From contig OZ025726.1 of NCBI GenBank assembly GCA_964019335.1, forward strand, positions 62,001-126,000: 64,000 nucleotides of DNA, written 5' to 3'. This DNA comes from Diplonema japonicum (taxonomy: Eukaryota; Protista; Euglenozoa: Diplonemea). The notes below the pieces were generated by a model. It searched no databases and was not told the DNA's origin. It was given only the letters and a program-made list of their open reading frames with translations. This document shows positions 1 to 64,000 of the stretch, one piece after another. Made by a program: the position numbers and the translations under genes. Every line of letters starts with the position of its first letter. The stretch's first letter is position 1.

Positions 1-1613
1 TTGCATGACCAGACATGTGATGAGAGGATCTCAATGCTCTTCACACGGTACTGCACGTAAGGGGAGAGTAGGTACTCCGAAGCCTCATAGCAGTGCAAAG
101 AGCGCAAGTCCAGCACGCACCGATGTTTCAAAATATGGAACAGAACACCACGCATACCCGAAGGAATGGCAGCAACGGCTCCCTGCTCAGAAGCATGACC
201 CTTTGCCACTGTCCCCCATGCTATCACATCACCCTCTTTGAAAGCCATTTTCATGTTGCCTTCGACACACACCCCTCGGTACAACGCATCAACCTCTGTA
301 GTGCAACACGCTGCGACTGTTGAATGCCACTTCGGCCATACTGAAGGGCACGCAAGTAAGGAACCGTTCCGGAGTGATCCATCCTTGCACTCCCACAGGA
401 GGTCGGAGTGCTCGGCAGTGTAGGCTGCCGTATCGTACCCCACTGTGTCCCACCTTACGAAGGCGTCGATATCCACAGGTTGGCACGTGGCCAACATTGC
501 TGCAAGCAGTTCTGTCATTGACAGTCTGGGATGCATGCACACAACTGCTGAGTTGATACTTAAGGCGTAAGCCACATGAGAGAGTCTCTCTAGTATTTCA
601 TGTGCCTCCGGGCAGCGTATGTTCTGCGAAAGCTCATCAATCACATCCCCCGTGGTACTTAAAAATACACTAGACATGGCAGTTAGGGCTTCTTCATGTT
701 GCTGGGGTGTCAGTATATCAGAGAGGATGCCGGGTGACTCAGCGTTGTGCACCTGTACGCGCTTCTGTAGTTCATTTGCAGCGCCTACCACGGCAGGGAT
801 CCGAGAAGATGCGAGCCGTGCAAAGGCAATCTGTTCCTGTGTCTGGGAAAGTTGCTCGGGGTCCAGACCTTCCGTATCCTCGGCAAGAAGATGGTCAACA
901 CCGTTTGCTGTATGGACAGGAGGTAGTCGTTCAGATCGCGGTACCGAGTGCACTGAATGCAGAGACTGTAGCTGTTCAGAGTGTGTGGAAGAATCCCTAT
1001 AACTGCGTGTGAGGCCTGTGGTGTCGTTGGGCGACAGAGATGGGATGGACTCCTGCTGGCACATGCTGGAAATGGTGTCCGGTATGGTGGCTGTCCTGGC
1101 AAGTGGTGAGAACGCTTGCTTTCCCCCGAACAACATGTCGATGAGTGCAGTTTCGCTTATGTTGCTTGTAAAGCTGGAACCTCTTGGCATGAGGGGGCGG
1201 TTGAGAGACGCCGACACAGTAGCCTCCATACCCTGTACAAGGGTGATGGTCTTCTTCCATGTCTGTCCATTGCAGGCAGAAGGGTTGAAGCTCATGGTCC
1301 CAGCTCCTAGAACACGTCCGTCTTGTAGGATGAAACTTAGCATGACCTGCACAGTTTGTGCCTCGTCATCTACGTGCAAAATAAAAGGTTTATGCATCTT
1401 GCCGCTCACCAGCCCGCGCCCTCCTGCTGCGATATTAGCTGACATTCTTACGTTGCTGCTACTTTCCATGCCGCTCAACCTCTCCATCATCACCCTCAGA
1501 ACAGACCCCTTGTCTTCTACACTCCCAACCTCTGATCCCCGCCCATCCATCCCGTTCAAGCGCCGCACCAGCTCCTCCTCCGCGATGCTGCTCTCGCTTA
1601 CCATGCTTGTCAT
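1..1613 (-). CDS. Hypothetical protein (3'-truncated by the window edge) with a divergent ADP-ribosyltransferase (ART/R-S-E-type)-like domain
   Basis: Manual translation from ATG at 1613 (MTSMVSESSIAEEELVRRL...) stays open to position 1. It is absent from the ORF track because there is no stop inside the window. The last ~100 codons read LYRGV..FKEGDVIAWGTVAKGH..GVLFHI..LDLRSLHCYEASEYLLSPYVQYRV, matching the ART layout. Confidence 0.75.
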   Translation of the reverse strand, partial: MTSMVSESSIAEEELVRRLNGMDGRGSEVGSVEDKGSVLRVMMERLSGMESSSNVRMSANIAAGGRGLVSGKMHKPFILHVDDEAQTVQVMLSFILQDGRVLGAGTMSFNPSACNGQTWKKTITLVQGMEATVSASLNRPLMPRGSSFTSNISETALIDMLFGGKQAFSPLARTATIPDTISSMCQQESIPSLSPNDTTGLTRSYRDSSTHSEQLQSLHSVHSVPRSERLPPVHTANGVDHLLAEDTEGLDPEQLSQTQEQIAFARLASSRIPAVVGAANELQKRVQVHNAESPGILSDILTPQQHEEALTAMSSVFLSTTGDVIDELSQNIRCPEAHEILERLSHVAYALSINSAVVCMHPRLSMTELLAAMLATCQPVDIDAFVRWDTVGYDTAAYTAEHSDLLWECKDGSLRNGSLLACPSVWPKWHSTVAACCTTEVDALYRGVCVEGNMKMAFKEGDVIAWGTVAKGHASEQGAVAAIPSGMRGVLFHILKHRCVLDLRSLHCYEASEYLLSPYVQYRVKSIEILSSHVWSC

Positions 1614-1789
1614 TGCTTGCTAACAACCCTTTCACATATATTATTTGCTCTATTCCTAAATGGTAAAATGCGTATTTGCAGCAATACGAAGCTAAAGGGC
1701 AATAAATCTACAAGGGGGGGGGGGGGGGGGTATTAACGAAGATACTTCTTCTTCGAATATATTCTTTTAAAAAAGTGTTTCTATGTCGG

Positions 1790-4700
1790 CTAGTTATATG
1801 GTAGTAGGTGGTTCCGCGACACGACACGTGTTCCTGGTAGGGGAGCCCGTGGGGAGGGTGGCTGGATCGTGATGGCAGGCGTGTGGGGGGGTCGGCAAAC
1901 AAGCTTTGGGACGGTAGGGGAAGAGAGAGTGATCATTGCCGGTGGTAGAGATGTCACATATCTGGGACGTGAAACACGTGTTTTAGTACTAGCAAAACGA
2001 GCCAACCTGACCCAGTATCGAGCAGCAAGTACCCGGGACATCGCGAGTTGCAAGGTGCCCGCCATCCCAGAGCGTTGTTGCATCCGGCAAACAATCACCA
2101 GAGCAGAAGCAACAGCAGAAGCAATAGCTGCTGCCGTCTTTCTTTTCCGCCTGACAGAGACCTTCACAAGACTCTGAATGCACTTCGCTGCACCATCTTC
2201 CACTGCCTGACCACCAACCCTGTTTCTATACAGGCTCATCGCTCGCATGGTTGCCCCATCCACCTCAACCCTTTTCGTAGAGATCTTCTTGCCCACGCCC
2301 ACTCCGTCCAGCCACCATTTTGGTGCCGTCAATACACACGCCTCCTCCCACGCGAGTCTGTCCTTTCTTCGCTCGCATTTCATTTTCCATATTCCATATA
2401 TGCTCCTTGCTGCGTTTAGTCTCATTGCTTTCCTGTACTCTATGCCCACACGCCACTTCCTGAAACACCTCTTAAGAGATGTCTTTTTCCGCCCTAAGAA
2501 TGCTCTTATATGCCTCTGAATGGACTTTGCTGCATCCGACCGGAACATGCTCTGTTCCTGGTAACCAATCAATCGCACGAAGGCACTGCGTAAGACTCGT
2601 TCCTGAGAGCGAGCTAACATCAACAGCAACAACGCGTGATACTTGGCCGAGGCCCTCCTGAGGGAGACTGCGGCCACGCAACAGGCAGCGCTGACTGCTG
2701 CTTTGTTGGCACTGAGGACTGTTGGGAGCCCAGACCACATCCAAAAGAAGATCGAGAGCTGTTGCTGGTTTGACCGATCCAGCAAAGCCCATGCCGTGGT
2801 GGATCGCCAGCATGCCCTCAGGGTTGTAACAATACTTGCAGCACATGCAGCCATTCTAGCAGCTTTGGAATGAATCGCTGCTCTATGTTCCTTGTACGCA
2901 CATTGGATCTTCAAAGCAGAAGCCTCCTCGACACCAAGCAGCACCTCAGCAGTGATCGTTTCCTGACCGCGCTCCCTAAACCTCCTCTGCAGCTGCACGA
3001 AACCCCTCATTTCGTCTAGCCCAACATATACTGTGTCTCCATTTGCTGTTTTGAACGGTTCACATGAAGCATCTAACGAGTCACGTGGCTTGCCCCTCGC
3101 CCCACGCCCTCTGCGGTAAGAGCGCTGGATCACTGCGGCTGCCTGGCCCCTCTGTGTCCTGCTCTTGATCAAGAAGTTGCGGGATGCTGTTTGAATCATA
3201 GTTGTGGCTATGAGCCACTTTGCAGCAGCCGTAAAACCCCCGCTACTGCTACCTTGTGACACATGTCCCTTGGTTTCGACTTGCGTTCCTGCCTCTCTTG
3301 AAACAGCAAAAACGGGGACCTGTGGTGACGCAATCGTGGCTGTTGTCAGTGTCGTGGCATGTAGTTCAACAGAGACAAGCGGGGGGGTTGAGGCGACGGG
3401 CTTTTTGCACTTCAAACTCTTCAATTTGCTCGTCACAGAAACGGCACTGATGTCTGCCACGTGCTTGAGCTGCTCTTGGATGGACTGTACGGGAGAAAGT
3501 GAAGCCTGCTCAGCTGGCCTAGCCTTCTCAGAAGGTATATTCGTCCGGGTGGGTGCTGTTGTGTTAGGACTGTGTCGCCCTTCGCTTGGCGAGGGGGGTG
3601 CTGAAACATTTAGGGAAACTGGGGTGGGTGCTTGTGTGACCGTCGAATCACTACGTGCAGGTGCACTAACTTTCACTGGCACCAGCTGCGGTGCACAGTG
3701 GCTTCTTGCAAGTTCTTGCGCATGGCTGGGCGAAGGTGAGGGTGTACTGTCTTTCGCAACAGGCACAAGCTGAATAGCAGACCGTCCCCTTGCATGCCTT
3801 GGGACAAGCTGGGGGGTCGGCGTTAGAATCGGTCGCTGATGCCCCTGTCCATGTCCTGGTGTCTCGGCAACTTGGAACTCAACGGGAAACAGCTGAGGTG
3901 CCTCACTGTTCAAGGCAGAGACAAGCTGAGGGGAAGGTGTTCCCACAGGAGGTGTAACATGAAGCGTCTGACTGTCGATCTGAAACAAGCTTGACGGTGG
4001 TTTTTGCACGACTTCAACTTGGGAAACGGGAACAAGCTGCGGAGCATTATCAGCGGGTGTCAATAGCCTCTGGTGTTTCCATATACTGCCAGAGCCTTGG
4101 GGTAGTGGCAAAGCGTCCACAGTGACTGGAATGAGTGCTACTTGAGGTTCTTTGCTGGTTACCAATTTGCTCTCTTGTTCGAGTAGGACAGTATGCGAAG
4201 AAGGTACAGTATCCGACACCTTTTGAGGGGTAGATGTGGCTGCACCGTTCACCGGCAGCAGCTGTGGCTGTCGTTCCGTGTAATTAGGCTTGAGAGGCTT
4301 TGGGGTGTGAGGTGATTGTGTTTGTTTGCTTGTCTGCATTGCCGATATGTGTTCAGTCTGTACCGGCACTGTGGCACACGGAGCCACCTTAATGTGCTCA
4401 GCTTGGTTCAACCGTGTTGGGGTTTCGGTTATTTGCGTACCTGGAGCCGGTTTGGCGTCGTGTTGAATGCTCTGCTTCTTAATCTCGGGGCTACTTGTTG
4501 CTTCGTCCAACGTCTCAATCACGCCCTGCAAGGTTTTGTCTATCTCCGGTTCGGAAAGTACACCTTGCAGTTTGGGCGAGTCGAAGTCCTCCAACTCGCT
4601 GGGAATTGTGGTGCACGAGAGCAGCTCATCAACCACAGGAGCTCTTGCTGTCTCCGATGCAGGTTTATAAATGTTATTCATGCTCTCACCCCAAGTCTGA

Positions 4701-6745
4701 ATTCTGTGCAGCAAAGCGTTGAACTCAGGGAGGTGGCCCAGGTGTTCGTACTGCGCGAGCATTTTAACCTTCAGGGCATCCCTGATGAACGCAGACTGGT
4801 CGATCAGTTCCTTCCTAGAAATCAGAAAGACACGCTCAAGCTGTCGGTACTTCAAACCCTTGTACCACTGTTGTATACTGGCTGCCGCATGACGCTTGGT
4901 CCTTCTCCGATGAATGTGCCGTTTGATGTTCTGCTGCCTTGACAGCGCTTCAATGGCATTGCGGATGGTGCGTGAAGCATGTCCTCTTGTAACGTGCTCC
5001 CTATTAAGACTCATCCTTACCACGGCCGACTTAGACACTGAACTGATCGTGGTGGCGGCCTTCTTCCTGACTAAGAGAGAATAAAGCCCACGCCTTGTAA
5101 AGTACCCCGCCGCCGCACAACGAAGTCTGCTGGCTGCACTAAGAGCGCGTTGCTTGCAGCATTGCTGTCTCACGATCAGCCCCTTGCCCAGCTTCTGTAC
5201 CACGCATAAGTGTGCCTTCATATGTGAATCAAAGCACAGCGTGCGCCGAGATAGGAAACCTCGACCTGCGGCTTGCAAAAGCAAAGCTGCTTTCCGTTTG
5301 ACACGCAGCTTCCGTCTTACGAAGCACTGTATTACGTAAGTAGCCCGTTTCAACCACCGTAGATAGCGCCTCTCGCCATGCCCCTTCCAACCTGCTTTTA
5401 TAATTCCGGCGCAGTGGTGCATCATAGCTACCGTCTTCCTAGCTCTATGGCCACGGAATGCGGATTGAATCTTCGTCGCAGCTGCTATTCTGTGTAGTCT
5501 ACGCATCTGGCACCTTGCGCTGCAGGCCCTTCCCGTAGATTGAAGCCTCTTAAGCGCCCGCTTAGATACGATTCTTTTCCGTATTTTAAGGAATCGCCTG
5601 ATGTAGCGTTGCGCCGTGATGACGACCCGTTCCAGTTCTTTCTTTATGAATGTCGTCGCCACCTTGTACTCCCCGTAGCACTGCACGGGCACATCGATGG
5701 GGCTCTGGTTCGCAGCCGACTCAAGGGGATGCAATTTGGAGAAGTGGGATGGGGTCACGGTAGAAAATGTTCCTGTGTGCTTGAGGGGGTGAGGCTTGTA
5801 CACCCAAAGGGAGGTGATGAGGAAAGGGTTGTAGCGCGGCTCAAGGCCCAACAGATAGACAAGAGGCTGCCTACGGAACACCTGCTCGTCGACGTCGTAC
5901 GTGATCTGAAGCAGGATGTTGGCGCCCTTGTACCTGAAGCACCGCTTGTTAGATTCGTGCAACCACTGTCCTACATGTTGCACGATGGACAACGTTGCTT
6001 CACGCAGATTCGAGACGATCTCCTTGAGCTCCACCCTCAGCAGCTCAAAGGACTGCGCCGACCGCAGGTGCTGCTTGCTACGTACACCACCATACGTTTT
6101 CTCGGTATCCAAACTCAAACCCCAGACCTTATATCTTGCAGCCAGGGACTGAAGGGATGCAACGCAATGCTGTCGAACCTCGATAGCCCCACCGATCGAG
6201 GTGATAATCTGCTTCTGCTTAACAAGCTTCGCAACGTGCACGTTCAAGATGTGATAGTCCTCTGGACGCTCATGGATGAAGTTTGTTTGTCGGATCCGCT
6301 CGCGCTGGTGCTCAGGGGTGCCTACTGCTTCCCAGAGCGTCTCAATCTTCACCTTGAGAGAGTGGTAGGGGTCTGCTATGGGAACAGGGCGCACCACCCC
6401 AGTACTCTTCGGCACATTGAGAACCGACCATTCACTGGTGTTGCCGGCGTATGTGTCGGCTCTGATTGGAGAGACAGATAAGACACTGTTTTCCTGTTTC
6501 AACACAGTGTTGTTGTCGCTGGCTCTATGAACGCCTGCACCCATTCCCCTCAATGCCTTTGCCGCTGCGTGTTTCAACTCTACCTTCGTCCTGGGCGTCC
6601 CATACACGCTACTCCCTTCGTCACTTACTTGCCACTCTTTCCTGTACCTGCCCCTCTTCACCCCGTCAAACATCCTGTACCCTGCATCCTTCGGAGGCAC
6701 TGGCCGGTACGAGTGTTGTGCAGGGTTACTGTACACTGCGCTCAT
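1790..6745 (-). CDS. Large IQ-motif (calmodulin-binding) protein, 1651 aa, apparently intronless
   Basis: Long ORF with many IQ/IQ-like motifs (AATKIQSAFRGHRAR, AASIQQWYKG, AAVIQRSYRR, AAKSIQRHIRAFLGR) in two clusters separated by a Pro/Ser/Thr-rich linker. Confidence 0.85.
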   Translation of the reverse strand: MSAVYSNPAQHSYRPVPPKDAGYRMFDGVKRGRYRKEWQVSDEGSSVYGTPRTKVELKHAAAKALRGMGAGVHRASDNNTVLKQENSVLSVSPIRADTYAGNTSEWSVLNVPKSTGVVRPVPIADPYHSLKVKIETLWEAVGTPEHQRERIRQTNFIHERPEDYHILNVHVAKLVKQKQIITSIGGAIEVRQHCVASLQSLAARYKVWGLSLDTEKTYGGVRSKQHLRSAQSFELLRVELKEIVSNLREATLSIVQHVGQWLHESNKRCFRYKGANILLQITYDVDEQVFRRQPLVYLLGLEPRYNPFLITSLWVYKPHPLKHTGTFSTVTPSHFSKLHPLESAANQSPIDVPVQCYGEYKVATTFIKKELERVVITAQRYIRRFLKIRKRIVSKRALKRLQSTGRACSARCQMRRLHRIAAATKIQSAFRGHRARKTVAMMHHCAGIIKAGWKGHGERRYLRWLKRATYVIQCFVRRKLRVKRKAALLLQAAGRGFLSRRTLCFDSHMKAHLCVVQKLGKGLIVRQQCCKQRALSAASRLRCAAAGYFTRRGLYSLLVRKKAATTISSVSKSAVVRMSLNREHVTRGHASRTIRNAIEALSRQQNIKRHIHRRRTKRHAAASIQQWYKGLKYRQLERVFLISRKELIDQSAFIRDALKVKMLAQYEHLGHLPEFNALLHRIQTWGESMNNIYKPASETARAPVVDELLSCTTIPSELEDFDSPKLQGVLSEPEIDKTLQGVIETLDEATSSPEIKKQSIQHDAKPAPGTQITETPTRLNQAEHIKVAPCATVPVQTEHISAMQTSKQTQSPHTPKPLKPNYTERQPQLLPVNGAATSTPQKVSDTVPSSHTVLLEQESKLVTSKEPQVALIPVTVDALPLPQGSGSIWKHQRLLTPADNAPQLVPVSQVEVVQKPPSSLFQIDSQTLHVTPPVGTPSPQLVSALNSEAPQLFPVEFQVAETPGHGQGHQRPILTPTPQLVPRHARGRSAIQLVPVAKDSTPSPSPSHAQELARSHCAPQLVPVKVSAPARSDSTVTQAPTPVSLNVSAPPSPSEGRHSPNTTAPTRTNIPSEKARPAEQASLSPVQSIQEQLKHVADISAVSVTSKLKSLKCKKPVASTPPLVSVELHATTLTTATIASPQVPVFAVSREAGTQVETKGHVSQGSSSGGFTAAAKWLIATTMIQTASRNFLIKSRTQRGQAAAVIQRSYRRGRGARGKPRDSLDASCEPFKTANGDTVYVGLDEMRGFVQLQRRFRERGQETITAEVLLGVEEASALKIQCAYKEHRAAIHSKAARMAACAASIVTTLRACWRSTTAWALLDRSNQQQLSIFFWMWSGLPTVLSANKAAVSAACCVAAVSLRRASAKYHALLLLMLARSQERVLRSAFVRLIGYQEQSMFRSDAAKSIQRHIRAFLGRKKTSLKRCFRKWRVGIEYRKAMRLNAARSIYGIWKMKCERRKDRLAWEEACVLTAPKWWLDGVGVGKKISTKRVEVDGATMRAMSLYRNRVGGQAVEDGAAKCIQSLVKVSVRRKRKTAAAIASAVASALVIVCRMQQRSGMAGTLQLAMSRVLAARYWVRLARFASTKTRVSRPRYVTSLPPAMITLSSPTVPKLVCRPPHTPAITIQPPSPRAPLPGTRVVSRNHLLPYN

Positions 6746-6894
6746 TTTGTGTCATTTTTGATGGGGTAGTGTGCTGTTCCCCTGTGGTACACTTTGTGCA
6801 GGTAGAGGAATGTACTTAAGAAATCGAAGAATGAACTGGCAAAAAAAAAAAGAAGAAGCAAAGGCGCAGTGTAAACTGGCTAACAAAAGCACGG

Positions 6895-9800
6895 CTACCT
6901 CAGGGAAGGCAGCCTCCCGGTACTCCTCCGGGTTGTGTACTTGCGGTATTCAGCTGCACCATCTAATGGCAGCATGGAGTCCGACTGGCGGCGCTTGGTC
7001 TTGAACGGCTCTGTCAGAGACTGAATCAGGATGAAGATGCTGCAGCAATGGCCTATGATGGAGCGGAGGGCTTTCTTAGGGTGGAAGTTAGACTCGTCTT
7101 TTTGGATGTGTTTGATGAAGTCGTCCGGACGGCGCGACTTCCCAGAGCTCTTCTTGTCTATTCGCAGCCATTTGTTGCAGAAGTCCAAGTCTCCCGTGAT
7201 CACACCGTCATGACCGTGGTACACTGCAAGGCATTCCGAAAAGGAACGCACGTGCTGGTGAGCAGCTTTGAGCTCTTTCAATGCTGCTCTGTAGTGTTCC
7301 ATTTCTGCTTCTAGGATCTGCGCTCTCTCTTCCCAGTTGATGGAGTCGCTTTCAGCAAGTGGAAGCCAAGCTGTCGCGTTGCTGAGCAGAACATCGTGCC
7401 CCACGTCCACAACACCAGTATCCGAGTGGAACTGTGTGTCTTCACAGAGCATAAGGACCTTCTCTACTTCGCTTAAACACCTTATCACCCCACCCGATAC
7501 TTTGAACTGCTTGTCCCTTTCCTTACATAGCGAACCATGTATTTCTTGTATTTTTGCTGCCTGCTCGCGTTCGTTATTGCCAGCCGCGGCTATCCTGAGG
7601 GCATGCCTGTCGCAAGCCTCTGTGCTCCTTCTCACTGCTGCTAACACTTCCTTTTCGGCACAAATTGGATCATTCTCTGAATTGCTAGGAGAAGCACTTC
7701 CTGTGCACAGGATCTGCATAATAGTCTCCTGCTGCCCATCAACCACAATGTCGCAAACACATGCTGTCGACACTTCCTCGTGAATGTCACTGCAAACCTT
7801 TTCCAGCACGAGGATCTCGCCTCCCCTCGCAGAGATGCAGAGCAGGACGGGCAGTTGATAAGAAGCAGACTCATAAATGGTGCCCCCTGTTAGGGGTGTG
7901 AAGTCGCGGTGACACGTCAGATCCGCAACCGTGTGGATACCGATTGCTAGGCGCGGGCTAAGCACACCGTTAGCACTGCGAAGCTCCGACGCGTTAGCTA
8001 GGGAAGCGGGGACTGATATCTCTGTCATAGCTGCTTGCAGTTGTACCGCCCAGTTCACAGCGCGCTGCATGGATGTGAACAGCCACAAAGATCGCGACTG
8101 CCGCTCGTCCTCCGCAGCTATATCCAGCAGTCTCAAGGCGGTGACCCCATGGTGCTCCACGGCGCTCGTCTCTATCGTATTGCTGATACGATCAAACAAC
8201 TTGTCGACATCGGCATAAGGCAGATACTGGCGCAGAGCTCCTTGTCCTTCCACTCTCACGCAGACACAGGCGGATGCCTGAAACGACAGACCGGCACTCG
8301 GCCGTGCGTCCGTGTCTAGGGGCTCCCTCTCGAGTATACTCGTCCGTGCATGGAGCTCAGTGGGTGTTATCCTGTACAATGCAATGGACTTGGGTAGTGT
8401 GCTGTATGCATTGGTGAACGAGGATCTCCTGTCACTCACATCATGGACAGCAAGACTTCCGAAAGGAGACAGTAGCATGTCAAGCTTGGAGCCCAAGTGG
8501 CTATGGACGGACTCCGTGCACAAAACCTCACCCCCTACTGCCTTCTGATGTGCTAGCGCAGCTAAATTAACGCCCTTGCCGGCGGCCATTGGCCTTCCGG
8601 TGCTAGGATCAGTGATAAATCTTGTGCTAGAGGCCTGAGCGCAGTCCACTCCCATCCGCAGCCTCAGTCCGTTGAACTTATGAAGGGGGTCCCTCTTGCT
8701 GTCGGCAAAAGTATGAATCTCAGCAGGCCATGTAAGTTTTGAGGCCTCCAGCTGCACTGCAGAGCACCACAGCACCGCTCTTCGCACGTTAGTGAACAGC
8801 ACAAGGTTCGCATCTCCACAGCAGCCCACACGCACACCTCGATACTTCCTGCAGTTGCTTACAATGCAGTCAACCACTATCTTGAGAGCAGTGACGAACG
8901 CCGTACTGGTCTCTTTCAAATACTTGGATCCCTGCACGTCGAGCACCACAAAGACATGCAAGCAGCCCTTAGGTACTTTGAAGAGACTCGTAAGTACCAT
9001 CTGCTTCCTGATGAACGCGTCATAGTCTATGGACCTGCATGACTCGTCGGGATTCAGGTTGAAGGTATTGTTCTTCTCGGGTGACTGTCTCTGTACACCT
9101 TTGGTCGTCTGTGCCCTCAAGCGCACCTGTAGTGCCTCTAATTCGGCGGTTTTAGCGTTCAGCTCGTTCTCGTGTGTTCTCACCTTCCGCTGTGTGTCTT
9201 GGAGCTCTTTTTCCACTTCCGACTGGCTTGAGTCCTTGCCGTAGCTCCGTGTGAGGTACGAAGCCCTACACTTCAGCATGTCGTTGCTGGCGCAGTAGTA
9301 ATTCACTGTAGTAGGTCCTACAACAGCACACCGAACCGAAACAAAAGAAGGGTGCCCTGCCCTAGGGCATGACTCGATCCCATCGGCCTGCAGCAGCTTT
9401 GTTGTATACTCCGAAACCAACACCTCACCTCCCATCGCAAGGGATGCGCCTGCCACTGCGAAGGAGACTTCAGGACCGAAGTAGTGACACCGCCCAGTGA
9501 GGCAGCTGACGGTATTGGTCGTAATACACGTGTGCAACCCGATGCACACACGAAGACCCCTGAATACCACCACACCACCCGCTTTGATAGTGCCGGCAGC
9601 TGCGTGGTGTCGCAGCTCCTCCTCCCAGTTGCAGTAGGTGAGAGTCTGCTGCAGTTGCAAGGACCACTGCAACGCATTCGTGTGGGACTCGAATACCGCC
9701 ATGAAACTACTGTCGACGCACTTGCACTCGTAGCCATTGTGCTCTTTTAACACCCGACGTGCTTCGTCCATGCACAACGCTAGAGCACGCCGTGCAAGCA

Positions 9801-10998
9801 AGTTGTTATTCATTTCGATTTGCTCAAACCGTTCAACTGTAAGGCATATCACAGTCACAATACCTTCCGGTGGCCACCCAGATCTTCCCTTCTCGGAGGG
9901 CTTCCAGTGCGAGGGCATCCCTGCTGGTTCCCGTATTGGCTGTTGTCGCATGCAACCTTGAACAAGGTCAGAGCAGCCCTCGGGGGCCACAAGGCAACCA
10001 TCGTGAACGTGATTCACGTGGTGGTCGCTGAGCACCTTTGTGTCAACATCTTCATAGACAGCGCAAGACACCATCGCCTGGCCCCACGCTGACCTGTACG
10101 CGAAGTCAAGTGCCTTGGCCACCGTCCCTCCATAGTAGCACGTGGTGCCTGTCAGCGGGTCGGTTTCTCGATGCATGGTACCCATGTCAATGCCAACCTT
10201 AAAATAGACTGCATGCTGGGTGCAGTGCCACGATGAGAGACAAGTCAGACACCACTGCACGGCCTGCTCGGTGCTGTGGAACGCCCAGAGTGTGGCCTCT
10301 TCGGTGCCTGATACAACAGGGTATCCACAGAAATCGTCGCAGTGGTACTGAAGGGCTGCGTGCACTTCAGAGGTGGCCGTGTGCAGCTTGTCAGGAGGCA
10401 GTGTTACGAGGCCGTCGATGAGGACCACGCAGATGATGGAATGGGACCGAGAAGAGGAGGGGGCGCAGGGGAATTTGTACGGCGCTGTGGTGTAGGCAGT
10501 GACACGGTCGTTGAGGCCTTTGATGACCGCCTTCTGATTGAGCGTCTGGTCTTGCAGGGTGGCAAGGCTAGCACGCAGGGCGCGGACGCTTGGAGTGTCA
10601 AGTTTCCCCGCCAGCTGTTTCTTGAGCTTCCTGTTTTTCTGCGAGAGCTTCGCCATGTCGTCAGCCACCCTATCGCCGAATACTTTTTCCCTTTCAGTAG
10701 GCGGTGCAGACCGCTGCCGTCCCCATTTTTCACGTGCAGTCCTTGCAGTGTTATTCATCTGGTCACGGGTCATGGGCACCTCGGGTGCCTTCCTTTCATG
10801 CCTCTTCTCCTTCACAGATATCTCTGGTGGGTCCACACGTGGCGGTGCCTCTTTCAGAACCTTCATGATCTCGTTGAAGTTGCTCTCAGGTTCGTCAGTT
10901 TTCTTCCGGTGTTTGTGTGCATCAAACCTACTCTTCAAGTACTCCACTTGCGCCTTGGGGCTTATCTTAATCACATCTACATCAACCTCCTCATTCAT
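6895..10998 (-). CDS. Soluble adenylate/guanylate cyclase-like protein with four degenerate class III cyclase domains and coiled coils
   Basis: 1367-aa ORF with four repeats of class III cyclase motifs, e.g. GYECKCVDSSFMAVF..ALQWSLQLQ..FRGLRVCIGLHT..HYFGPEV and LDVQGS..GDANLVLF..GLRLRMGV..GKGVNLAA. No transmembrane segment is evident. Confidence 0.8.
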   Translation of the reverse strand: MNEEVDVDVIKISPKAQVEYLKSRFDAHKHRKKTDEPESNFNEIMKVLKEAPPRVDPPEISVKEKRHERKAPEVPMTRDQMNNTARTAREKWGRQRSAPPTEREKVFGDRVADDMAKLSQKNRKLKKQLAGKLDTPSVRALRASLATLQDQTLNQKAVIKGLNDRVTAYTTAPYKFPCAPSSSRSHSIICVVLIDGLVTLPPDKLHTATSEVHAALQYHCDDFCGYPVVSGTEEATLWAFHSTEQAVQWCLTCLSSWHCTQHAVYFKVGIDMGTMHRETDPLTGTTCYYGGTVAKALDFAYRSAWGQAMVSCAVYEDVDTKVLSDHHVNHVHDGCLVAPEGCSDLVQGCMRQQPIREPAGMPSHWKPSEKGRSGWPPEGIVTVICLTVERFEQIEMNNNLLARRALALCMDEARRVLKEHNGYECKCVDSSFMAVFESHTNALQWSLQLQQTLTYCNWEEELRHHAAAGTIKAGGVVVFRGLRVCIGLHTCITTNTVSCLTGRCHYFGPEVSFAVAGASLAMGGEVLVSEYTTKLLQADGIESCPRAGHPSFVSVRCAVVGPTTVNYYCASNDMLKCRASYLTRSYGKDSSQSEVEKELQDTQRKVRTHENELNAKTAELEALQVRLRAQTTKGVQRQSPEKNNTFNLNPDESCRSIDYDAFIRKQMVLTSLFKVPKGCLHVFVVLDVQGSKYLKETSTAFVTALKIVVDCIVSNCRKYRGVRVGCCGDANLVLFTNVRRAVLWCSAVQLEASKLTWPAEIHTFADSKRDPLHKFNGLRLRMGVDCAQASSTRFITDPSTGRPMAAGKGVNLAALAHQKAVGGEVLCTESVHSHLGSKLDMLLSPFGSLAVHDVSDRRSSFTNAYSTLPKSIALYRITPTELHARTSILEREPLDTDARPSAGLSFQASACVCVRVEGQGALRQYLPYADVDKLFDRISNTIETSAVEHHGVTALRLLDIAAEDERQSRSLWLFTSMQRAVNWAVQLQAAMTEISVPASLANASELRSANGVLSPRLAIGIHTVADLTCHRDFTPLTGGTIYESASYQLPVLLCISARGGEILVLEKVCSDIHEEVSTACVCDIVVDGQQETIMQILCTGSASPSNSENDPICAEKEVLAAVRRSTEACDRHALRIAAAGNNEREQAAKIQEIHGSLCKERDKQFKVSGGVIRCLSEVEKVLMLCEDTQFHSDTGVVDVGHDVLLSNATAWLPLAESDSINWEERAQILEAEMEHYRAALKELKAAHQHVRSFSECLAVYHGHDGVITGDLDFCNKWLRIDKKSSGKSRRPDDFIKHIQKDESNFHPKKALRSIIGHCCSIFILIQSLTEPFKTKRRQSDSMLPLDGAAEYRKYTTRRSTGRLPSLR

Positions 10999-11671
10999 CT
11001 CTGGAGAACGGTACGCTTAGAGATACGAAATTGTTATTCCATAAAGATACGAAAGACCAGAGAGAAAAAGGAGTCAAGGATACGCACAAGGAAGTGGTAT
11101 TTTCTTCTTCATCTACTTTTTTCTTTTTGTTTCCTCGAAGGGCGCCCGTAAAGAAGAAGTAAAAACAAAAAAGAAGAGAAAGAGGGGAAGGGGGGGGGGG
11201 GGGGGGACAATCAACTTTTCTGCTGCATTATTTCTTTTTCGATGGGAGGAGAAAGCGCCTCTTGCCCCCCTTTTTTTTCTTTTTTTTCTTTTTGCTCCTT
11301 CAAAACACCCCCTAAAGCACTTAGAAAGGAAAGTATAAAAAAATGTTGCAGCACACACAAATGTATCCTGTTCCTGCAGAAAATAAAAATGAAAAGATAA
11401 TAATAATAATAATATAAAAAGAAAATAACAGAAAAGAGCCAAAAAAAAATCTATTCATCTTCGTTCTAAAAAAAGAAAAACCCCCTTCCCTAAGGGGAGG
11501 AAGATCGATAAAAAAAAAATCACGTCACTAACTAAATGATGACTTTACAGGCTTTGCAAGCCAAGCCTAAGAACTTCATCGCATCAAAACGCGACATGAA
11601 AAGAAGAACGACTCCTACGGGGAGGGGAGGGGAGGGGGGTCTAAATATCTAAATTGATGGTATGCAGTCCT

Positions 11672-14600
11672 CTAGTGCCTCCTGTCAGATTCATAAGATG
11701 CAGCAGAGTGGGTGCCAACCTTGCTGGTGATGCTCATGGAGTAGGAGCGGGGTGTGAGGTGCGAGGAACGTGTCCCGGCAGAGTTAGTACGTGAATGCGC
11801 ACGGGGAGACCTTCTCGGAGATTTATTTGTCTTTTCATATTGCACGAGCAGCCCTGCTATCTGTTGGATAATCTCCCGCTCCTCCTGTGTGGCGTGCAGT
11901 CGCGCAATTACATGCAAGATGTCCGTCCTCTGCGGCTCCGGCAGCTCCTTGTTCCCAACCCCTAAATGCAATTTCTCCCACTCCGTGAAGTATTTATCCA
12001 TTATCAGTTTCCCCGTCTGTTCGTGCCCCACCATCTCCTCCACTGTGTTCTTTTGCTGTTCGACTACATCCTTCAGCTCCCTGTAATGTCTGCGGTCCAC
12101 CTTAAGCCCCTTGAGTAGCGTCAGACTGATGGCTGCCTTGGTGCGCGTATTCGTGAAGTCCTTGATCAGCTCGTGTGTATCCCTCACCAGCAGATGCCTG
12201 CTGTTGGCAAGGAACGCAATGCTTCGTAGTTTCGACTCGAAGTCTGCCCTCAGCCTTGCATGCGCGGGGGACACGTCGATCTTCGGGAGGTCCAGAGTCT
12301 GCGTCCCCGCACTCTTTTGCGTCATTGATCTGGAGCTGGTGCGGACAGGAACCTCTGCCTCTCTCGCGTTGGTTGGGACGCCTCTTTGTGCTTGTTGCAG
12401 CCTCATGCGCAGAACGCGAACCTCTTCCTCGTGAGCTTCTTGTCTCTGTCGCAGTGCGACGCGTAAGGCTTCAGCTTCCTGTGCTGTTTGCCTGAGTTGC
12501 ATATCAGCGGTAGCGTGCGCCTGCTCAAGTTCAGACCTTGCAATCTTAGTGCTTTCCACGTCACTCAGCAGGGAGGTGACTTCGTCTTTCAGAATCTGTG
12601 CAGTAAAGTGTGGTGGTGGTGGTGTGCGGTTGGTATACCTCGTTGTCCATAGCCAGCTGGTCTGACTCTGATGAGTGTCTTCGCCTTGAATCGAGAATAG
12701 CCTGTAAGGGTGTAAGGGTGTCGGTGCGATGGCCAAGCATACCTGTCTCATGGACTCTTGCTCTTCTTGTCTTGTCTGCTGCAGCTGGGTGCGCTCTTCG
12801 TGTGCAGCACTCAGTGCGCTCTCCAAGTACTGTATTCTCTCCTCGTACTCACGCCGCGCCTCCAGATATTGTCGTTCACGCCTCTGTACCTCATCGCTGC
12901 TTCTCGAGTGCGATGACCTACCCGGGTAGGCCGCTGCCTCTTCCAGCAGCATGCTGAGCCTCTCAGTCTCTGCTTGTTGCTCCTTCGCTTGTTCTTCAAC
13001 ATGTTGCATCGTGTTCTGCGGTAATGATGTTGCCGGATAGAACGCATACCTTCATCTCCTCTGTCGCTGCTGCCAGCGCAGCACTGGATTCTTCCGCAGC
13101 TGCTTCCATTTCGTCTCTTTCCCGTTGCATCTTTTCCAGGTTTCTCTTCAACTTGTTTTCGATGCGTGCGAACTTCTGCAGTGCGTGTGTGCATTGTGGC
13201 TACCTTCACATACCTCGTTCTCGTCCTGTAGTTCCTGCAGGTATCCGTTTTTGAGCGCCTCGCGCTGATCCTGCAGAGCATCCTCTGCATTGATCAAAGC
13301 GTCTTTCGCTTCTGCTAACTCCTCGCGCAGCTTCTTGTTGTCAGTTTCAGAACCCGCTTTACCGTTTGCAAACTGTGCCAGCTGCTGTTCCAAAGAGCTG
13401 ACCACAGATTCGAGAGCAGTGTTTGCCTCGTCTTTCTGCTGCACTTCATCAATCAGGTCCTCCCTGGAGAGTTTGAGCTCGTTCATCTGGGCAAGTAAGT
13501 TCTGCTTCTCAGCAGCTGTCCTTGAGCGCTCGTTTGCATTCTTTGCCTCCAACGTATCAAGTTGAACCTGAAGCTCCCTCTTTTCTGCGGAAAGGTCTTC
13601 GCACATTGTACTGTTTTCGGTCAACTGTTCACGCAGCTCCCTCTCCCCGTCGTTCATGTCCTGTAGCGCATGTTCCAGCTGCTCGATCTTGTTCTTGTGA
13701 GCTTGCAACTCATCTGCCGTGGCTGTGTGCTGCTTCTTTGTTGTCTCAAGCTCCTCCAGCGTATCGGAAAGCGTTTGCGAAGTGGTTAGCAGCTCTTCCT
13801 CTGAGTCCCGTCTCCTCACACTGGAGTCCTTGCTGTCCTTCTTGTACTTATCGAACTGTGCGTTTGTCGTCTCTAGCTCGCTGCGCATCACGTCGTACAT
13901 TTGATTGTCTTCTTCGATCCTGGTGCTCATGTTTCTGATGGTGTCCTCTTGCTGCTTGATCTTTGAGTTTGCATCCTCCAGGCACTCTCGAAGCTCTTGC
14001 TCTTTAGTACGCACGTCTCCTATTTCGGATTTCTGGTCCGACACTTCCTCCTCAGCCCTAGCCAGATCGACTTGGAGTGCCTTCTCCTGCTCTTTCATGT
14101 GCTCGAGCTCCTTCGCTAACTCATCACGTTCGTACGCCGCCTCCCTGTTTGCTTCTTTTGATTGTGCAAGCATTTCCCGTGCGCCTGACAAAGCGGTCTT
14201 CATGCCTTCCTGCCTTTCCTGCATATCTTGTACGGTGTCTTCTGCTTCTTGCAACTGTTCTTTTGTCACGCCGACTTCGTTTTCAGCGTCTTGCATCTTG
14301 GTTCTAAGTTCCTCAAGGTCTTCCTTAGCCGCACTGGCGGCACTCTTCATGTCCTCAATGGTGCTTTCGGCGTCCTTTAGTTTCATGTTTGCCTCGTCAA
14401 GCTCGTCAGTCGTGCTCTTCACCTGCTCCTCGAGGTCGGCTTCCCTCTGTTTCAGATCTTCGATGGTTGTCTGTAGACTTGTGGTTGCGTCGCCCAGTTC
14501 CTTTCGTCTTGTGTTCAGTTCGTCATTCAGGGCATCTTCACCCGACTGCAGCTTGTTGATTGTGTCCTTTGCTTCCTGAAGCTTGCCCACCAGTTCCTCA

Positions 14601-17600
14601 CGGATGCTCTTCAAGTCGGCAATTGTCTTGTCCGTGTTCTTCTTGTAGTCATCAAACACGTCTTCCAGTGCAAGCTTGTCATTCTCGAGGCTCTCGATCA
14701 TGTTATCAGAAGCTTCCTGTTGCGCTTCACATACTTCCTGTGCTTTGCGTAAAGATTGGCTGCCGCCCTTGATCTCCTCATGCAGCCGGAGGACTTCTTC
14801 TTCAGCATCTCGCTTTGCGTTCTGAATTGCCTGCAGTTTGCTACACGTATCCTCTAGCTCTTTTTCCAAGTCGCTTTGGTTTTCCCTGAGCCCCGCGTTG
14901 GTGTCCTCTGAGATCTGTAGTTGGTCTTTCACTGAGCATGCAGCTGCCTCTGCTGATTGCAGCTTCACTGTCACCTCCTCAAGCTGCGCTTTCACTGCTT
15001 TAGCATCTTTCTTTTCATTCTCGATAGTCTCCTCTGCGGCTCGCAACTTGCCGTTGACCTGTTCCAGCGTGTCTCTCATTTGCTTCACGAGATCGGCTTC
15101 CTTTGCTTTCATATCATTGATGCTGTTTCCAGCAGTCTGCAAGCTGCTCTTCGACGTGTTCAGCTCGGTTTGAAGTGCCTCCTCGCTCTCTTGCATCTCT
15201 TCGATAGTATTGCGCGCGTTCCGGAGCTTGTCCTCAAGGTCTTCAATAGCCTGCTCCTTGTCACGTTTGTAGGCGTTAAAGATGCCCTCGTGTGATAGCT
15301 TCGCTTCCGCAAGGCTGTCCTTGAGGCGTCCGATGATTTCATCAGAGGCCCGAGCCTGCTCTTCAAGGTCCTCTTTCAACTGCTTTTCTCCGTCAGTCAA
15401 GTTGGCAATTGCAACCTCGGCCGATTCTTTCGTCTCAACCAACTTGGCGTTCACTTCATCGTTCTCACGCTTCAGGTCTTCTGAGCCAGCCATTGCGTCC
15501 TGCAGCTGAGTGGTCAGTCTGTCGCGCGACTCTGTCAACATATCATTGCTGTCACTCATATTTTGCAGTGTTTCCCTCACACTATCCAACTCAGCCTGTA
15601 GTTCCTTTTCAACTGCTTGAGTCATCCCGACGGTGGCCTCTGCCTCCTGCAGCTGGTTATTCAGTGTACGTATCTCGTTCTGCATGTCCTCAGCGGCACC
15701 CTCCATCGTCTGCTGCTTTGAAAGTCTTTCCTCTAGTTCGTCTGTAAGAGTTTTCACCTGCTCCACGAGATCAGCTTCTCTCTGTTTCAACTCATTGAAT
15801 TCGGTATCTGCAGCCAGCAGATCTGCCCGTGTATCTTCGACTTCCTTCTTGGTATCCTCCAGCTCACCCGTTAGCTGTTCGCGCGTGCCTGCAACTTGTT
15901 CCTCAGACAGCTCAAGTGTACGCAGTGTCCCCTCAAGCTCATATTGCAGGTCGATTTCCTTCTCCCTCAGTTCTTCCACAGTGTCTTCAGCGTCTTGCAT
16001 CTTGGTTCTAAGTTCCTCAAGGTCTTCCTTAGCCGCACTGGCGGCACTCTTCATGTCCTCAATGGTGCTTTCGGCGTCCTTTAGTTTCATGTTTGCCTCG
16101 TCAAGCTCGTCAGTCGTGCTCTTCACCTGCTCCTCGAGGTCGGCTTCCCTCTGTTTCAGATCTTCGATGGTGCACGTGGCTGTATGCAAATCGCCATTCA
16201 ATCCTTCTATCACACTATTTAACTTGTTCTTCAAGAGCTCTTCATTAGCATGCGTGTCCTCAAGCTGCTGCTCTAATCGCTCCCTCAGTTCTTGTACTAC
16301 TTCTTGCAATGTTGCATTCGCCACGCGCAGCTCGTCCCCTTTGCGGTCTGATGCGGACTTCTGCATTTCAAGGTCGTTCTTGAGGTCGGAGATGATGCCT
16401 TGCTGGCCTTCTAGAGTTGACTTCAGCACGCTATTAGCATTAATGAGGGTGCTCTTGGTGGCGCTGGAGGTGGTGTTCGCATTGTCAAGATCATGCTGCA
16501 GACCTCTGATGGCCTCCTGCTGGCTACCGATGGCGTCCTGCGCTTCGAGCAGTTCATCCTCCAGCTCAGCTATCCTCCGCCGCAGGTCTGCGATGATCTT
16601 GTCGTGATCTTCGTTTTGCACCTCTCGCATAGCGCGTCCTTCCTCTTCCGTGTTCTGTACGTCTTTCAGCTCTTCGTCCTTTTCGGCAAGCTGCGAGCGG
16701 CTAAGGTTAAGCTCTTCTTGCTTCTTCGCAAGAGTATTGGCGGCGTTTTCAAACTGCTCCAGCGCCGTTTTGAACTTTGTGTCCAGTGCCGTCTCGCGTG
16801 CGAAGCTCTCCTGCTGCTGGTGCTCCAGGTCAGACACCTGGCTCGTGAGTTGAGCGTTGAGCTCGTGAAGCTTCACAGAGCGTTCCTCCGCCTGCTGCAA
16901 CCTCTGTTGCATGGTATTCAGCATAGCCGCGAAGGTGCTGGGAAGCTCAGTGCCCTCGGGGGTGGGGGAGTACTCCGGGTTCTGCTCCTTGAGGAGTGCC
17001 TCTAAGGCTTGTTTCTGGCGGTACATGTCGGCGAGTCTCGAGTGGCCCTCGGCGTTGGCCTTGTCAGCTTGGGACGCGTCCTCCTTGAGCTGGTCGATGT
17101 TGGCTTCCAGCTCCTCAATACGTGCTTCTTGCTCGATGTTGTCGGTGGTCTTGTCCTTGAGATATCCAAGCTCTTGGAGGTGTCGCTGAGTCTGCTCGTC
17201 GGAGTCCTGCTGCAGTCGGCGAGCACGTTCTAGGGACTCGTCTAGCATGGCATTCTGCTCTTTAACTGTCGCGTACTCCGCACTGAGGGCGGCATAGAGG
17301 CCTTGGAGGTTGTCATAACGCTGTTGGAGGGACATGTTGTCCTCGTTGGGGAGGTCGGCAGGGTCGGCGGGGCTGTAGGAAATGCTGGCACGCGGTGTGC
17401 AGTTGAGGCCAGCCTGACGGGGCTGCTCATGCGGGACAAGGTTCGTGAGGTCGTCTTGAGACTCGTTCTTGATAGAGGGGACAGGGTTGCTCCTCCCAAG
17501 GGCACCGCCCGAACCGTTTCCTCGCACCATACCTCCTTCCTCAGGGACGGGCACACCCTCCCTGCTCATCCACCTTTTCCACACTTCATGTGAATGCTTC

Positions 17601-17737
17601 AAGTGAGGGTTAGGTGCAAACCCATCAACCTCTGGAACCGGTGGTGGTAGTGCTACCACCATGGCAGTCTCTGCAGGAACTACCTGAGTGTCTTCATCTT
17701 TCGGAGGCTTGGCTGTGTCCTTCTTTTTAGCCAACAT
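11672..17737 (-). CDS. Large coiled-coil protein (5 exons)
   Basis: ORFs 13148..17737 and 11672..13009 join in frame through four GT-AG introns: 13176-13213 (38 nt), 13016-13049 (34), 12702-12742 (41) and 12596-12638 (43). Splicing restores continuous heptad-rich sequence (..ENE|KFARIENKLKRNLEKMQRE..EEMK|NTMQH..). Confidence 0.85.
14282..14467. repeat. Internal 186-nt duplication in the coiled-coil gene, copy 1
   Basis: Identical by eye to 15986-16171; encodes TIEDLKQREADLEEQVKSTTDELDEANMKLKDAESTIEDMKSAASAAKEDLEELRTKMQDAE. Confidence 0.9.
15986..16171. repeat. Internal 186-nt duplication in the coiled-coil gene, copy 2
   Basis: Identical by eye to 14282-14467. Confidence 0.9.
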
Positions 17738-19032
17738 TTCGACCTTTTTTTGTGTGAAGATATGCTAATAAGCTGAAAACAATTTCAAGGGAAGGGGTGG
17801 GAGAGGGGGGGAGGACTTTGAGAAAAAAAAAGAGAAAAAAAGTAAAACAATATGAAGGAAAAACGTGACCATAATGGGAAAAGTAGAGGGGGGGAAATAA
17901 AAATAAATAAATAACGTGAACAAGGGACTGGGATAAGGGGTAGGGGTGCAATGGGAAAAAAAAGTAAAAAAGCCAATAAGAGGTAAATCAAAGTTGGCTG
18001 TAAACAACCCCTCCTTGTTAGCTTTTCCTCTTGAATCTCTATCAGCACCATAAATTGGACCTCATTTTGTCGCGATTCGCTGGCCCGTAAGTATTTTCGT
18101 TTTTTTTTTTTAAATCTTGCTTTCTCCGTTTTATTTTCATTCTTTTTTTTTCTTTTCTTTTTTTTTCTCCTCCTTTCGAAAAAACACCACAAAAAAAAAA
18201 GAACTTTAAAAAAAAAGGGGGAGGGGGCAGAAAAAAAATAGAAGAGAAAGGTAATTGGGATAAAATAAATAGGGGAACCATAATAAAAAAGATTTTTTTT
18301 TGTTCCCCCTATTCTAAAAGATAGGCCCGGCCTCCATCGCTCTGGCTGGTTCATATGTGCTGCCCCAAAGTTGGGAAATAAGAAGGGGAGGGCAGTTAAG
18401 GCAAGGGGGAAGTTGTGTGGGGTGCAAACAAAAACTTGAATTCAAAGAAAAAGAGAGAAAAAAAATGAGAAAAAAAAAAGAAGAAGAAAAAAAAAAAAAA
18501 CACTTGCTGCTAGTTTCTCATTCCGGTTACTGGCCATTGCTACCCCTTTCTTCTCTCCCCTAATCCGACTCTCTATGTTTTTCTCTTCCTTCTTTTTATC
18601 TTCTTTTTATTTTAACCCCCTAGCAGGGCGCATAAGCCCTGCGCCACTAAAAAAGAATAAACAAGAAATCCAACAAAGGAGCAGCAAGGTTGGGCAACAC
18701 CCAGAATCGGGATAAAAAGGAAACTTTCTGCGCAAGGGCATTAAGGAAAGCAAAAAAAAAAAAAGGCAAAAAATGTTGATATCAATATAAAAAAAAAGTA
18801 AAAAAATAAAAAATAATAATAAGAGAGCGTTGTTTTGTTTTTTTTTTTTTCCCCTGAGGGAAGTAGTACTTTTGTTACTTTTTTTTTTTTCTCTCCTTGT
18901 TTTCTTCAAATTTATTTTTTTTCTTCTTTCTTCGATCAGGGGGAGTGGACACAAATGAAAAAAACAAAAACAAAACAAAAAAAAAAACAAAAAAAAATTC
19001 ATTCTACAAAAAGCGTCTGTGGTAATCACAGT

Positions 19033-19629
19033 CTACTCCATGAAAGGAGGGAACTTGATGGGCTCCACGCTTATCTCGGGCTTGGGGTTTCCGAAGAAGT
19101 CCCAAGACTCCTTGCCACCGATGATGTGCGCGGCCCTCAGTTCCTGGCACAAGGCGCAGGCACCGCAGCTGTGATTTGTCGTTAGTTTAAAACACTCAAT
19201 CCACACACCAGTAGGAGATCAGACAGTCACCCACGAAACCGTCCTTGGGACCACCACCCTGGACACCAGCCTTCTTACGGATGGCGTACCTCATGGAGCA
19301 CCCAACACAGGCACCGCAGAAGGTAGCGGGCAAGCAGTGGTTCACAATAGCACAGGGCTGGTCAACAGACCATGCGAACATCTGTTTAGGTTTTTTTAGG
19401 TTTTTAGGTCTTTTTTTTTGTTTTTTATTTTGTTTTTCTTTTCTCGTACCTTGCACTGGTTGAAGCACCCACAGCACCACCAGGTGGCACAGCAGTACGG
19501 GTCGCAGCACGGGGCCACTACCCAGCACTCCCAGCACTTGCCACCGTTGCCACCCCAGTCGAGCTGGCCGTCCATGACACCGCCACCACCGTCACCACCA
19601 CCCTTACCGTCCATCTGGTTGTAAGTCAT
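19033..19629 (-). CDS. PLAC8-family Cys-rich protein, tandem copy A (3 exons)
   Basis: Introns 19382-19449 (68 nt, A-rich) and 19169-19208 (40 nt, with CTAAC). Spliced product CCDPYCCATWWCCGC..RYAIRKKAGVQGG..GDCLISYCCGACALCQELR has the PLAC8 motifs and aligns with the intronless paralog at 24200-24682. Confidence 0.85.
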
Positions 19630-20184
19630 TTTTTTTAAGTTTTTTTTTCTTCTTGTGTCTCTGCAATATGACGTTAAGCTAAGCAAGGAGAATATCAGGG
19701 GGCGGAAGGTCATGGAGGGGGGAAGCAATGGTTGATACATCAAAAAAAGAGTCTAAGGTGTCCAAGTGTATGCATCACATGCACGTGACAAGCCACAGTC
19801 ACGCTCGGGGCACCTGGGCTAGCAATGATGCACTGTCCGAGCTACAAGTCCCTCCCGGACTGAAGGAAGGACATAGACGCTTCCTCAGTCTGGGCAGCTG
19901 GCCACTTCCTCACACGCATCGAGTACAGTCCCATGACGCTGCTCACAAGGAAACACAGAACTAGGAGCATGGGGCGGGAGGGGGGAAAACAAAAACAAAA
20001 AAAAAAAGAGAAAATAAAAAAAAAAAGAGGGTTGGGACTACGAGCAGACGAGGAAGATCAAAAGGGACCATTCTCCTGTTGAAAGGAAGTTTGCATTTTA
20101 CCCACCTTTCACCCCCCCCCTTGCTTCGTCAAAAGAGGAAGACCTGAGAAGGGGGAAAAAAAGAAGGCAAAAATAATTTGTTTT

Positions 20185-20234
<50 letters not shown>

Positions 20235-20462
20235 CGCGTAAGTAATTTGTGTGTGGGGTGAGGGGCAAATAAAGGAGACAACGAGGGGAAGAAAAAACAA
20301 AAAAGCAAAATGTAAACGTTAGCACCAGTGGGGAAGAGCAGCTTGATGTAGTACGCCCAAAGGCAGCCATGGTAATAGCAGCTACAAGCCACCACCGTGC
20401 AGGAGAGAGGGTAAGGGCACCTGGGCCTGATAGGCGCAAGGGTGTACTGTGGTAATCACAGT

Positions 20463-21059
20463 CTACTCCATGAAAGGAGGGAACTTGATGGGCTCCACGC
20501 TTATCTCGGGCTTGGGGTTTCCGAAGAAGTCCCAAGACTCCTTGCCACCGATGATGTGCGCGGCCCTCAGTTCCTGGCACAAGGCGCAGGCACCGCAGCT
20601 GTGATTTGTCGTTAGTTTAAAACACTCAATCCACACACCAGTAGGAGATCAGACAGTCACCCACGAAACCGTCCTTGGGACCACCACCCTGGACACCAGC
20701 CTTCTTACGGATGGCGTACCTCATGGAGCACCCAACACAGGCACCGCAGAAGGTAGCGGGCAAGCAGTGGTTCACAATAGCACAGGGCTGGTCAACAGAC
20801 CATGCGAACATCTGTTTAGGTTTTTTTAGGTTTTTAGGTCTTTTTTTTTGTTTTTTATTTTGTTTTTCTTTTCTCGTACCTTGCACTGGTTGAAGCACCC
20901 ACAGCACCACCAGGTGGCACAGCAGTACGGGTCGCAGCACGGGGCCACTACCCAGCACTCCCAGCACTTGCCACCGTTGCCACCCCAGTCGAGCTGGCCG
21001 TCCATGACACCGCCACCACCGTCACCACCACCCTTACCGTCCATCTGGTTGTAAGACAT
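20463..21059 (-). CDS. PLAC8-family Cys-rich protein, tandem copy B (3 exons)
   Basis: Near-identical duplicate of 19033-19629 at offset +1430. Introns 20812-20879 and 20599-20638. Differs at codon 2 (T vs S). Confidence 0.85.
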
Positions 21060-21134
21060 TTTGATAAACAAGAGAGCCTGTGGTGTAATTGGCTGTGCGT
21101 CCAAGCAAAATAATATTTCGTTTGTCGACCAAGG

Positions 21135-22703
21135 CTACTGCAGACCGTGGTCCACAAGCAGCATTTTCTTGAAATCAAGATCGCGAACAAAAAACCTCTG
21201 ATTGATGGACTCAGGCAGAGGGTAGGGGCCGTCTCCTTCCGCAGACGGGACCGCATCCCATACAGCGCCGATGGGTGCCACAGGGAGGGACACAGGTTGT
21301 GTGGAGGGGAGGGATTTCTTCTTAAGGGGCGGCTTGAGGGCTGCAGCCCACTTAGTATCTGTAGGAAGGGCAGTCTGAGGGCCCAGCTCCCCCTTTGGTT
21401 TTGAGAACTTGTTAGTGCCCCACAACGCGATGAGGAGGGTCAAGCGCTGCACAGGAGTGTCGAGTGTGCTACAAGCTGTGTTTGCTTAATAGGTTTAAGT
21501 GCGCCTCATACCTGGAAGAACCCCGTGCAGCCTGTTGCCAGGGAAATACAGCACAGCACCGTCTTTGGGATGTGCAGCCCACCCACCTGTCTTACCCGCC
21601 ACTTTCTCGGTGTCCTCTACCTTCTGGTCCACCACAACAGTGACGCCACCTGTTTCCGCACCAGTAAGGTACACCACTACGCTCTTCAGGGGGTGGATGA
21701 TCTCCCCTGTGGCCTCAAGAGTCTTTTCCTCCATGTCGAAGTGCATCTGGTGCCCGATGTCCCTCCCCACAAGGCGTGTATGCGCCCACCACTCTGTGGC
21801 ACGCACTTGTTCCCTGATGCCCGAGTTCTTGATGGCCAACTGGATGAGCTGTTCAACGACGTTACAAGGCGGCACCGTGGGGCTGTAGAAGAAGCTGAAA
21901 TACCCACGCGCCGAGTACCCTGTCTCTGCCCAGTACGGCGATGAGGGGGAGAAGGCCTTGGTAAGCCGCGACAGAAGCGCAGGAGGGATCATATCTTGAT
22001 ACAAAGCAACAGGAGGAGAGGACGACGGGTGCCCGGTGGGGGGTTTAGAACGAGTGTGCGACCAGACAGCAGGGGACAGGGCATAACGGACTCCAAAAAG
22101 CTGGAGAATATCACTACGCTCGGTGCTCTTAACACCTAGCTGCGAGTACAAAAGAGCAAGGTGGTAGAGCGCAATGGGACGGCACGTGTTATACATGCCA
22201 AGGACCCATGTCTCCGCCCACGGCTGAGAGGTGATGGTAGCAGGCGGGGTACGTGTTGCATGCAAATAGCACACCATAGCTGCTTGGACATCGTTGGCAT
22301 CTCTGCACATCCCTGCGAGGCTGAGCCACCCGTTGTAGCAGGAGGAAAATGTCTTCGTTGCCCTTTCAAAATACTCCTTAGCTGATGCGGAAGACGAGCT
22401 GGTAAGCTTCTCCTGTCCAGCCTCCGCCAAGGCCTCGTCCATGTGTATTTCTCCCAGGCTGTTCAGCACACTGCTTATCAGAATCTCACGGGGTGGTACT
22501 GTGCCGCTTACTTCTCCATAGGTGCATCCTTCGGGGAGCATGTCCATGCATTCTATGAACTTTTCCTTTGCTTCTTCTACTTCACCTGCCTCTAAGGCAT
22601 CTTGGGCATCAAAGAAGATGTCAACAGCCTCCTCACCTTTACTTAATACCCTTCGTTTTCTTTTTACTACTCTTCTGACCACCCGACGGACCTTTTTGGC
22701 CAT
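21135..22703 (-). CDS. TPR-containing 2-oxoglutarate/Fe(II)-dependent oxygenase (2 exons)
   Basis: TPR-like helices at the N-terminus, then EWWAH..HQMHFD..VVVYL..GG.T..LYFPGNRLHGV. Intron 21476-21511 (36 nt) joins the exon carrying the 2OG-binding RLTLL motif (ORF 21135..21452). The start could also be the in-frame ATG at 22733. Confidence 0.8.
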
Positions 22704-24136
22704 TTCTTCTTCTTTTTTTTCCCTTATCGGCATGGAGAAAGGGAGTTTTTAGAAACAGAAAAAAAGAAGGAAAAAAATACGTTTTCTTTTTTTTTTAAAA
22801 AAAGAGGGAAAAAGAAAAGAGAAACAAAAAAAAAAAGAGGCGGGGTGAAGGAGATTTGTTGTTTAGTGGAGAACAGATATGGGGGGGAAATGAAAAAAAA
22901 TGAATATAAAACTTGTTTTTCAATTTTAGTTTCATTTTCTTCTTCCTTCTCTTCTCTGCAACGAGGAGATAAAAAAAAAAAAAAAAAAAGCAGTCTTGTA
23001 AAGGGGGAGAGAATTAAGAGGTGGGGGGAATAAATACCAGAAGCAACGTTGATGGGATGGAGCATGGTGTGTGCATTGTGTGAAGGAGAATAAAAAAGAG
23101 GGGTAAAAAAATGGGGCTTTAATTGCAACACTAGGTGGCGTTAAGCGTGCAATGAAGCACGAACTACCTACTTGATTACAGGGGGCGCTCCTCGGCCGAG
23201 CAGTAGCTTCTTCTGCGTTCCGCGTCGTGTCCTTAATGCGTGCGGTGTGCTCAACCCTAGCCGGGGCGTCCCGGGTAACCAAGATTCTGCGCTCGTGCAG
23301 TTTGCTGCATGTTCGTCACCCTGAGCATCTGCGTTACGTTCTTCCACTCGGGCGCTACCGGTGATGACCGACGAGGAGGTCAACAGCGAACAACACATCT
23401 GATGTACTTCTTATATTTCCATGTTATCCCCACCACCTTAAACAAAAAATTTTATTTTGTTCTTGTGTTTTTTGTTTTGTTTCGGGAGAAGGGGGGAAAT
23501 ATTCCCCGTCCTACTCATTCACGTCCCACGCTATTTTTTTTTTTTTTTTTTTTTTTTTTTAGTAACCGGCTTCTAACAGACTATTTTCATATTCAGTGCT
23601 GTTTTCCAAAAGGTAAGGAAAGTAAGGGGGAAAAAAAAAGCAAAAAAAAAAGGGGGGGAATATTAAGAATTTAAAAAGGGAAAGCTTCTGAGGTTGGCGC
23701 ACTTTTCTTTGAAGTAAAGAGATACGGGGATAAAAAAAAAAAAGAAAAGAACAATGATTCAAAATGCAAATAAAGAAAAAGAAAAAGAAGAAAAAGAAGA
23801 AGAAGAAAAGAGGGGAATAAAATAAAAATAATAATTAAAAAAAAAAAAAAAAACGGTTTCTGCATCACGCCAGTTCACTCCCATCGGTAGCATATCATAA
23901 TCAGTTTGTTTCTCTTTCTTTCTTTCTTCATTCCCCTTCGAGAAGAAAAAAGAAAGAAAAAAAAAACGGGAACGAAAGAAAAGAGTAAACGAAAAAAAAA
24001 AAAAAGAAAAGACGAATTCAAATCTTTTTTCTCTCTTTTTTACACAGGAATAGGCTCTGATGACACATAACTCATTTTTTTTCCCCCCCTCTTTTTTTCC
24101 CACTTCTTTCTTTGGAGATAATCAAGAAAAAAAGAA

Positions 24137-24171
<35 letters not shown>

Positions 24172-24199
24172 AAGACTGCATCGTTGGCTAACCTCACGC

Positions 24200-24682
24200 T
24201 CAATTCATCAGAGGGGGCATCTTGAAGCCACCCTCCGAGGTAAGAGAGACAGACACCTTGTCGAAGAAGTCCCAAGATTCCTGCCCACCAATTGTGTGCG
24301 AAGCACGGAGAACCTGGCACCACGAGCAAGGGCCGCAGCACCAGGACATCAGGCAATCACCAAGGAATCCGTCCTTAGGGCCACCACCCACCATACCAGC
24401 CTTCTTCCTGACGGAGTACCTGGTGGAGCACGAAGTGCACGGGCCACAGAACATCATGGGCAGACAGTGGTTAACAATACCACAGTTTTGGTCCATGCTC
24501 CAGGAGTACAACTTGTTCCCGTTGCAGAACCCGCAGCAGCACCACGTGGCGCAGCAGTATCCACTGCAGCACGGGCTGCATCCGCAAATGTCGCTGCACT
24601 TTCCTCCCCTCTCACCCCAGTCGCACTGGTTGTGGAACACACCACCCTCCCCAGACGAGTCGGTAAGTTTCTCGTTAGACAT
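24200..24682 (-). CDS. PLAC8-family Cys-rich protein, intronless paralog C
   Basis: 160-aa ORF with CCSGYCCATWCCCGFC..RYSVRKKAG..GDCLMSWCCGPCSWCQ; clearly homologous to copies A and B. Confidence 0.85.
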   Translation of the reverse strand: MSNEKLTDSSGEGGVFHNQCDWGERGGKCSDICGCSPCCSGYCCATWCCCGFCNGNKLYSWSMDQNCGIVNHCLPMMFCGPCTSCSTRYSVRKKAGMVGGGPKDGFLGDCLMSWCCGPCSWCQVLRASHTIGGQESWDFFDKVSVSLTSEGGFKMPPLMN

Positions 24683-24805
24683 ATTTTTTAGTAGTAAAGT
24701 GAGAACAGCTGTGTGGGTTCAATGAAATAAAAAGAAAAAAAAAATAATAGCAATAATAAAAAAAAAAAAAAAAAAAAAAAGGCAGCACACCCACGTAAGT
24801 GGCTG

Positions 24806-26908
24806 TTATTGCAAAGGTAGTGGTTCCTTGTCAGCCTCCTGAGTAAGCTGCTCAACATCACGTTCAGTCAGCATTTTAGCCTCCTGCGAGACCACCTCGT
24901 AGAGGGTGTCGTTCTTCAACAAGATCTTGGCCCGCCGCCACACGTGGCGTTGACGCACGTGGACAAGGAAGTCCGGAACCTTGCACGCGGGAAGGGACGT
25001 GCCCCCTTGTGGGAGGCAGTGTTCGAAGGCATTTATGAAGATCCTCTGCAGTGTGTCTTTGCATTGCGAGGGGTCGATGGACAAGGTAGCGGCCACTACA
25101 TCATCTACAGTGATGTCCGTGTGATGCTTCATGAAGTCGCGGACGCCCTCCTCAATCTGCATCTCGAAGAGCCGTACTTCCTGCACAAACTGCACCTTGA
25201 CCAGTTCCATCACCCCGTCACACTTTTTTAACCATTCCCCCAGTAATGGGGGGACCCCTTCCACGCAGATGTTCATGAAGACCGCTGCTGCAGCGTCGAT
25301 CGTTTTTGTGGGAAATGTCTCGCTGATGACACGCGCGATGTCCTTGTTGCCTGCGTTTGGTGTTGCTGCCAACTGCCGCAGTGCTGTCTTGAATCGATTT
25401 ACCTCATTGTCCATGGAGTACCAGGCGTCGGGGCACATGTCCCCTGCCAGTACCAAGCACGTCACCTCGCAGTCGGCGTAGTACTGGTACCGCTTCATGT
25501 ACATGTGGAGGTTCACCAAGTGTGAGTGCGCCGCCCGTTGCGTCACCCCCTCGCCTTGTGTGACATACCTCACAAACCGTTCCTCGAAGTTACAGGATGT
25601 CGCCTCTGCCTTCTGCTTGTTATCCAACCAAAATTTCCTCAGCTCCACCAACACCTTAACACCCAACCCTTCGTTGTTTACTAAATTGGTCGAATCAGAC
25701 CTTAAAAACAGTGGGACGTCTGCTGCGCTGCCGAATGGCAAGAATGGGCTGAGCTGGAGAGACTTGCGCGGTTCGTCTTCCCCTGAAAGTCTGTTCTCAA
25801 AGCTAGCGAGCTGTTTATGCATTGTGAAGAGGTGCTGTTTGTAGGCCCGTTTGTTGGATTTCAGATCCTCCTTAAGGGCGACGTTCTCCATCTTGAGCTT
25901 CGACTTCTTCGTCGTCTCCACCTGCTGCACAGATTGTTGTTGTTCCATCTCTAGCGTGCGGTAGGCAGCAGCTACCTCGTTCAGCTCCTCTTCGTATTGT
26001 CGGCGCTGTGTTTCGGAAGTTGCGAGCATTTCTTTAAGCTTGTGCACGGTTTCTTCTAAGTGCTTGACTCGACCGTTCGTGTGGGTGGATTTTATTTTTT
26101 TTGACTTCAGAGAGACTATGGTCCGCAGTGCAGTGACGAGGCTGCGTGAGAGATGCACGATGAAGGTGTCGACACTCTTCGAGGAGTCCAGCCCGAAGTG
26201 GTTCTCCGTGGTGTCCTTCACAGATGATGCAAGGGCGTCGTTACGCTCGATGAGCTGTCTGTTCTCCCATTCGACAGACGTGAGCTTCGCTTGCAGCTCG
26301 TCGATGTGCTGCTGCAAACGGGTCACCTCCACAGACAGCAGGTTGTCGATTCTTGTTTTCTGCACGTTCTTCAACACGATGGCCATTTGCTGCTTGTACT
26401 TCTGTTCCACTTCCATCAGTTTTGTCTCCTTCGTCATCTCCAGGTCTGCCACCTTCTCCTCCAGTGTTCTTACCGTTTCGGACTGTTTTGTCGCGGTTGC
26501 GAAGTAAGCGTCCAACTCCTTGACGATGACGCCCATCACACCTGAGTAGGTGCGGATGCCGTCTCGCAAGATGCAGAGGGCGTTTCGGAACACCATGTAC
26601 CTCCCCCTGCTTCCTTCGGGTAGGATCTGCCCAGGGCCGTCTACCTCCATTTCTTCTTTTATATACGCCTCGACAACTTGCAGCAGCTCCGCCTTCTGCC
26701 CGTTGTGTGCAGGGAACTTTGCAACGTTGGACTGCCGTGCCCTGTTCGGGAGGGGCGGGGTCGGCCTGCGTACCTTGACATCGTACTGTGCTAAACACTT
26801 GTGCCGCACCATCTTCTTCGCGGGCCCGACCTCAGGCAGGACATGCTCCTCCTGCAACGGTGTTAACTGCGGCCGTCTTATGGGATGCGTTCCATATATT
26901 TTCGCCAT
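24806..26908 (-). CDS. TSNAXIP1 (translin-associated factor X-interacting protein 1)-like coiled-coil protein
   Basis: Likely start MAKIYG at 26908. RYMVFRNALCILRDGIRTYSGVMGVIVKELDAY resembles the TSNAXIP1 N-terminal domain and is followed by long coiled coils. Confidence 0.6.
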   Translation of the reverse strand: MAKIYGTHPIRRPQLTPLQEEHVLPEVGPAKKMVRHKCLAQYDVKVRRPTPPLPNRARQSNVAKFPAHNGQKAELLQVVEAYIKEEMEVDGPGQILPEGSRGRYMVFRNALCILRDGIRTYSGVMGVIVKELDAYFATATKQSETVRTLEEKVADLEMTKETKLMEVEQKYKQQMAIVLKNVQKTRIDNLLSVEVTRLQQHIDELQAKLTSVEWENRQLIERNDALASSVKDTTENHFGLDSSKSVDTFIVHLSRSLVTALRTIVSLKSKKIKSTHTNGRVKHLEETVHKLKEMLATSETQRRQYEEELNEVAAAYRTLEMEQQQSVQQVETTKKSKLKMENVALKEDLKSNKRAYKQHLFTMHKQLASFENRLSGEDEPRKSLQLSPFLPFGSAADVPLFLRSDSTNLVNNEGLGVKVLVELRKFWLDNKQKAEATSCNFEERFVRYVTQGEGVTQRAAHSHLVNLHMYMKRYQYYADCEVTCLVLAGDMCPDAWYSMDNEVNRFKTALRQLAATPNAGNKDIARVISETFPTKTIDAAAAVFMNICVEGVPPLLGEWLKKCDGVMELVKVQFVQEVRLFEMQIEEGVRDFMKHHTDITVDDVVAATLSIDPSQCKDTLQRIFINAFEHCLPQGGTSLPACKVPDFLVHVRQRHVWRRAKILLKNDTLYEVVSQEAKMLTERDVEQLTQEADKEPLPLQ

Positions 26909-27350
26909 CCGTCCTGCCGTCCTAGTGGGTTGTGAGATGTGAAAAAAAAGGAAGGCTGCAACGGGGAATACTGATCGGTTGACCCACAAGGCCTGAACGG
27001 AACAGATAAAAAGGCTGATGGAGGGGGGGGGAGAAAAAAAGAATGGAGGAGAGGAGGGTGAGCTAGCACACAGCTAAAAAAAAAAAAAAAAAAAGTAAAT
27101 AAAGGAAGAAAAATAATAATAATAATAATAAAAAAGAATGAGAATACACAAAGAACTGGAAGGGCAGAACGGCCTTTATACAACAGAAAACTTCCCTCCT
27201 TGGTCTGGGGGGTAAACAAAAAAGCAAAAGCAAACACGTAAAGCACAAAGGGCATCTTCTATTATGCAAAAAAAAAAAAAAAAAAAAAACTCAAATTAAC
27301 ATGCAAACCCCTAAAGCAAAGGCCGCATGCCCTAAAAAGGGAGGGATTAT

Positions 27351-27396
<46 letters not shown>

Positions 27397-27660
27397 AGGT
27401 GCAGGGACCGCCCTGTAACTCAAAGATAATCCCACTTGAGGACCTCCTAACAAAGAAAAAAAAAAAAAAAAGAAAGGATGAGAAAAAGAAGAAGAAGGGG
27501 GAGGGTGTACAGGCTACTCCACGCGGGCGCTGCCCATGTTGGGTGGTCAACTGATTTGTAACAAAAAGAATCCATCCGACCAAAGGGGGGGGTAGGGGGG
27601 TCACATGGGGGTGGTAAAGTGGGTTTTTTCAAATTCGGAAATGCAGAACACTGGAGCCGC

Positions 27661-27830
27661 TTAAATTTGGGGACACACGTCGCTACTCCTTGGCCTTTTG
27701 TTTGGAACATGTGGGCGCGGAGTCTGCTGGTTGACGCTACTGAAGACCATATCACAGAAGCGACATTTTACTGTCTTCTTCTTCCCATCCTCCGCCTGAA
27801 CCTCCACCCCATCCCACAAGCGCCTCCCAG
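27661..27830 (-). pseudogene. BED zinc-finger fragment, probable hAT-type transposase relic
   Basis: LWDGVEVQAEDGKKKTVKCRFCDMVFSSVNQQTPRPHVPNKRPRSSDVCP has the W..CxxC..H..C pattern of BED fingers. It stops immediately afterwards and no catalytic domain follows. Confidence 0.5.
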
Positions 27831-28210
27831 GGGGTGCTTTCTCTGGACCATGTTTACTTTCGTTTTTGTAGAGACCGACGTGCGCTTTCCTTGTAAAACC
27901 CCAAAAGTAAGTATCTTCAAAAACCCCAAATAAATAAGGACCTTCTAAACAGTGTTTACCGAAATATACATAGCCGTTTCCATGAGAATTTTGAAAACAT
28001 GGAAACGTTTCCACGTTTCCTGCCAGCATAGCCCTAGGGGGGGGGAGGTTGTAACTGCAACAAGTACTTTTGAAATACCGCAATAAGTAGAAGCAGCTAC
28101 CGTGAATCTTTTAAGCTTCGATTGCGACACTATTTCACATAAAAGTGGGCAACATAGGAACAAGAACAAAAAAAAAAAAAAAAAGAAAAAAGAAAAAAAG
28201 AACAAAAGTC

Positions 28211-29914
28211 TCATGTTCTGACGTAAGGATCTTCGCAAAACTGCAAACCTTCAAAAAGATCGCTGTTGTTGCTGTTGTTGGTTGAACCGTTTGGCTGCAA
28301 GGGGTGTCCTCGCTTCGGGTCCTTCTTCTTTCGGAAGCCTCCCTTCGGGCGCGGGCCTTGCGGGGGTTTTGGCGGGGCTAAACTGAGGCCAGAAAATATT
28401 GACTCTGTGTCTTGCGGATAGCTGAGCTGCTCTGCGGCTGACACCAGTTCTTCATCGTCATCCTCTGCCGGAGCCCTCGAAGCTTCTAAGAACGACGAAG
28501 ACAGGTTTCCTCGCATTTTGTTTTTTAGACCATAAACGTGCACCGCACCCAAAAGTCTTGTCTCCGGGAGCTTTGCATAAACCCCCACAACTGCCAACCC
28601 TGCGATGAATGACAGCAGCCAGTATCTCAACCCGGACCCGTCGGCACCTGAGCATTTTACCAACTCTACCAACACCACTCCCATCCAATAACCTGCGGTC
28701 AGTGCGCCCATTCCGACCTCTCTGAACCTCACAGAGTGCACTTCAGTGTTGTACACCCATGGGATCCCCGCCATCCCGACACCATAGAAGACAAAGTACA
28801 CCATTAGGCAAACGATGGTCAAAAACTGGAAGTCGTTTCTGATTAGGAGCCCTACAAGTCCGAGACACACGCTGATGCCAGTCAAGGACACGATGAGGAG
28901 CAGCCGCCTGTTGAACAGGTGCACCGTAAAGATCAAAACCACTAACCCGAAGAGCACAACGCTGTCGATTGCCGCATGAGAGAGGCCCTCTCCCAAGATA
29001 GTGGTGTTGTTGCCGCTTGTGAACTGGTTTTGGATGAAGTGCGACGTGACGTGCTGGCTGCCGCTGCAGGCGGGGTCCAGCATGTGCGGACCCAGCAGCT
29101 GGTTTAAAATCTGAAGAACGACGCCCGACAACGCGGCTGTGCGGTGCTTCGTTAACAATTTCTTGTAATGCCCGCCGTGTCCCCTTGTATCCTGCAGAAC
29201 TTGGTGCATCTCGGTGACGACACGTTCGGACCCGTTGTAGAGCTTCTCAGCAACCTGCCTGGCTGCCGCGAGCTTTCCTTTCTTGACAAGTGCCAAGGGC
29301 GTCTCAGGAATGTTCAAAAGCATCAGAAACTGAACACACGCTGGGAAGACGATAAGCCCCAACATCCACCGCCAGCCGTCGCTGTCGTTGACATCAGTGA
29401 AGTTCAAGGAAATAAGGGACGCCACGATCCTGCCCAGACACACCATGGCGATGAAGATGATGACGAAGGTTCCTTTCCGTCCTTCAGGAGACACCTCGGA
29501 GAGGTACATCGGAGCCACAGTGCTGGAGAAACCCAATCCGAGCCCTGTGAACAGCTTGCCCAGTATCAGCGTCTCGAGGTTCCTGCTCCCCGTGCACATG
29601 ACCTCGCCGACAATGAACAGCGCAGTCGCTATCACAGCAACACCCTTCCTGCCGAGCTTGGTTAGCAAACCTGCTGTCAAGGAACCGATGCTGGCAGAAA
29701 CAAAGCAGACGTACGTGATGGCTTCCACCTGAGACGACGTAAGGTGGTTCCCTTGGAAAGCAATGTGGTCGCTGTGGTGCAGTACAATCCCGTTGTTCTT
29801 TGCTGTGTACATACATAGATGCGTCGAATATCCTGAAGACGTACCCCATGACAAAGCCATTGAAGGCCATGGTGAGTAGAACGAAAACAAGGTGTGCGGT
29901 CATAAGACCCTGGA

Positions 29915-29948
<34 letters not shown>

Positions 29949-30374
29949 TTTTGCTGCGAACCATACCTCGTTGGCTAAGGAGGCCGCAAGGCCGCGGAAG
30001 CTTGAAGTTGAGAGTTGTGAACGGAAGGAGTGGGTCAGTGCGACAGGGACGCAGGGGGACTTCTGTCCCTTGGAAGTCGAGAGCTCTCCGCCTTCTTCCT
30101 GTTCAGATGCCGCGTCCACCTGTATCTCTGTAACCAGCCCCGTCAGCACCTCGCGCGGGAAGTAGATCTCGTCGCATTCGTCTCGTAGTTGTACAGCCAC
30201 CGTCCCATCGCTGTCGGTGCGTATCACTACGCCCTCCTTGCCCACTGTTTCCTCGTACACGTCTTCATCCCACTCCAGCTCTCCGTTCACCTCGATGTGG
30301 TGTTTCAGCTTTTTCACATCCTCCTCCACCACCACCACCTCCCCGTCTGTAAGAGCGCTCATCTCGTTTCCCAT
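28211..30374 (-). CDS. MFS sugar/inositol porter with an N-terminal Mind-bomb SH3-repeat-like domain (3 exons)
   Basis: Introns 29910-29966 (57 nt, poly-A) and 29772-29814 (43 nt; best of three possible boundary choices). Sugar-porter signatures LGRK, PMYLSEVSP..RKG, WRWMLG, PETP, GIPWVYNTE, LPETR. Confidence 0.85.
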
Positions 30375-30432
30375 TATTATTACTTTTTTTTTTTTGTTGT
30401 GAGAGAACAAGATGCAAATTCAAGAATAAAAC

Positions 30433-31345
30433 TTAGTCCTCCAGAAGCGACATCCTTTCCTGCCCAATGGCCCTCCGCATGCTGCTCTCGGAGTCGAACT
30501 TTGCCGCCTCCGTAGTGCTGTAGCGTTCCGGTTCCCTGTTCACTGTGCTGACATCGGTGGCCTCCGTGCTCCGCCGGGAGTCCCCCCGCGAACCAGTGGT
30601 CTTGAAGGGTCGGCCTCTGGGACAATTCCCATTTCTATGTTTTTTTTTTTTTTTTTTTGTTTTACGTATCATACCTGCATGGCCAAGGCCCGTTGCACGC
30701 GGAGCAGGTGTTGGAGTTGGTGTCTCTGCCACCATCGCTTCGTCCTTTTGAACAGTCCATGTTCCGGCAAGGCCAGGGTCCCCTGCAAGCAGAGCAAGAG
30801 TCGCCCTTTCCTCCTTTGCCCCCCTTGCGCTTATCATCTTTCTTGAGAACATCAGTCCATGACTTCGATGTGTTAGTGTCGGTAGAGTCCCGAGCGATGT
30901 CGAGCTCCATCTTCGTCTCACGGTCGAAGTTCTTCGCGAAGCCCCACTTGTAGCTGGTTCTGCAACGTGAGTCTATCCCTGTCGCTGCGACCCCTGTGTA
31001 CAATGCAGAGGGGAGCTTTCCTGTGTTCCAAGCAAGGGCGAACTTGCAGAAAGCTTCTGTCGCGCTTTCGGTTGACTTGAAATCGTCCAACTTCTTCTTC
31101 TTCAGACCCAGCCACACCGAGAACTCCGATTGCTTCATAAAATAGTCATCTTTCGTTAAGATAACGCCGTTCGGCGCCGCGCCTTTTCTCTCCCTCTTCA
31201 TCTCGAACAGCTTCTCTACAAGTTTCTCATGTTTCGTCAGTTTTACTTTTTTTATCTTTTTCGACTTCTTACGCTTCCTGTCCGAGCTGTCTGTGCTCGA
31301 ACTGCTGGAACTGCTGCTGGTGCTTCTTGCTCTCTTTCTCCCCAT
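30433..31345 (-). CDS. SCI1 (style cell-cycle inhibitor 1)-like nuclear protein with two Cys4 motifs (2 exons)
   Basis: Ser/Lys-rich N-terminus, then LTKDDYFMKQSEFSVWL..FCKFALAWNTGKLPSALYTG..RTSYKWGF. Removing intron 30635-30674 (40 nt, poly-A) completes the second CSACxGPWPCRNxxC repeat. Confidence 0.7.
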
Positions 31346-31497
31346 TTTTTTTTTCCCAACCCCCTTTCTTTTTTTTTTTCTCTTCTGCTTGATTTTCACA
31401 CTAAAAAAAAAAAAAAAAATACATAAAGTAGACCGACACACACTTTTGTTCTTCCTCGTCTTTTTTTTTTTTTTTTTTTTAAATACATTTTCTTTTT

Positions 31498-31693
31498 TTA
31501 CTGTTGCTTCTTTCCCTTTTTTTTTTTGCTCTTGCCCTTTTCGCCGCCGCCCTTGTCACCGCCGCCGCTTTTGCCCATTTTACTCGCGGCCTCGAGGCGT
31601 TGTGATTTCACCCCTTCCCACATGGTCTCCACGTGAGTCTGGGTGAGATACTGGGAGTGGAAGAGATCGACATCGTATGCAAGATCGGAAGGG

Positions 31694-31728
<35 letters not shown>

Positions 31729-32353
31729 CCCATCCACCCTAACATACTAGAAAGCAGTTCGTCGTGACTGCCGGCTTGCATATCTTTGACCTCCTTCACG
31801 AAGAAGGTGTTGGTGAGGGTTTTGAGCGATTCGTTGTTGAGAAAGGCGTTGGTAGCAGGCCGTGCCACCAGCATGGGCTGCCTCACGCTTGGCAGTTCGC
31901 CGAACGGCACAGTCCAACTCTCCTTCACAAGCGACTGGAAGAGCTCAACATCCCCATCCAGCGGAGGCTTTGGAAGGTCGGTGGCGGAGAGGGTCTGCAG
32001 CTCTTCTTTAAGATCAGCAATTTCTTCATCCGTGATATTAACATCCCTTTCAGATTCGAGGAGCCGGTTTCGTATATGAGTCAACCGTTCTTCCCGTGGC
32101 GTTGCTATGGGGGTGTCGATGATAACCAAGCTGCCTACCCGCAGGGGGTGATGTCTGCCGAGATACACAGCAAGCAGCGCACCCACAGAATGGCCAACTA
32201 CGTGCACCCATGGGCTTCCTAGAACATTGATGTACTTTAAAACCAGGTCTGCTTGCCGTTCCAACCAGTCTGCATTTGCTTCTATTTGTGGGAGTTCTAT
32301 CGCTGCGCAGCCAGCTGGGTTGTCCATGTTTTTGCATAATCTGTTGGGATGGT

Positions 32354-32389
<36 letters not shown>

Positions 32390-32613
32390 CTCCATACTTT
32401 CCAAGTTTCTCCAGCCCCCCTTCCCCGCTCAGGATTAAGACAGGTTGGTGTGCTTCAGAGTTGCTCGTTCTTTTTTTTTTTTTTTTTTTTTGAAAAAAAA
32501 GGGAAATACCTCCACATTTTTGTATCTGCAAGCTCCGGGTAATTATAAGGTTTGTGCATGACATTCAACCATCCTGCGCTCGAAGGGCACAGGGCCGAGA
32601 GGGTACGACGCAT
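31498..32613 (-). CDS. Probably mitochondrial alpha/beta-hydrolase-fold protein (4 exons)
   Basis: MRRTLSAL presequence, GHSVG nucleophile elbow, GSLVIID and a late His (GSHDEL). Introns 32470-32509 (40 nt), 32341-32397 (57) and 31695-31747 (53), all poly-A-rich. Confidence 0.8.
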
Positions 32614-33227
32614 TTTTTTTTTTTTTTTTTTTTTTTTTCCCTTCCCCTTCTTACCCCTCTCTGTAGCAGGCCGTGTTAAAAATACAGAACGGAAAGTTTT
32701 TTTAAAATAAATAAACGAATGGAAAGGTTTGAAACACTTTTTTTTTTTTTTTTAAGAAGTGAATATCGTCGACAGAAATTGTCCGTTGGGACGATGATTC
32801 CCCCTTTGTGTTTGCTTTTTTTTTATTGCTATTATTATTTTACTGTAAAACGAGGGGGGGGGGGGGGGGGGGGGAATTACCGGAAGGAAAATCATCTAGG
32901 GCTTTCGGACATTTTTTCCTTCCGGTGATTTTCCCATAGATCCGATAGGCAAGCTACGTTACGTCCACTGGTGCGCTTGGCATGCGACTCAGCAAGCCTT
33001 TGCTGAGTCAGAGGAAACAAACGGAAAATGGAGACCGTAGGTGTGGTGCTGTGGCCCTTGTAGCCATCATCTCGATGACTCAATAAGGTCGTAGCAAAAG
33101 AGGAGAAACAAATCTTCTATGCACATCCCGATAGACGCTTTAAGGATCAAGGAAAATGAAAAAGAAAATGAAAGCATAATAACCTTAAAGGTTCTTGGGA
33201 GGTCTACAGCCCTTGAGGGAAGCAAGG

Positions 33228-33261
<34 letters not shown>

Positions 33262-33323
33262 AAAATCATCCGGTCGGTCGGAGGCTTCCGGTGATTTTCG
33301 TTTTACAGTTATTTTTATTTTTT

Positions 33324-33840
33324 TTTTATTTCACTCTTCGTCATTTTCTTCACTCACTAGGGGCCTCATTATTTAACGCGAAATGGCCATTATTTAACTA
33401 GTTAAATAATGGCCCTTCAGAGTGGAAAAATGAGTCTCGCCGTGGAAAAAAAATGCACCCAACCCCTTGAAAAATCTTTTTGAGGTGGGGGTATTTTGAC
33501 TATTCTTGGCCTCTGAGGCCATTCCAGCCCTTAAAAGTGGGAATAAGTGCCTTACTTCCCCTTTAAATGCCACGGCGAAATAGCTACCTGTATTACCTTA
33601 GGAAAATCCCCAAAAAGCTGACCTGCGTGAAAAAAAAAACAGCAGTGAAAGCAGCGAAGAGTGAGTGACTCAACTGACGAAAAGTGAAATAAAACGACTT
33701 ACTTGCCGCCAAATGAGCCATTATTTAACACTTGTTACCGTTTTTTTGCACGAGGGCCCTGCGGGCCCTCGTGCAAAAAATTCGGGAGCTCGAGTTAAAT
33801 AATGACTCATTATTTGTTGGCAATAAATAGCTATTTTTTT
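33324..33840. mobile_element. Non-autonomous interspersed element, copy 1 (Helentron/HINE- or MITE-like)
   Basis: Homologous to 47127-47604. 34-bp imperfect inverted repeats (33324-33357 / 33661-33694), a perfect 30-bp palindrome (33385-33414), an 18-bp-stem hairpin (33742-33780) and T-rich ends. Confidence 0.65.
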
Positions 33841-34339
33841 TTTTTATTTCGCAATAGCTTACCTCATGGCCCCTTCGTTTCGCTTCGAAGAAAAAAAAAA
33901 AAAGAAACAAATAACGCTTATTGTTTGTTTTACCCCCCCCCCCCCCAACATACACAAAGATCAACACCTTAAGGTTTTTAGGTGTTAAAAAAAAACTGAA
34001 TATTTCAAGGAGCAGTATTAGCACGTAGTAATGAAAAAAAAAAAAAAAAGAGAGAGAGAAAAAACACAAAACAAAACAAAAAAAAGTAATAATACTGTGT
34101 TGTCCACAAACGAAGAATTGTGGCGATGTTAGAAACGAAGGGAAGGTAATATACGGGGGATGGATGCATTGCTTTCTCTTGTAAAAAAAAAGTGCTTGAG
34201 GGGAATCTGCACTATGTGATAGGCTCGCCTCGCCTAACGAACGAGCCTCCCAAAAAAAAAAAAAAAAAAAAAGAAGAATTATAACAACCATAATCTTTTT
34301 TTTTTTCCCCCCCGGTCCGAAAAAAATGAATACCCCTAC

Positions 34340-34373
<34 letters not shown>

Positions 34374-35504
34374 AGAAGAAGAAAAAAAATGTAATGTACC
34401 TCAGGCTTCTTTGGGAATTTCCGAAATTAGGCTCAGAAGCTTCCACCCACGGGACAGTTAAAAAGCACGTACAAATGAGGGGGATTATACAAAAAAAAAG
34501 GAGGGGCCCAACAAAGCTAGGTATCACAGCTGCGTGCAGGACACAGACACGATTCTAAGTTGGGGGGGGGGGGGGGGGGTTTAAACCCATTCGGTGGCAC
34601 ATTAGTGGGCCAAGTGGCTTGCTAAAAAAAAAAAAGCTTTGAATATGTATGTTGAGGGAGGCATGCGTCACAAGGGCAGCGGTGCGCCAGACCTAGTGGA
34701 ATTACCTCCAGCTGTTCGTATAGGACACGGGGCTCTCTGTAACAGGGTCCCCCCTGTCCAGGTCTCCCCATGTGTCCCGCTTCGTGTCTTCCTCCAAACT
34801 ATAATTACTAGGAATGGAGGGGGTATTGTACTTTGCTAAGTATTGGTTATTAAAGGTTAAAACAGTTTTGAGGTTAAGTACTAGGGTTTACTAGACCTTA
34901 GTATTCTTAGAATCACCTTTTTTTTTTTTTTTTTTTTTTTGTTGTTTGTTGTTGCTTTCCTTTGTTACCCATTCGTGTGAGAGGGCAGAATTTCTCCTCT
35001 CCACTTCGGCTCGTTTTTGAAGAATTGTACAATAAATAAAAAAAAAAAAGAAGTAGCGCAAGTTTTGACAAGTTGGTTTTCCTTGCTTTTTCAGCAATTC
35101 TACTTGTGCAGAAAAAAAAAAGAAAAAAAAATGAGAGCCCTGCCCCCAGCTCTGACCTATGGCCTACCGACACAATATAAAAATAAAAAGAAGAGCAATA
35201 ACGAGTTTTCATATTTTACTCGGGGGACTCTAATGTGACGATAGTTTTTTAAACCTTTTGTGGGAAGGAGCACAAAGCCCACCCTCCCTCAATAGTTGCA
35301 TATGCATATCATAAGTGGAGGAACTTACCTCACCTACGATTGCTTCTTTGGTACCATGTAAGAAAAAAAAAGGGGGGGAGAGGGAAAAAAAAGAGGAAAA
35401 AAAAAAAAACACACAGATGTTTTTGAAAAAAGTTCAAAATTTCTTGCAAGTTACATTTATTTTCTTTTTTTACCCCCCTTCGAGTCGAATTTGAAAAAAA
35501 AAAA

Positions 35505-36512
35505 TTATTTTTTTTCACCCCCCACCTCGAGGCTTCCCCCGGATTCATTCCTAACGGAAGGGCGGCTCTCCCACGACATGATCTTCCCGATTGCCGCTCT
35601 GCACTCCTCGTCGCGAGCGATAACTTTTTTAAAAGAAGCGTGCCCTTGCGATTGCAACACCTCCGCCTTGCCAATCAGCGTCATTGTCTCATTCTGTAAA
35701 CTCATCTTTTGCACGTCAGAAAGCGTCTCAAAAACAGCAATCTGTTTCTGCAAGTGCCGCGGGAACAAAAGGCAGCCTTCCTTAACCTCATACCCCGTGT
35801 GGACACCCCATATCTTAAGAAGTGCATATGGTTCAGCGGGGCATGCTATGGATGTATTCCATGCTTTACAAGTTTGCATGGGGTGCAACAATGCTTTAGG
35901 CTGGGTTCCGATCGGTGCGTAGAAGACTTGATCGTCTCGATCTTCGGGCTTGCTCAGAAAAATGTCGAATTTTAAAGGAAGGTGAAGATGCTTACATTGG
36001 ATGAAGGTGTCTTTCCTGTTACGGCAAGTTCCGGTTCCCGCTTGGCTTCGTTTCCCTGTAAGTTTGTGAGGGCGGAGTACATTTTTCGCCACGAAAATAT
36101 CGATCAACCATTGTCGCGACTCCGCAGAAAATTGAACGGTGTCGTCCTCCACACCCACCGCAAGGTCTATATCATATTCTTGATCGTGTTCTTCATAATC
36201 ACTGAACCTTCCATGGCGGAGGAGGTGGATTAATGTACCCCCCACAGGCCATGCTGTTACATTTCCATGTTCTTTTAAAGTTTCTATCACTTCCAATACA
36301 CCTCGTTCCAGGGTTGACATTGGCCGTTCGTTCAATACGGGTTTTTGGGTCACATTCGTGGTTTGCCGGGGTTCTCTGGCGGGGACCCATGTGGGTACCA
36401 CCACTGGGTCTTCCCGTCCGGTAATGTCCATGGGAATGAGCAGGCACACCAACCACACGGTGCACGCCATGATGGCTATCATTGAAAACCGTTGGAATAT
36501 TGTGTCTGTCAT
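35505..36512 (-). CDS. LicD/fukutin-family nucleotidyl/phosphotransferase, type II membrane protein
   Basis: N-terminal transmembrane segment, then WPVGGTLIHLLRHG...EYDIDLAV and KFDIF motifs typical of the LicD family. Confidence 0.75.
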   Translation of the reverse strand: MTDTIFQRFSMIAIMACTVWLVCLLIPMDITGREDPVVVPTWVPAREPRQTTNVTQKPVLNERPMSTLERGVLEVIETLKEHGNVTAWPVGGTLIHLLRHGRFSDYEEHDQEYDIDLAVGVEDDTVQFSAESRQWLIDIFVAKNVLRPHKLTGKRSQAGTGTCRNRKDTFIQCKHLHLPLKFDIFLSKPEDRDDQVFYAPIGTQPKALLHPMQTCKAWNTSIACPAEPYALLKIWGVHTGYEVKEGCLLFPRHLQKQIAVFETLSDVQKMSLQNETMTLIGKAEVLQSQGHASFKKVIARDEECRAAIGKIMSWESRPSVRNESGGSLEVGGEKK

Positions 36513-37686
36513 TTTTTTTTTTTTTTAAATATTTTTTTTTTGCCCTTTTTTTTTTTTTTTAAAGAATAGTTTGAAGGGAAAAAAAAAAGGGGGAGAACAG
36601 AAAAATAAAGATTTTCTTTTCTTTCTTTTGTTACAGCATCTTGAGAGGGGGATGGAATGGGGTGGGGGGGGGGGGGGGGGGGTGGAACACTGAAACGTAA
36701 TCTGTCAACAGCCGTGAGACCTTTTTTTTTTTTTCCATTCAAAAAAAAAAAAAAACTGCTCCCTTTTAATATAACCCCCTCCCCCCCCGCCCCCTACCCC
36801 TATGCAACAGGACCAGGGAATTTATTTATTTTTTTTTTGGGGGAAAAATCTTTTTTTCTTTTATTTACTGTCGACACAAAGAAAAGTGTTGAATCGGAAA
36901 AGAGGGAGAAAAAAAAAAGAGGGGCGGAACAACAGAATGAGAAATACTTTCTCCTCTCTTCTTCCTTTTTTTTTTTTTAAAAAAAAAAGTTTTCTTCCAT
37001 CAGTTTGTAAGAGAAAGGATGATTTCTCATGAGGTTCACTTTTTTATCCTTTTTTTTTTTTTTTAAATACTGTTTCGAACCCACTGTCTTGACTACGTCC
37101 CTTTTTAACACCATCAGAAAAATGGGGGCTTCATAAGATGTAAGAAAAAAAAAAGAACAAAAAAAAGAAAACAAACCTTCCGTGTAAAAAGAAAAAAAAG
37201 TAAAATAAGAAAAAAAATTGCAGAATTCAAAGGAAATTATCCCCCCCCCCCACAAAGAGGCTCCACTGACTTAAAAGCGCAGCCAAGAAAAAAAAGAGTC
37301 AAGTTTGTAAGAGGGTAAGGTAAGGTAAGGAAGGTTTGTTTTTTTTTTTTCTTCTCTTTTCTCTTCTTTTTTTTTTTTCATTAAAGAATGTTTTATTTTT
37401 TATTGTATTTTTTTTCTTCTTTTTTTGTGTTTTCGCATTTGGGAAATCTTTTTCTTCGAATCTTTTTCGTACATATTCTACTTTTGCATGCCTAATCTTT
37501 TTCCCCCTCTTTTTTTTTTTTTTTTTTTTTTTTGCTCCCTTCTTTTTATCCTAGAAGAAAGAAGACTATTTGCGCTTCTTTTGTTTATTGTTTTAGATTA
37601 TTTTTTTCTCTTCTTCTTTCTTTTCTTCTTTCGAGATTTTTTAGGAATAAAAAAAAAAATGTAGGGAAAAAAAGAGAGAGAGAGAG

Positions 37687-37725
<39 letters not shown>

Positions 37726-38417
37726 ACATTTAAGGGTACCTGCGGTATGTGGCAGGACGCCTGGAAAAAAAAAAGCCACCCTTCGTAAGAAACACAAAAA
37801 AGCACGCATGTTTCTCCCTTATGCCATCATTTCATTTCGTTTTTTTTTCTTCTTTTTTTTCCTTTTTTTGATTTCCCTCTTCTTCTCTTTGCCCCCTTTG
37901 CCAGGACCTCGGGTTTGCGGAAGATAGAGGGGGCACAGAAAATAGGGGGAGAAACCAAGAAAAGGAGGCCCTTTGACCCATCAAGGATAAGTGGAGAAAG
38001 GGGGTGAAGAGAGGTAGTGCTGTATATTTAATTCAGGAAGAAACAAATGAGGGGGGAAGGAGAAAGAGTAGGGGGATACCGGTAGGAAAGGACATTTAGA
38101 AGGGGAGGGGGGTAAAAAGAAAACAGAAAACTGAGAAACCCCATTGTTTTCAATTTACCCCCCCCCCCCACACCACAACACCAAAAGACCCTCCTACACA
38201 GTAAGTATGTTCTTTTGAAGGCATTTTTTTTTTCTTTCTAAAAAAAAAAAAAAAAAGGAGTTTCCTCTCCTTCACCCCCCCAATTTATTCTCTTTTTTTT
38301 TTTAAAAAAGAAACTTTCTTTTTTTATATTTCTACCTTCTTCTTCTTCTTTTCCCCTCGCCTCTATTTTTTTTTTTTTTTTTTTCTTTTCTTTTTAGATG
38401 AAATCGTGTTTTTGTAT

Positions 38418-39818
38418 CTAAAGCACCGGGATGGCTGGTGACGTGAGGTCAATAGGGTCGCCTTTTTCTCCTGTAGGAGGCTGGCAATTATTAAGAACCA
38501 CTTTACACCCAAAGTTGCAGGACTGCTGGAAGGAAACTAATTGCTGTTTCGTGGGATCTCCGGTGTAGTGGAAGGTAATCTTCCGCCTATCGTACTGAAT
38601 TTCGCACTTATGCACTGTAAGGGGTGACTGCATCATCTGGGCGTTCTGGACTGCTATCTGAAGAGCCTTTTCTTCGTCTGATATAAGCGCCTTCCAGGTC
38701 TCGACCTCTGTGGACTGTGCCACACGCTGCACGCGGTATCGATCGTCCTTCCTGCCGCCAAGCCGTGCACCTGCCACCAGGCCAAGGTCCACGCCTTCCC
38801 TTGATTCGACTAGCACGTGTGCACCTAGAGGGACTCGCTCGTTGCTGGCGTACTCAGCCCGCCTTCCGTGTTTGAACAGGACGAACAATCGGACCAAGGC
38901 ATCGTTCTGTCGCCCGTTCCCCTTTGTAGGGACCTTGGGTCCTTTCTTCCCGCCCTTCCCTCCCTGAGGCGGTCCTGACGGTGGTGCGCTTGCTGGTGTT
39001 ATCATCGTTGTTTCTGTCCGTGTAGCGTCCTCCTTTGGGCAGTGCTTCACCTCTAGCTGGAACACCTTCCGCCCTGCTTCTCTGATCTCCGACACCACGC
39101 GTCGCAGGTCATCGCCTGTGTTCACCGGCTGGCCGTCGAGCGTTTGGATCACACCGCACACGACGCCTGCCCGTCCGCAGGGCGACCCAGCGAGCACGTT
39201 GCTGATCCGCACTGTGCCGTCCGCTAGCACTTCGAACGACAGCCCCAAGGACTCCCCCACGTGCCCGAGCTGGATGTCAAAGACCATAGGGCCGTCCGCT
39301 TTAATGTTATGCGCCACACCTGCAGTCTCTGCCAACCACGCTAGACGTGCTTCCAGACCTTTCCGTCGTGCCTGTGGTGTGGTGTGGTGTGGTGTGGTGT
39401 GACGTGTTGATGCATACCATAGGGAGGGTGCACCCCCCTATCCCGTCGTTAAGTTTGCCCTCAAACCTATCGTAGTCGAGAGACTTCAAGTGCCCCATGA
39501 CCTGTGGCGGGTGCTGGGTTTAGGGTTGACATACATTTTGGTTCACAGACAGTTCAATCACACCACCCATGTCGGAGAAGCGAACAAAGTCGCCGTCAGT
39601 GTCAGTGAACTCCACAAAGCCGCCCTGCAGGTGGTGTGGTGGCTGGTGGTATGCATACCTTTGTTGCCGGTTTGGAGCTGGACCCTCGCGTTCGCTGCTC
39701 AGCTGCTTTGTGAATAGGAGCAGCAAGCTGCTGCTGCTGCTGAGGAGGAGGCTGTTGCTGTTGCTGTAGTTGTTGCAGCTGCTGCGGGTATTGCTGATAC
39801 GCTTGCTGTTGCATCTGA

Positions 39819-39849
<31 letters not shown>

Positions 39850-41803
39850 GGTGCATGTGTTGGTGTTCATGATGGTGGTAATGGTGGTGCTGGTGCTGGT
39901 GTTGCATTTGCTGCTGTTGCATCACCCACTGGGCCTGCGCAGTCATCTGCGACTGAGGAGGAGGCGTGGGCGCAGCGGCAGCGATGGTAGTAAACTCAGA
40001 CGTCCTGCGGCAAAAAATCATTTCCACACACAAAAAAAAAAAAAAACATACGTGTTACTCTTTGCATCGCTGTTGGGGTCAATATAGTGCCCGGTGGAGT
40101 CGGAGAGAAGCATGGGAGGCGCATCGGAAGTGGGCAAGGAGCTTCCGATGGACGTGTGCTTAAGCTGTATTTATGCTGAGATACGAAGGACATACCATCA
40201 CAGTAGGAGAGGGCGGTGGCTGGTTCACACTATTGGAGGGTGTGTACTGGCCGTGAGGCTGATGCGACAAAGAAGACCGTCTAGATAGCGATCCCTCTGA
40301 ATCATAGGTCTGCATAAGTGGCGGGATGCCAGAGGTGGACTCCGAAGAGGACGCCAGCGGCGGGGAGGAAATGTCATAAGCATCCGGAAGAGCCTCCATC
40401 CCGTTCTGTATAAAGGTAGCGAATGGTATAGAAGACGAAGAGTACTGCTGGTACGCGTGCACCGAGCTAGAGCTTCCTGGCGACCTGGGCTGTTGAGATG
40501 ATGTTGTCGAATACGCATAGGAAGAGAATGAAGAGGATGTCGAGCCTACGACTTCGATCTCACCATCACTCTCGCATTTATAAGGGTCGTGACGGTAGGA
40601 TGATCCTCTTGACTTGCTGCTGCTGGATTCGACTTCTTTTTCGATCTCCTTATGCGCCACCATAGGTTTCGCCAGCTGCGGGGTTGTTAGCGGTTCATAC
40701 ATGAACGTAAGACACTTGACTGCCCCCGGAACGGGGTCCACCCCGAGCACATCGTTCTTGACCATGAGACAGATACCACCATTGCTCACCATACTCTGCA
40801 CCACGTCCAGTACATCGGCGTACGATTCTGATGTTCCGTAATGCGCGGAAACGATGTACGCCACGGAGCCCTCGGGTAGGGACAGCATCTCGTTATCCGT
40901 GATGATGAGCGTTGCCGTTCTTGGAGCGATTATGTACTTTGCATCCGTTCGCTTTTTGTTCGGAACAGGGAGCCCCGACGTGTCGGTGCGGGCGTACGCA
41001 GCAAGAAGCCCAATGTGGCGCAGCGTTTCCTTCAAAGCAACACCGTTCTCTTCTGTTACAGCACATGACACACCGGTATCGCTTGCCTCAAGGACACCGT
41101 TGGTGTACATAAGGCGGCTTACAGACGGGAGAATCAGATTGTTGTCCTCCCACCATTCCAGCTGAACGGTATCGGTGAGGACGAGTTTGATGGTCTTCCC
41201 CTCTGAGATGAAAGAGGCAGGTTTGAGCTTCTTGATGTTCCGCTTGATGGCTTGTGCTGCAGACAGTCCACCTTGTGTTTTGGACGATTGGTTCAGATGT
41301 TTTATTTTGGTGTGTGTGTCAATATAGCCAACAGGGGGGGCGAAGTTTGCAAAGCTTAGAAGCCGTTCGGCGTCTTTGTGCAGGTGGCCGACTTCGAGTA
41401 CCCCGCCACTGCATCTCAATAGTTCTTTGAGGACTTTTACAAATTCCAGTGGTTCCCTTGGTATGTCCAGGACCAGATCAAGTTCTGTTGGTATATGAAG
41501 CAGCAAGTGGGTCTCATATTCTTTCACCAAGCCCATTTTCTTGCTCACCTCGATTTCTTGTGTTGTGACCTTTGCGATGGCCTTGTACGCAATGACTCTG
41601 ATCACACTCCCGTTCGGATCGCATACAAATAGCTTGTCAGGTGTTGCCACTACAGCCCGTTTCACATATTTCTGACTCTTCGTCAGTTCAGTTACTACCT
41701 TGCAGTAGTAGACGTCCTGCGCGGTGCACCATTTCAAGGTGGGGGGAGGGGACACACATTTAATGCTCAGCCCTTGGGGCGCTTGCGGAGCGGGCCCAGA
41801 CAT
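38418..41803 (-). CDS. Multidomain protein: PH/myosin-TH1-like, DUF3395-like, polyQ/H, PDZ-like and PSP1 C-terminal domains (6 exons)
   Basis: Introns 40159-40195 (an alternative in-frame acceptor lies 6 nt away), 40005-40051, 39625-39658, 39502-39534 and 39372-39417 join ORFs 40160..41803, 39602..40033, 39520..39870, 39307..39498 and 38418..39335 in one frame. PSP1 motifs FKHGRR..VLVESREGVDLG..EIQYDRRKITFHY; PDZ motifs SLGLSF..ISNVLAGSPCGRAG. Confidence 0.8.
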
Positions 41804-42191
41804 ACCCCCCCTGTGAGGTGTTTGGTGATACGATGGTAGGGGGATGGGAGGGAAGAAGAAAAGAAAAAATAAAAAATTCTAAAATAAAAAAATAATTGAA
41901 TCCGGGGGGGGGGGGGGGGATAGAGAACAAAAAAAAGAGGGCGAAAAATAAACTCAAAGTGCAGGACAAACCCCCTCAAGGAGGGCCGCCCTTGAAATAA
42001 ATAATTAACACATCACGGGAAGAAAAAAAAAAAAAGTAGGGGGCAGAAAAAAAACGAACAAAAAAAAAACATAAAATATAAAAAAAAAAGGATGAATGAA
42101 TAAAAAAAAAACATTTTGGAGAAAAGTAGTTTTTTTTCTTTTCTTTTTTTTTTTTTACTTCTTCTCGTGTTTGAAAACCACACTCTTTTTG

Positions 42192-42222
<31 letters not shown>

Positions 42223-42297
42223 TTTACACAACTACCAATCGAAATGGGGCCAACCCATCAAGGAGCCCTAACCCTTCACCCCCCCTTTTTTATTTCC

Positions 42298-42746
42298 TCA
42301 CCGCCTTTTCACCAATCTTACGGCACCAACAACAGATGAAGTGAGCACTGTGGTCAGCAGCAACAACTTTCCTACCCTGCAGCACAGCCGAGAGTTTTCT
42401 GTGTCGTGTATTTTTTTTTTTTTTCATTTCCCCCCCTCTAAACCAAACCTCTACCAATGTGCTCCTCAGGGTAACGGCACAGCATGCTTAGACTAAGAGG
42501 CAAATCATCTATATCATTAATCTATTAGAACAATTTATGTTTTTTTTTTTTTTTTTTTAAATCCCGCGTGTACCTGTTTAAGCGAAGCAGAAGGAGGCGT
42601 GCAGGAGATCAACGCAGGTGGCCAGCAAAGACCCGCTTTCTGAGCAAACTCATGTGGCTGCACCGTGTATTCCTGGTCTTGGAGATTGTGCAGGTCATCA
42701 CCAATAAGGTCCATCTTGGTCATCACCAAAAGCATCTGTTCAGGTA

Positions 42747-42785
<39 letters not shown>

Positions 42786-44338
42786 ATACAGGGATCTTAA
42801 GCTTCACCAGAGTCGGGTACTTTTCAGCGATGTAGCTGAAGCTGTAAACATCGTCCCCGTCGTAACAAAGGAGGATGGCGTCAATGTGCGACATGAAGGA
42901 AGGGGAGTTGAGGAGCGTGGGCACGCTGCGGTCGGGTATCTCGTGAAGCTGATTTTTTTTTTTTTTTTTTTTTGGATTTGATAAAACATACCACAAGGTC
43001 GAAGATCTCATTGTCGTCGCCGCTCTTCTGTGGGACAAGCGTGATGGAGTGGCTTTCCGTCGCAACGTGCTGATCCGCGCTTGTCGCGTAGAGCTCGTGG
43101 TTGACCAGTCTCTTCCTCACCGCCGTTTTCCCGCACTTCGGCGATCCCAATATCAAACACTGCAGTATGTTGGGCAGCTCCGTCTCCTTTTTCCTGAACT
43201 CCCTCTTCTTCTTTTTTACGAACAGCATGTTGGGATCCTCGTCCTTCTGAAGCCCCCACACCCTTGCAAACACAATGAGATGCTGGTACTTCCTAACTGT
43301 GATGAACTTCCACGACGAGATGAACGAGTCGATGGTGTACTCGGCAGGGTTTTCTCTGCTCCCGGGCAAACCTGGTACGTCTGCCCAAGGGGGCTCGCCA
43401 GCGGACGTCCATTGCGTGGCGGGAGTGAACTGCCACATCTTACTAGGACAGGAAAATTTTTCAGTGTAGACTTCCTTCAGGAACTCCACACCGTTGTATG
43501 ACAGCTGCAACATGTCTGTTTTTTGATCCGCAAGCTTCACAGAATCAAAATCTGCTGTGCACCATGCGAGACCAGACTTGTGAATACCGCTGGCAGAAAG
43601 TGCGTTCCACAACCCGCGTGTGCGTTTCCAGTAGTCGGGGTGGTCTGTGTCAGTGAGCCAGTCTTCTACCAAGGCTAGGATAGCGTAACTCGTGAGGTTG
43701 TTGTTGGAGGTGAAGTTATCGATGGAGAGGTCGGCTTGCTGTTCTTTTATAAACGCTTTTGTTGTTTCGACCTCTCGTGATATGTCGCAGACCCCGTCCA
43801 TGACCGCGCTGAGGAAGGAGTGCAGTTCTGCGTCGTTCAGGGTGTCGTCGACATCCCTGTCGTGATACCAGAACAAGCGATGGATGGCCCTCCACCCCAC
43901 TGCAGTGAACGTTGATTCTGGTCGGTTCCACAAAACATGTGAAGGAGCTTCGCTCACATGGTACAAAGACCATAGAAGTGCGTCGAGATGTTCGTCTAGA
44001 GAGAAGCCTCCGAGGTAGAATCGGCTCTCGCTGAACTCCTCGTCTGCCTCGTCCAGATCTATCTGCCCCACAATGGCGAAGGGGGGTTGTTTCTTCATCT
44101 CTGAAAGTTGTTGCTTCAGTTCTTCTAGTTCGTCTTCCTTCCCCGTTAAACAGTACAGCACCGCCTCCACGCCCTTCTGCCCTTTGCACAACAGTATTTC
44201 GCTCGGTCCCGCTTCCTCGACCACATTGATCTCCCCCCGCACCCCGTTTTTCTCGTTCACCACATTTGTGAGCCCCTCGCTCAGCTCGTCTAGCACCTCC
44301 TTCACGGCATCCTTGTCACCTACGATGCCCACGCGCAT
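42298..44338 (-). CDS. MIRO: Mitochondrial Rho GTPase (Miro/Gem1)-like protein (5 exons)
   Basis: EF-hand DRDVDDTLNDAEL, second GTPase domain GSPKCGKT..DAILLCYD..SFSY..TKMDL, and a C-terminal tail anchor (LLLLTTVLTSSVVGAVRLVKRR*). Introns 42949-42991, 42736-42789, 42522-42573 and 42399-42454. Confidence 0.8.
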
Positions 44339-44506
44339 CCTTGATAGCCTGGGGAAGTATGTATAAATCCTTCATTGGAAAAAAAAGGGGGGGGGGAAAA
44401 CTAAAAACAAAATAGTAAGGAATAATAATAATAACAAAAAGAAAAAAAAAAAAAAAAAACATCATCCAGTGGATTTCCAGCATCTAGATTGGAGTGAGGT
44501 TTGGGC

Positions 44507-44565
44507 TTAGTACGCGCGCTGTTTTGTCACACTCGCAACAACCTGTACGTGTATTTTATTCCCCC

Positions 44566-44614
<49 letters not shown>

Positions 44615-44746
44615 TGTTTAGCTTCCACGACAGGTACGCCACGGTTTGCAAGAGGCGTAGCAGTGAAGGAAGTGCCTTGGAAGGTTGTACAGGCGAGGAG
44701 GTTGTTTCGGGCGCCCATCACCTGTGGGGAATGGGGTTAAAGGTCA

Positions 44747-44787
<41 letters not shown>

Positions 44788-46271
44788 ATACATCATTGTT
44801 TACCGAGATCCCATCGAGGTACTGCTTCAGAAGGGCACGGAGCTTGGTGTTCTCGTTCATCAGGTGGTACTTCTCCCTTGCGATGGCAGCGTTGTCGAGA
44901 AGGACCTTGTTGAACTTCTTCCAGAAGTTCTCTAAGTACTGCCACTCCTCCACCAACCCGTCCTGTCTCAACAGCACCGACATTTCCTTTGCTGCTGCCT
45001 CTAGCTGTGGGTCGCTAGGGGGTTTTGGATTTCCTGCTTGTTCGGCCTCGAACTGTTGCTGTTTCTCCGCCTGAAGCATCGTCTCGAACTCCACTTCTTC
45101 TACACTCACGCCATTCGCGAAGTTCAGGACTCGTTCTCTTTCTGTCTCCAGTGCCCTGCACAGCTCAGACAGGCGCAGCACTCTCTTCGCCCTCTCGCTG
45201 TTGCCCTCGAGGGAGGCTTTTGTCTCTCTTGCCTGTGCAACTAGCCTGTTCAGTTTGTCCTCTTGTTGTTTTCGCCACCTCTGCATTCTGTGTTTTAGTT
45301 CTTTGAAATGTTTCGCCGTCATCTCCTTCTCCTCCTTCATCGCCTTGTTCCGCTCCTCGCACTCCTTGATGTTGTTCGCCAGGTTCGCCTTCCAGTTCGC
45401 GATCATTTCCTGCAGCTTCAGGATACGCCGCATCTGGCGTGAGATCTGGAGGACAATTTTTTTTTTTTTTTTTTTTTTTAATTTTATATTTCAAACACAC
45501 CTTGTCAGCTGTTTCAGCATCCTTGTTCGTCAGGTCGATGTAGGTTTTCATCTTCTCCTCTGCAGACTGCATGTACTTGTCGTGTTCATGGTTGATCTGG
45601 TGCTGGTACTCTAGAATCTCTCCTTCAAGCATTTGTTTCAGAACGTTGTATTCCTCTTGGTTTTTGTCCCGCGTCTCGTCCTTTTTCTGGCTGAAGTCTG
45701 TCTGGATGTCCGTGTCTTGCTCTTCAGCGTCCTTCTTCATGGCGTTCATGATGGCGTGCAGGGCCTCGATCTCTTTGTGATGCTTGGCACGGATCTCAGC
45801 TTTTTCAAGCTCAAACTCGTGCTTCAGCTCCTTCAGGTCTGACTCGTACTCTGTGTCAAGGTCTGACATGCGCTGGTTTTGCAGCTCTATAAGGGAGTCT
45901 ATGCTTTGTAGGTGGGTTCGGAGTGCTAGGCGGTACTGCTCCTCTGCCTCCGTGAGGTCGCCCATCAGCATGTCGATGACTGCGTTCTTCCTATCGAGAG
46001 TTTTGTCGTAGGTCTGTCGTAGGACTTCTACGTCTGCAGAAAGTTCGACGTACTTTTCCCTCCTGAGCAGCTCCACCCACCGCATTTGTACCTCCCGTAG
46101 ATTCTCCTGGCTGTACTTTGCCTCTTCCTCCATGAGTTCCTGCATCCGTGTCTTGATCAGGACCTCCCGTCTTTTCTTCTCCTCCTGTTCCTTCAGCCTG
46201 TCCATTTCCATCTGGTCCTTGTCGCGTGTCACCTTCGCGCCCCCCTTCATCAACTTTCCGTAGAGCGGCAT
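44507..46271 (-). CDS. DRC2: Dynein regulatory complex subunit 2 (CCDC65) (4 exons)
   Basis: LDRKNAVIDML..DLTEAEEQYRLALRTHLQSIDSLI and LENFWKKFNKVLLD..ENTKLRALLKQYLDGISV motifs. Introns 45446-45500, 44722-44791 and 44543-44613. Confidence 0.85.
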
Positions 46272-46347
46272 ATTTTTGCTTTTTTCTCTCTCTCCACTTT
46301 TTCCTGAAGGGGATTGTATGTTCAAAGGAAGAAGAAGAAGAAGAAGG

Positions 46348-46394
<47 letters not shown>

Positions 46395-46565
46395 GGGAAA
46401 AAAAAAAAAAAAGGTTGTTTCTTGATGTACATCGAAGGGGAAGAAAAAAAAAAAAAAAAAAAAGAAGAAAACAAACCGAAACGGATTTGACACGGAATCG
46501 TGCTTAAGTAGGGTAAGAACGCCTTTTACGCCGACCACAAGAAGGTGACCGCTAGCAAAAGAGTG

Positions 46566-46604
<39 letters not shown>

Positions 46605-47126
46605 GCACAAGAGGAGGTGTCGTCACGCACCTGAGACCCAGGTCTGGAATAGACCTTTGGTCTTGCTGCCCCACAAGTCAACGTCACTGATGATAGAAGG
46701 AACAAAAAAAGCTGGCTACTGACCGCTAAAATAAAAGATCCACCAATCCAATGGGGGGGGAAAAAAGGGGGGCAGGGGCACACGTATCTGTGCTTAAGTG
46801 TTATGTCGCATTACGACAGTAAGTAGAAGCAACGCCTAAGGGGAAGAACACACACCACATCTACGAATGGACAACGATGGCAAATAGATATTTGCGCATA
46901 GTGCTGCCCAGTGGAAGTGGAGCGGGGTAGGGAGGGGTCACATGCAGTTTCGCCGTGCTGAGTACTGGCGAAACTGGCAAGGCCACCTAAACCATGTGCT
47001 ACGCCCCTCTTTGACCAAAAATCGAAATCCGCCGGTTTCGAGCACCCGTTTGGTCATAAAAGGGGTATGGAGGTGGATTCTTTTTTTTACCTACAATGTT
47101 TTTCCTTTTTTTTTTTTTTTTTTTTT

Positions 47127-47604
47127 TTAATTTTACTCTTCGTCATTTTTTTTCTTCACCGGGGTATCGTAATTTAACGTGAAACGTCCATCCTCGAAAA
47201 AAAAAAAATGTACTCAACCCTTTGAAAAATATTTTTTGGGGGTGGGGTATTTTGACTATTTTCAGCCATCTGAGGCTATTCCGGCCTTAAAAGTGGGAAT
47301 AAGTGCGTTACTTCCCCTTTAAAACGCCACGGCGAAATACCTTCCCCATGTTACTTTAGGAAACCCCCTAAAAAAGCTGACCTGCGTGAAAAAAAACAGC
47401 AGTGAAAGCAGAGGAGTTGAGTGACTCAAATGACGAAGAGTGAAATAAAACGACTCTTACTTGCCGCCAAATTAGCCATTATTCACCTTTTTTCTTTTCT
47501 TTTTTTTTTTTCTTCTTTTTTTGCACTCGGGCCCTGCGGGCAAATCCGGGAACTCGAGTTAAGTAATGACTCATTATTTGTTGGCAATAAATAGCTATTT
47601 TTTT
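47127..47604. mobile_element. Non-autonomous interspersed element, copy 2 (decayed)
   Basis: Same orientation as 33324-33840 and colinear with it (shared GGGGTATTTTGACTATT, TTAAAAGTGGGAATAAGTGC, AAAAAGCTGACCTGCGTGAAAA, TAATGACTCATTATTTGTTGGCAATAAATAGCTATTTT). The palindrome and one hairpin arm are deleted. Confidence 0.65.
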
Positions 47605-47646
47605 TCTTCTTTTTTTTTCTTAAGTAAACGAAAAGGACCAGAGCCC

Positions 47647-48357
47647 TTAACTGTAATGGTAGCCGTAAATACTATGGTCATAGGGAAAAGAGAAATCAAG
47701 ATTAGTGTAGACTTCGGGCTTTGGGGACCTCTGCAAGGTGTACAAGAAGCACTGCTTCCCGGTAGAGGGCTGCTCCCAAGGGGTGCCGTCGAAGGCGGGG
47801 TCGAAAATGTTGGCGATAATGTAGGCCTCGTCCACGGTCCCCACCTTAAGGTACATGGCACGGATCTGAGGTATGAAACCATCCTTGTGCATAGGCCTGC
47901 TGCATGCTGTTGCATACTTTGTTACATTTGTCTTGCAAGTTGCGTTGAAGAGGTCAACAAGTTCCTCTTGGTCTCCCAGTGTAAGGTCTGCTACAATGTC
48001 ACACACCTGAAGCATCACCACAGCGGTGGGCTTGGCATTGTCCTTCGGTACATTCACAGGAACGGGGTAGGCAGCAATATCGATATTGTAAAGGGATTTT
48101 ACGTATTTTTTGAGATCGGTTATGGCTTCCTTTATTTCGCTATATAGGTCTGTGTGAGGGATGACAACCAGCCCCTTTGTTTTGCAGGTGCCGTTTTGCT
48201 TTACTATGTGGCACTCGACAGCGATGTACTTTCCTAACAGAGTCTTTACCTTTACCCTATGTGGCACGTGGGGGATCATAATGCCTTCACGGCCGACCCA
48301 TGCCGCGTGGAGGTGTGCTAGCTCGTCGAGTTGTTGAGTGGTAGGCCTCATGGTCAT
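47647..48357 (-). CDS. Hypothetical protein, divergent RRM-like family, paralog 1
   Basis: Likely start MTMRP at 48357. Homologous to 49421..50143 (AMYLK, DEA..IAN, QPST.KQCFLY.LQRSPK). Confidence 0.75.
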   Translation of the reverse strand: MTMRPTTQQLDELAHLHAAWVGREGIMIPHVPHRVKVKTLLGKYIAVECHIVKQNGTCKTKGLVVIPHTDLYSEIKEAITDLKKYVKSLYNIDIAAYPVPVNVPKDNAKPTAVVMLQVCDIVADLTLGDQEELVDLFNATCKTNVTKYATACSRPMHKDGFIPQIRAMYLKVGTVDEAYIIANIFDPAFDGTPWEQPSTGKQCFLYTLQRSPKPEVYTNLDFSFPYDHSIYGYHYS

Positions 48358-49240
48358 GGAAAAGGTGTGTTGGAACCTTTTTTTTTTTTTTTTTTTTTTT
48401 TTTGTGTCACGGAATAAGAAAAAAAAAAAAAAGCGAAAAAAGAGGTGTAGAACAGAGAAGATTAATCCATATTCGCTGAGTGACCGACCAGAACTCGAAC
48501 CAGTTTTCCAAGGGCTTTTAAAGGGAAAAGTGCCCAGGTGCAAAAGTTTGGCAAAAATGGCCAAAACTCAAAATGGCGACTTCCAAGGTCATTTTGGTTG
48601 GCCCCCAAAAAACTTTTTTTGGAAAATTCTTTTTGGAACTTCCTTGGAACTCACCGTTCTTTCATGTCCGACATATGGACTTTTTGAAATGAACCTTTGA
48701 GCATTTTTGACATTTTTTCCCCTATAGCCCCCTATAACCCCTTTGGGACATAGGGCAGGTCACTTTGTGAATATGGAAGGTAAAAAAAAAAAAAAAAAAA
48801 CAAAAAAAGGCGGTGTTTTAAGGGCAAATCCCAGGAGATGAGGACCACCAAAAAAAGATAGAATTTCGAAGGGAAATTTTAAAAAAAAAAAAGAGACATT
48901 TAAAAAAAAAAAAAAAGAAATATAAGAGATAGAAGAAAAAAAAGAATATCGATTAGATTGAAAAGGGAGGGGGAGTCACTAATAAAAAGAAAAGTTAAAA
49001 CAAAAAAAAAAAAAAAAAAAAAAAAAAACAAAAAACTCACTTTTTTTCCCGTGGACAAGCCCGATTTTCAGCTTGAGCATTCCATGGCTCGTAAGTAAAA
49101 AAGAAAAAAAAGAAAAAAAATAAAGAGCTCCTTAAGTCGAAAGATAAATAATTGACACCAGGCGCTAATAATTGGCGCAAAGGCGCTAAGAAGGGGCTGA
49201 TGGCAAAGGACAGAGTGACCAAGAAACTGATCATTAGGCC

Positions 49241-49273
<33 letters not shown>

Positions 49274-49420
49274 ATCAAAAGTACAGAGGAAAAAAAAAAA
49301 AAAAATTCCTCTGACTGGGAAAAACCACCCCCCCCCCCCCAACGTGCCAAAAAAAAAAAGAATTTCATGGCTATTATATGAAGGGGGGGAATTTTTTTTT
49401 AATTTTTTAAAAACATTTTC

Positions 49421-50143
49421 TCACCAACTGTAGAAAAAACCATACGCACCCAAATCATCATGACCATTAACATCATTTGGTGCAACCTGGTTAGCAAGGT
49501 AAACATCACGCTTCGGGGATCTCTGCAAACTGTACAAAAAGCACTGCTTATTGGTCGAAGGTTGGACCCATCGGACACCATTTAAAGCAGGATTGATAAA
49601 GTTGGCGATTGCTAGGGCCTCATCGTCGGTGGCCAGCTTCAAGTACATCGCACAAATATTGGGAACACGCATAACCCCACTAAAATTCTTGGCCTTGCTG
49701 GCAGCGGCTGTATACCTAGTGACTGTCACCCGACATGCTGCGTTGAAGTAGTGAACAAGACTCAGCTGGTCCTCTGCTATCAGAGGCTCCTCAATACCAA
49801 CTATCTGAACCATCACCACAGAGGTGGGTTTCGTTTCTTTCGGTTTGTTCAGAATGATTTCTTTTGGCGTGACGCTGAGCTTGTACCTGTCCCACAAGAA
49901 CTTTTTGATGTCGGCCTTCGGTATCTCTATGCTTGCAACGTTCAGGTCTCTCGGGCTCAAGATCAGCACCTTGTTTTTGCAGTATCCGTCCTTAGACACG
50001 ATGTGGATCTCGTGTGTTACAATACTGTCGGAGAGGTCGTTCAGATTAACCTCATGTGGTACGTCCTGAACCATAATGCCCTTCTTTCCGGCACGCTTTG
50101 CACAGAAGTTCAAATCTCTGTGGTGTGTGAGCAAGGCGGCCAT
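49421..50143 (-). CDS. Hypothetical protein, divergent RRM-like family, paralog 2
   Basis: 240-aa ORF, paralog of 47647..48357. Confidence 0.75.
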   Translation of the reverse strand: MAALLTHHRDLNFCAKRAGKKGIMVQDVPHEVNLNDLSDSIVTHEIHIVSKDGYCKNKVLILSPRDLNVASIEIPKADIKKFLWDRYKLSVTPKEIILNKPKETKPTSVVMVQIVGIEEPLIAEDQLSLVHYFNAACRVTVTRYTAAASKAKNFSGVMRVPNICAMYLKLATDDEALAIANFINPALNGVRWVQPSTNKQCFLYSLQRSPKRDVYLANQVAPNDVNGHDDLGAYGFFYSW

Positions 50144-50908
50144 TTGGTGAGTATGAACCTTTTTTTTTTTTTTTTTTAAAAAAAAGAAAAGAATAAATCG
50201 TGTGCACAGTGTTCTGTCTCATATGACCTGAAATTAAAAAAAAAATAAACTAAAAAAGTGGATTAAAAAAAAAAAAACTTCTTGTGTTCTTTTCTTTTTT
50301 TTTTTGCTAAGTACTTTTTGAACACCATACCACTCCCCTCTCTTCAAAGAGCAATATATATATTTTTTTTTTTGAGCGAACTTTTTATTCGCTGGGAGCA
50401 TGGCGCAAGTGCGCCAGAAAACCTGATTTAAGACTAACCAGGTCACCGTGTGCATCAGGTTTAAAAAAAAAAAATTACGCCCACCTGTTGCAATCACCTC
50501 TACGTTTGTGGTTTTCTCTTTTTTTTTTTTTTAAATACATATTTATCCCCCTTGGGAGAGGAATAAAAAAAAAAGAGAAAAAAAAAAAAGAAGGAAGAAA
50601 GGACCCTCTAGGTTGGCAAATCGTGTTTGACAAAGGTTCCTAACGCAGGGGGTTGTTTCCTTCTCTTTTTTTTTCCCCCCTCTCCACAACTCTTTTTTTT
50701 TTTTTAAACACACGTCCGCACCCCCCAGAGAAAAATTAAAGGGGGGGGAGAAGCGGAGTGCTCAGCATACATTTTTTTTTTCCCCTTCTTTTTTCTTTTC
50801 TTTCTTTCTGTTCAGTACCATGTTTTCTTTAGAAAAAAAAACAAACAAAAAAAAAAAAAAAAAACACTTCATCTTTTTTTTTTTAAATAAAAAACTTGAA
50901 TTCTTTTT

Positions 50909-52156
50909 TCAGAAAACCTGTGCTTGCCTCATGAGCTCCACACCCCTTCGAACAATAGAGCTCTTCCACTCGGGTTTCCTTACGTAAAACGCATCACGCG
51001 TGTACTCAGCCCAGTACGGCTGGAACTCAGGGTCGAAGTGGTACGCCATGTTTTCCAAGATCAGCGCGCGTGCGACGAATAGTCCGTGTACAGTGCCGAA
51101 CTCTTGGGTGATGAAGTGCTTCTCTGATGCAGATGTGAAAATTTTTCTCAAGGCATGTGAAGTGAACCCCTCTGTGAGTTCATAACCCCCGGCAGCCTGG
51201 CTGTTTTTTTCAGACCCATCCAGCGCTTCCACCTTTGTCAGCGGGTCTGTCACAGGGCTGACAGGAAACCTTTCCCTAACCTTCTTCGCGATCTCTCCAT
51301 CGTCCACCAGCAAGGTGTCGACACCCTCAGGACCAAGCCCAGTGTGCACATCGATCTGCGTGACTTTGCCTGTTGCCTTATGAAGGTTCTTGCCCTCCAA
51401 ATAGCTCCTGAGTATCTTGTAAGATGCCTGAAGCTCAGTCCCGCCGAAAAAAATCCCAGTCTGAGTTTTTTTTTTTTTTTTTTCCCCTTCCCATACCGGT
51501 TTTTGATACTGAGCGGCAACAAGCGAAAGTTTGAGCCCTTCCAAACCATGATTGTACAAGGCCTTAGCCGCGATGGCCAGGATGCGGAATGGGTCCGCAA
51601 GGGACGGGGCATGAGGGGGGTTGAAGAGGTGGTCGAAGTCACCGTAGCCCACTACGTTGAAATCGCGTGCTTTAAGACGCTCGAAATCTGCAAGGTCGTA
51701 AAGCCCGTTCCTGTTTAGGTCCACGTTGTTCTCATTCCACCTGCGGAAGTGCGCCATGCCGTAGGGATTGAAGGCGTGGATCAGAACAGTAGTTTTCTTG
51801 GGTGGGCTTGCCGCCCATTGTTCTAAGAGCTTCACCTGAACACCTGAGCCAGCATACCCTTCGACGCCATGTACACCGCTGAAGTGCAGAACAAGCTCAC
51901 CCCCTTGTTCCGGTGAGACCTCGCCCTTGATCAACCCTATGTCTATCGTGTATGCGCTACCTTCTGCGATGGGGATTGTCGTCAGATCCATCCCCTGTAC
52001 CTTCTCCACCCCCCTCCTGAACTTATCCCTTGCCTCCCAATATGACTCTGAGAACGCCCTGCTCGGGTCGTACTGCTCCACCCTTCGCATTTCGTTCTGC
52101 GCCATCAATGCGGCGATCACCGCTGCTGCTAGTACCACCCAGGTTAAAAACCCCAT
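50909..52156 (-). CDS. DUF2817 / M14 zinc-carboxypeptidase-like protein (2 exons)
   Basis: Signal/anchor sequence, SGVHGVEGYAGS, NPYG..RRWNENNVDLNRN, IDVHTGLG, TQEFGT. In-frame poly-A intron 51461-51496 (36 nt). Confidence 0.85.
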   Translation of the reverse strand: MGFLTWVVLAAAVIAALMAQNEMRRVEQYDPSRAFSESYWEARDKFRRGVEKVQGMDLTTIPIAEGSAYTIDIGLIKGEVSPEQGGELVLHFSGVHGVEGYAGSGVQVKLLEQWAASPPKKTTVLIHAFNPYGMAHFRRWNENNVDLNRNGLYDLADFERLKARDFNVVGYGDFDHLFNPPHAPSLADPFRILAIAAKALYNHGLEGLKLSLVAAQYQKPVWEGEKKKKKTQTGIFFGGTELQASYKILRSYLEGKNLHKATGKVTQIDVHTGLGPEGVDTLLVDDGEIAKKVRERFPVSPVTDPLTKVEALDGSEKNSQAAGGYELTEGFTSHALRKIFTSASEKHFITQEFGTVHGLFVARALILENMAYHFDPEFQPYWAEYTRDAFYVRKPEWKSSIVRRGVELMRQAQVF

Positions 52157-52795
52157 TTTTTTTTTTTTTTTTTTCCTGTAAGAAGTGCAAAAAATGCCGG
52201 GAGTGACAAAACTCCAGGGGGGAATAAAAAGCCTGGATATTTTTCTTTTTCGGATTTTTTTTTTCGCTTTACAGTACTTTAAAAAAAAAAGAGGGAAGGA
52301 AAAAAAAAAGAGAGAGGGGAAAAAAAAAAAGACAACAAAACAGACACACTAAGAATGGGCTGTTTCTTTTTTTTTTACCCCCCTTTTTTTCCCCTCCATT
52401 GTTTTTTTTTTCTTTTTGAATTTCTTTTTTAAAAAGAGAACGTTTTTTTTTTTTTTTTTTAAATTTCTTCTTCCTCTTGCTGGTGATACGGTTGTTTTCT
52501 TTTTTTCTTTTTTTTTCATTTGAAATAGGGCGGAAGGCAAGGATGAGAAGAAAAAAAAAGGGGGGGAGGGGGACAAATATGCTCGGAAGTACAAGAAAAA
52601 TATACGCAAAAAAGTGGAATAAATAACAAGCAAACACACTGAGGACGTCCTCCCACCTACCTCATTCTTTTTCTCTATTTTCACACGAAAATAGAAAAAA
52701 AAAAGAAAAGGAGACACTGAGGCTGGGGGGGGGTGGAACACACGCCCTCCCCCCCCCATGTTATAATTTTTTTTAACTTTCCCCTTTCTTTTCCC

Positions 52796-52865
52796 TCAAA
52801 GCCCTTTATTGAAGCGAACGTGTTCGATACCCAACTGTTAGGAAAAAAAATTTTTTTCATTGTTA

Positions 52866-52910
<45 letters not shown>

Positions 52911-53864
52911 CTGTTTCGCCTTTTCTTTCAGTTCTGGTTCAAGAGAATCAACCGAGTAGGTACCTCTCTGAGGGAACAGAGCGATGGCGAATGGGAGACC
53001 GACGGACAGCGACGCCGTGAGCACTGAAAGATCGATAACTACCCCACCGAGGAAGGAAGAGGAAAACTTTGGTGCGAACGACCTGACAACAGGCATGACG
53101 AACGGAGGGAGGAGGAGAACAGGGGCCGGAAGTACAACACGCGACATCGCGCACTGGAAAAGAGCGGTTTTTGCAACAGAACAAGACTTCCCCAAATCTT
53201 CGTTAGTTACGGGGTCGAAGACAGATATCCCGTCTATAGCCTCCTTATACCTCATGGCCGCAACATTGAAAGCACCTGCTCCGGCAACAGCAGTAAAGGG
53301 AACAGCAACAGAACAAGCACGGGCTACGGAGGGGGATAATTTCGCGTTGTTAAGCCACGTCTTGAGACCCAACGCAACGGAGCACGACACCCCGCATGCC
53401 ATTCCATAGGCCATGAGAGTAGTCTTAATCTCTTCACTCTGATCGTTGTTGCCGTCAGTTGTGATTGGTCTGTTTACATAGTTAAAACCGGCGTTGTATG
53501 ACTGGTTGACCCACTGCCATAAGGCAGCATTGAACATTGTGGGTGAAGAGAGCAGCATCCCAGCAGAGATGGGGACGTTAACTGGGATGAACGAGGACGG
53601 CATGAAGAAGGGGTGCAGTTTCTCCTGTGTGTCCGGGTGCATCAGAGCCGACAGCGTCCCCCGCGCCTCCCACAGTTTCTTGCTCTCCTTCACACCGTCG
53701 ACCTTCCCCGCCTTGAAATCCCGGATCAGATCCTTGCACTCCATGATCTTCTCCGCACCCGTGAACAGCCGTCTAGGGTCAATTACATCATAGAAATGCC
53801 ACACCCTACCCATATAAGTGTCCAGGTTATAATACGGATCCGTGAGGTGGAATGGTTTTGACAT
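52796..53864 (-). CDS. SFXN: Sideroflexin (mitochondrial tricarboxylate/serine carrier family) (2 exons)
   Basis: TYMGRVWHF..HPDT..WQWVNQSYNA..ALFPQ..LEPE. Removing intron 52835-52910 (76 nt) supplies the family's FNKGL* C-terminus. Confidence 0.92.
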
Positions 53865-54051
53865 TTTTTTTTCTTTTTTTTTTTCTCCTTCTCCTTTCTT
53901 ATTTGTTTAAGACGCCGTAATATGGGGTGGGGGGAGGGATAAAAGGCACTGGGGTGGGGAGTGAGAATGTTGTACAATAAAAAAAAAAGAGGGAGGGGGG
54001 GGGGAAAAAAATCCCCCCTTTTCCCTTTTTCTTTTTTTTTTTTTGGTTTCT

Positions 54052-55965
54052 TCAAACTTTCTTCAAGTGCTTAAAAGCCCCCGGCACGGTCCACCCATCA
54101 GCCGTGACCCAAATCTTGTTGGAATAAGCGCTGAGAACCTTCCCGGAGAGCCAAGGGCCGCCAGTGGACGCAGATACCTGGACGAGTGTGTTCTCCAAGT
54201 CTGGGCTGTCAAGATGACATTCCTGGATAGAAGCTGAGGAGGAACACAGGGAAGTGTTGACTGAGCTTTGGGGAGATGGGGGAGGGGAAGGGTGTCTTGT
54301 TTCAGGGAGGGGTGCAGGGAGAATGAAGCAAGACCTCAACGGCACAGGACGGGACACGCCTTCGTCGCTGTCATCGTCGGTCACAAAACCCTCATCTTTT
54401 TCTTCTTCCGCAGCTGCGTTGACTCGCTCTTCTTCCAATTCATCTTCTTTCTCATTCACATTTTTTTCCTTCGTCGGATCTTTCTGATCCTTCACTTCAG
54501 CTGGGTCCCCGGCTGCCCGAGAGTCAGGAAGGGGCAACGAAGGCGGCGCAGCCCCTAGCTGCATCTCGCCCTCATTCATGACGCTCCCTCCGATGATTCC
54601 TTCCGCGCTTTTCACCGGTGTTGGTGTTTGTGTTTGTGTTGGTGTTGACACCGGCACTGGTACCTCCAACGTCTTCAGCTCCTCTTCGTGCTCCGCTTCC
54701 CATTTCTTTCGCTCTTCTGCCAGTCTTCGTTTGAACATAAGTTCTTCCTCCCACTTCTTCTTCTCCTCCTCCACCCTCGCTTCGTATCCCGTCAGCAGCG
54801 GGCCGCTGAAGCTCTCTTTCGACGGTTTCCTCTGAGGCAACTCACGCACCTCATAAGCAGCATTACTGATGGTGCGGTGTGTAGGTGACGGGGTGTAGTC
54901 AGACGGCACGCATGGCTGCGGGGTCGATACTGAGAGGCCTCCCCGTGGGCACGGGGTGCTCACGCCCATTCTCATGATGTCGGTTTCATTGATGGTGGTC
55001 GCGATACTCTCGTGGCCGTTGCTGTCATCGCTGTGCCTGCGTTTCTCGTGGCTGTGCCTGTGCTTGCCGTTGCTGTGTCTGTGCTTTTCATGGCCGTTGC
55101 TGTCCTTGCTGTGCCGACGTTTCTCATGGTTGATGTCGTTGCTGTGCCTGTGCCTGTGTTTCTCGTGGCCGTTGCTGTATTGATATTCGTCCCCCTCGTG
55201 GCTCTGCCTTCGTTCCACGTGCTGTACCTCGTAACCATGCCGTTCCTCCTTGTATTTGAATGGCTCCGACACCTCGTTCTCTTTGCGCCCGTCTTGCCCC
55301 ACCGCCCGATCCCACCGTGCTTGCACGCCCCCTGTCCCCGTCTCCATCTTCATCCCTGTCCCGTTTTGCCGTATCTTCAGCGCGTGTAGAATAGTAGGCG
55401 GGTTGGACTGCCAGGTTTCGTGGCCGATATCGACTGCATTATCCCGTGTGTCCTCCATGGCAGTGGGAAGGAATTTCGGGTCCTTCGGGTGGGGGGTAGC
55501 GTCATCAGTTGTCTGGGAGGTAGGAGTAGTTGCAAAGCCAGTGTCAACGTACCGTGGCTGGGTCAGAGGTGCGGGGCGGGCGGGAGGAGGTGTGTACCGG
55601 GGCGACACGTTCAGGGGGTCCGTTGTGTCGGCACTCAAAGTGTAGAGATGTGCATCAGAAGCAGGTGTCTCGAAGGGGGCGGGGACGTCGCCCGCCTCGC
55701 TGCAGGTAGGGCTGTACGTCATTCTGTGTAGCTTCTTGACCCGTTCCTCTAGTTCCCACCGCTGTCTCAGGGGTGGGGGGGTGTCTTTCGCACCCAAGTT
55801 CCACGTTTCGAACTCGATCCCCAACATACGTGTCAGCGACATCGATATCAACCTCTTCTGTTCCCCGCCCATCTGCTCTGCCATGCTCACAGCCTCTTTG
55901 TTCACCTCACGTGTGGGGGTCGGTGGTGTGTCAGGGGTTCTCGGTGTTGAAGGCTCATCGGACAT
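54052..55965 (-). CDS. Hypothetical largely disordered protein with His-rich repeats and a small C-terminal beta domain
   Basis: 637-aa ORF with SNGHEKHRH-type repeats, a charged helix and C-terminal VQVSASTGGPWLSGKV..WVTADGW. Confidence 0.7.
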   Translation of the reverse strand: MSDEPSTPRTPDTPPTPTREVNKEAVSMAEQMGGEQKRLISMSLTRMLGIEFETWNLGAKDTPPPLRQRWELEERVKKLHRMTYSPTCSEAGDVPAPFETPASDAHLYTLSADTTDPLNVSPRYTPPPARPAPLTQPRYVDTGFATTPTSQTTDDATPHPKDPKFLPTAMEDTRDNAVDIGHETWQSNPPTILHALKIRQNGTGMKMETGTGGVQARWDRAVGQDGRKENEVSEPFKYKEERHGYEVQHVERRQSHEGDEYQYSNGHEKHRHRHSNDINHEKRRHSKDSNGHEKHRHSNGKHRHSHEKRRHSDDSNGHESIATTINETDIMRMGVSTPCPRGGLSVSTPQPCVPSDYTPSPTHRTISNAAYEVRELPQRKPSKESFSGPLLTGYEARVEEEKKKWEEELMFKRRLAEERKKWEAEHEEELKTLEVPVPVSTPTQTQTPTPVKSAEGIIGGSVMNEGEMQLGAAPPSLPLPDSRAAGDPAEVKDQKDPTKEKNVNEKEDELEEERVNAAAEEEKDEGFVTDDDSDEGVSRPVPLRSCFILPAPLPETRHPSPPPSPQSSVNTSLCSSSASIQECHLDSPDLENTLVQVSASTGGPWLSGKVLSAYSNKIWVTADGWTVPGAFKHLKKV

Positions 55966-56481
55966 GGTGGTGTCCCTGAAGGGGTATAAAGGAAAGAGAA
56001 TAGAATATAAAAAAAAAAAGAAGAAGAAAAAGGTAAAGAAAAATGTTTCTTACAAGTAAAGAATATTTTCGGGTCTGGGGGAGGGAAAGAGAGAGAAAAA
56101 AAAAATAGCCACGATTTCCTTTGTCGCTGTACTGCAGGAAGGAAGGGAAGTGGGGAGGGAAGAGAAAAAGAAAAAAGATAAGAACAAAGGGCGGGTAGGA
56201 AGACAAAAAAAGGGGTAGGGGGGGGTGGGGGGGTTTTTAAGGAGCAATGGGAAGTTTATTTTTTTTTATTTTTTTTTTTACTCGTTCTTTTTTTTTTTTT
56301 TTTAAAGGGATGAGCGAACGAGAGAGCAATCAGAAATACAAAAAAAAAAGGAAATTAAAAAAAAAAACCACTAAAAAAGAGAAAAGACAAGGAGATGAAA
56401 AAAAGGAGAGTGGACAAAAAAAAAACACAATGGCAGTGGAGAATATATAGCCAGGGAAAGTCACCCATTCTCCAAAGATTG

Positions 56482-56530
56482 TTTTTATTTTATTTTATTT
56501 TATTTTATTTTATTTTATTTTATTTTATTT
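56482..56530. repeat. (TTTTA)n microsatellite
   Basis: About 9-10 tandem TTTTA units. Confidence 0.85.
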
Positions 56531-57581
56531 TTGCCCATTCCCTTTTCCACCTTCTTCACTATTATTGGGGTTTTTCTTTTTTTTTTCCCTTCTTTTTTTT
56601 TTTGACTAACTCTCGTTCCACACGGGGCAAAAAAAAAAAAAAAAGGAGGTCAGTATAGGGGAATAGAGACGAACATAGTTTAAGATTTCTCCCCCCCCTT
56701 TTTTTTTAAAAACCAGAAGCAAAATAAGGCAAAAGCACAACAAGAAGCACGAGAGGTGGCAAAAAGAAAAAAAAAATGGCTGTCGGAGGAAATGAAATAC
56801 TCTGGTGTTGCTCTTTTCTTACAGCTTGGCTTTCTTCTCTTTCTTCTACTCCATCCTTTATTTTTTTTGTCCTTTTTGTAAACAGCTAACACCTGAAATG
56901 CCCGGAAAAAGTAAGTGGGCTCCTTTTTTTTTTTTTTTTCCCTCTCCTTTTTGCTTTATCCAAATCCCCTCCCTCCGACTATTTAAAAAAATTGCCTCTA
57001 CCTCTTGCCCGGAAACAGTAAGTGGGCTCCTTTTTTTTTTTTTTTTTTTTCCGCCTTATTTCTTTCCCATCACTAAGTTCATTGCTCCCTTCAAGTTTTT
57101 TTTTTTTTTTTTTTTTTTAAAAACACGGGAACTATTCTGATTACACGAACGGGGAAAAAATAAAAAATAAAAAAAAACAAAATAAATAAATAAAAAAAAA
57201 ACGTTTTATAATTGCAAAATAATACACTGTCATCAGCATAACATTTGTTTTGCATCTCTTCAGGGGGGGGGAGGAGGGCAGCCTCCCAAGGAAGGTATAC
57301 AGCACAGGGCGTGGCAATAAGAACATCCTCAATTTGCCTCAATTCCAAGCAAAAAGCTTGAGGGGGATCAAGACAGGAGCCACACCTGCGACTACCCACG
57401 ATACATTGGGGAAAGGGAAGGGGTTACGTTTTGTTGTTTGGTTTTTCTTCTTCTTCTGACGACGTTTTATTTATTATTATTATTATTCTTTCTTTCATAA
57501 AAATCATCCTTTTTTTTTTTAAAGGGTGCAAAGTTTATAAACACGCGGTGATCACTTTCTTTTCCCTTTTTTTTTTCGCCT

Positions 57582-59086
57582 CTAGTTCACGATCGGCTCT
57601 GTCACCTCCTCCTTTGTGACAGCCTGCTCAAGGATCTCAGGTGCCTCTTCGTCCTGTTAAAATTTTTTATTATTATTTAAAATCAAAGAAACACACCTCG
57701 ATCTCCCAGTACTTGCCGTCTTCGAACACAGTGTTGCTCTCGTTCTCGGGAAGGTCGGGGACGTACCTGATCAGGAAGCCACCAATGAGACCCCCTGCAA
57801 GGGAGATCCCGAGAGTGGTGAACATGCACGCTACCTGCATGCCACCCTGGTGGGACGCAGACCTTCCCTTGTCAACCCTTGCAGCGAACACACCCCCAAC
57901 GTCCTGCCCGTACACGGTTTCGTCAGCCGATGCCGCAGCGATCGCACCAGCAACAGCAGCAAGAACACCAGGCAGACCGTGAAGGTTCAGGACACCGCAT
58001 GTGTCGTGAAGGCCGAAGCTCTCAAGAGCGGGTTGGACATACACGTACCCAGCCACAGACAGGCCACCGGCGATCATCCCGATCAAGAGCGCAGGCCATG
58101 CCTCAGTGATGATGTCACTGCTCGTGCCCACAGCCACACCACCGGCAAGGGTCGCGTTCTGAATGTCCACCATGCTGAACTGTTGTGTTGTTTGAATTGA
58201 ATGGTTGGCTGTGATAACATACCTTTCCTGAATTTCTGAGGAGGTACGAGAAGAGGAAGGCCGAAGTGCACGAGGCCGCAATGGACAGCACTGTGTTGAT
58301 GATGACCCTGTTTCTGGCGGCACCGACCGCAAGGGCACCGTTGAAGGAAGGCCAGAACATCCACAGGAACAGGGTCCCCACCATGGCGATGGTGTCCGTG
58401 GTGCGTGTCGAGCCTGCCAGCCCTCGCTTGTCCTTCTCGGCGACGGTCTTTGCGGACATGAAGGTGTACGACGCACCGATCCCGAAGAAGGCCCCGAACA
58501 TGTGCACGTACATCGAGCCACCCATGTCGACTGCCCGGAACTCGTTCACACCGATGGACTCGTTCAGCCCGTACAGGAAGATCTCCCAGAAGCCGAGAAC
58601 CACCAACTGGCAAGGACCGGCCTTCCCGAGAAGCGCCCCGAAGGTGATGAGCACGGTGGCGGCACCGAAGTCAGCGGGGACAAGGTCCGCAACGTTGATC
58701 TGGATCCTGTCGTAGAAGCCGTGACCGCCGATCTTGAAGGCGCGGTGCCAGAAGCCAAGTGCGAGGATGGTCCACTGCAGCATGAAGCTCGCGATGAGCA
58801 TGTTGAAGCCAACTGCGCTCATGCTGTACTTCTTCAAGAAGGTCATGAGGAACCCGAAGCCCACGAAGACCATCACGTGCACGTCTTGGTAGAAGGGGTA
58901 GACACCGATCGTCTTCGAGTCGAGGTTCGAGGTCACCTGGTTCGCGACAGCGGCCTGCGTTGAGTGCTTCGTATCGTCGCCGTACTCCGTTGTGAAGGCA
59001 TAGAGGAGGATGATCGTCACCTGCAGCACAGCGAAGATGATCGCAACGCCCTTGCTTTTGGGCACATTGTGACTTGCTTCAGACAT
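57582..59086 (-). CDS. Rh-type ammonium transporter, copy 1 (3 exons)
   Basis: YPFYQDVHVMVFVGFGFLMTFL, DMGGSM.VHMFGAFFG, GTLFLWMFWPSFN, IQNATLAGGVAVG, HDTCGVLNLHGLPG. Introns 58180-58222 (43 nt) and 57654-57696 (43 nt). Confidence 0.92.
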
Positions 59087-60151
59087 GACTTTTATAATAA
59101 CCTGTACGGGCTGGTTGTTTGCAAGTTGACAAGATATGAGAACTTCAACACCGAGCCTGGAAAAGCTCTTTGGCAATGAGGCGTAGGCCACGGTAAGTAC
59201 TAGGGAGGGTGATGTGAGTGCTATTTCACAAAGAGAAGAGACCATTGAAAAGAAGAAGAAGAAAACTGGGAAACAATATACAACAAAACTGCGACACCCG
59301 AGATAATATTCCTGACGGGCCTTCAAGAAGATACCTGCCGAAACAGAAAAAAAAGAAAAAGATATAAGTTAAAGGAGGTCTTTGTGAGTCGCCCCCTTGT
59401 TTCTCCCCCTCTTCCTGTGAAAAAAGAAGAAAGCTGCGGGTGCCGGCAGAAATGCTCTCGTTTTAAAAAAAAAGAATTAGTGCAGAAGTTAAGCAATAGC
59501 TCCTGCAGGGGGGGGAGTTTGACAACAAACTAGTGTCTACGTTTTCCCTGTACAGGGCACTCCCTTAGCAGTCAGAGAACCCTCGGGATAGTTTAATGAG
59601 GTAAAAAAAAAAAAAAAAGAAGAAGAAGAAGAAAATAATCGATCTTTTAACGGGTGGCACAGTCATACGGCGCTCAGCACGACCACCACAGTCGGCTCCA
59701 AGTGTACCACAAGCACATGGGGTGGGGTGGGGTGGGGTAGGGGGGTTTGTAGTCAAACGACACATTGGAGTGAGCTTCCAACCTGTGCGGCGCCACCTCC
59801 CAGACATGGCGTGCCTGGTCCCCGTCTCCTTGCGGTAGGGGCGATCCTATACCTAGTTACCCCTGTTTTAAGAGGTTTGTTTGTGCCTGGGTGACAGTTG
59901 CTCTGCCGATTGGTAGCTCATGACAGCCGGCCGAGGTTTGCCTTCTTCTTGTCTCTCCGCCGAGCACCCGTCACCCTGGCACAGACTTCCCTGAAATTCG
60001 CTTAAGGGGAAGTGTCGTTACGCACCTAGACCCGGCCAAATGTCTTGCTGCCCCTGAAAAAAGAAAAGGTTAAAAGGTTAAAAAAAAACTTAGCACAGGG
60101 CAAGGATGGTTTCGCGTCAGAGCGTATTCAACATGGGCGCTGCTGCGACAA

Positions 60152-62218
60152 CTAGTGCAGCGGCTCGTTCGGGTTCTTGATAGCGTGCCATTCCTCAGGC
60201 ACCTCTTCGTCCTCACTCTCGATCTCCCAGTACTTGCTGTCCTGAAACACAGTGGTTTCGCCAACACTGTCATCAGGAAGGTCGGGGACAAACTTGATCA
60301 GGAAGCCACCAATGAGACCCCCTGCAAGGGAGATCCCGAGAGTGGTGAACATGCACGCTACCTGCATGCCACCCTGGTGGGACGCAGACCTTCCCTTGTC
60401 AACCCTTGCAGCGAACACACCCCCAACGTCCTGCCCGTACACGGTTTCGTCAGCCGATGCCGCAGCGATCGCACCAGCAACAGCAGCAAGAACACCAGGC
60501 AGACCGTGAAGGTTCAGGACACCGCATGTGTCGTGAAGGCCGAAGCTCTCAAGAGCGGGTTGGACATACACGTACCCAGCCACAGACAGGCCACCGGCGA
60601 TCATCCCGATCAAGAGCGCAGGCCATGCCTCAGTGATGATGTCACTGCTCGTGCCCACAGCCACACCACCGGCAAGGGTCGCGTTCTGAATGTCCACCAT
60701 GCTGAACTGTTGTGTTGTTTGAGTGATGTGATGGTCGAAATTGAAAAGTATTTAGAGTTCAGATTGACTTTCTGGAAGTTTTCAAAGGTCAGAACCAGGT
60801 AAGGTCAAAGCAGGTTCAAGGAGCCTGTGACCTCCTACGTCACGTGTCGGCATCTCTGTCCGAACCCCCTGCCTCAGGGCACTTAAAGTCAGTATTATCG
60901 TAGATCAAACGGTCCACCATAGGCGGAAAAAGAAAAGAAATCTGAACGTCAAAAATAGGATTTTTGGCAAAAAGGAATTTGAACATAATCTTTTAACCCA
61001 AATAGGGCAGGTGGATCGATCCTGATCGGTTTTAATTACAGGTCTCAAAATCTGATTAAGACGCTAGATAACACATGCTGCCGAAAACCCCAAAACACAC
61101 TGCGCCAGGGCTATTACCTTCCGGGGGTTTCCTTTTTTTTTTGAAGCATTCGCCCACGATGCCTCATGGTACAAATAGGCCGAAAGTTAACTCTTCATGC
61201 TTCATGGTGGTTTCATATTGTTTAGGCCCATCCCATTGTAACACACCTTTCCTGAATTTCTGAGGAGGTACGAGAAGAGGAAGGCCGAAGTGCACGAGGC
61301 CGCAATGGACAGCACTGTGTTGATGATGACCCTGTTTCTGGCGGCACCGACCGCAAGGGCACCGTTGAAGGAAGGCCAGAACATCCACAGGAACAGGGTC
61401 CCCACCATGGCGATGGTGTCCGTGGTGCGTGTCGAGCCTGCCAGCCCTCGCTTGTCCTTCTCGGCGACGGTCTTTGCGGACATGAAGGTGTACGACGCAC
61501 CGATCCCGAAGAAGGCCCCGAACATGTGCACGTACATCGAGCCACCCATGTCGACTGCCCGGAACTCGTTCACACCGATGGACTCGTTCAGCCCGTACAG
61601 GAAGATCTCCCAGAAGCCGAGAACCACCAACTGGCAAGGACCGGCCTTCCCGAGAAGCGCCCCGAAGGTGATGAGCACGGTGGCGGCACCGAAGTCAGCG
61701 GGGACAAGGTCCGCAACGTTGATCTGGATCCTGTCGTAGAAGCCGTGACCGCCGATCTTGAAGGCGCGGTGCCAGAAGCCAAGTGCGAGGATGGTCCACT
61801 GCAGCATGAAGCTCGCGATGAGCATGTTGAAGCCAACTGCGCTCATGCTGTACTTCTTCAAGAAGGTCATGAGGAACCCGAAGCCCACGAAGACCATCAC
61901 GTGCACGTCTTGGTAGAAGGGGTAGACACCGATCGTCTTCGAGTCGAGGTTCGAGGTCACCTGGTTCGCGACAGCGGCCTGCGTTGAGTGCTTCGTATCG
62001 TCGCCGTACTCCGTTGTGAAGGCATAGAGGAGGATGATCGTCACCTGCAGCACAGCGAAGATGATCGCAACGCCCTTGCTTTTGGGGTCTTCGTCCACTG
62101 ACGGGGCAAGGGAGTGTTTCGGGCTTGCAGCTGAGACCGGGGCCAAGGAACTGGCAGTCGGGGATTCATCCACTTGAACATTCGTAGCATCTGGGACAGT
62201 GGCCATGTGCTCTTTCAT
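60152..62218 (-). CDS. Rh-type ammonium transporter, copy 2 (2 exons)
   Basis: Same Rh motifs as copy 1. Single intron 60707-61246 (540 nt). Longer Ser/Pro-rich N-terminus; start at 62218, or 62206. Confidence 0.9.
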
Positions 62219-62515
62219 TTTCCCTTTGCTATGTAAGGTACTGTTGATGGAAGAAGAAGAAAAAAAAAAAAAAAAAAACAACCAGGTATCTTTTCCGAAG
62301 ATCTGGCAGGCACACTGGAAGAAAATAAGAAACTGAAAAAGGGGGAGAAAGCAAGAAGGGAATGGGAAAACCCACGCGCGGCAAAAACTCCCAAAGAAAA
62401 AAAAATAAAAGATTTCCCTTTTTTTTTTTTCTTTCTTATCAAATGCATTCAAAGTTCAGAAATCCGCAGCAGAGCCATTTATTTTAAAAGAAATGCTAAT
62501 GCGTACGAGTGGGTG

Positions 62516-62554
<39 letters not shown>

Positions 62555-63431
62555 GGAAAAAAAATAGGGAAAAAGAAAAGAAAAATCAAATAACGTGGCC
62601 CCCGGTCTATTTTTTTGTTTTTTCTTCCCTCATTTTCTCCTTGCGGTTATGAGTGGTCGGTCGTGAACTGACACTTATAATATGAGGGAGGGGGGGGCCA
62701 TTCAAGGAACCATTCTGTTATTTTTGCTTCTTTTTTTTTTCTTTTTTCGACTTTTCTTTTTTTTTTTTTTTTTTTTATTTTTTACTTTCGTTTTTTTTTT
62801 TTAATAATTTTTCTTTCCCTACTTTTTCTTAGTTTTTTTCTTCTTCCGGAGAAAAAAAAAAGGGAAAGGGAAAAGTTAGCATTTGTGTAACTACTATTTC
62901 ATTTTCCTCCCATACCTCTCTTTTTTTTCCCGAAGGGAACATTTTTGACACAAAATCTCCTTCTTTTTTTCTATAACGGCAAGGGAGAACAAAATTCCTC
63001 TTGACTCATTACAAGAAAAAAAAGATTTTTTTTTTGAATCAAAACAAAACTAAAAAAAAAAAAAAAAAAAAAAAAAAATGGGGAAAAAAAAAGATGAAAT
63101 TAGTAGTACAACAAAAAAAAAAATGAAATGAACGGGGAAAAGAAAAAGAAAAAAAAAAGAAAAAAACACCACGTTCTCTTCCCTTTTTCCCTCCCATTTT
63201 CTCGAAGGGGAAAAAAAAAAAAGGGGGGAAATGAAAATAGTGACAAAGAAGAAGAAGAGAAAACAAGGGGGAGAATACAAAATAAATATATCCATCAACC
63301 CCCTCCAGTCCACACGCACTAAAAAAAAAAAAAAAAAAAAAAAAAAAATAGGAAAATGAGGACTTTTTTTTTTCCCCCTCTCTCTTTTTTTTTTTTTTTT
63401 GGTCAACAAAATAATTTTTTTTTTTTTGCCG

Positions 63432-63468
<37 letters not shown>

Positions 63469-63587
63469 GTGATGTCAGCGTATATGAGCTATTTTATAGG
63501 AAAAAATCCGCTCATGCGCAATTTTTTTTTCTCTTTTTTTTTCCCCCGACATTTTTTTTCTCTTTTTTTTCCTTCCTACTATGATAT

Positions 63588-64000
63588 TTAGTTGAAGCCC
63601 CAGCCGTACTCAGCCTTCGAGCCAAGCATCTCTTCAATACGGAGAAGCTGGTTGTACTTGGCAGTACGCTCACCACGGCAGGGAGCACCAGTCTTGATCT
63701 GACCGCACGCAAGCGCAACAGACAAATCGGCAATGTAAGTGTCCTCAGTCTCACCAGAACGGTGGGAAACCATAACGGTCCACCCGTTCTCTTTGCAAAG
63801 CTTCGCGGCGTCAAGAGCCTCGGTAATGGTACCGATCTGGTTGATCTTAAGAAGAAGCGAGTTGCACGAACCCTTCTCAACTGCCTGTTTAATGCACTTC
63901 ATGTTGGTAACGGTCAAGTCATCTCCCACAACCTGCGCCTTCCCCTTCAGTGCGGAAGTCAGAATGGGCCAAGACTCCCAGTCGTCCTCACCGAACGGGT
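63588..64000 (-). CDS. ENO: Enolase, 3' part (5' end lies outside the window)
   Basis: [54 protein letters not shown]. Confidence 0.97.

What the first reader, a model, noticed from the sequence alone, without database searches (positions are those of the whole stretch)
19382..51496. Spliceosomal introns with poly(A) in place of the polypyrimidine tract
Seen: about 13 introns have sense-strand A-runs (mostly ~15-40 nt) leading to the 3' AG: 19382, 20812, 29910, 30635, 31695, 32341, 32470, 42399, 42522, 42949, 44543, 45446 and 51461. In two of them (31695, 32470) the acceptor is simply A(n)G. Many others are CA-rich. Boundaries are supported by restored protein motifs in Miro, DRC2 and the SCI1 Cys repeat. 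Established: U2AF65 normally reads a U-rich tract, and in Euglenozoa that tract also specifies SL trans-splicing. Inference: a tract-independent 3' splice-site code, driven by a strong GTATG donor and short intron length, that could keep cis acceptors from being trans-spliced. This is my best candidate for an undescribed system in the window.
Basis: partly seen in the sequence, partly recalled or inferred. Interest (0 to 1): 0.78.

Follow-up and report, generated by a model that had tools for sequence, protein, structure and literature searches.

The report
A-rich introns of Diplonema japonicum
The short introns of this marine protist are spliced normally although their ends carry A- or CA-rich sequence instead of the usual U-rich signal, an oddity already published for this species; the A-runs are likely filler, and the lack of U may keep these sites from being mistaken for trans-splicing signals.

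Summary
The introns are real. The window is Diplonema japonicum: my spliced gene models are identical to three EukProt proteins of that species. RNA contigs skip or are consistent with skipping 6 introns, including one A(n)AG acceptor directly. Of 30 unique introns, 11 have an A-run of 10 or more, 4 have a U-run of 15-41 and are still spliced, and 15 have neither. Runs are also dense in intergenic DNA. What all classes except the U-run ones share is a U- and G-poor, A/C-rich last 22 nt (U 0.17 in run-free introns, 0.30 background, 0.33 at predicted SL acceptors). Predicted SL acceptors carry a U-tract 26-60 nt upstream. Best reading: tract-independent definition of short U2-type introns, with slippage-grown A-runs. 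Avoidance of SL mis-splicing is plausible but untested, and I did not find it in print for diplonemids.

The parts
12596..12638 (-). predicted intron, CA-rich, no run (in frame, weak support)
12702..12742 (-). predicted intron, CA-rich, no run (weak support)
13016..13049 (-). intron, no run (frame support only)
13176..13213 (-). intron, CA-rich, no run (frame support only)
   Evidence: intronless paralogue
19382..19449 (-).
   Evidence: intronless paralogue
20599..20638 (-). duplicate of intron 19169-19208
21476..21511 (-). intron, no run (frame support only)
   Evidence: RNA contig gap 57+43 nt
29910..29966 (-). intron with A30, run ends 6 nt before AG
   Evidence: RNA contig gap 57+43 nt
30635..30674 (-). 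intron with A19, TAG acceptor
   Evidence: 40-nt gap in RNA contigs of X7, X8, X1; unspliced in DNA run X3
31695..31747 (-). intron with A33 running into the AG (AAG acceptor)
   Evidence: 53-nt gap in an X1 contig; X7 and X8 pieces stop at the donor
32341..32397 (-). intron with A29 then a CA-rich end
   Evidence: pieces of X7, X8, X1 stop at 32340, DNA goes on
32470..32509 (-). intron with U8 then A21 running into the AG (AAG acceptor)
   Evidence: frame and contig-length arithmetic; indirect
39372..39417 (-). intron, CACAC repeats, no run
   Evidence: D. ambulator homologue P0107
39502..39534 (-). intron, CA-rich, no run
39625..39658 (-). intron, CA-rich, no run
40165..40195 (-). shortest intron (31 nt), no run
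42399..42448 (-). intron with G7 and A14, GTTTG donor
   Evidence: homologue alignment
42522..42573 (-). intron with A19 ending 16 nt before AG
42949..42991 (-). intron with A21 ending 2 nt before AG
44543..44613 (-). DRC2 intron with A42 at the 5' end, GTTAA donor
   Evidence: model identical to P0039
44722..44791 (-).
   Evidence: model identical to P0039
45446..45500 (-). DRC2 intron with A23
   Evidence: model identical to P0039 and P0007
51461..51496 (-). intron with A18 (frame support only)
   Evidence: model identical to P0045
57654..57696 (-). AU-rich intron, no long run (frame support only)
58180..58222 (-). intron, CA-rich, no run
   Evidence: frame and paralogue
60707..61246 (-). 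540-nt intron with the same CA-rich end as 58180
31385..31420 (-). example of a predicted SL acceptor: U17 tract ending 16 nt before CAG
   Evidence: X7 and X8 contigs both extrapolate to a start at 31384, a weak hint only

Best explanation
These are short GT-AG introns of Diplonema japonicum that are spliced out without a polypyrimidine tract, likely because the spliceosome pairs a GTATG donor with a nearby AG across a 31-76 nt unstructured intron, and their A-runs are likely slippage-grown filler rather than a signal. Shown: the last 22 nt before the acceptor are poor in U and G and rich in A or C, whether or not a run is present, except in the 4 U-run introns, where the run sits next to the donor. 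Inferred: G is avoided because it would create a rival AG. U is probably avoided because a U-tract upstream of an AG is the signal for SL addition and coupled polyadenylation in the same polycistronic RNA. Of the two letters left, A expands into runs as it does throughout this genome's non-coding DNA. A close donor would normally win even when a U-run is present.
For: Splicing. Classes 11 A-run, 4 U-run, 15 neither, of 30. Positions -4 to -25: all cis A 0.52, U 0.18, G 0.07; run-free (n=14) A 0.39, C 0.36, U 0.17; 263 background YAG sites U 0.30; 23 predicted SL acceptors U 0.33. The pattern holds in the 23 introns with RNA, protein or paralogue support. Predicted SL sites have U 0.47 at -26 to -60 against 0.33 background (p 0.0006), chosen by a rule with no tract term. 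A+U runs of 10 or more: 10.9 per kb in short introns, 7.2-13.0 per kb in intergenic classes. U-runs start at +4 to +9 and end 14-30 nt before the AG. Median intron MFE -0.7 kcal/mol. A U-tract gain separates two copies of an intergenic repeat. One orthologous intron read through in P0050 shows no long poly-Phe or poly-Lys. By analogy: U-rich tracts drive SL addition in T. brucei and purine insertions harm it (PMC9639853); U-richer, longer introns are the ones trans-spliced in Schistosoma (PMC5832876).
Against: Runs of 15 or more are about three times denser in short introns (10.2 per kb) than in intergenic DNA (2.6-5.8 per kb), more than neutral filler simply predicts. With the run removed, cores are 18-36 nt against 31-46 nt for run-free introns, so some runs probably supply needed length. 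SL sites are predicted, not mapped, and at -4 to -25 they do not differ from background in U (p 0.29). The four U-run introns resemble predicted SL acceptors in layout yet splice in cis, so U-avoidance is at most a bias. U2AF1/2 are present in this species (PMC12621601). One window, n=30; background sites overlap, so p-values are optimistic.
Confidence: 0.55

Rival explanations
1. The A/C-rich end is simply the acceptor preference of the diplonemid spliceosome (a divergent U2AF2, SF1 or another factor reading CA-rich RNA), and has nothing to do with avoiding SL addition.
For: CA- or CAC-rich motifs and weak A bias are reported in R. humris and L. lanifica introns (PMC12621601). Several predicted SL acceptors also end in CA-rich sequence. 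U-run introns are cis-spliced.
Against: A at -4 to -25 is 0.39 in run-free cis acceptors against 0.25 at predicted SL acceptors (p 0.005). No fixed CA motif or spacing is visible in 30 introns.
Confidence: 0.25
2. One reading: the poly(A) run is a positive 3' splice-site element, bound by an A-binding protein or offering a reservoir of branch adenosines in a lineage without a branch consensus.
For: Long runs are enriched in introns and A-biased. YTRAY occurs in only 4 of 30 introns. T. brucei has no branch consensus and uses nearby A residues (PMC9639853, PMC6597758). Two acceptors are A(n)AG with nothing else.
Against: 19 of 30 introns have no such run near the acceptor; the run ends 0-24 nt from the AG and is 14-42 long; the same A bias lies before start codons (9:0).
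Confidence: 0.15
3. The runs or introns are assembly or annotation artefacts.
For: Long homopolymers break the short-read contigs, so most run lengths are unchecked.
Against: Spliced RNA contigs in three runs from two studies, identical transcript-derived proteins, and 10,131 read-supported introns with the same bias in the literature (PMC12621601).
Confidence: 0.02

Closest known systems
[quoted passage not shown] 2025, RNA, PMC12621601; parts 1-4 of 8 of the text read, supplements not held)
   Same: Same species, GT-AG ends, (G)/GTATG donor, CAG acceptor, median 41 nt (43 here), A most abundant in the tract zone, rare YTRAY (13.9% there, 4 of 30 here).
   Different: The paper gives a pooled logo and two remarks. 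'Spliced leader' has 0 occurrences in its text. In what I read it does not separate A-run, U-run and run-free introns, or compare cis with SL acceptors.
CA-rich intron ends of R. humris, L. lanifica and S. specki (same paper)
   Same: The run-free introns here are CA-rich.
   Different: Those species show a C-preferring tract with weak or no A bias.
Cis versus SL competition at intron acceptors in Schistosoma mansoni (PMC5832876; section 8 and passages read)
   Same: U content, tract length and intron length bias an acceptor towards trans-splicing.
   Different: Schistosome introns keep a tract; here the cis acceptors have mostly lost it. No SL data were obtained here.
Trypanosome SL acceptor: U-rich tract, no branch consensus, coupled polyadenylation (PMC9639853, PMC6597758; passages read)
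   Same: A U/pyrimidine-rich zone lies upstream of predicted SL acceptors here.
   Different: Here the tract peaks 26-60 nt before the predicted AG; trypanosomes have almost no cis introns.
Nonconventional introns of euglenids and hemistasiids (PMC12621601)
   Same: Same phylum; short in A. motanka.
   Different: These introns are all GT-AG and nearly unstructured.

Membership tests
U2-type spliceosomal intron | GT...AG ends | tested here: met
   30 of 30, but GT-AG was a condition of my search; RNA gaps fit these ends
U2-type spliceosomal intron | removed from mRNA | tested here: met
   6 by RNA contigs (2 direct, 4 by arithmetic), 4 by identical transcript proteins, 9 by homologues, 4 by paralogues, 7 by frame or inspection only
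U2-type spliceosomal intron | consensus 5' splice site | tested here: met
   GTATG 19 of 30, GTGTG 4 of 30; pairing with the species' U1 not tested
U2-type spliceosomal intron | branch-point consensus | tested here: inconclusive
   YTRAY 5-50 nt from the end in 4 of 30
U2-type spliceosomal intron | polypyrimidine tract before the AG (usual, not universal) | tested here: not met
   U 0.18, C 0.24 at -4 to -25
U2-type spliceosomal intron | spliceosome-dependent excision through a lariat | not testable with these tools
   snRNAs, U2AF1/2 and Dbr1 were searched in PMC12621601, which reports U2AF1/2 in D. japonicum
Euglenozoan nonconventional intron | non-GT-AG ends | tested here: not met
Euglenozoan nonconventional intron | stable pairing of the two ends | tested here: not met
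   29 short introns: median MFE -0.7 kcal/mol, mean z -0.36; 4 had z below -2, all U-containing
Introner or mobile intron family | introns similar to each other in sequence | tested here: not met
   self-BLAST with low-complexity masking links introns only inside duplicated genes; three positions are shared with genome-derived ORFs of other records
U12-type intron | RTATCC donor (consensus recalled) | tested here: not met
   0 of 30
D. japonicum A-rich intron class (PMC12621601) | species, GTATG donor, about 41 nt, A dominant in the last 20 nt | tested here: met
Cis/trans discriminating acceptor code (proposed) | SL addition at U-rich but not at A/C-rich cis acceptors | not testable with these tools
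   only assembled contigs were available; no SL junction seen in the rows shown

The most novel reading that the evidence does not exclude
Diplonemids split the 3' splice-site signal in two: a U-tract about 25-60 nt upstream of an AG marks a site for SL trans-splicing and upstream polyadenylation, while cis acceptors are selected to be U-free and are recognised from the donor side without the tract. This would be how an intron-rich genome survives polycistronic transcription, and U-run introns would be leaky points of internal SL addition.
Probability: 0.3. Interest if true: 0.6.

Novelty: already known. Interest (0 to 1): 0.3.

Why it matters
The A-rich acceptor is a real oddity but is published for this species, with no mechanism. 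What could still matter is the contrast with SL acceptors. How one spliceosome tells cis from trans acceptors in a polycistronic RNA is open, and D. japonicum has about 10,000 short introns in three natural classes (A-run, U-run, CA-rich), so public RNA-seq could test it directly. In practice, gene finders that expect a pyrimidine tract will misannotate this genome.

Tried and rejected
No whole genome is held for this window, so all counts are from 64 kb. Read evidence covers only 29,000-36,900 and is from contigs, not raw reads; no run was on record as RNA, and I call X1, X7 and X8 RNA because their contigs skip introns that X3 keeps. The joint and loose-end tables were cut and dominated by a repeat, so no SL junction could be read. 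A metagenome scan with the DRC2 alignment found no relative among 596 pattern matches, so orthologous intron DNA could not be compared. My unguided gene-model script made wrong calls in several genes; I corrected them by RNA, homologue or paralogue evidence and by eye, which can miss introns in UTRs or in-frame introns. Two start codons were wrong and were fixed; only one search counts are used. The 'best 15-nt U window' test was set aside because cis windows are shorter; equal windows were used. Rule-chosen SL sites are wrong in some genes (for example the one for 30374 falls in the upstream coding sequence); none was dropped. End-pairing structure was rejected. Rfam: 0 hits. U2AF2 of this species could not be retrieved. 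Literature searches for a cis-versus-SL comparison in diplonemids, or A-rich tracts elsewhere, listed none beyond PMC12621601; its supplements and the supplementary text on introns of PMC10161547 (no hit in 7 held files) could not be seen and may bear on novelty. Earlier scan notes: none relevant.
Full report
Source. All 24 genes I modelled lie on the minus strand, as expected for a polycistronic euglenozoan cluster. The first DRC2 exon matches a EukProt protein at 100% whose accession names Diplonema japonicum. My spliced DRC2 model is identical to P0039, an exon-skipping version to P0007, and the sideroflexin model to P0045, also D. japonicum.

Are the introns real? Yes. In one search, contigs of runs X7, X8 and X1 skip sequence that run X3 keeps. 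All three stop at 32340, the acceptor of intron 32341. The remaining 199 letters of the X7 and X8 contigs reach the A-run before the start codon only if both 32341 and 32470 are removed; this is indirect. The four introns of the 'Miro' gene restore alignment to three transcript-derived homologues, and the five introns of the gene at 38418-41803 restore alignment to a D. ambulator protein.

What the full set looks like. I catalogued 32 introns, 30 unique: median 43 nt, donor GTATG in 19 and GTGTG in 4, acceptor CAG 26, TAG 2, AAG 2. Eleven short introns have an A-run of 14-42 nt. Four have a U-run of 15-41 nt. Fifteen have neither near the acceptor, and most of these are CA-rich. Only 6 of 11 A-runs end within 6 nt of the AG.

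More than chance? Homopolymers fill all non-coding DNA here: A+U runs of 10 or more occur at 10.9 per kb in short introns and 7.2-13.0 per kb in intergenic classes, with 1 in 42 kb of coding DNA. The orientation differs: A:U is 11:4 in short introns, 67:91 in intergenic DNA (p 0.03), 9:0 in the 30 nt before start codons and 5:15 at 31-130 nt before them. Runs of 15 or more are about three times denser in introns than outside (10.2 against 2.6-5.8 per kb), which filler alone does not fully explain. Intergenic DNA is presumably transcribed on the same strand and leans to U, so a simple strand-specific mutation bias is unlikely (inference).

The shared feature. At -4 to -25, cis acceptors have A 0.52, C 0.24, G 0.07, U 0.18. 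The 14 run-free ones have A 0.39, C 0.36, G 0.07, U 0.17. Background YAG sites (263) have U 0.30 and G 0.23, and 23 predicted SL acceptors, taken as the nearest YAG before each start codon, have A 0.25 and U 0.33. The result holds for the 23 best-supported introns. Predicted SL sites are U-rich at -26 to -60 (0.47 against 0.33, p 0.0006) but not at -4 to -25 (p 0.29). In the four U-run introns the run begins at +4 to +9 and ends 14-30 nt before the AG. Introns are nearly unstructured.

Mechanism. Shown: splicing without a tract, U/G depletion, three classes. Inferred: a short intron is defined from a good donor to the first suitable AG. G is avoided because in A-rich sequence it makes a rival AG. 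U is probably avoided because a U-tract before an AG is the SL and polyadenylation signal, as in T. brucei, where U-rich tracts work best and purine insertions harm trans-splicing (PMC9639853, passages; PMC6597758, passages). A then expands by slippage and can supply spacer length (cores of 18-36 nt once the run is removed). The U-run introns show that a nearby donor can override a U-tract, so any avoidance is a bias, not a rule. In Schistosoma, U-richer and longer introns are those that receive SL (PMC5832876, section 8), a precedent for the logic in another lineage.

Age of the introns. Genome-derived ORFs from unnamed records run off at the same codons as introns 42949 (P0003, P0004), 42736 (P0005) and 52835 (P0049-P0051), so these positions are older than the species. 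P0050 reads through about 70 codons of the orthologous sideroflexin intron with no more than three Phe in a row and a His/Thr/Pro/Gln-rich end, where this window has U41. That is one case, seen only as protein, but it fits unconserved runs over a CA-rich end.

What is known. Thakur et al. [quoted passage not shown] The core observation is therefore published. The paper never uses the term 'spliced leader'. My nine searches listed no cis-versus-SL comparison for diplonemids, but its supplements were not readable. [quoted passage not shown] PMC13598402 (passages) is the D. japonicum genome note with no mention of introns. PMC11613528, PMC11229312 and bioRxiv 10.64898/2026.10.18.760011 (passages) added nothing decisive.

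Verdict. Observation partly confirmed, interpretation partly supported, novelty already known. Interest 0.3, resting on the untested cis-versus-SL contrast (probability 0.3, interest 0.6 if true).

Noticed in passing
window 44543-44791: A D. japonicum DRC2 isoform (P0007) skips the 108-nt exon between the U39 intron and the A42 intron with a weak GTTAA donor; it equals my exon-skip model exactly. One Trinity isoform only.
   Followed up: partly
window 30375-30432: Only 58 nt separate two genes, and RNA contigs of X7 and X8 run across the gap. The nearest AG before the downstream start codon is A12-G at 30383, after a U-rich stretch; if it is the SL site, an A-run before the AG does not block trans-splicing.
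   Followed up: no
window 33290-33850 and 47100-47610: Two copies, about 80% alike, of an interspersed repeat. Summed contig depth in the DNA run is 60,000-116,000 against 40-90 in genes, so it is a very high-copy family; no Rfam hit.
   Followed up: partly
window 60707-61246 and 58180-58222: Paralogous introns of two tandem ammonium-transporter genes with 96-99.9% identical exons: 540 nt against 43 nt, sharing the CA-rich last 15 nt; the long one looks like an insertion into the short one.
   Followed up: partly
window 19017-21062 and 24200-24682: Two 99.8% identical Cys-rich genes with two introns each, and a diverged intronless paralogue with a PLAC8 hit below cut-off.
   Followed up: partly
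30 nt before the start codons of 23 genes: A is about 0.5 in the last 20 nt and A-runs outnumber U-runs 9:0; it may reflect 5' UTR selection (translation, or avoidance of a second SL signal).
   Followed up: partly
run X1 on window 29329-32340: A relative about 96-97% identical in coding DNA splices at the same two positions seen (30635, 31695).
   Followed up: no
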